A stretch of 32,000 nucleotides of DNA from Phycisphaera mikurensis NBRC 102666 (GTDB lineage Bacteria; Planctomycetota; Phycisphaerae; Phycisphaerales; Phycisphaeraceae), in NCBI RefSeq assembly GCF_000284115.1, contig NC_017080.1, positions 3,480,001-3,512,000 of the forward strand. Direction: 5' to 3'. The notes under the pieces were generated by a model, which was not told where the DNA came from, searched no databases, and saw only the letters and a list, made by a program, of their open reading frames with translations. Both the position numbers and the translations under genes were made by a program. This document shows, piece after piece, positions 1 to 32,000 of the stretch. How positions within the stretch are numbered: position 1 is the stretch's first letter; every line of letters starts with the position of its first letter.

Positions 1-986
1 GGATCCCAGTCGACGTAGAGCGGCTTGATCTTCGTCCGCAGGAAGTGGTCCGGGCAGGAGGTGCCCAGCTCGGCGAGGCGGGCGGCGTCGTGCGAGTTGA
101 CGAACTGCAGCACGCTCTCGCGATCGTCGACCGTGCCGATGAAGCGCTGCTGCTGCGAGACGCGGCCGCGGAGCCAGGGAAGGACTTGCACGAGCAGTGC
201 CTCACGCTCGTCGAGTCCCGGGGTGCGGTACTTCGCACCGCCGAAGGTCTGCTCGTGCTTGTCGTGGTCGGCGATGTAGCGAGCGGCGGTGTCGATCAGG
301 TCCAGCGAGAGGTCGTAGCAGGCTCTCGCGTCGTCGTGCCAGTTGATGAGCCCGTGAGCCGCCATCAGCAGGCCTTCCAGCCGCGGGTTCTTCTTCTGCT
401 CCTCGTGCATGAGCAGGCCCAGCTCGAAGCCGGGCCGCATCCACGGCACCCAGCCCAGCCGCCCGCCCCAGATTGTCTGCGTCAGCTCCTGGTTGTTCTT
501 CGAGGCCGCCACCGCGATCACCGCGTTGGGGTGCATGTGGTCGACGTGCCGGGCGGGCAGAAAGGCGTGCAGCGGCGTGTCGATGCTCGACGCCCGCGGA
601 TTCAAGTCGAAGGTGCAGTGCCTGTAGTTGGCGACCTGCTCGTCCTCGGCCGGCGTCTTGAGGCCGGTGTCCGAGCGGGCTTCGTAGGACGCCTTCAGCT
701 GCTCCAGGCTCGCCATCGAGAGCGAGGCGAAGTTCTCTCTCTTCGACGTCCGCAGGTCGCCGCCTGAGCCCTTCACCCAGAGCACGTCGACCTCTTCGCC
801 GGTGAGCGGGTCCTTCTGCTTGACCTTCGAGGAGGTGTTGCCGCCGCCGGTGTTGGTGATCCGCTGGTCGGCGCCGAGGATGTTGGAGCGGTAGACGAGG
901 GCGTCGACCGGATCGGAAGGCGCCTCGGCGTCGTTCCAGAGGTACGCGACGTGGGGGCTGTTCTTCAGTGCGGCGGGATCGGGCAT
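1..986 (-). CDS. rhaEW: Bifunctional rhamnulose-1-phosphate aldolase/short-chain dehydrogenase (RhaEW, YuxG-like), N-terminal ~328 codons; the 3' part lies beyond the left edge
   Basis: Absent from the ORF track because the window edge truncates it. My own minus-strand translation from ATG (complement of 984-986) reads MPDPAALKNSPHVAYLWNDAEA..LVYRSNILGADQRITNTGGGNTSSKV..VLWVKGSGGDLRT..IDTPLHAFLPARHVDHMHPNAVIA..WVPWMRPGFELG..CPDHFLRTKIKPLYVDW. This is collinear with the class II aldolase/adducin N-domain of B. subtilis YuxG as I recall it. GC3 bias is strong. Confidence 0.88.
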   Translation of the reverse strand, partial: MPDPAALKNSPHVAYLWNDAEAPSDPVDALVYRSNILGADQRITNTGGGNTSSKVKQKDPLTGEEVDVLWVKGSGGDLRTSKRENFASLSMASLEQLKASYEARSDTGLKTPAEDEQVANYRHCTFDLNPRASSIDTPLHAFLPARHVDHMHPNAVIAVAASKNNQELTQTIWGGRLGWVPWMRPGFELGLLMHEEQKKNPRLEGLLMAAHGLINWHDDARACYDLSLDLIDTAARYIADHDKHEQTFGGAKYRTPGLDEREALLVQVLPWLRGRVSQQQRFIGTVDDRESVLQFVNSHDAARLAELGTSCPDHFLRTKIKPLYVDWD

Positions 987-1084
987 GGGGGGTGCTCGGA
1001 GGAGACGAAGCGGGTGCTTGGGGCAAAAGCAACATAACCGGAAATCCTGGCGGGGTCAAAACCAACCAAACGGACATTCTCAGC

Positions 1085-1113
1085 TTGAAGTCGGGTCGAA
1101 TCGGCGGTACGCT
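1085..1113 (+). promoter_or_regulatory. Candidate sigma70-like promoter for the DeoR regulator/rhaI (TTGAAG-N17-TACGCT)
   Basis: TTGAAG is at 1085-1090 and TACGCT at 1108-1113, with a 17-nt spacer, in the lower-GC divergent region. This would give a very short leader before ATG 1127. It is pattern-based only. Confidence 0.3.
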
Positions 1114-1126
1114 CGGTGTGGCTCCG

Positions 1127-1951
1127 ATGATTGCCCCGCACCGCCACCGATCCATCCTCGTCCGCATCCAAGCCGGCGGCGTCGCCCGCGTGAGCGAACT
1201 CGCGCGGGAACTCGACGTCACCGAGGAGACGATCCGCCGGGACCTCAAAGCGCTCGCCGACCGCGGCGAGGTCGAGCGGGTGCACGGCGGCGCGGTCGCT
1301 CCGCCGGCCGAGCCCGAGCGGGAGCTGCCCTTCGCGCAGCGTCACGCCGCCCACGCCGCGGCCAAGCGGGCGATCGCCGCGGCGGCGGCGAGCGCCGTGG
1401 AGCCCGGCCAGGCGATCGCGCTGGATCCCTCGACCACCGCCTGTCAGCTCGCGCTGCTGCTCCCCGACGCGCCGCTGACGGTCGTCACCAACTCCCTGGT
1501 CGTCTGCTCGCTGCTCGCCGAGAAGCCAGCCATCGAGGTGATCTGCACCGGCGGCACGCTCGATCCCGAGGCGATGGCCTTCTTCGGCCTCGCCACAGCC
1601 GAGGCGCTGGAGAAGCTCCGCGTGGACCGGCTGTTCTTCTCCTGCCGTGGGGTCGATCTGGGTTTCGGCGACGGGGCGGGGCGCGGCCTCTCCGAGACCA
1701 ACGACCGTCACGCCGCCCTGAAGCTCGCGATGCTCCGGTCGGCCCAAGCCGCGACGCTGCTGGTCGACACGAGCAAGCTTGGCCACGCCTCCACCGTCCT
1801 CTACGCGCCCGTCGACGCCGCCGACCGCGTGATCGTCGAACGCTCCGCCGATCCCGAGCGTGCTGCCGCGGTCGCGCGCTTGCGCTCCTCCGGCGTGGAG
1901 GTGGAGGAAGCCCAAGCCTCCGCACCGCCCCGCGGCGTCGCCGCCGCCTGA
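1127..1951 (+). CDS. DeoR-family transcriptional regulator (RhaR-like)
   Basis: ORF 968..1951. The first 53 codons look non-coding. ATG at 1127 gives MIAPHRHRSILVRIQAGGVARVSELARELDVTEETIRRDLKAL (DeoR HTH), followed by a DeoR C-terminal effector domain (IALDPSTT, VVTNSL, LFFSCRGVD). It is divergent from rhaEW and lies 19 bp upstream of rhaI. Confidence 0.85.
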   Translation: MIAPHRHRSILVRIQAGGVARVSELARELDVTEETIRRDLKALADRGEVERVHGGAVAPPAEPERELPFAQRHAAHAAAKRAIAAAAASAVEPGQAIALDPSTTACQLALLLPDAPLTVVTNSLVVCSLLAEKPAIEVICTGGTLDPEAMAFFGLATAEALEKLRVDRLFFSCRGVDLGFGDGAGRGLSETNDRHAALKLAMLRSAQAATLLVDTSKLGHASTVLYAPVDAADRVIVERSADPERAAAVARLRSSGVEVEEAQASAPPRGVAAA

Positions 1952-1970
1952 ACCCCCTTCCTCAACGCAC

Positions 1971-3200
1971 ATGCCCTCCACCCCCGCCCACGACCGCGCC
2001 CTCTCCGCCCTGGACCGCTTCCGCGTCGAGCTGCCCAGCTGGGGCTTCGCCGACACCGGCACCCGCTTCGGCAAGTTCTTCCAGGACGCCGCCGCCAGCA
2101 ATCTGGAGGAGAAGCTCCACGACGCCGGCCACGTCCACCAGCTGACCGCCGCCTGCCCCACCGTCGCGGTCCACGTCCTCTGGGACTTCGACGACGCCAG
2201 CGACACGTCGTCGGCGGAGAAAACCAAGAAGATGGCCGCCGATCACGGCGTCTCCATCGGCAGCGTGAACCCGAACCTGTTCCAGGACCAGGAGTACCGC
2301 CACGGCTCGCTCTGCTCGCCCGACGCATCGGCCCGCGAGCGGGCGATGACGCACTGCCGGGAGAGCATCGCGCTGGGCGCCGCCGTGGGCTCGAAGAGCC
2401 TGGCGATGTGGATGGCCGACGGCACCAACTACCCCGGCCAGGACAGCATCCGCCGCCGCTTCGGGGCGTTGAAGGAGGCGTACGTCCAGCTGGCGTCGCA
2501 CATGCGCGACGCGTGGCCCGGGGCCACCTTCCTCGCCGAGTACAAGCCCTTCGAGCCGGCTTTCTACCAGACCGACATCCCCGATTGGGGGGCGTCGCTG
2601 CTGCTGTGCCAGGCCGCCGGCGACAACGCGAAGGTGCTCGTCGACACCGGGCACCACCTGCCCGGCTGCAACATCGAGCAGATCGTGGCGCTCCTGCTCG
2701 CGGAGGGCCGCCTCGGCGGCTTCCACTTCAACGACCGCAAGTACGCCGATGACGACCTGACGCTCGGCTCCATCGACCCGTACGCCGTCTTCCGGATCTT
2801 CCACGAGATCGCGAGCTTCGAGCACGACACCGGCCTCGCCCCCGGCGGCGCCGGAGTCGACTACATGATCGACCAGAGCCACAACCTCAAGCCCAAGCTC
2901 GAGGCCATGGTGCAGACGGTGTGCGAGGCTCAGAAGCAGTTCGCGAAGGCTCAGCTCGTGGATCGCGCCAAGCTTGCGGAGTTTCAGGGGGCGGGCGACC
3001 TCGTCGGCGCCGAAACGGTGCTGAAGGAGGCTTACGAGGCGGACGTCTCCGGGCTGCTGGCCGAGTGGCGGAGGGCCCACGGCGCGGCGGAGGACCCGCT
3101 GGCGACGCTGCGCTCCAGCGGCGTCATCGAGCAGCTGGGGAAGGAGCGAGCCGCGGCGCGCGAGGCGGCCGGCGGACAGCGCGGCGGCGGCTACGCGTGA
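1971..3200 (+). CDS. rhaI: L-rhamnose isomerase, TIM-barrel RhaI type (Pseudomonas stutzeri/actinobacterial type)
   Basis: ORF 1860..3200. ATG at 1971 gives MPSTPAHDRALSALDRFRVELPSWGFADTGTRFGKF. The motifs VDTGHH, GGFHFNDRKYADDDL, MIDQSHN and LVDRAKL match the P. stutzeri-type L-RhI as I recall it. Confidence 0.9.
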   Translation: MPSTPAHDRALSALDRFRVELPSWGFADTGTRFGKFFQDAAASNLEEKLHDAGHVHQLTAACPTVAVHVLWDFDDASDTSSAEKTKKMAADHGVSIGSVNPNLFQDQEYRHGSLCSPDASARERAMTHCRESIALGAAVGSKSLAMWMADGTNYPGQDSIRRRFGALKEAYVQLASHMRDAWPGATFLAEYKPFEPAFYQTDIPDWGASLLLCQAAGDNAKVLVDTGHHLPGCNIEQIVALLLAEGRLGGFHFNDRKYADDDLTLGSIDPYAVFRIFHEIASFEHDTGLAPGGAGVDYMIDQSHNLKPKLEAMVQTVCEAQKQFAKAQLVDRAKLAEFQGAGDLVGAETVLKEAYEADVSGLLAEWRRAHGAAEDPLATLRSSGVIEQLGKERAAAREAAGGQRGGGYA

Positions 3201-3236
3201 GGGTCGCGATCGCGGGCGCGGCGGCGTGGAGCCCGC

Positions 3237-3282
3237 CCGCGGACCCGCGTCCGGTTCGTCGATCCCGACGAGCGATCCGCGG
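3237..3282. repeat. 46-bp palindromic element, copy D (variant right arm)
   Basis: ccgcggacc-cgcgtccggttcgtcgatcccgacgagc-gatccgcgg. The spacer is exactly 28 nt, with 7 perfect outer bp. It lies between the convergent rhaI and kinase genes. Confidence 0.55.
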
Positions 3283-3290
3283 CGGCGTGC

Positions 3291-4436
3291 TCAGGCCGGG
3301 TCGGGCAGATCGGCAAGGAAGCGGGCGAGCTCGGGGAGGGCCGGGCTGCGGGCCTCGCGGACGTAGAAGCCCGACGTGCCGGTGCCGCAGGCGAGGCAGC
3401 CGGCCGCGTCGAGGCCCGCGAGCAGGCCCAGCGTGAAGCCGGCGTTGAAGTTGTCGCCGGCACCGGTGGAGAGCCTCGGCTCCTGGATGTACGGCCCCCG
3501 GAAGTGGGCGGCGTCGAGCCCGCTCCCGCCGTGGATCGAGGCCGCCGCGCCCTCGCGGGGGTGCACGACCACGCCGTGCAGGCCCAGCTCCGCGCGAATC
3601 CTTTCCGCGGTGGCGATGAGACCGTCGGCGTCGGTCGCTCCCGCCGCCTCGCCGATGCCCAGCACGCCCATCGTCTGGCCGGCCTCGGAAAGATTCAGCC
3701 CGAGCACGACGCGGGCTTTGCTCTCGAAGGTCGACAGCAGCCGGCACACACCCGCCAGGTCATCGTCCTCACGCTTCGCCGGGTCGGCGAAGTCGACGAA
3801 GAGGTAGGGCCGCTCGGCCTCGCTCCTCTCGGGGATCATCTCCACGAGCATCCGGTAGACCGATTCGCACTTGGGCAGCATCGTCCAGTTGGTGAAGCCG
3901 AAGGCTCTGGACCGCACCACCAGCTCGCGGAGGTCGTCCTCGGGGATTGCTGCGCGGACCATGTCCGCGTCGAGATTCGCCACGTGGGCGTACTTCCCGA
4001 GCATCAGCTTGCCGTTGCCGAACTCCACCGCGTCGGTGAAGCCCGGGTCGCAAACCGGGAACGCCTCCACCCGGCGGGCAAACTCCGCGAAGATGCCGTG
4101 AACGTTGGGCCGGCCCAGGGCGCCGATGTAGGCCACCCGCAGCGTCGCCTCGAGCATGGCGTTGGCCATGATCGGGCCGTTGCCGCCGAGCTTCTCCTGG
4201 TTCACGACGAACTCGAAGTTCGCCGACTTCCCATCCGCCGCGAGGATGCGCTCGCCGAAGGCCCTGATCGTGGGCATCGGCGTGAAGCTGTCCACGTCGG
4301 ACCGCTTCTGGACCACGCGGATGATGCTGTCGACGAAGCCGTCGAAGCCGATCAGGACGGGGGTCTGGGGGGCCTTCGTCGCGAACGCGCGGAGGGCGGC
4401 GGCGGCGGCGGTGGCGGTCTGTTGGCGATCGGGCAT
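3291..4436 (-). CDS. Ribokinase/PfkB-superfamily sugar or sugar-phosphate kinase, substrate unknown
   Basis: ORF 3291..4478. ATG at 4436 (MPDRQQTATAAA) is preferred over 4478. The C-terminal TGAGDNFNAGF motif is typical of the ribokinase superfamily. N-terminal VLIGFDGFVDSI and LGGNGPIMANAM resemble the ADP-PFK/GK-like branch, but this is resemblance only. Confidence 0.8.
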   Translation of the reverse strand: MPDRQQTATAAAAALRAFATKAPQTPVLIGFDGFVDSIIRVVQKRSDVDSFTPMPTIRAFGERILAADGKSANFEFVVNQEKLGGNGPIMANAMLEATLRVAYIGALGRPNVHGIFAEFARRVEAFPVCDPGFTDAVEFGNGKLMLGKYAHVANLDADMVRAAIPEDDLRELVVRSRAFGFTNWTMLPKCESVYRMLVEMIPERSEAERPYLFVDFADPAKREDDDLAGVCRLLSTFESKARVVLGLNLSEAGQTMGVLGIGEAAGATDADGLIATAERIRAELGLHGVVVHPREGAAASIHGGSGLDAAHFRGPYIQEPRLSTGAGDNFNAGFTLGLLAGLDAAGCLACGTGTSGFYVREARSPALPELARFLADLPDPA

Positions 4437-4667
4437 TTCGATTCGATGTCCTTCACCGTGTCGGGAACCGACGAGCAAGAAACGAGGGGGTGAGTCCTAG
4501 GGAAGCACTCGGCCCCCGGAGTACTCGGAGCGTGGCATCACGCTTCCAATGATCGATCACGCCGCTGAAGGCAAAGGCGCCCGAGGACGGCAGCCCTTCC
4601 CCAGGACGTGCCCCCAAACCCCCCGGACCCCCGAGTCCCTCCGCGCTGCCCGAAGCGTCCGGCACAC

Positions 4668-5702
4668 TCAGCTGCTCTTCAACGAACGACCTTCGGCCTT
4701 CAGATCCCGACAAGCCTCCTTGACCCGCTCCGCCATGGAAGTCTCGCCCGCCTTCAGGTACACCCGCGGGTCGTACATCTTCTTGTTGCCGACCTCGCCG
4801 TCGATCTTCAGCACCCCGCTGTAGTTCTTGATGATGTGGTCGGCCACGCCGCGCGTGAAGGCGTATTGGCAGTCGGTGTCGACGTTCATCTTCACGACGC
4901 CGTAGCCGAGGGTCTCGTCGATCTCGTGCTTTTCCGAACCCGAGCCGCCGTGGAAGACCAGGTAGAAGCTGGCGTCGTCGCCGAACTTCTTCTTGATGGC
5001 GTCCTGGCCTTCCTTGAGCAGCCCGGGCTTCAACTTCACGGCCCCGGGCTTGTAAGCGCCGTGGACGTTGCCGAAGGTCGCGGCGAACATGTACGTGCCG
5101 TCCACGCCCTTCATCCGCTCGTAAACGCGGACCATGTCCTCGGGCGTCGTGTAGAGGTGCTCCTCGGGCGTGTCGTCGCTGCCGGCGGCGCCGTCCTCCT
5201 CGCCGCCGACGACGCCGGCCTCGATCTCGATGACCTGGCCAATCTTGGCCATCCGCTCGTAGATCGGCACGGACAGGTCCAGATTCTCCTCCAGCGGGAG
5301 GCCCGACGCGTCGAGCATGTGCGACTGGAACAGGGGGAGCTTGCCCTCGCTCACACGCCGCTCGGACTCCTCGATCAGCGGGATCAGGAAGTCGTCGACG
5401 TTGCCGGGCGGGCAGTGGTCGGTGTGCATCGCCACGTTGACGTCCAGCTTGGCGGCCACGCGGTGGACGTGCTCGGCGATGGAGATCGCCCCCGTGACCA
5501 TGTCGCCACAGACCTGCCCCGCCGCGAACTTGCCGCCGCCGGTGGAGACCTGGAGGATGCCGTCGCTGCCGAGCTCCTGGAACGCCTTGAGCGCCGCGTT
5601 GGCGGTGACCATCGAGGTCACGTTGATCGCGGGGTAGGCGAAGCCGTGCTCGAAGGCGTTCTCGAGCATCTGGACGTAGGTCTTCGGGTCGGCGATGGGC
5701 AA
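4668..5702 (-). CDS. fba: Class II fructose-1,6-bisphosphate aldolase
   Basis: ORF 4668..5771. PIADPKTYVQMLENAFEHGFAYPAINVTS..SDGILQVSTGG..HTDHC..FHGGSG..MNVDTD is collinear with class IIa FbaA (M. tuberculosis Fba starts MPIATPEVY). The likely start is therefore TTG at 5702, since the upstream ATG at 5771 would add 23 atypical residues. The exact start is uncertain. Confidence 0.9.
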   Translation of the reverse strand: MPIADPKTYVQMLENAFEHGFAYPAINVTSMVTANAALKAFQELGSDGILQVSTGGGKFAAGQVCGDMVTGAISIAEHVHRVAAKLDVNVAMHTDHCPPGNVDDFLIPLIEESERRVSEGKLPLFQSHMLDASGLPLEENLDLSVPIYERMAKIGQVIEIEAGVVGGEEDGAAGSDDTPEEHLYTTPEDMVRVYERMKGVDGTYMFAATFGNVHGAYKPGAVKLKPGLLKEGQDAIKKKFGDDASFYLVFHGGSGSEKHEIDETLGYGVVKMNVDTDCQYAFTRGVADHIIKNYSGVLKIDGEVGNKKMYDPRVYLKAGETSMAERVKEACRDLKAEGRSLKSS

Positions 5703-5892
5703 GGTGTTGGGATCTTTGGGTGGGAGGAAACGGGCTGGCGGGCGGCGACTATACAGGTGCCCACCCCGCATCGACGCACCGGCGGCCTGCGCCCGCCGCC
5801 GGTGGCCGCGGGCTGGAGGCTCCCCGGGATCGCGTCACCGCCGGGATGCTCGGACGCGACGCCGTTGGGACGACACGCGTTGAGGCGCCCGC

Positions 5893-6984
5893 TCAGCCGG
5901 CGGATGCCGCCGGAGCGGAACCCGATCGGCGATCCGCGTGTCGCGACGTCAGCGCCAGCACCCGACCCGCCACCGCCTCCGCGTTCAAGCCGATGCGCTC
6001 AAAGACTCCGCGGGTGTTCGCGTGCAGGCGCTGCTTGCCCTGGCGGATCCGCCGCGCTACCGCGTCCACCAGCCGGAGGTACACCCGCAGCGACAGCCCC
6101 GCCATCACCGTCCCCGCCGACGCCGCCCGCACCGCGTCGCCATCTGCAAGCGGCCGCTGCCCGCGGCGTCGCTGCGCCTCCGCCGACTCGTCCAGCGGCC
6201 GCAGCCACGCGCCGCACCTGCGCCGCTGCGGAAGCGGGCACCGCGGACCGACGGCCTCCCGACGTCCGGGCGGCCCGCGGTCTGCGGGTCCATCGGGCTC
6301 GTTCTCCGCCGCTCGCTCCGCCGCCGGCACGTCCCGTCGCAGGCGCCCCGCCAGCGACGTGTACCGCCCCTCCTCCGGCGTGTCGCAGGCCCCCGCCGCG
6401 AACGGGTTCAGGTCCACGTAGACCATGGTCGCCACCAGCTGCTCTTCGTCCTCGATGCGCTTGCACTTGTAGACGCCTTCCCAGAACGAGCCTCCCACGC
6501 CCTCGAGCTTGTTCCCCTCTTGGGCCACGTGCTGCTTGAGGTCCTTCATGAACTGCGGCAGGCTCACCAGCTTCTTCCGCGTCGCCTCCACCGCGTCCGC
6601 GTCCGCCGCCATCTCCGCGATCGCCTCCTCGGAAGTCTCCACCGCCTCCCTCGCCCGGTTCCGCTTGGGGTGGATCCGCAGCCACCGACGCACCACTTCC
6701 TCCGCCGACCACGCCTCGGCGCCTCTCGGATCCGTCCGGAGGATCAGGTGCACGTGGTTGTTCATCAGCGAGAACCCCAGCACCTCCACCGTCGTCGCCT
6801 CGGTCAACCGATCCAGCTGCGCCATCACCAGTTGCTTGCGGAGATCAGCGGGCTCTGCGGGCGGATCGGGTGTCTTGCCGCCGCGTCCCGGCACGAGAAG
6901 GTGCAGCGACCGCGAGCAGCGTGAAGTGACGTGGTAGATCGCCGGACGCGACTCCACGAGAACATGCGAGCGAATCTGACGCAT
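5893..6984 (-). CDS. REP-associated tyrosine transposase-like protein (IS200/IS605 TnpA Y1, HUH family) with long C-terminal extension
   Basis: ORF 5893..7041. ATG at 6984 is preceded by GAGGAGG 6 nt upstream. It has the N-terminal YHVTSRC motif, the HUH motif NHVHLIL, and a catalytic-Tyr region VYVDLNPFAAG. The C-terminal LSLRVYLRLVDAVARRIRQGKQR..VFERIGLNAE resembles the tail of long RAYT-like proteins of Planctomycetes and Verrucomicrobia (from memory). No IS200-type TnpB partner is present. Confidence 0.75.
   Translation of the reverse strand: MRQIRSHVLVESRPAIYHVTSRCSRSLHLLVPGRGGKTPDPPAEPADLRKQLVMAQLDRLTEATTVEVLGFSLMNNHVHLILRTDPRGAEAWSAEEVVRRWLRIHPKRNRAREAVETSEEAIAEMAADADAVEATRKKLVSLPQFMKDLKQHVAQEGNKLEGVGGSFWEGVYKCKRIEDEEQLVATMVYVDLNPFAAGACDTPEEGRYTSLAGRLRRDVPAAERAAENEPDGPADRGPPGRREAVGPRCPLPQRRRCGAWLRPLDESAEAQRRRGQRPLADGDAVRAASAGTVMAGLSLRVYLRLVDAVARRIRQGKQRLHANTRGVFERIGLNAEAVAGRVLALTSRHADRRSGSAPAASAG
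6241..6287. repeat. Possible degenerate copy H of the palindromic element
   Basis: ccgcggacc-N29-ggtctgcgg. It has one arm mismatch and a 29-nt spacer. It lies inside the low-complexity linker of the RAYT-like ORF, translated as PADRGPPGRREAVGPR. Confidence 0.35.
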
Positions 6985-7052
6985 CAAGAGCCTCCTCAGC
7001 ATCGAAACAAAACCATCAACGCCAGCACCGGCCAGCTCCACCCACCCACCTC

Positions 7053-7197
7053 GACACCCTAGCGTCTCTCGTTGTGGGTGTCACCCCATGCAAAAGCTTC
7101 CGCATCGAGATCTGTGGCAGTGTCCCTCTATCTCTTGCGACGGGTGTCTCACGATGGGGCTTTGCAGCGGGGGCTTTGCCGTGGGTGTCACCCCATG
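7053..7197. repeat. Repeat-rich lower-GC spacer upstream of the RAYT-like gene
   Basis: A 17-bp direct repeat gtgggtgtcaccccatg occurs at 7074-7090 and 7181-7197. The GGGTGTC motif also occurs at 7142-7148, and inverted (gacaccc) at 7053-7059. A 10-bp direct repeat ggggctttgc occurs at 7156-7165 and 7170-7179. The palindrome ccccatgtatgggg is at 7191-7204. Confidence 0.7.
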
Positions 7198-7320
7198 TAT
7201 GGGGCATGCGGAGTGGCTGATCCGCGGAGGCCGGATGCAGCCGCCGGGCCTCGCCGAGGTTGACGCCTCGAGGGCGGACGGCCGCTTACACGCCGCCTCC
7301 CCCCGACGAGTGAGGCGGAG

Positions 7321-7538
7321 GTGCCGGAGGGCTTCGCCGCCGCGTGGGAGGGCTGCCCAGCCGCGAAGGACTTCTTCAAGTCGCTGGCCGAGTCGAGCCG
7401 TTACGCCATCACCTACGGGCTGACGACCGCGAGGAACCCGAAACCCGGCAGCGCCGCTTCGGGAAGTTCCTGGGCATGCTCCAGCGCCAGAAGAAGCCGG
7501 GCTTCGGGTTCAAGGAGAAGACGCGAAAGGGCCGCTGA
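7321..7538 (+). pseudogene. YdeI/OmpD-associated (OmdA) domain fragment, frameshifted and lacking an N-terminal domain
   Basis: The frame of 7321 reads VPEGFAAAWEGCPAAKDFFKSLAESSRYAITYGLTTARN. The frame of 7344 continues PETRQRRFGKFLGMLQRQKKPGFGF*. Joined, these match the family pattern ..FxxLSxSxRYAIxYxLxTAKKPETRxRRIxxFVxML.. A 1-nt deletion near 7435-7437 explains the split. The open frame only begins at 7264. Confidence 0.5.
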
Positions 7539-7584
7539 AGGCGCGAGGTTGGAGGCGCGGACGGATGCTCGCCACAATGTCGGC

Positions 7585-8835
7585 ATGAACCACGCCCACC
7601 GCTCCATCACCCTGCCCGGCGGCTTCCGCGCCGCGGGCGTCGCCTGCGGGATCAAGGAGTCGGGGAAGCCGGACCTCATGCTGCTGGTGAGCGACGTGCC
7701 TTGCACGGCGGCGGGCACGTTCACGCGAAACGCGATCGTGGGCGCGGCGGTGGTGGTCGGGCGGCGGAACCTCGTCGACCGCGGGGGCAAGGGCTTCCGC
7801 GCGGCCGTGTGCAACAGCGGCAACGCCAATGTGATGCGGATCGGTCCCGACGGGCTCGCCGACGCGGAAGCGATGTGCCGGGCGGCGGCGGAGGCGGCGG
7901 GCTGCGAGGCCTCGGCGGTGCTGCCGGCGTCGACGGGGATCATCGGGCGGAAGCTGCCGATGGAGAAGGTTCTCGCGGGCGTGGCCGACGCGGCGGGCCG
8001 CTTGGAAGCGGGAGCGGCCGCGGACCGGGCGGCGGCGGACGCGATCCTGACGACGGACCTCACCCCGAAGACGGCGGTCCGCGGGGTCACGCTCCCGGCA
8101 AGCGGGACGCGCGTCACCCTCGGCGGGATCGCCAAGGGCAGCGGGATGATCGCGCCGGCGATGAGCCCCCCCACCGCGACGATGCTGGCGTTTCTCACGA
8201 CCGACGCGGCGGTGGACCCCGGCGTCCTCCAGGCGCTGCTGACGCGGGCGACGGCGACGAGCTTCAATCGGATCAGCGTCGACTCGGACACGTCCACCAG
8301 CGACACCGCGTACCTGCTGGCGTCGGGGGCGGCGGGCAACCCGGTGATCGACGACGCGGGATCCGAGGACGCGCTCGCTCTCGCGGAGGCGCTCGGCGAG
8401 GTCTGCGGCGAGCTGGCGGAGGCCATCGTCCGCGACGGCGAGGGGATGACCAAGCTCCTCCGCGTGGCGGTCCGCGGGGCCGCGAGCGAGGAAGACGCCG
8501 ACCGCGTGGGCCGGGCGATCTGCGACTCGCCGCTGGTGAAGTGCGCGGTCCACGGGGGCGATCCCAACTGGGGGCGCTTCGTGATGGCCATCGGCAAGAG
8601 CGGGGCCGCCGTGGACGGGACGCGGCTGCGGGTGACGCTCGGCGGGCACGCGGTGTTCACCGACGGCGTCCCGATCGACATGAACGACGACGCGGAGGAG
8701 AAGCTGACGGCCGCGCTCCGCGGCGACGAAGTCCGCGTCGGCGTCGACCTGCGGGCCGGTGACGCGTCGGCCGACTGGCTCGGTTGCGACCTCTCCCGCG
8801 CGTACATCGCCATCAACGCGGACTACCGGACCTGA
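7585..8835 (+). CDS. argJ: Bifunctional glutamate N-acetyltransferase/amino-acid acetyltransferase (ornithine acetyltransferase)
   Basis: ORF 7321..8835. ATG at 7585 gives MNHAHRSITLPGGFRAAGVACGIKESGKPDLML. The autoproteolytic site PTATMLAFLTTDA is present, along with SVDSDTSTSD, DGEG and DPNWGR, and the C-terminal INADYRT. Confidence 0.93.
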   Translation: MNHAHRSITLPGGFRAAGVACGIKESGKPDLMLLVSDVPCTAAGTFTRNAIVGAAVVVGRRNLVDRGGKGFRAAVCNSGNANVMRIGPDGLADAEAMCRAAAEAAGCEASAVLPASTGIIGRKLPMEKVLAGVADAAGRLEAGAAADRAAADAILTTDLTPKTAVRGVTLPASGTRVTLGGIAKGSGMIAPAMSPPTATMLAFLTTDAAVDPGVLQALLTRATATSFNRISVDSDTSTSDTAYLLASGAAGNPVIDDAGSEDALALAEALGEVCGELAEAIVRDGEGMTKLLRVAVRGAASEEDADRVGRAICDSPLVKCAVHGGDPNWGRFVMAIGKSGAAVDGTRLRVTLGGHAVFTDGVPIDMNDDAEEKLTAALRGDEVRVGVDLRAGDASADWLGCDLSRAYIAINADYRT

Positions 8836-8998
8836 CGCCGCGGGGCCTGGCGTCCCGCGCGATCGAGCCGGGCCCCGCGCGGCGGACACGGGGCAAGGCG
8901 GAGCCACAGCGAAGCGCCGACGCCCGGGAGGCCCTCGCCGCGGGAGCGCCCGCCCGCCCCCGCGTGCGGACGCGAGGTCTTCACCCAGCGCAACCCCG

Positions 8999-9024
8999 CC
9001 GCGGACCGCCGGCCGTTTCGGGCT

Positions 9025-9044
<20 letters not shown>
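8999..9044. repeat. 46-bp palindromic element, copy A
   Basis: ccgcggacc-gccggccgtttcgggcttcagggctcgt-ggtccgcgg, with a 28-nt spacer. It lies between the convergent argJ and the exported hypothetical gene. The stop codon of the latter (9025-9027) falls in the loop. Confidence 0.7.
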
Positions 9045-9987
<943 letters not shown>

Positions 9988-10059
9988 CGCAGAGGCTCCG
10001 GGGCTCCCATCCGGCGCTTGAACCTAGGTAGCATCCCCGCGTCGCTCCTACCTTCGCGG

Positions 10060-11016
10060 ATGCTCCCCTTCCGAACCCGGCTGCGCCCGCTCGCCACCGC
10101 CGCGTTGGTGCTGCTGCTCGCGCCGCTGGCGACCGCCCAGCGAGCCCTCCCCGGGGCGCCCACCGACGGCGACGACGACCCCACCGCCATCCCCGCCCCG
10201 CTGCGGGGCGTGGACGTCGGGCAACGCATCGGCAACGCCGTCCCGCTCGACGCCCCGCTGCTCGACGAGAGCGGGAACACGGTCCGCCTGCGCGACTACC
10301 TCGCCGACGGCGAGGGCAACCCGGTGCCGGTGCTCCTGAACCTGGGGTACTACGACTGCCCGCTGCTGTGCGTGCCGGTGCGGACCGGCATCGCCGACGC
10401 CGCCCGGCAGGCCGCGGCGGTGCCGGGTCGGGACTACCGGATCGTGTCGATCTCGATCAAGCCCGAGGAGTCACCGGACGTGGCGAACCTCTACAAGACG
10501 CGGGCCCTCAAGCGGATGAACCGCCTCGACACCACCGACGCCTCGTGGGCCTTCCTGACCGGGCCGGAGTCGTCCGTGCGGCCGATCGCCGACGCGGTCG
10601 GGTTCGGCTACCGGTACCTGCCGGCCCAGGACGACTACGCCCACGGCGCCTACATCACGTTCCTCTCGCCCGGCGAGGGCGACGAGACCACGCCGGGCAC
10701 CGTCACCAGCTACCTCAACGGCGTCAAGTACCCGCCCCAGCAGCTCGATCTCGCCATCGGCGACGCCTCCGCCGGCAGCCTCGGCTCGCCCTTCGCGGGG
10801 CTGATCGCGTGGTGCTACCAGTTCAGCGGGGCCCACGGGCAGTACGTGATCGTCGCCAAGCGGGTGATGGCGCTCGCTGGGCTGGTGATCCTCGTCGTGC
10901 TGGTCGTCGTCCTCGGCCTCCTGTTCAAGTGGGAGCGAGCCCGCCACGCCCGGCTCCGGGCGGGCGGGGCCGGCGGGGGCGAAGCCGACGACGCGGGAGC
11001 GCCCGCCGCGGGCTGA
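10060..11016 (+). CDS. SCO1/SenC-family copper chaperone/thiol-disulfide protein with C-terminal membrane anchor
   Basis: This is the tail of ORF 9034..11016. ATG at 10060 gives MLPFRTRLRPLATAALVLLLAPLATAQ (signal). The CxxxC motif YYDCPLLCVPV is present, and the C-terminal TM segment is VMALAGLVILVVLVVVLGLLF. It lies immediately upstream of the cox genes. Confidence 0.85.
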   Translation: MLPFRTRLRPLATAALVLLLAPLATAQRALPGAPTDGDDDPTAIPAPLRGVDVGQRIGNAVPLDAPLLDESGNTVRLRDYLADGEGNPVPVLLNLGYYDCPLLCVPVRTGIADAARQAAAVPGRDYRIVSISIKPEESPDVANLYKTRALKRMNRLDTTDASWAFLTGPESSVRPIADAVGFGYRYLPAQDDYAHGAYITFLSPGEGDETTPGTVTSYLNGVKYPPQQLDLAIGDASAGSLGSPFAGLIAWCYQFSGAHGQYVIVAKRVMALAGLVILVVLVVVLGLLFKWERARHARLRAGGAGGGEADDAGAPAAG

Positions 11017-11046
11017 GGCCGGGGACCGCCCCGCGGCCGCCCCGGC

Positions 11047-11053
11047 TAGACTC
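11047..11053 (+). promoter_or_regulatory. TAGACTC motif upstream of coxB
   Basis: ggcTAGACTCgatcc directly follows a 7-bp GC hairpin (11018-11024 with 11040-11046) after the sco stop, 106 nt before the coxB ATG. Confidence 0.25.
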
Positions 11054-11158
11054 GATCCGGCCCGCTGCTCCACCCGATGACGGGTGCGCCGGGCCCTCCC
11101 ACCGCTCCCCGCGAGGCCCGCCGCACCCGCGCCCCGCCGTTCCCGAAGCCGCTTCGCC

Positions 11159-12406
11159 ATGGCCGACCACACCGAAGAACCCACGACCCTCGCCGACGCT
11201 CCGCCGGAGGAGAAGCGGAAGGGCACCGCCTTGATCATGGGCGGCATCTTCCTGTTCTTCGCGGCGTGCTTCGTCGCGGCGCTCTTCGTCGAGTGGATGC
11301 CCAGCGACCCGGAGATCGCCGGCGGCTTTGGCTACACGGTCGACCCGCTCTACTCGTTCATCTACTGGACGAGCGTGTTCTTCTTCATCGTGGTGGGTCT
11401 GCTGATGTTCGTCTTCGCCGCCCTGGGGCGGCAGCGCAAGCACGAGCGCAACGAGGTCCGCCACGGGGCGACCCACAACACGCTCCTGGAGATCGGCTGG
11501 ACCACCCCGCCGCTCATCCTCGTGCTCGCCTTCTTCCTCCTGGGCTTCCGCGGCTACCTCGACATGGTCACGATCCCCGGCGGCGCCGGCGGCGCCTACC
11601 TGGTCGACGTCGAGGCGTACCAGTGGGGCTGGCAGTTCACCTACCCCAACGGCGGCGTCAACTCCGGCGGTGCGAACCAGGTCGTGCTCGACGTGCCCGC
11701 CGGGCGGCCGGTGCGGTTCAGGCTGTCCTCGCGCGACGTTCTGCACTCGCTTTACCTGCCCGACCAGCGGATCAAGAAGGACTGCGTGCCGGGCCGGTAC
11801 AACGAGATGTGGATCGAGGTGCCCGTGAGCGACCAGATCCAGCCCGGCGGCGTCTACAAGGACTTCGCGCTGCGTTGCACCGAGTACTGCGGCCAGCAGC
11901 ACAGCCAGATGAACGGCATCCTCCGCGTCTGGCACCCCGACGACTGGGCCGCCCGCGAAGAGGCGATCAACACCTGGAACAAGCCCGAAGCCGACGGCAG
12001 CCGGATGAGCCCCGTCGAGCTGGGGAAGTACGTGTGGGAGCAGAGCGGCGGCTGCGTCTCGTGCCACTCCATCGACGGCAGCTCCGGCACGGGCCCGAGC
12101 TGGAAGAACCTCTACAGCCCCGGCGGCGGCGACCACGAGCACCCCGGCATCGACGAGATCGACGAGGCGTACATCCTCGAGTCGATCTACTACCCCGGCA
12201 ACTACATCGTGCCCGGCTACCCGAATCAGATGGCCAGCTACGCCGGGCAGCTGAACTACGGCGACGTGCTCGCCGTGGACGCGTTCATCCGCAGCATCAG
12301 CGAGGGCTTCCCCGAGGACCAGATCCGCAAGGAGTGGCCCGCCGAGTACGACGGCCGCACCTGGCTGGACATGAGCAACCAGCCCACCGGGCCCCCGCTG
12401 AAGTGA
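11159..12406 (+). CDS. coxB: Cytochrome c oxidase subunit II fused to a C-terminal cytochrome c domain (caa3-like)
   Basis: ORF 11084..12406. ATG at 11159 gives MADHTEEP. There are N-terminal TM helices and CuA ligands (HSLYLP, CTEYCGQQHSQM). The C-terminal heme-binding motif is CVSCH. Confidence 0.92.
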   Translation: MADHTEEPTTLADAPPEEKRKGTALIMGGIFLFFAACFVAALFVEWMPSDPEIAGGFGYTVDPLYSFIYWTSVFFFIVVGLLMFVFAALGRQRKHERNEVRHGATHNTLLEIGWTTPPLILVLAFFLLGFRGYLDMVTIPGGAGGAYLVDVEAYQWGWQFTYPNGGVNSGGANQVVLDVPAGRPVRFRLSSRDVLHSLYLPDQRIKKDCVPGRYNEMWIEVPVSDQIQPGGVYKDFALRCTEYCGQQHSQMNGILRVWHPDDWAAREEAINTWNKPEADGSRMSPVELGKYVWEQSGGCVSCHSIDGSSGTGPSWKNLYSPGGGDHEHPGIDEIDEAYILESIYYPGNYIVPGYPNQMASYAGQLNYGDVLAVDAFIRSISEGFPEDQIRKEWPAEYDGRTWLDMSNQPTGPPLK

Positions 12407-12634
12407 GGCGGATGCCCGGGACCCAGACGCTCGGGGTGCCGCCCGCCGGCTCGGGACGCGGCGAAACGGGGAGCCGCCGGACCGCCGCGGAGCCGCCGAA
12501 CCGGCCCGAGCCGTCCGCCGGAGCGCCCGAGCCCGCCGGCCCCACCCCGGCCGATCCGCCCGGTGCCTCCTTCCGCGGGTTCTGCGGCTCGCTCCGGGCG
12601 GACCCGCAACAAAGCCGAAGACGATCCATGGAAT

Positions 12635-12680
12635 CCGCGGACCGCCGGCTAAAATCGTCCGAAACAGTCACGGTCCGCGG
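12635..12680. repeat. 46-bp palindromic element, copy B
   Basis: ccgcggacc-gccggctaaaatcgtccgaaacagtcac-ggtccgcgg. The perfect stem extends to 13 bp (12632-12644 with 12671-12683). It lies in the coxB-coxA spacer. Confidence 0.75.
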
Positions 12681-12682
12681 AT

Positions 12683-12710
12683 TTTGAAGCCCAGCAGACC
12701 GTCTTAGACT
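12683..12710 (+). promoter_or_regulatory. Candidate internal promoter for coxA (TTTGAA-N16-TAGACT)
   Basis: It lies immediately 3' of the copy B hairpin. The TAGACT(C) motif is shared with the regions upstream of coxB and coxC. It is pattern-based only. Confidence 0.3.
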
Positions 12711-12769
12711 CCGATCGCACCCTGAGCGTCGCCCGCACCGCGCCGCCCCCCAGCCGAAGGCTGAAACCC

Positions 12770-14560
12770 ATGAGCGTCATCGACCAACCCAGCGGAGGCG
12801 TGCTGGCCCCCCAGCCCCGCGATCCTTCCACCGACCTCGAGGCCGCCGGCGGCCACACCGACCAGTGGGGCAACCCGGTCGACGTCAGCGGCACGAACAA
12901 CTACATCACGTACGGCAAGGGGTTTCTGTCGTGGGCGCTCACGATCGACCACAAGCGCATCGCGCTCATGTACCTGGTCGGCGTGCTGGCGGCGTTCTTC
13001 CTCGGCGGCACGATGGCCATCGTCCTGCGGACGATGCTGCTGACCAACAGCGACTTCGCCGCGGGCGCCGAGGGCCTCAAGAGCGTCGAGTACCTGAAGT
13101 TTTACAACCAGGCCTTCACGATCCACGGGGCCGTGATGGTGTTCATGTTCATCATCCCGGCGATCCCGGGCGTGATCGGCAACTTCGCCCTGCCCATGAT
13201 GGTCGGGGCGAAGGACGTCGCGTTCCCGAAGCTCAACCTGATGAGCTTCTACTGCTGGCTCGTCGGCTCGATCATGTTCCTGATCGTGCTCACCCAAGGC
13301 GGCTTGGACACCGGCTGGACCTTCTACACGCCGTACTCGATCCAGACGACCACCGCGGCGACGTGGGCGGTCATGGGTGCCTTCGTGCTCGGCTTCGCCT
13401 CGATCCTCACGGGCGTCAACTTCATCGCGACGGTCCACATGCTCCGCCCGGCGAGCCAGGGCTGGTTCCGCCTGCCGCTGCTTCTGTGGGCTCTGTACGC
13501 CACCGCGATCATCCAGATCCTCGCCACCCCGGTGCTGGCGATCACGCTGCTGCTGGTGGCGGCCGAGCGGACGCTGGGCGTGGGCATCTTCGACCCGGCC
13601 CTCGGCGGCGACCCGGTGCTCTTCCAGCACTTCTTCTGGTTCTACAGCCACCCGGCCGTGTACATCATGATCTTGCCCGCCCTGGGCGTGGTCAGCGAGA
13701 TCGTCTCGGTCTTCAGCCGCAAGCACATCTTCGGCTACAAGTTCATCGCCTTCAGCTCGCTGGCGATCGCTCTGTTCGGCTTCATCGTGTGGGGCCACCA
13801 CATGTTCACCAGCGGCCAGAGCTGGCTGCTGAACGCGCTGTTCTCGCTCGTCTCGATGAGCGTGGCGATCCCCTCGGCCGTGAAGGTGTTCAACTGGCTG
13901 GCGACGATGTACCGCGGCCGCATCCGGCTCGACACGCCCATGCTTTACGCGATGGGCTTCATCTGGCTGTTCACGATCGGCGGCCTCACCGGCCTCTTCC
14001 TGGCGAGCCTCAGCGTCGACATCCACTTCCACGACACGTACTTCGTGGTCGCCCACTTCCACTACGTGATGGTGGGCTCGACGCTCTTCGCCTTCATCGG
14101 CGGCCTCTACTACTGGTGGCCGAAGATGTTCGGCAAGGGCTACGACGAATACTGGGGCCGCATCGGCGCGATCGTCGTCTTCCTGGGCTTCAACCTGACC
14201 TTCTTCATCCAGTTCCTCGCCGGTTCGCTGGGCATGCCCCGCCGCTACGGCGACTACGCCGACGAGTTCCAGGTCTACCACATCGTCTCGACGATCGGCA
14301 GCTACGTGCTGACGGTGGGCCTGTTCATCGTGCTGTTCAACTGGATCTGGAGCCTGTGGAAGGGCAAGGCCGCGCCGGCCAACCCCTGGGGCGCCAACAC
14401 CCCCGAGTGGCAGTCGACCAGCCCGCCCGAGCACGCGAACTTCAAGACCGCCCCGATCATCACGGATCCCTACTGCTTCGACGGCTGGGCGTACCGCGAG
14501 GACATCGACGGCTACGTCATGCGGGACGATTACGAGGAGCGGTCGGTGCCGCGGCACTGA
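12770..14560 (+). CDS. coxA: Cytochrome c oxidase subunit I (heme-copper oxidase, A-type)
   Basis: A 596-aa ORF with canonical motifs: GGFGN-like [43 protein letters not shown] and VAHFHYVM. Confidence 0.97.
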
Positions 14561-14786
14561 GGTCATCCGGCTCCGGCGGGGCGGGTCCCGGCGCCTCGGT
14601 GCCTGTGTGTCGGCGGAGCCACCGCTTTGGGGGAGGCGCTGCCGTGGGGCCGGCGGCGCCGCCCCGACGCACCCGGCGGAGCGGCCCACCGGCCTCTTTT
14701 CGCCGCTTCAACCGATGAGCCCGATGAGCCCGACACCGCGGCCCCAAGGCTCGACGAGCGGTCGGGGACGCCGGCCGCTTCTTCTT

Positions 14787-14793
14787 TAGACTC
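14787..14793 (+). promoter_or_regulatory. TAGACTC motif upstream of coxC
   Basis: tttTAGACTCccaacccATG. The motif ends 7 nt before the coxC ATG, so if it is a -10 element the mRNA would be nearly leaderless. Confidence 0.25.
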
Positions 14794-14800
14794 CCAACCC

Positions 14801-16159
14801 ATGAGCGCCACCGCCGACCCCGCCCAGAACCCCGCCGACGACGGCGGGCATCACGACGCCCACGGCGAGCACGGGCACGACCCGAACCTGGCCCATCACT
14901 TCGACACGATGGAGCAGCAGTTCGAGTCGGGCAAGCTGGGCATGTGGGTGTTCCTCGCGACCGAGATCCTGATGTTCGGCGGGCTCTTCTGCGCCTACGC
15001 CATCTACCGGGGCAACAACCCCGAGATCTTCCTGTTCGCGCACCAGGCGCTGGACACGAACATGGGCGCGATCAACACCGTCGTCCTGCTGGCCAGCTCG
15101 TTCACGATGGCCGTGGGCGTGAAGGCGGCGTCGCAGGGGCGTCAGGCGCTGCTGCTGTCGATGCTGGTCATCACCTTCCTCGGCGGCGTGGGGTTCATGA
15201 CCATCAAGTCGATGGAGTACGTGGCCAAGTGGGACAAGGGCCTGTGGATCGGCGACAAGAACGTCTTCTATGCCAACGCCGAGGGCTTCGAGAGCGCCGA
15301 GGCGAAGCAGAAGAAGGAGGACTCGACGATCCAGTACATCGAGAGCCACGGCCACGGGGACGGCCACGGGGGCGACGCGAGCCACGACGCGCCCGCGGCG
15401 CACGGCGGCGACGCGGCGCACGCCGGTGACCACAGCGACGCCCCGCTGGAGATGACCGACCGCAGAGCGGGCGTGCCGGGCGGCACCCCCGGGGAAGTGC
15501 ACGACGGGCCCGTCGCCGAGAACGCCGCGGTGGGCGGCCACGCGGACGCGCCGGTGACCGAGGATCCCGCGGAGGTGGCCGCCGGCCGGCCCGGCGAGAA
15601 CGCCGCCGTGCAGCCCGGCAACACGACCGGCGTCGGGCTCGCCGAGGACCACGGCTCCGGCTCCTCCCCGGCCCCCGGGCCCGACGCGGCGGACGTGGTG
15701 ACGCAGCCCGCCCCGGTGCTCGGCGGGACCCCCTCCTGGCCGCCGGTGCCGGCGGACCACATGGTGCTTCCCGCCCCGGTGAACCTCGCGGCGGCGACCA
15801 ACGAGCCCTTCCTCAACGCCGCCCCGGAGGTGGGCGTGATCGAGGGCATGGTCAGCGGCTCGGCGGAGGTGCAGGCCAAGGAGCTGGCCGGGCCCAAGCA
15901 GTACCCCGGGTTCCACAGCCTCTCGCCGCTGGACCAGGAGCGGACGCACATCTTCTTCCAGATCTACTTTGTGATGACGGGCCTCCACGGCCTGCACGTG
16001 CTCATCGGGATGGGGCTGATCTTCTGGGTCACGGTGGCCGCGATCAAGACGCCCTTCGGGCCGGCCTACTACGCCCCGGTCGACATCGTCGGCCTGTACT
16101 GGCACCTGGTCGATCTCATCTGGATCTTCCTGTTCCCGCTGCTGTACCTCATCCACTAA
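14801..16159 (+). CDS. coxC: Cytochrome c oxidase subunit III with a ~230-aa low-complexity insertion
   Basis: ORF 14627..16159. ATG at 14801 gives MSATADPAQNP. Subunit III helices are present (GMWVFLATEILMFGGLF, and FFQIYFVMTGLHGLHVLIG..YWHLVDLIWIFLFPLLYL). An open, high-GC3 His/Asp/Ala/Pro-rich stretch at about 15239-15940 separates them. Confidence 0.85.
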   Translation: MSATADPAQNPADDGGHHDAHGEHGHDPNLAHHFDTMEQQFESGKLGMWVFLATEILMFGGLFCAYAIYRGNNPEIFLFAHQALDTNMGAINTVVLLASSFTMAVGVKAASQGRQALLLSMLVITFLGGVGFMTIKSMEYVAKWDKGLWIGDKNVFYANAEGFESAEAKQKKEDSTIQYIESHGHGDGHGGDASHDAPAAHGGDAAHAGDHSDAPLEMTDRRAGVPGGTPGEVHDGPVAENAAVGGHADAPVTEDPAEVAAGRPGENAAVQPGNTTGVGLAEDHGSGSSPAPGPDAADVVTQPAPVLGGTPSWPPVPADHMVLPAPVNLAAATNEPFLNAAPEVGVIEGMVSGSAEVQAKELAGPKQYPGFHSLSPLDQERTHIFFQIYFVMTGLHGLHVLIGMGLIFWVTVAAIKTPFGPAYYAPVDIVGLYWHLVDLIWIFLFPLLYLIH

Positions 16160-16260
16160 GCCCGCCGGGCGTGCCCCGCCCCGCCCCCGCACCCCTCCCC
16201 GACCCGCCGGGGCCGCGCCCCGGCGTGGAGCCAACCAACCCTCAAGCAAGCAGCAACACG

Positions 16261-16701
16261 ATGTCGGAAGCACTCGAACAGGACAAGCTCGGCGGCGAGT
16301 CCGCGGCGGAAGCCCAGGGTCCCGCCCGCCGCGTCGAGGCGCACGCGCACGGGTTCGGCGACGCGAACGCCGACCACGACCACCACGACCACGGCCCCAG
16401 CTACAAGCTGCTGACCCTGGTCTTCGTCACGCTGCTCGCCCTGACGTGGCTGACCGTGCACGTCGTCAACTACGACTTCGGCTACAACGGCAACCTGATC
16501 CTGGCGATGGCGATCGCGACGGTGAAAGTCGCGGTGGTGGGGCTCTGGTTCATGCACCTGCGCTACGACCCGCCGATCTTCGGCTTCACGCTGCTGCTCT
16601 CCTTCGCGTTCGTCGCGCTGTTCATCATCTTCACGCTGCTGGACACCTCCGAGGTCCTCTACCGCGTGCAGGAAGCGGCGACGACCTCGGCCAGCCAGTA
16701 G
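16261..16701 (+). CDS. Cytochrome c oxidase subunit IV family protein (prokaryotic)
   Basis: ORF 16171..16701 with ATG at 16261. It has a His-rich N-terminus followed by three TM helices (YKLLTLVFVTLLALTWLTV, LILAMAIATVKVAVVGLWFMHLRYD, FGFTLLLSFAFVALFIIFTLLD), typical of small subunit IV proteins. Confidence 0.8.
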   Translation: MSEALEQDKLGGESAAEAQGPARRVEAHAHGFGDANADHDHHDHGPSYKLLTLVFVTLLALTWLTVHVVNYDFGYNGNLILAMAIATVKVAVVGLWFMHLRYDPPIFGFTLLLSFAFVALFIIFTLLDTSEVLYRVQEAATTSASQ

Positions 16702-16793
16702 CGGGGGCCGCGGGCCGGGCGGCTCCAAACGGCCCGAAGCACCGGGTGGAGAGCCTGGACGTTTCGGACGTTTTTCGCGCGCTACCATCCCCC

Positions 16794-17465
16794 ATGGAAG
16801 CCGCCGCCGAGACCGCGAACCGCCGCCCGACCCCCCCGCCGCACGTCGTCCCGCGGGGCACGTCGGAGCTGGGCATGTACCTGTTCCTCGCGTCGCTGGG
16901 CCTGCTGTTCGCGGCCTCCATGCTGGGCTACGGCATCTTCCGGATCATGGCGACGATGGAGCGGCAGACAACCGTGTCCGCCGCCGGCTCGGTGCTCAAC
17001 GCGGCGGGAGACTCGGTCCGGCCGCCGCTGCCGCTGCAGAGCCTGAGCCTGCCGTGGCCGCTGTGGTTCTCTTCGGGGGTGATCCTGCTGTCGGGCTGGA
17101 CGCTGCACCGGGCGGTGCAGAAGGTCCGCGTGGAGAAGCTCGCCGAGTTCCGCCAGATGCTCGTGGCGACGCTGCTGCTCTCGATGCTGTTCCTGATCGT
17201 CCAGACGCCGGCGCTGATCGCGCTGGTCATGGAGCGTCAGGCCGATCATGCCACCGCCCTCTCGGGCTTCCTCTTCTTCTTGATCCTGCTGCACGCCCTG
17301 CACGTCGTCGGCGGCGTCGTCCCGCTGTTCAAGGTGACGCTCAGCGCGTACGCCGGGCGCTACGACCACGAGCACTACGGGCCGGTGAAGATGCTGGCGA
17401 TGTACTGGCACTTCCTGGACCTGGTGTGGATCGTGATGTTCGGCGTCTTCCTCGCGCTGGGGTAG
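16794..17465 (+). CDS. Second heme-copper oxidase subunit III-family protein
   Basis: This is the tail of ORF 16446..17465, with ATG at 16794 (MEAAAETANRR). The motifs GMYLFLASLGLLFAASMLGY and FFLILLHALHVVGG..YWHFLDLVWIVMFGVFL fit the subunit III pattern. Confidence 0.8.
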   Translation: MEAAAETANRRPTPPPHVVPRGTSELGMYLFLASLGLLFAASMLGYGIFRIMATMERQTTVSAAGSVLNAAGDSVRPPLPLQSLSLPWPLWFSSGVILLSGWTLHRAVQKVRVEKLAEFRQMLVATLLLSMLFLIVQTPALIALVMERQADHATALSGFLFFLILLHALHVVGGVVPLFKVTLSAYAGRYDHEHYGPVKMLAMYWHFLDLVWIVMFGVFLALG

Positions 17466-17554
17466 GCGGAGCGCCGCGGCGTGTGGCCGCCGGGGACACC
17501 CGATCCGGGGGAAGAACCGCCACGCGAGCGGGATCCCGCCTCGCAGAAGGTGCG

Positions 17555-19051
17555 TCACCAGCCGCCGCCGAGGGCGGCGTAGAGGTCGATGAGGCGGAGG
17601 AGCGTCTCGCGCTCGGCGTTGACCTTCAGGCGCTGGATGCCCAGGCGGGTGGTCACGGCTTCGGTCACCGAGAGGAAGTCCGAGGCGCCGGCGGTGTAGC
17701 GGTCGCGGGCGAGCGTTTCGGTGTCCACCGCGGCGGCGGCGGCGGCGGCCAGGCGCCGGACCCGCTCGGCGCCGCGGAAGCGGCGGACGGCGGCGGTCTC
17801 CACCTCGCGCTGCGCTTCGACAACCGCCCGCTCGAACAGGGCGAGCGACTCGCGGCGGCGGGCGTCGGCTCGGACGACGTTGGCGCGGATGCGGCCGCCT
17901 TGGAACAGCGGGAGCGAGACCGATGGCCCCAGCTGCAGGACGCGCGCGTCCCAGTCGGTGGCGTCGCCGACCTGCGGGCCCTGCAGGCGCAGCGATCCGC
18001 TGAGCGTGACACGGGGGAAACGCTCGGCCTCCGCGGCGCCGACGCGCGCCGTGGCGGCGGCGAGGGCCGCGGCGGCCCGGCGGACCTCCGGCCGGCGGAG
18101 CAGGAGGTCCGCCGGCACGCCGGCGGCGGGGAGCGGGCCGTCCAGGACCAGCGCCGCGGCACGCGAGCCGGGCGCCGCCGCGGGACCGGCGCCGCGGGGC
18201 TCGATGACGACCGAGCCGGGGGCGAGGCCCAGCAGCGCGTCGAGTTGGAGCAGCGCCGAGGCCCGCTCCGCGTGCAGGCCGGGCAGCACCGCGAGGTCCT
18301 GCGCGAGAACGCGCTGGGCGCGGGCGGCGTCGAGCGCGTCGCTGAAGCCGGCGGCCTGCCGGGCCTCGGCGATCGAGAGCACGTCGCGGTCGGCGTCGAG
18401 CCCGCGGCGGACCGTTTCGATCTCGGCGTCCAGGGCGCGGACGGTGACGACCTGCCGGGCGACCGAGGCGGCGAGGCTGACGCGGACGGCGCGGAAGTCC
18501 TCCACGGCGAAGGCGATCTCGGCGTCGGCGGCCTCGACGAGGCGGCCCACGCGGCCCCAGAGGTCCAGCTCCCAGCCGGCGACGACGCCCAGCGCGTACA
18601 GCTCGGTCTCGACGCCGGGCGGCGCCCCGTTGAAGGACAGCGCCTCCTCGCCGGTGGCGAGGTAGCCGTAGCTGCCCTCGGCGGTGAGCTGCGGCAGGCG
18701 GTCGGCGTCGACGACGCCGCGGCGGGCCCGGGCGGCGACGATCCGCTCACGGGCGGCGGCGAGATCGAGGCTGCCGACGAGCGCCCGCCGCACCAGCCGC
18801 GTCATCACCGGGTCGTCGAAGCCCTCCCACCAGGCGGAGAGGCCGGCTTCGGCGGGCACGGGCGTCGCCGGCTCCGTGTGGCGGTACCGTTCGTTCAGCC
18901 GGTGATCGAGGTCGGCCTCGGTGGCGTCGGGCCCGACGCGGCAGCCGGCGAGGGCGATCGAAGCCGCGAACGCCGCCGCCAGCCGCGGACCGCGGCCGAT
19001 CCCGGTGCGGAGACCCGACGGTCCGCGGCGCGGGGGGAGCGGGCGCTTCAC
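17555..19051 (-). CDS. Efflux outer membrane factor lipoprotein, NodT family
   Basis: A 498-aa ORF with GTG start at 19051 overlapping the MFP stop. The lipobox is SIALAGC. The conserved OMF motifs WW.GF.DP and LLLRRPEVRRA are present, with two TolC-like repeats. Its 5' end contains palindromic element copy G. Confidence 0.9.
   Translation of the reverse strand: MKRPLPPRRGPSGLRTGIGRGPRLAAAFAASIALAGCRVGPDATEADLDHRLNERYRHTEPATPVPAEAGLSAWWEGFDDPVMTRLVRRALVGSLDLAAARERIVAARARRGVVDADRLPQLTAEGSYGYLATGEEALSFNGAPPGVETELYALGVVAGWELDLWGRVGRLVEAADAEIAFAVEDFRAVRVSLAASVARQVVTVRALDAEIETVRRGLDADRDVLSIAEARQAAGFSDALDAARAQRVLAQDLAVLPGLHAERASALLQLDALLGLAPGSVVIEPRGAGPAAAPGSRAAALVLDGPLPAAGVPADLLLRRPEVRRAAAALAAATARVGAAEAERFPRVTLSGSLRLQGPQVGDATDWDARVLQLGPSVSLPLFQGGRIRANVVRADARRRESLALFERAVVEAQREVETAAVRRFRGAERVRRLAAAAAAAVDTETLARDRYTAGASDFLSVTEAVTTRLGIQRLKVNAERETLLRLIDLYAALGGGW
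18983..19028. repeat. 46-bp palindromic element, copy G
   Basis: ccgcggacc-gcggccgatcccggtgcggagacccgac-ggtccgcgg, with an 11-bp stem. It lies at the MFP/OMF junction, inside the first 25 codons of the OMF ORF. Confidence 0.7.
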
Positions 19052-20202
19052 CGGGCGTCCTCCGCGGCGATGTAGACGTCGAACTGCTGCCCGTAGCCGG
19101 CCGCGTCGAAGCCCTCGGGCAGCCGGTACACGGCCTCCAGCACGCGGGTGTCGATCAACTCGCTGGTGCGGCCCGAGAGGTTGCGCTTCGGGACCAGCAG
19201 CGGCTCGACGTACGCGGGCTCGAGCTCGATGCGGTCGCCGGCCGCGCCGCGGGGGCTCGCCCAGGCGCGGGCGCCCTCGCGGAAGCGGGGGACGTCCACC
19301 TCGTCGATCTCGACGCGCACGTGGCCCGGGCCGGGACGGCCGAGCACAACCAGGCCCTGGTTCGGGACCGCCGCCGGCGCGAACTCGCCGGGCCGCAGGT
19401 TCACCTGGAGCACCTCGGCTTGGACCGGGGCCCGCACCGTCAGCAGGCCCAGCTCGGTCTCGGCCGCGGCGAGGCGGGCGCGGGCTTGCCCCGCCTGCGC
19501 AGCGGCGGCCCGCAGCTCCGGCCCGTCGCCGCCGCCGGGCGCCTCCAACAGCGACAGATCCGCCCGGGCCGAAGCCTCCTCGGCCGCGGCGGTCGCCACC
19601 CGCGCCTCCGCCGACTCCGCGGCGAAACGCCGCGCGTCGACCTCCTGCGCCGCGATGGCGCGCTTGTCGCTGACCGACTCCGCCACCTCCCGCCGGTTCT
19701 GCGCGTCGTCGCGGTCGGCCTCGGCGGCCCGCCGCTGCGCCGCGGCCGCCCCGACGGCGGCCCGCCGCACCGGCACGCGGCCCCGGAGCGCGGCGGCCTG
19801 GGCCTCGGCCACCCCGACCTCCGCCTCGGCGAGCGCCACCTCGCGCTCGGCGGGGCCCGACTCCACGCGGAACAGCGGGTCGCCGGCCGCGACGCGGTCG
19901 CCGACCATGACCTCCACCGCCGTCACCACGCCCGCCCGCTGGGCCGCGATGTCGATGGCTTCGCCGGCCGGCTCGCTCACGCCGATCGCGCCGATGAAGC
20001 GGGCGGGCTCGCCGCCTTCCCCCGGCGTCGCGGCCGCCGCGCCGCCGGCCGCCGCCGCGTCGGGCGCCGCCACGGGCGCTCGCGGCGGCGGCTCGGCCGT
20101 TGCCACGGGGCGGTTGGTCGCCACCAGCGCGACGCCGGCGGCCAGCGCCACCGCGCCCACCGAAGGCAGCCCGTACGTCAGGATTCGGGATCTTCCGGCC
20201 AT
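19048..20202 (-). CDS. HlyD/DevB-family membrane fusion protein (periplasmic adaptor)
   Basis: ORF 19048..20310. ATG at 20202 gives MAGRSRILTYGLPSVGAVALAAGVALVA (TM anchor). A lipoyl-like motif (VMVGDRVAAGDPLFRVE), a long Ala/Glu/Arg coiled coil, and a beta-barrel tail (LTVRAPVQAEVLQVNLRPGE) follow. Confidence 0.88.
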   Translation of the reverse strand: MAGRSRILTYGLPSVGAVALAAGVALVATNRPVATAEPPPRAPVAAPDAAAAGGAAAATPGEGGEPARFIGAIGVSEPAGEAIDIAAQRAGVVTAVEVMVGDRVAAGDPLFRVESGPAEREVALAEAEVGVAEAQAAALRGRVPVRRAAVGAAAAQRRAAEADRDDAQNRREVAESVSDKRAIAAQEVDARRFAAESAEARVATAAAEEASARADLSLLEAPGGGDGPELRAAAAQAGQARARLAAAETELGLLTVRAPVQAEVLQVNLRPGEFAPAAVPNQGLVVLGRPGPGHVRVEIDEVDVPRFREGARAWASPRGAAGDRIELEPAYVEPLLVPKRNLSGRTSELIDTRVLEAVYRLPEGFDAAGYGQQFDVYIAAEDAR

Positions 20203-20209
20203 GTTCTTC

Positions 20210-21046
20210 TCAGCGGTTCTGGTCGTTGCCCGCGCAAGATCCGCGGACCGCGTCGGTTTCGGGGGCTTCTTCGCGGCGGTCCGCGGGCCGGCCTCCGTTG
20301 CGCTCCTCACGCCGCCGGCCCGCCTGCTCGCGCCGGTCCTCCACCTCCTCGATCTCGCCGTCGGCCATGTGGTGGATGACGTCGGCGTGGTCGAAGATGC
20401 GGTCGTCGTGCGTGACGATGATCACGGAGCGGTCGCCCTCCACCGCGAGATCCGAGAGCAGCGCCATAACGTTCGAGCCCGACGCCGCGTCGAGCGAGGC
20501 CGTCGGCTCGTCGCAGATCAGGACGCTGGGTTCGTGGACCAACGCCCGCGCGATCGCCACCCGCTGCTGCTGCCCGCCGGAGAGCTGGGCGGGCATCTTG
20601 TCGGCGTGGTCCCCGAGGCCGAGCTCGGCCAGCAGCTGCCGCGCGTGCTCCTCCGCGTCGCCCGTGGACTCGCCGCGGGCCACCCGCGGGATGGCCGCGT
20701 TCTCGGCGGCGGTCAGCGCCGGCAGCAGGTTGAACTGCTGGAAGACGAAGCCGAAGTGCCGCAGCCGGAAGTCGGCGAGCTTCGGCCGCGAGAGCACCCG
20801 GAGGTCGGTGCCCAGGACCGAGACCTCGCCGTCGTCGGCGGAGAGGATCGCGCCGATCACCGAGATCAGCGTCGTCTTGCCGCAGCCCGAGGGCCCCACC
20901 AGGTACGTCATCTCCCCGGCGTGCGCGTCGAAGCTCGCGCCGCGGAGCACGCGGACCTTCGCGTTGCCCTCGCCGAAGCTCTTCTCGACGCCGGAGCAGG
21001 CGACCAGCACCGCGTCGGGCCGGGGCTCGGGGGCGGTGTCAACCAA
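20210..21046 (-). CDS. ABC transporter ATP-binding protein (MacB/LolD/DevA-like)
   Basis: ORF 20210..21103. TTG at 21046 is preceded by GGAGGTG 6 nt upstream. Walker A is GPSGCGKTT, the signature is LSGGQQQRVAIARAL, and Walker B is VLICDEPT. A ~45-aa charged C-terminal tail is read through palindromic element copy E. Confidence 0.92.
   Translation of the reverse strand: MVDTAPEPRPDAVLVACSGVEKSFGEGNAKVRVLRGASFDAHAGEMTYLVGPSGCGKTTLISVIGAILSADDGEVSVLGTDLRVLSRPKLADFRLRHFGFVFQQFNLLPALTAAENAAIPRVARGESTGDAEEHARQLLAELGLGDHADKMPAQLSGGQQQRVAIARALVHEPSVLICDEPTASLDAASGSNVMALLSDLAVEGDRSVIIVTHDDRIFDHADVIHHMADGEIEEVEDRREQAGRRREERNGGRPADRREEAPETDAVRGSCAGNDQNR
20241..20286. repeat. 46-bp palindromic element, copy E
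   Basis: ccgcggacc-gcgtcggtttcgggggcttcttcgcggc-ggtccgcgg, with an 11-bp stem. It lies between the ATPase core and the MFP start and is read through as the ATPase tail. Confidence 0.7.
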
Positions 21047-21048
21047 TC

Positions 21049-21086
21049 GGCACCTCCGGGAGCCGACGCCGGAGCGCGGAGGTGCC
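21049..21086 (-). promoter_or_regulatory. Shine-Dalgarno-sequestering hairpin between the permease and ATPase genes
   Basis: On the mRNA strand the sequence is GGCACCTCCG-N18-CGGAGGTGCC, a 10 perfect bp stem. The 3' arm contains the GGAGGTG SD of the ATPase TTG start (21046), which lies 2 nt after the stem. Confidence 0.45.
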
Positions 21087-21127
21087 CGAGACCGCGGGCC
21101 CACGGCGCGTTGGGGGAGGCGGAGCGA

Positions 21128-22333
21128 TCATCCGCGGAAGACGGTGGCGGGATCGACGGTGAGCACGCGCCGCATCGAGACGACGGTGGAGACGACGACG
21201 ATGAGGGCCGCGAGCACGGCGACGCCCGCGGCGACCGAGGGCAGGAGGTAGAAGCCGCGGAGGGCGTCGCTGTTGGCGGCGCCGAAGCTGAAGAAGCAGG
21301 CCGCGGCGAGCAGGCCCAGGGCGTAGCCGATCGTGCCGACGAAAGCCGCCTGGAACAGCGTCATCGCGAGCAGCTTCGCGTTGCGGACGCCGATCGCTTT
21401 CAGCGCCGCGTACTGCTTCAGGTTCTCGGTGACGAACTGGTTGAAGGTGAGCCCGACGATCGCGATCCCGATGACGACGCCGAGGATCACGACGGTGCCG
21501 AAGCTCACCGGGATGCCCGTGTTCGCGAGGATGTACGCGATCGACATCCACTTGAAGTCGGAGCGCGGCTCCGCCTTGAGGTCGGTGTCGGCGGTGATGC
21601 GGGCGGCGACGGCCGCGGCGTCCGCGCCTCCGGCGTCCGGCTCCTCCGCACCGGTCGCCCGCGCGAAGCCTTGCTTCGCCTTCACCAGCACGAACGACAG
21701 GCTGTTCCGCCCGTTGTTCGTGTACGCCGTCGCCAGCGAGTACCGCGTGTAGATCGCGAGGTTCGCGGCGAAGGCGGGCGCGGCGTCGACGATCGCGACG
21801 ATCTTCGCCCGCCTGTCGTTGAGCTCCAGGGTGCGCCCGGTGTCCAGCTCCTCGCCGGGGAAGAGCAGGCGGAAGCCGGCGGGGTTCACGGCGATCGCCT
21901 CGGGCAGCATCAGGTCCTCGACGCGGCCGAGCACGAAGGTGTCGGGCACGCCCACCAGCGAGGCGTCGTCGGCACCGAAGATCAGCGCGTTCTCCAGGGT
22001 GCCCGACCGGGTGCGGACCTGCGCGACGGCTTTGAAGAAGGGCACGGCCCAGGCCACGCCCTCCACGCCGCGGACGCGCTGCAGCGCCGTGTTGCGCAGC
22101 GGGTACGGCACGTCGACGGTCTTCACGGCCGGGTCCATCACCCAGACGTCGGCCTCGGTCACGTCGTCGATGGCGCTGCTGGCCCGGCCGAGCAGACCGA
22201 CGAAGATCGACACCTGCTGGCAGATGAGCAGCGTCGAGAGCGCCACGCCGAACACCAGGCCCAGGCACTTCACCCGGTCGCCGAGCAGCATCCGCAGCGC
22301 GGTGCGGTAGAGGCCGAAACCGCGCACGCCCAT
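21128..22333 (-). CDS. ABC transporter permease, FtsX/DevC-like (MacB-type fold)
   Basis: This is the tail of ORF 21128..23014. ATG at 22333 overlaps the TetR stop (ATGA). It has an N-terminal TM, a ~230-aa periplasmic domain and three C-terminal TM helices (FtsX domain). Confidence 0.9.
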   Translation of the reverse strand: MGVRGFGLYRTALRMLLGDRVKCLGLVFGVALSTLLICQQVSIFVGLLGRASSAIDDVTEADVWVMDPAVKTVDVPYPLRNTALQRVRGVEGVAWAVPFFKAVAQVRTRSGTLENALIFGADDASLVGVPDTFVLGRVEDLMLPEAIAVNPAGFRLLFPGEELDTGRTLELNDRRAKIVAIVDAAPAFAANLAIYTRYSLATAYTNNGRNSLSFVLVKAKQGFARATGAEEPDAGGADAAAVAARITADTDLKAEPRSDFKWMSIAYILANTGIPVSFGTVVILGVVIGIAIVGLTFNQFVTENLKQYAALKAIGVRNAKLLAMTLFQAAFVGTIGYALGLLAAACFFSFGAANSDALRGFYLLPSVAAGVAVLAALIVVVSTVVSMRRVLTVDPATVFRG

Positions 22334-23004
22334 CAGGCGGGATCTCCGGGGGCGGCGGGGTCTTGCGCGTACCCGAGCAACCCGTGGAGCGCGAAGCGCG
22401 ACAGGCGGGCGGCCATGCGGTTCACAGCCGCGCGCTCCGTCGGCGGCGGGTGGCCCAGGTGCGTGAGGATCAGCCGGGCGTGCGAAGGGTTGACGCACAG
22501 CGCGACCACGCCGTTGACGAGGTCGTCGAGCGTGGCGGCCCCGATGCGGCGGCCGATGACGGCGGCGATGATGCGCTTCAGCTCGTCGCGGATCGGCCGG
22601 GCCCCGTGCTCGGCGAAGGTCTTCAGGCCCGTGGGCGTCGGGGCGCCGGTCTCCTGCGCCATCAGCGCCCCGGCGCAGGGGTGGCCGTCCTGCTGGAGCA
22701 GCACCAGCCGGAGGAACCACGCGACGAAGGCCTCGAAGACCTCGGCGGGCTCGCCGGCGTCCTCGGCGTCGAGCCGGGGCATCGGCTCCGCTTCCCGCAT
22801 CTCCACCGCCGCCCGCTCCCACACCGCGTCGTACAGGCCCGCCTTGCCTTGGAAGTGGTAGTTCACCGCCGCGAGGTTCACGCCCGCCGCCGCGCAGATC
22901 TCCCGCACGCTGGCTCGGGCGAACCCGTCCCGCGCGAACAGCGGGCCGGCCGCCTCGACGAGGCGGCGGGCGGTGGTTGCGTCGTCGGGAGGGGTGGCGG
23001 GCAC
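22333..23004 (-). CDS. TetR/AcrR-family transcriptional regulator
   Basis: A 223-aa ORF with a GTG start. The HTH region reads [44 protein letters not shown]. It is the first gene of the efflux operon. Confidence 0.88.
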
Positions 23005-23008
23005 GGGG

Positions 23009-23041
23009 ATTCAATCAACCGTTTGAAACGTCCGTTTGAAT
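23009..23041. promoter_or_regulatory. Candidate TetR operator/divergent promoter (AT-rich repeats)
   Basis: ATTCAAtcaaCCGTTTGAAacgtCCGTTTGAAT. The direct repeat ccgtttgaa occurs at 23019-23027 and 23032-23040. The palindrome cgtttgaaacg is at 23020-23030. The outer inverted pair is attcaa/ttgaat. This is the only AT-rich patch in the 83-bp gap between the tetR start and the antiporter start. Confidence 0.4.
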
Positions 23042-23087
23042 GTAGCCGCCCCGGCGGCGGCGTCAAGCCCGCGGTACGCTTCGGCGG

Positions 23088-24593
23088 GTGCCCACCCTCC
23101 CCGCCCTGGCCCTCGCCGAGCCGCTGCCGACCGCCCTGCTGCTGGCGGTGGTGGGCGTGCTGCTGGTGACGGCGACGCTGTTCTCGCGGGCGGTCGACCG
23201 GCTGGGCGTGCCGGTCGTGCTGCTGTTCCTGGTGCTCGGCGTGCTCGCGGGCAGCGAGACCGTGGGCTTCCTGGCCTTCGACGACCACCTGCTGGCGATG
23301 CGGCTGGGCACGCTGGCGCTCATCTTGATCCTGTTCGACGGCGGGCTGAACACCCGCTTCGGCGAGGTCCGGTCCGCGGCACCGCCGGCCCTGGTGCTCG
23401 CGACGGTGGGCGTGCTGCTGACCGCCGGGCTGGTGGCCGTCGCGGCCCGGCTCCTGGGGCTGGAGTGGCCGCAGGCGCTGCTGCTGGGCGCGGTCGTCAG
23501 CTCCACCGACGCGGCGGCGGTGTTCTCGATTCTCCGCGGCGGCGGCATCCGGCTGCCGCCCAAGCTCGGCGGCACGCTGGAGCTGGAGAGCTGCCTGAAC
23601 GACCCGGTCGCGGTGCTGCTGACCACGGCGCTGGTCGCGACGCTGGGCATGACCGGCGGCGACAGCGACTTCTCGCCGTGGTCGCTGCTGGTCTCGATCC
23701 CGCTGCAGCTGGGCATCGGCAGCGTCGTGGGGCTGGCGATCGGCTGGGGCGGGCGGTGGCTGCTGCTGCGGGCGACGCTGACCACGGTCGGCCTCTACCC
23801 GACGATCACGCTGGCCTTCGCGCTGGTCGCCTTCGGCGCCGCGACGCTGCTCGGCGGCAGCGGCTTCCTCGCGGTCTTCCTCGCGGCCCTGGTGCTGGGC
23901 AACGGCCCGCTGCCCTACCGCAACGGGCTCGTGCGCGTCCACGACGCGGTGGCGTGGCTGTCGCAGATCGCGATGTTCCTCATGCTTGGGCTGCTGGTGA
24001 AGCCCTCGACGCTCTGGGGGGTGGCGCTGCCGGGGCTGGCCCTGGGGCTGTTCCTCGCGTTCGTGGCCCGCCCGCTGGCGGTTGCCGCTTGCCTGGCTCC
24101 GTTTCGCTTCTCCCGCGTGTGGACCGTCTACGCGGGGTGGACCGGGCTCCGCGGGGCCGTGCCGATCGTGCTGGCGACCTTCCCCAAGATCGCGGGCGTT
24201 CCCGGAGCCGACGGGCTGTTCTCGCTGGTCTTCTTCATGGTGCTCACCAGCTCGCTGGTGCCCGGCGCCACCATCCGCTGGGCGACGCGGAAGCTCGGGT
24301 TGATGGCGGCGCAGAAGCCGACGCCCGCCGCCGTGCTGGAGGTGAACGCGGCCTTCGAGCTCGAGGGCGAGCTGGTCAGCTTCCACATCCACGACGAGGT
24401 CGCGGTCTGCGGGGCGAAGCTCAAGGACCTGAGCCTGCCCAACGACGCCGCGGTCACGCTGATCGTCCGCGGCCGCCAGCTGATCCCGGCGAAGGGCCCG
24501 GTGACGCTGCGGCACGGCGATCACGCGTACGTGATCTTCCAGGAGCAGGACCGCGGGCTGATCGAGCTGCTCTTTGGCGCACCCGAGGGCTAA
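23088..24593 (+). CDS. Potassium/proton antiporter, CPA1 family (NhaP2/CvrA-like) with C-terminal TrkA_C domain
   Basis: A 501-aa ORF with a GTG start. It has about 12 TM helices (LILFDGGL, SSTDAAAVFSIL, ESCLNDP). The C-terminal soluble domain reads FHIHDEVAVCGAKLKDLSLPNDAAVTLIVRGRQLIPAKGPVTLRHGDHAYV. Confidence 0.9.
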   Translation: MPTLPALALAEPLPTALLLAVVGVLLVTATLFSRAVDRLGVPVVLLFLVLGVLAGSETVGFLAFDDHLLAMRLGTLALILILFDGGLNTRFGEVRSAAPPALVLATVGVLLTAGLVAVAARLLGLEWPQALLLGAVVSSTDAAAVFSILRGGGIRLPPKLGGTLELESCLNDPVAVLLTTALVATLGMTGGDSDFSPWSLLVSIPLQLGIGSVVGLAIGWGGRWLLLRATLTTVGLYPTITLAFALVAFGAATLLGGSGFLAVFLAALVLGNGPLPYRNGLVRVHDAVAWLSQIAMFLMLGLLVKPSTLWGVALPGLALGLFLAFVARPLAVAACLAPFRFSRVWTVYAGWTGLRGAVPIVLATFPKIAGVPGADGLFSLVFFMVLTSSLVPGATIRWATRKLGLMAAQKPTPAAVLEVNAAFELEGELVSFHIHDEVAVCGAKLKDLSLPNDAAVTLIVRGRQLIPAKGPVTLRHGDHAYVIFQEQDRGLIELLFGAPEG

Positions 24594-24626
24594 GACCCGC
24601 TGCGAGCGGGCTGCGCCGAGTCGCCT

Positions 24627-24884
24627 TCAAACCGAGGCGTCGCCCTCGGCCGACGGCGGGGTGGCCTGGTTGGCGGCGGCGGCCTGGGCACGGGCGATGT
24701 TCTGCTTGACCAGCTCGTCGGCCCAGATGTGGTGCGCGACGCTCATCATCGCGGGGTGGCTGCCGCCGGCCTCGTTGTACGCGCGGCGGATCTCCTTGAG
24801 CTTGTCGGCGTGCTCGCCGTCGGGCGGCTGGGCTTCGGCGATGAACTGCTGGCGGACGAGATTGATGGCTTCTTGGAGCTGCAT
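24627..24884 (-). CDS. Small hypothetical protein (85 aa)
   Basis: This is the tail of ORF 24627..25619. ATG at 24884 gives MQLQEAINLVRQQFIAEAQPPDGEHADKLKEIRRAYNEAGGSHPAMMSVAHHIWADELVKQNIARAQ. Third codon positions are almost all G/C. No family was recognised. Confidence 0.55.
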   Translation of the reverse strand: MQLQEAINLVRQQFIAEAQPPDGEHADKLKEIRRAYNEAGGSHPAMMSVAHHIWADELVKQNIARAQAAAANQATPPSAEGDASV

Positions 24885-25037
24885 GATGGCTTTCTCGGGG
24901 GGTGCAAGGGGAGCGTCGGCACACGCGGGCGCGGCGGCGCCGGGCGGCGAGGGTACCGGCCCCGGCGGACCCGGCCGCGCCTCCGCAGCGACTGGGCGCT
25001 CGGGCGCCCGGGCGCGGCCGGGCTCTACCTTGCGTGC

Positions 25038-25083
25038 CCGCGGACCGCGGGCGTTTTGACGGCTCCTCCCCCACGATCCGCGG
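25038..25083. repeat. 46-bp palindromic element, copy F (variant right arm)
   Basis: ccgcggacc-gcgggcgttttgacggctcctcccccac-gatccgcgg, with a 28-nt spacer. Its left end forms the local palindrome cccgcggaccgcggg. It lies in the divergent region between the small hypothetical gene and cca. Confidence 0.55.
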
Positions 25084-26366
25084 CACCCGACGTCCCCGCC
25101 GAGGCCGCGGCAGCGCGGGACGCGGCGCTTGAAGTGGTGACGACGCTGCGGGAGGCCGGGCACGCCGCCTTCTTCGCCGGCGGCTGCGTGCGCGATGCGC
25201 TGCTGGGCCTCGCCCCCAGCGACTTCGACGTCGCGACCGACGCGCCGCCGGACCGCGTCGCGGGGCTCTTCCGGCGGACGCAAGCGGTCGGCGCCGCCTT
25301 CGGCGTGGTGCTGGTCCACCAGAAGCGCGGGAAGCGGCGGGTGGCGACGGAGGTCGCGACCTTCCGGACCGACGGCGTCTACACCGACGGCCGGAGGCCC
25401 GCCAGCGTGAGCTTCGCCACGGCGGAGGAGGACGCGGCCCGCCGCGACTTCACCTGCAACGGGCTCTTCTGGGACCCGCTGCACGGGCAACCCGGAGGGG
25501 CCGGGGATCCGCGGGCGGACGCGGAGGGCGTCATCGACTTCGTCGGCGGCCGGGCCGACCTCGCGGCCGGCCTGCTCCGCGCGATCGGCGACCCGGCCGC
25601 CCGCTTCGCCGAAGATCACCTCCGGCTGCTACGGCTCGTGCGGTTCGCGGCCCGCTTCGGCTTCGCCGTCGAGCCCGCCACGGAGGCCGCGGCCCGGGCG
25701 GCGGCGCCACGCGTGGCCGGCGTCGCGGCGGAGCGGGTGGGCGACGAGGTGGCGAAGATGCTCTCGGCGGCGCCGCCGGCGCCGGCCGCGGCCGCGGCGT
25801 TGCTGTCCCGCCTCGGCCTGGCGGACCGCGTGCTCGGCCCGGGGCAGGGCGGGCCGCCGGCCGCGCTCGCCGCGCTGGGGCCCGCACCGCTGGCCACGGC
25901 GGTGGCGGCGCTCGCGCTGGACCGGGCCGGGAGCCCGGCCGCCGCCTCGGGGCTGATCCGCACGCGGTGGGCTCCCGCGCTCAGCCTGCCCAACGCGGTC
26001 GCCGACGCTTCCACCGGCGTGCTGGACGCGCTCCACGCCCTCCGCGGGTGGGGGACGCTCGGCGTCGCGGCCCGCAAGCGGCTCGCCTCGATGCCCACCT
26101 TCCGCGACGGCCCGCTCGCGCTGCTGCGGGCGGTCGACCCCCAAGCGGCGGCGGCCGTCGCGTCCGACGTCGCCGCCCTCGCCGGCGACGGCGTCGGCCT
26201 CGCGCCGCCGCCGCTGCTCGACGGCCGCGCCCTCATCGCCGCCGGCCTCCGCCCCGGCCCCGCCTTCCGGACGATGCTCGACGCGGCCTACGACGCCCAG
26301 CTGGAGGGCCGCGTGTCCAGCCCCGGCGACGCCCTCGAGGTGGCGGAGGCCTCGGTTTCGGCGTGA
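25056..26366 (+). CDS. cca: CCA-adding enzyme / poly(A) polymerase-family tRNA nucleotidyltransferase
   Basis: This is the tail of ORF 24729..26366. It has the motifs GHAAFFAGGCVRDALLG, DFDVAT and RRDFTCNGLF. The only in-frame start upstream of the conserved N-terminal helix is TTG at 25056. GTG at 25134 would truncate that helix, so the start is uncertain. Confidence 0.82.
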   Translation: MTAPPPRSAAPDVPAEAAAARDAALEVVTTLREAGHAAFFAGGCVRDALLGLAPSDFDVATDAPPDRVAGLFRRTQAVGAAFGVVLVHQKRGKRRVATEVATFRTDGVYTDGRRPASVSFATAEEDAARRDFTCNGLFWDPLHGQPGGAGDPRADAEGVIDFVGGRADLAAGLLRAIGDPAARFAEDHLRLLRLVRFAARFGFAVEPATEAAARAAAPRVAGVAAERVGDEVAKMLSAAPPAPAAAAALLSRLGLADRVLGPGQGGPPAALAALGPAPLATAVAALALDRAGSPAAASGLIRTRWAPALSLPNAVADASTGVLDALHALRGWGTLGVAARKRLASMPTFRDGPLALLRAVDPQAAAAVASDVAALAGDGVGLAPPPLLDGRALIAAGLRPGPAFRTMLDAAYDAQLEGRVSSPGDALEVAEASVSA

Positions 26367-26384
26367 CGCCGATAACCTCCGCCC

Positions 26385-27173
26385 ATGAGCAGCCGATCCG
26401 CCTCCAAGGACGCAACGCCCGACCTCGCCGAGTCCTACGCCGCCGTCATGGGACGCGTCGGCGCCGCCGCCGAGCGTTCCGGTCGCAGGGCCGAGGACGT
26501 GCTGGTGGTCGCGGTGAGCAAGTACGCCGAGCTCGACCAGCTCCGCACGCTGGTGGACCTGGGCCACGTCGACTTCGGCGAGAACCAGGTGCAGCAGCTC
26601 GCCCAGCGGGCGCCGCAGCTCAGCGAGTACCTCGCCCGCCACCGGGCGATGCGCGGGGCCAGCAGCTCGGGCAGCATCGCCCCCGAGAGGATCCGCTGGC
26701 ACATGGTCGGCCACCTCCAGCGCAACAAGGTGAAGCAGTGCGTGCCGCACGTGCAGCTGATCCACTCCGTGGACTCGCTCCGCCTCGCCGAGGAGCTGCA
26801 CAACCACGGGGCCAAGCACGACGCCGACACCGACGTGCTGCTGCAGGTCAACGTCTCGGGCGAGGGAACCAAGAACGGCGTGGCGCCCGCCGCCGTCGTG
26901 CACCTGCTCGAGCAGATCGACACGATGATGCACCTGCGCTGCCGCGGGCTCATGACGATGGCCCCGCACCACGAGAACCCCGAAGACTGCCGGGCCGTCT
27001 TCGCCCGCACGCGGGAGCTCTTCGAGGACTGCCGCGGCAGCCGGTACGCCGGCGACCGCTTCAACATCCTGTCGATGGGCATGAGCAACGACTTCGAGGT
27101 CGCCATCGAGGAAGGCGCCAACCTCGTCCGCGTCGGCTCGGCCCTCTTCGGCACCGCCGACGCGGGCGGCTGA
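26385..27173 (+). CDS. yggS: YggS-family pyridoxal-phosphate homeostasis protein (PLPBP)
   Basis: A 262-aa ORF with the motifs VAVSKY (PLP lysine), FGENQVQ, WHMVGHLQRNKV, LSMGMSNDFEVAIEEGANLVRVGSALFG. Confidence 0.92.
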   Translation: MSSRSASKDATPDLAESYAAVMGRVGAAAERSGRRAEDVLVVAVSKYAELDQLRTLVDLGHVDFGENQVQQLAQRAPQLSEYLARHRAMRGASSSGSIAPERIRWHMVGHLQRNKVKQCVPHVQLIHSVDSLRLAEELHNHGAKHDADTDVLLQVNVSGEGTKNGVAPAAVVHLLEQIDTMMHLRCRGLMTMAPHHENPEDCRAVFARTRELFEDCRGSRYAGDRFNILSMGMSNDFEVAIEEGANLVRVGSALFGTADAGG

Positions 27174-27303
27174 ACGCGGGCGGCTCCGCGGCGCAGCCGG
27201 GCCGCAGGGCCCGACCGCCCGGGGGCGCAGACCGGGGCCCGCGGCTCTTCAGCCGTAAGCCGCGGAAGCCGATGGACGCGTGACCGCGCCCCGAGCCCCC
27301 CCC

Positions 27304-27711
27304 ATGCCCGCCGATCCCGATCACGCCGCCGACCCGCTCGCCTTCTCCGAAACCGCCCGCGGGCCCGACCGCCGCGTCAACGTCCTCGACGTCCGCGGCA
27401 CCGGGCTGGAGCGACGACGCGGGCCGGGCCGGCGGCGGTCGGACTTCGCCAAGGCCGCCGAGGAGGGCGAGATGACGCCCGAGCAGTTCCTCATGGTCAA
27501 GGCGATCGACGCGTTCAAGCGCGTGAACGACCGCCCCTTCCCCAGCTGGTGCGAGGTGCTCGAGGTGATGCGGAAGCTCGGCTACCGCAAGACGATGCCC
27601 AGCGAGCTCACGATCAAGGGCGCGCAGGACTGGTCCGAAGCCCCCGACGCCGCGGCCTTCGGCTTCAGCGACGCGGAGGAGGAAACCGAAGCCGACCTCG
27701 AAGCGGCCTGA
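27304..27711 (+). CDS. Hypothetical protein (Arg-rich N-terminus, helical C-terminal domain)
   Basis: ORF 27280..27711 with ATG at 27304. GC3 is high. The core reads GEMTPEQFLMVKAIDAFKRVNDRPFPSWCEVLEVMRKLGYRK and looks like a folded domain. No family was recognised. Confidence 0.6.
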   Translation: MPADPDHAADPLAFSETARGPDRRVNVLDVRGTGLERRRGPGRRRSDFAKAAEEGEMTPEQFLMVKAIDAFKRVNDRPFPSWCEVLEVMRKLGYRKTMPSELTIKGAQDWSEAPDAAAFGFSDAEEETEADLEAA

Positions 27712-27721
27712 ACACGCGGCG

Positions 27722-27767
27722 CCGCGGACCGCGGCCGTCGCGGGTCCAAGAGCCTGGCGGTCCGCGG
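27722..27767. repeat. 46-bp palindromic element, copy C
   Basis: ccgcggacc-gcggccgtcgcgggtccaagagcctggc-ggtccgcgg, with a 12-bp stem (27721-27732 with 27757-27768). It lies between the convergent hypothetical gene and the response regulator. Confidence 0.72.
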
Positions 27768-27786
27768 CTCGCTTGGCTCACACGGC

Positions 27787-28389
27787 TCACATCCCGACGG
27801 CGCTGGCCATCCGCACGAGGGCGGCGAACGACTCCGCGCGCATCTTCACCATCACCCGCGAGCGGTGGGCCTCCACGGTTTTGGGCGAGAGGTCCCGCTC
27901 GGCGGCGATCTCGCGGTTGGACTGCCCCCCGACGACCGCCCGCATCACGTCGAGCTCGCGCGGCGAGAGCGTGGCCAGCCGGGCCTGCACCGCCAGGCGC
28001 GACGGCCGCAGGCGGTCCGCGGAGGCCCCCGGCTTGAACATCTCCTGCACCGCCTCGAGCACGGCGTCGTCGCCGTAGGGCTTCTGAAGGAAGTCGGTGC
28101 AACCCGCTTTGATCGCGCGGACCGCCGTGGGCACGTCGCCGTGGCCGGTCACGATCAGCGTCGGGAGGCTCCGCCCACGCCGCCGCAGCTCATCGAGCAG
28201 GTCCAGGCCCGACTGCCCGGGCATCGCGAGATCGGTGATGACGCAGGCTTCGGTCGCGGCCGCCTCGGAGCCTTCCAGCCGCTCCAGCAGCTCCTCGGCC
28301 GAGGCGTTCCGGCTGGTGCTGAACCCGTCGGCCTCGAGCAGGAAGCACAGCGAGTCGAGCACGGCGGGATCGTCGTCGACGACGTGCAC
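27787..28389 (-). CDS. Response regulator, FixJ/NarL (LuxR-type HTH) family
   Basis: ORF 27787..28629. GTG at 28389 gives MHVVDDDPAVLDSL. The receiver domain has DLAMPG and the output is LSPRELDVMRAVVGGQSNREIAAERDLSPKTVEAHRSRVMVKM. The 80-aa upstream extension has non-coding character. Confidence 0.88.
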   Translation of the reverse strand: MHVVDDDPAVLDSLCFLLEADGFSTSRNASAEELLERLEGSEAAATEACVITDLAMPGQSGLDLLDELRRRGRSLPTLIVTGHGDVPTAVRAIKAGCTDFLQKPYGDDAVLEAVQEMFKPGASADRLRPSRLAVQARLATLSPRELDVMRAVVGGQSNREIAAERDLSPKTVEAHRSRVMVKMRAESFAALVRMASAVGM

Positions 28390-28600
28390 GCGGCCGGGCC
28401 CGGACGGAAGCGGTTTGTCCGCAAATCGAGAAGGGTGCTGCACCCGATGCCTCCGGAAGGAGTGATGCGCGATCCCGGAACCCCGGATCGTCGGCCCGAT
28501 GTTAACAGGTCGTTGCTTATGCACACCGTGGGGTGGGACAAGCCCCCACCCCACCGCCCGCTGCCCGCCGCGGCCGCCCGGGGAAGCGGCACGGCCCCGG

Positions 28601-30094
28601 TCAGCGGTTTTCGTTCCGGGCCGCGGCACGGGGCAGCGTCCTCGGGAGGGTCACCTCCATCGTGAGCCCGTCGCCGGCGTCCGCCGGGATCGCCCGGAGC
28701 GTCCCGCCGTGCGCCCGGACGATGGAGCGGCTGAGGACCAGGCCCAGGCCCAGCCCGTCGCGCCGGGTGGTGTGGAACGCCTCGAACAGGCGGGCCCGCT
28801 CGTCGTCGCTGAGGCGGGGGCCGGTGTCGGTGATCCGGATGCGGATCTCGCCGCCGGATCCGTCGGCCGCGACGCTCACGCGCCGCGCTTTGCTCTGCGA
28901 CGCGGCGTGGATGCCGTTGCTGAGCAGGTTGCGGAGCACCTGCCGCAGGAGCACGCCGTCTCCCTGGAAGCGGATGGCCGCGGGTGCGGGCCGGGCCCGC
29001 AACCCGACCCCCGCCGCCTCCGCCGCCGGTTTCGCCACCGCGAGGGCGTCCCGCACCAGGTCGGGGAGGTGGAGCGGGTCCTGCCGCGGGGCCCGACGCT
29101 GCAGGAAGGAGCGGACGCGGTCGACGATCGATTGTGCCCGCTGCGCCTCGTCGTGGATCCGCTGCGACGCGAACGCCAGCTCCTCGGGCCCCGTGTCCCC
29201 GCGGGCGGCCCGGCGGGCCAGCCCCGCCGCGTAGTTGGTGAGCGCCGCCAGCGGCTGGTTGAGCTCGTGCGCCAGCACCGTCGCCAGCTCGGACATGCTC
29301 AACCGCCGCAGCGTGCTCGCGTCCGCCGCCCGCAGCTCCCCCGCGTCCCGCTCGGCCTCGACGCGGCGCGAGACGTCCCGGTAGACGACGACGATGTCGC
29401 GGCCGGCCGCCCGCGTCCACCGGCTCATGGCTTCCACCTGCCGGTAGCCGCCCGCGGCGTGCCGCATGCGGAAGCGCCGGGAGACCACCCGGTCCGCCTC
29501 GGCGAGCAGCTCGGGCCTGGCGCTGATGACGTCGTCCACGTCGTCGGGGTGGACGAACTCCCGCGGCAGGCGGCCCACCAGCGCCTCGGGCTCGTGGCCG
29601 AGCACGACGCGGACCGCCGGGGACACGTACGTGAAGCGACCGTCTAGGGAATGCCGCGCGATCACGTCGGACGCCTGCTCGGCGAGCAGCCGGAAGCGCT
29701 CCTCCGAGGCCGCCCGCTCCAGCGTGCGGGCGCGGGCGGCGCGGGCGGTCGCGCCGTCGAAGGCGTGGTGACCGGCGGCCACGGCGGCGACGGCCGCCGC
29801 GAGGGCGTCGCAGGCGCCGTGGCCGCCGAGGCGGATCCACCCGCCGTCGTACGGCGCCGCGGCACACCCGGCCGGCGGATCCTCCCCCGCGAGGCGGGCG
29901 CCGCCGGGACCCGCCGCGGCCGCCTCCAGCTCGGCCTCGGGCCCGGAGCGTCCATGCGCGATGGCGATCGAGGCGGCCAGCCCCTCCGCCACCACCGCAT
30001 CCGCCAGCCGCTGCGGCCAGCCCTCGCCGCAGCCCGCGGCCCGAACGGCGGCGGCGAAGGCGGTCAGCGGGTTCGGGGGAGCATCATCAACCAT
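28601..30094 (-). CDS. Soluble PAS-domain sensor histidine kinase (FixL-like HisKA/HATPase_c)
   Basis: This is the lower part of the 833-aa ORF 28601..31102. ATG at 30094 is preceded by AGGAG. It has a PAS domain (FRLLAEQASDVIARHSLDGRFTYVSP), the H-box LAHELNQPLAAL, the N-box LLSNGIHA, and the G-boxes DTGPRL and GLGLGL. No TM segments are evident. Confidence 0.88.
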   Translation of the reverse strand: MVDDAPPNPLTAFAAAVRAAGCGEGWPQRLADAVVAEGLAASIAIAHGRSGPEAELEAAAAGPGGARLAGEDPPAGCAAAPYDGGWIRLGGHGACDALAAAVAAVAAGHHAFDGATARAARARTLERAASEERFRLLAEQASDVIARHSLDGRFTYVSPAVRVVLGHEPEALVGRLPREFVHPDDVDDVISARPELLAEADRVVSRRFRMRHAAGGYRQVEAMSRWTRAAGRDIVVVYRDVSRRVEAERDAGELRAADASTLRRLSMSELATVLAHELNQPLAALTNYAAGLARRAARGDTGPEELAFASQRIHDEAQRAQSIVDRVRSFLQRRAPRQDPLHLPDLVRDALAVAKPAAEAAGVGLRARPAPAAIRFQGDGVLLRQVLRNLLSNGIHAASQSKARRVSVAADGSGGEIRIRITDTGPRLSDDERARLFEAFHTTRRDGLGLGLVLSRSIVRAHGGTLRAIPADAGDGLTMEVTLPRTLPRAAARNENR

Positions 30095-30110
30095 CCGGAA
30101 TCTCCTGAGG

Positions 30111-30160
30111 GTAGAGGACGGCCGAACCTCCGCCGGGGCGGAACGCGCCGGGTCCTCTAC
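30111..30160. promoter_or_regulatory. Inverted repeat GTAGAGGAC-N32-GTCCTCTAC in the divergent kinase/MBL-hydrolase promoter region
   Basis: This is a 9-bp perfect inverted repeat (30111-30119 with 30152-30160) that nearly fills the 78-bp intergenic gap. Its arms are lower in GC than the surroundings. Confidence 0.3.
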
Positions 30161-30172
30161 GATCGCGGCCGC

Positions 30173-31114
30173 ATGCCGCAGGCACCCCCCGACAGCCAGG
30201 ACGCCTCCCTGCCGGCCGAGCCGGCCCGCCGCCCGCAGCTCGGCTTCGTCTACACGCCGCCGTTCCGCGTGCAGGGCCTCTCGATCGCGGGCGAGGAGAG
30301 CGTCGTCGCCGTGCCCGAGCTGGACGTCTGCTTCGACATCGGCTCGTGCCCCAAGGCCGTGCTGCCCAGCCCCTTCGTCGCGCTGACGCACGGCCACATG
30401 GACCACGTCGCGGGCATCGCGTACTACTTCAGCCAGCGCCCGTTCCAGGGGATGTCCGCCGGGACCGTCGTCTGCCCGCCCAGCCTGCGCGACGGCCTCG
30501 ACGGCCTGATGAAGGCTTGGCAGAAGATCGAGCGGCAGAAGACGCCCTACACGCTCACGCCGCTCGCCGACGGCGAGATGCTCGAGATCAAGAACAACCA
30601 CTTCCTGCGGCCCTTCCGCACCGTGCACACCGTGCCCAGCTCCGGTTACAGCGTGCTGGAGAAGCGGACCAAGCTCAAGCCCAAGCTCGTCGGGATGCCG
30701 CAGGAGGAGATCGTCCGGCGGAAGAACGCCGGCGAGGCGATCGTCGACACCCGCTTCGTCCCGCTGGTCTCCTACACCGGCGACACCGGCTGGGGCGACC
30801 ACCTGCTCATCCCCGAGGTCCTGGAGTGCCGCGTGCTCATCACCGAGTGCACCTTCATGGAACGGGGCCACCGGCGGCGGGCCGGCGTGGGCAAGCACCT
30901 GCACCTGGACCACATCGTCGAACTGGTCGAGCAGGTCGGCGACGAGACGGACGTGATCCTCACGCACCTTTCCCGCCGGACGCACATGAACGATGCGCGG
31001 AAGGCGCTCGCCGGGGCCATCCCCGCCGACAAGCTCGACCGGGTCCACCTGCTGATGGACAGCCGCACCAACCGCGAGCGCTTCGCGCAGCAGCAGGCCC
31101 AAGCGGTGGCCTGA
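30173..31114 (+). CDS. MBL-fold metallo-hydrolase (RNase Z-like)
   Basis: This is the tail of ORF 29651..31114, with ATG at 30173. The HxHxDH motif is LTHGHMDHVAG, with later His/Asp ligands (HTVPS, TGDTG, THLS). The size, 313 aa, is like short tRNase Z. The substrate is unknown. Confidence 0.8.
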   Translation: MPQAPPDSQDASLPAEPARRPQLGFVYTPPFRVQGLSIAGEESVVAVPELDVCFDIGSCPKAVLPSPFVALTHGHMDHVAGIAYYFSQRPFQGMSAGTVVCPPSLRDGLDGLMKAWQKIERQKTPYTLTPLADGEMLEIKNNHFLRPFRTVHTVPSSGYSVLEKRTKLKPKLVGMPQEEIVRRKNAGEAIVDTRFVPLVSYTGDTGWGDHLLIPEVLECRVLITECTFMERGHRRRAGVGKHLHLDHIVELVEQVGDETDVILTHLSRRTHMNDARKALAGAIPADKLDRVHLLMDSRTNRERFAQQQAQAVA

Positions 31115-31116
31115 GC

Positions 31117-31938
31117 GTGGGTGCGGTTGCCGTCGCCTTCGCCGGGAAAGCCAACCGCCCCGCCGCCGAAGCCCTGGCCGCGAGGCTGGGCCTCCCGATC
31201 GCCAAGAAGTTCCGCGATCCGCACCCGCTGCACCTGGCGTACGGGCCCGACGGCCGCCTGGGCCTCCGCGTCGTCGCCGCCGGCCACCCGCTCGCCGGCG
31301 GCCACCCCGTCGCCGCCGACCTGCTCGCGGTCGACACCTCCAGCCCCGCCGGCCGCAAGCTCGCCACGCCCTTCTTCAAGGCCATGGGCGTGCGGCGCGG
31401 CGAGCCGGCGCGCCCCCGGGTCCTCGACGCGACCGCCGGCCTCGGCGAGGACGCCTGGCTGCTCGCCAGCGCCGGCTGCCGCGTGACCGCTCTGGAGCGG
31501 AACCCCGTCGTCCTCGCCCTGCTCCAAGACGCCCTGGCCCGCGCCGCGGACCGCGAGCCCGAAACGGCCGAACGCCTCACGGTCCGCGGCGCCGAGGCCC
31601 TCGACGCGCTTCTGGCCCTGGCCGCCGGCCCCGAGGCGGACCGACCCGACGTCGTTGCGCTGGATCCCATGTTCCCGCTCGGCCGCCGCGCCACCGAACG
31701 CAAGCCGATGCGGGTGCTCCGCATGCTCGAGGAGGCCGCCGCCGACCGGGCTGGCTCCGCCGACGACGAGCCCGCCCTGCTCGCCGCCGCCCGCGCCGCC
31801 GCCCGCCGCCGCGTCGCCGTCAAACGCCCCGGCAAGGCCCCTCCGCTCGCCGGGCAAGAGCCCGACGTCGTGTTCCCCGGCAGAGCCGTCCGCCACGACG
31901 TCTACCTCACGCCCGCGGAGACGCCGCGAGCCGGCTGA
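31117..31938 (+). CDS. rsmJ: 16S rRNA (guanine1516-N2)-methyltransferase RsmJ
   Basis: This is the tail of ORF 30346..31938. GTG at 31117 lies 2 nt after the preceding stop. VLDATAGLGEDAWLLASAGCRVTALERNPVV, LDPMFP and RVAVKRPGKAPPL are collinear with E. coli RsmJ (YhiQ) as recalled. It contains palindromic element copy I. Confidence 0.88.
   Translation: MGAVAVAFAGKANRPAAEALAARLGLPIAKKFRDPHPLHLAYGPDGRLGLRVVAAGHPLAGGHPVAADLLAVDTSSPAGRKLATPFFKAMGVRRGEPARPRVLDATAGLGEDAWLLASAGCRVTALERNPVVLALLQDALARAADREPETAERLTVRGAEALDALLALAAGPEADRPDVVALDPMFPLGRRATERKPMRVLRMLEEAAADRAGSADDEPALLAAARAAARRRVAVKRPGKAPPLAGQEPDVVFPGRAVRHDVYLTPAETPRAG
31544..31589. repeat. 46-bp palindromic element, copy I (inside rsmJ)
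   Basis: ccgcggacc-gcgagcccgaaacggccgaacgcctcac-ggtccgcgg, with a 13-bp perfect stem (31541-31553 with 31580-31592). It shares the 14-mer gcccgaaacggccg with the reverse complement of copy A. Confidence 0.65.
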
Positions 31939-32000
31939 GCGGCGGGCACCGGCGGTTCCCCCGGACGGGCGGCGGCTCAGCCGCCGGTTTCGACCGGGTA

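Follow-up and report, generated by a model that had tools for sequence, protein, structure and literature searches.

The window, the whole 32,000-nt stretch analysed here (Phycisphaera mikurensis NBRC 102666, contig NC_017080.1, positions 3,480,001 to 3,512,000), carries eight copies of a dispersed palindrome with fixed spacing and a degenerate one, H, all lying where an earlier note on this DNA had placed them (Table 1). Copy D is flanked by a xylose-isomerase-like TIM-barrel gene ending at 3200 and a ketohexokinase gene ending at 3291, copy A runs into the 3' end of a hypothetical ORF convergent with argJ, and copy G lies just 3' of the stop codon of an HlyD-like gene. Copy F had been assigned to a divergent promoter region, but the genes on either side of it are both on the + strand; its A/T patch includes a candidate TTG start codon. 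Copy H is in frame in the linker of a Y1 transposase-like gene, with a copy at the same offset in paralogues and homologues.

Table 1. Copies of the 46-bp family and related features in the window.
Feature	Position	Strand	Description
Copy D	3237..3282	.	right arm GATCCGCGG; between convergent genes
Y1 HUH (RAYT/TIRYT-like) transposase gene	5893..6984	-	363 aa, HVH and YVDLNP motifs
Copy H	6241..6287	.	47-bp variant, 29 nt between 9-mers, one arm mismatch
Non-canonical pair	8018..8084	.	inside argJ; perfect 10-bp arms, 47-bp spacer
Copy A	8999..9044	.	perfect 9-bp arms; 3' of argJ
Copy B	12635..12680	.	cox2-cox1 spacer; palindrome extends outward to AAT...ATT
Copy G	18983..19028	.	in frame, signal-peptide n-region of outer-membrane efflux lipoprotein ORF
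Copy E	20241..20286	.	in frame (ADRREEAPETDAVRG), non-conserved C-terminal tail of MacB-type ABC ATPase ORF
Copy F	25038..25083	.	right arm GATCCGCGG; 5' end of CCA-adding/polyA polymerase gene
Copy C	27722..27767	.	centre of 75-bp gap between hypothetical gene (+) and LuxR-type response regulator gene (-)
Copy I	31544..31589	.	in frame (AADREPETAERLTVRG), conserved Rossmann region of rsmJ

The element is a dyad-symmetric 46-bp motif with 10-bp inverted arms (CCGCGGACCG / CGGTCCGCGG) at a constant spacing of 26 bp, amounting to roughly 24 constrained positions plus the fixed geometry. The 9-mers originally described do recur, but the true arm is 10 bp; the 26 bp between 10-mers in canonical copies corresponds to 28 nt when 9-mers are used as arms. 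The pattern CCGCGGACC-N(15-45)-GRTCCGCGG matches the window at 3237, 8999, 12635, 18983, 20241, 25038, 27722 and 31544, and the spacer is exactly 28 in all eight matches although 15-45 is permitted; the chance expectation for such 9-mer pairs is 0.00 (100 shuffles). The altered right arm of D and F and, for H, the 29-nt spacer and the arm GGTCTGCGG are as first described. Likewise, A and I have GCCCGAAACGGCCG in common on opposite strands, C and G have a 16-nt left end in common, and the stems of B, C, E, G and I reach 11-13 bp if outward extension is counted. The commonest arm variant of the family is C8 to T, which retains a G-T wobble.

The same geometry dominates 179 kb of clade DNA, where the 26-bp spacing accounts for 28 perfect, 7 one-mismatch and 6 two-mismatch copies. 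A minor class of seven copies has a spacer one base longer (27 bp between 10-mers), and all seven lie within coding DNA. Essentially no arm pairs occur at the 38 other spacings tested in the same DNA, and single arms outside pairs are not enriched (26 observed vs 17 expected). Unrelated GC-rich genomes, by comparison, show a flat spacer distribution, with 5 of 120 at N=28 among the matches listed. An origin by base composition or chance, already discounted in the earlier note, is ruled out by the shuffles, the Markov expectation of single arms and the spacing spike. A restriction-site effect was also rejected, CCGCGG (SacII-type) and CGGWCCG (RsrII-type) sites outside the elements being at the Markov expectation. 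Six exact 9-mers in the window (8018, 8076, 8469, 9279, 23371 and 28014) stand outside pairs of the canonical spacing, all of them within ORFs, but those at 8018 and 8076 pair perfectly across a spacer of 47 bp, two helical turns (21 bp) more than the canonical 26, and this pair is probably a variant family member.

The density proposed from the window, about one copy per 4 kb, is borne out: in 74 kb from P. mikurensis, copies occur at about 1 per 4-5 kb, which extrapolates to about 780 in the genome. Far from being confined to the window, copies are present in every other P. mikurensis locus fetched. Close relatives share the motif at about one copy per 4 kb; it is rare in metagenomes, has no match in viral contigs and is lineage-specific. 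A literature search on the motif or on Phycisphaera repeats found no relevant description. Placement is predominantly extragenic, the majority of copies being intergenic; about a quarter lie in divergent promoter regions and others in coding sequence. In the gene tables of the loci, orientation relative to transcription is mixed, with no bias.

This distribution bears on a function at the RNA level, as a terminator independent of a U-tract or as a barrier stabilising mRNA 3' ends. In its favour, stop codons of convergent genes precede D, A and C, as well as several copies in relatives, by anything from a few bases to some tens. The stems are GC-rich and strong, and Rfam offers no competing assignment, with no known RNA family matching. 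However, the copies in divergent promoter regions and inside coding sequence do not suit such a role, and in the co-directional cases the A-rich strand is sense about half the time and otherwise antisense. Nor does a terminator need identical arms over about 800 sites in several species, or a fixed 26-nt loop. The statement that none of the copies has a U-tract is nearly true, the exception being B, which is followed by ATTTTG. The hairpin reading is therefore very improbable, in line with the original view that these are not simple terminators.

The spacers are largely unrelated in sequence between copies and retain only positional A/T information. A comparison of 84 distinct copies gives A/T fractions of 0.47-0.65 for positions 17-20 and 27-30 and of 0.11-0.27 for their neighbours. 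The A/T-rich positions form two patches 10 bp apart, mirror-symmetric around the centre; A/T is also elevated at 11/36 and -2/+48, besides the invariant A7/T40. In 32 copies the two patches agree, on one strand, in the base they favour (A or T), and in 29 they favour opposite bases, with no A-versus-T strand preference. A strand-specific (RNA or ssDNA) loop motif was considered and rejected: an orientation-resolved PWM gave GAAAC repeats, and the strand-neutral analysis showed A and T to be used equally. Given their mirror symmetry and lack of strand preference, the A/T patches point to recognition of duplex DNA. Of the ideas in the earlier note, the most fitting is a pair of half-sites about 37 bp apart, as the spacer keeps only helically phased A/T patches. 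Folding is also represented: stem energies range from -12 to -20 kcal/mol, and pairing beyond the arms (11-16 with 31-36) shows 35 compensatory changes vs 26.3 +/- 3.8, a value reached in 4 of 500 shuffles. This modest excess would fit a hairpin or cruciform form. No secondary structure is shared by the spacers, the consensus fold being the outer stem alone.

How the copies arise is clearest in coding sequence. Homologues and orthologues of rsmJ align gap-free across copy I; its spacer encodes the ancestral EPE.AER(L/I), and the arm codons, AADR and VRG, are restricted to close relatives. All 20 arm bases are kept in the orthologues of L127 and L128, so that across the three species 20/20 arm bases are constant while the spacer drifts. 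A copy in an aldehyde dehydrogenase (ALDH) gene (L124, 4570-4616) is similarly ungapped vs its homologues. In coding copies, 25% of spacer codons end in A/T, vs 7.4% of codons in the remainder of the same genes (p = 5e-6). Because the alignments are gap-free and the A/T-ending codons rare, the rsmJ and ALDH copies must have arisen in place. The alignments thus show that at least some sites originate by point substitution, conserved coding sequence not excepted and despite the rare codons that this entails; in-place origin is firmly established for these two coding copies only.

Intergenic DNA is unalignable between the available relatives except at the site of copy B, where the orthologous region of L183 keeps the spacer sequence without an indel but is missing the right arm. 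The site of copy C holds no copy in the relatives L127 and L128. Three copies in L185, also a relative, are clearly duplicates, embedded in a palindrome mosaic of 190-300 bp, and duplication thus accounts for part of the spread. Target-site duplication, an expected trace of insertion in the earlier note, is nowhere clear; the flanks have no more in common than a weak rAT at either end. AT is the terminal dinucleotide in about 22% of flanks, and both AAT...ATT and AAT...AAT are seen; since AT is its own complement, duplication and arm extension are inseparable here. A mobile nature like that of REP/BIME or Rickettsia RPE, implied in the earlier note, is not supported: neither the rsmJ nor the ALDH copy is an insertion, spacers are for the most part unrelated, and the Y1 genes are unflanked by copies. 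RPEs, Correia elements of Neisseria and MITEs resemble the family as dispersed palindromic or inverted-repeat units, some of them in frame in genes, but they are insertions relative to homologues and have a conserved interior, whereas the copies described here are gap-free with unrelated spacers.

The Y1 gene nevertheless raises the question of a REP/REPIN-type non-autonomous element, whose ssDNA hairpin would be recognised and copied by the resident Y1 (RAYT/TIRYT-like) enzyme and whose arms would be conserved for that enzyme. The Y1 protein, with its HVH and Y...NP motifs, scores against the NCBIfam REP-associated tyrosine transposase NF047646 (E = 4.5e-9, 36 bits, below the cut-off of 80), and its best fold match (Foldseek) is E. 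coli TnpA-REP (4er8), the HUH core alone being matched; the helical C-terminal domain has no sequence match in Pfam or the PDB. At least four or five paralogues occur in P. mikurensis. An internal copy at the same offset is found in 5 of 7 Y1 genes examined, paralleling the in-frame REPs published for RAYT subclass 2.4 genes (PMC6006769). The arms are identical across all fetched genomes having the Y1 clade, which leaves no covariation with Y1 homologues to be read. The REP/BIME and REPIN-RAYT systems of E. coli and Pseudomonas, with their Y1 enzyme TnpA-REP, are also short GC-rich palindromes, present in hundreds of copies and mostly extragenic. The extragenic bias of the 46-bp family, its stem energies, the weak covariation in the stem extension and the BIME-like mosaic clusters with duplicated copies in one relative, L185, all speak for the likeness.

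However, the 46-bp element does not flank the Y1 genes: a flanking pair is found at none of the seven, the nearest outside copies lying 0.1-2 kb off and on one side only. The Y1-internal copies have the minority 27-bp spacer. The unpaired GTAG, GTGG or CGTC foot of REPs is absent, since the arms pair end to end and the flanks show only weak rAT. Only arms and spacing are conserved around a variable 26-bp spacer with phased A/T patches, and, the three mosaic copies of L185 excepted, spacers are unrelated between copies, unlike those of recently copied elements. The patches lack strand preference, and at least two copies, in rsmJ and ALDH, arose in place within conserved coding sequence. Upstream of the window's Y1 gene lies instead GGGGTGAC, the motif reported for TIRYT inverted repeats (PMC3733652); no downstream inverted partner was found. 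Indeed, the Y1 gene resembles TIRtrons/TIRYT (Di Nocera, 2013), equivalent to TnpAY1 subclass 2.1 (Quentin, 2018), in encoding a long protein that is extended by a helical C-terminal region and has NHVH and Y...NP motifs, in its diverged, multi-copy paralogues and in the upstream GGGGTGAC (consensus GGGGWSAS). This likeness covers the Y1 gene only, as the 46-bp element is not that gene's terminal repeat. A REP/REPIN-type origin is thus unlikely. The Y1 transposase, which ends in a helical domain, could be a partner of the family and is one candidate for its reader.

The best explanation, to which we give an even chance, is that the motif is not a jumping element but a lineage-specific site at which a dimeric protein binds and bends the DNA, and that selection or molecular drive maintains it. 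A dimeric sequence-specific protein would read the double-stranded 46-mer, gripping both arms and bending or wrapping the spacer, and a directional force on the DNA sequence would maintain the sites. That force may be selection for the function of the bound protein, such as chromosome or supercoil organisation, or molecular drive, as in the build-up of DNA uptake signal sequences. Selection alone perfectly conserving about 800 sites would be costly.

In its evolution the family resembles DNA uptake signal sequences more nearly than REPs. Uptake signal sequences are gap-free relative to homologues; their perfect copies exceed mismatched ones, their AT-rich segments are separated by about one helical turn, and they prefer non-coding DNA despite many coding copies (Redfield et al., 2006; PMC1626085). 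The signature that they share with the 46-bp family (PMC1626085, PMC2817400) comprises substitution origin, an excess of perfect copies, helically phased A/T, non-coding preference with coding copies at weakly conserved residues, lack of orientation bias and clade specificity. The USS of Pasteurellaceae, with its conserved core, and the DUS of Neisseriaceae also form inverted pairs between genes. A specific form of the binding-site explanation would therefore be a DNA uptake signal, in which a competence receptor prefers the bipartite motif and recombination of imported DNA accumulates it, and a ComEC homologue is present (L123, 7093-9822). Known uptake sequences, however, are single 9-12-bp cores, whereas here single arms are not enriched and an inverted pair at fixed distance is obligate; the density, about 1 per 4 kb vs about 1 per kb, is about four times below theirs. 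Rare codons are used in the coding copies of this family, whereas the reading frames occupied by known uptake sequences correlate with preferred codons (PMC2817400). The host phylum is one without known uptake specificity. Neither competence nor biased uptake is known to have been reported from Planctomycetota, and an uptake signal in this strict sense is rather improbable.

HIP1 (GCGATCGC) of cyanobacteria is likewise an over-represented palindrome that occurs in coding and non-coding DNA and evolves in place, its cause being unresolved; it differs in being a single 8-bp palindrome with neither bipartite geometry nor a phased spacer. Dispersed repeats in bacteria are generally put down to transposition (REP, MITE); the usual alternative, uptake-biased drive, is known from just two proteobacterial families.

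The substitution of the 46-bp motif into conserved genes against codon bias implies a strong sequence-specific force acting on several hundred sites per genome, and the motif is a sharp sequence marker of its clade in metagenomes. The protein that reads the motif would turn out to belong to a chromosome-organising system of a new type, to act on a novel kind of DNA uptake or self-recognition signal, or to show an unexpected activity of Y1 (RAYT/TIRYT) enzymes. More speculatively, and with little likelihood in our judgement, the motif may be no mobile element but one maintained by molecular drive, an obligate bipartite palindrome read by a dimeric receptor, the drive being strong enough to overwrite codon usage in conserved genes. 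If true, it would be an uptake-signal-like self DNA tag, the first known from outside Proteobacteria, or else a drive system equivalent to one.

The 46-bp family consists of two inverted arms held at a strikingly constant distance. In the window (~72% G+C), a search for CCGCGGACC-N(15-45)-GRTCCGCGG gave eight matches and, although spacers of 15-45 were permitted, the spacer was exactly 28 nt in all eight, as the earlier note had claimed; 100 dinucleotide-preserving shuffles of the window gave none. That note's other readings of the sequence also held: the degenerate copy H has a 29-nt spacer, the 14-mer and the 16-mer shared between copies are both present, and where about six unpaired 9-mers had been counted in coding sequence, six were found, all within ORFs. 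The 11-13 bp stems are recovered if outward extension is included. The true arm length is 10 bp (CCGCGGACCG and CGGTCCGCGG), with G/C at arm position 10/37 in 33 of 36 copies.

Coordinates of 46-bp family members and associated features
Feature	Locus and position	Context
Copy D	window, start 3237	between convergent genes
Copy H	window, 6241-6287	in frame, linker of Y1 gene
Copy A	window, start 8999	between convergent genes
Copy B	window, start 12635	cox2-cox1 spacer
Copy G	window, start 18983	in frame, signal-peptide n-region of outer-membrane lipoprotein
Copy E	window, start 20241	in frame, C-terminal tail of ABC ATPase
Copy F	window, start 25038	5' end of CCA/polyA-polymerase gene, downstream of co-directional gene
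Copy C	window, start 27722	between convergent genes
Copy I	window, start 31544	in frame, rsmJ
47-bp copy	L124, 4570-4616	aldehyde dehydrogenase gene
Copy B orthologue	L183, ~2590-2640	cox2-cox1 spacer
Mosaic clusters	L185, 7619-7867, 10948-11195, 13842-14218	
Second palindrome family or mosaic cluster	L124, 14488-14635	
Second palindrome family or mosaic cluster	L125, 12578-12761	

The predicted spacing spike is equally clear in a histogram of 10-mer arms with spacers of 10 to 50 in 179 kb of P. mikurensis-clade DNA. Spacer 26 holds 28 perfect, seven one-mismatch and six two-mismatch pairs, spacer 27 holds three perfect and four one-mismatch pairs, and all 38 other spacers in the range are essentially empty. 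Unpaired arms are not enriched (26 seen vs 17 expected, chance level), and CCGCGG and CGGWCCG are neither avoided nor enriched. The sole perfect pair at non-canonical spacing in the 179 kb lies in the argJ CDS (window 8018-8084), where perfect 10-bp arms flank a 47-bp spacer (the canonical 26 plus 21, i.e., two helical turns; chance expectation ~0.01 by rough estimate). An inverted repeat upstream of argJ, GAACCCGAAACCCGGC / GCCGGGCTTCGGGTTC (7434-7511; 16 nt, 94% complementary, 46 nt between arms), is unrelated to the family.

The earlier note had raised confinement to the window as a possibility. Further copies occur at other P. mikurensis loci (L122 and L123), so the family is not limited to this stretch, and many with identical arms are found in related metagenome-assembled genomes from samples ERZ25039505 (L124-L127, L185) and ERZ23498990 (L128). 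The family is restricted to a clade. In a variable-gap scan of species-representative genomes, covering at least 120 unrelated GC-rich genomes with one match apiece, the spike is absent (N=28 in 5 of 120 among the matches listed, with a flat distribution). Among 241 million metagenome records, just 53 stretches contain the exact 20-base motif, some two thirds of which come from marine assemblies with ORX-series accessions, nearly all ORXU; no viral contig contains it. In 13.7 kb of a relative with 81% identical COX1 and 63% G+C there is no copy.

Among 84 distinct copies the spacer is almost without sequence consensus, and its A/T content is strongly position-dependent and mirror-symmetric. 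At positions 17-20 and 27-30 the A/T fraction reaches 0.47-0.65, compared with 0.53 at 11/36 and 0.11-0.27 at other positions; -2/+48 are elevated too, besides the invariant A7/T40. These A/T positions recur every ~10-11 bp across five helical turns. Where both patches lean (61 copies), 32 have the two favouring one and the same base on a strand and 29 have them favouring opposite bases, so the signal is an A/T base pair at that place rather than an A in a given strand. An RNA terminator or stabiliser, for which the inverted arms would act in the transcript, is very improbable, and the A-rich strand has a mixed relation to the direction of transcription. Single-strand folding gives the copies a stem of -12 to -20 kcal/mol, the outer stem being all that they have in common. 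No Rfam family matches. Pairing outside the arms (11-16 with 31-36) is above random, with 35 double changes against 26.3 +/- 3.8, a modest excess matched by 4 of 500 shuffles; a hairpin or cruciform form may therefore contribute.

The gene contexts of copies A, C and D were as first described, and E, G, H and I do lie inside ORFs, all in frame. Copy F had been misassigned to a divergent promoter region. At other loci most copies are intergenic, at every junction type, among them some seven divergent promoter regions. The 3' end of a minus-strand ORF, 9025-9987(-), is overlapped by copy A; a longer ORF on the opposite strand, 9034-11016(+), overlaps this ORF, and over ~9001-9900 two of the codon phases are very GC-rich. 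Public annotation gives non-overlapping 9025-9987(-) and 10060-11016(+); neither overlapping ORF has a significant Pfam match, and gene calls at 9025-11016 are thus uncertain.

Two coding copies, in rsmJ and the aldehyde dehydrogenase gene, arose by substitution. Copy I encodes AADREPETAERLTVRG, across which solved RsmJ structures align with no gap, and 10 further rsmJ orthologues have equal length here. Distant orthologues carry AAEVEPEIAERIAVHR, which makes the spacer ancestral coding sequence; what is new in close relatives is confined to the arm codons (AADR, VRG). The orthologues of copy I in L127 and L128 keep 20/20 arm bases around divergent spacers, whose A/T patches use GAA, AAA, AGG and GGA. 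The aldehyde dehydrogenase copy, PRIEAALAAGAVAVRG, matches solved ALDHs with no gap. Across eight coding copies, three of them orthologues, A/T-ending codons make up 25% in spacers vs 7.4% elsewhere in those genes (Fisher p = 5e-6). Longer-spacer copies all lie in coding DNA (7/7), which may reflect a compromise with the reading frame that is tolerated. The L183 orthologue of copy B (COX1 92% identical) keeps the spacer, CCCGCTAAAATCGTCCGAAAC, with 9/10 left-arm and only 5/10 right-arm bases and no indel, so that gain or loss there was also by substitution; other orthologous intergenic regions are unalignable.

Mobilisation of the REP/RAYT type, by a Y1 transposase acting on the palindromes, is unlikely. 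The window ORF 5893-6984(-) encodes a 363-aa product 100% identical to a P. mikurensis 'transposase' (the same region is present in assembly GCA_014207395.1), with HVH and YVDLNP motifs and weak matches to Pfam Y1_Tnp and the NCBIfam REP-associated tyrosine transposase. Its predicted model is confident (pLDDT 82.8), with an unassigned helical C-terminal domain; the solved structure that it matches best is 4er8, E. coli TnpA-REP in complex with a REP hairpin. By motifs, length and upstream GGGGTGAC repeats, this putative transposase gene fits the TIRYT / TnpAY1 subclass 2.1 group (Di Nocera 2013, PMC3733652; Quentin 2018, PMC6006769), and at least four diverged paralogues exist in P. mikurensis. 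A 47-bp copy lies inside 5/7 such genes at the same offset, reading ADR-x11-GPR in a hypervariable linker whose length is fixed, and none of the seven has copies on both flanks; the protein's connection with the family is accordingly suggestive, but unproven.

Several other repeats accompany these genes. Upstream of the Y1 gene, a stretch of lower GC contains two minus-strand occurrences of GGGGTGACACCC, 107 nt apart (window 7076-7087 and 7183-7194). The sequence agrees with the GGGGWSAS motif published for TIRYT-flanking repeats (PMC3733652), is absent elsewhere in the compared loci and has no inverted partner downstream. In L122, tandem GGAAGCAAGGGG and hairpin GCAAGGGGTCAAGCCCCTTGC lie within ~400 nt upstream of 5262 and 10001 (two nearly identical paralogues) and within ~400 nt downstream of 11086, after the second (10001-11086), a REPtron-like layout but with a palindrome different from the 46-mer. 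In L185 a G-rich (GGGGGGCGAG)n-like tandem repeat (9780-9939) directly precedes a Y1 homologue, and in L123 a Y1 paralogue is directly preceded by a competence gene of the ComEC type (7093-9822; domains DUF4131, Competence and Lactamase_B).

Duplication takes place as well. The L185 mosaics, 190-300 bp long, combine the 46-mer with other palindromes, four or five different modules in all; they occur three times with related spacers and are BIME-like clustering. Mosaic clusters recur beside small cassettes of PIN and HNH genes. The ERZ25039505 genome also has 12 copies of another palindrome family, GGCAGGTC-NNN-GACCTGCC, which is absent from the P. mikurensis loci.

The geometry and distribution of the 46-mer, the symmetry of its A/T patches and the conservation of its arms across species are established, and the searchable literature seems to contain no description of the family. 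Its evolutionary signature is that of uptake signal sequences (PMC1626085, PMC2817400). However, the 46-mer is an obligate bipartite unit whose single cores are not enriched, unlike every known uptake sequence, and an uptake signal specifically is quite improbable. The obligate fixed-distance pairing, the phased strand-neutral A/T patches, the excess of perfect copies, the clade restriction and the substitutional origin in conserved genes against codon bias are best accounted for if the 46-mer is a binding site in duplex DNA that selection or molecular drive maintains, a reading with about an even chance of being right. A dimeric, DNA-bending protein would then read the duplex, and its occupancy or activity would exert a directional force on the sequence.
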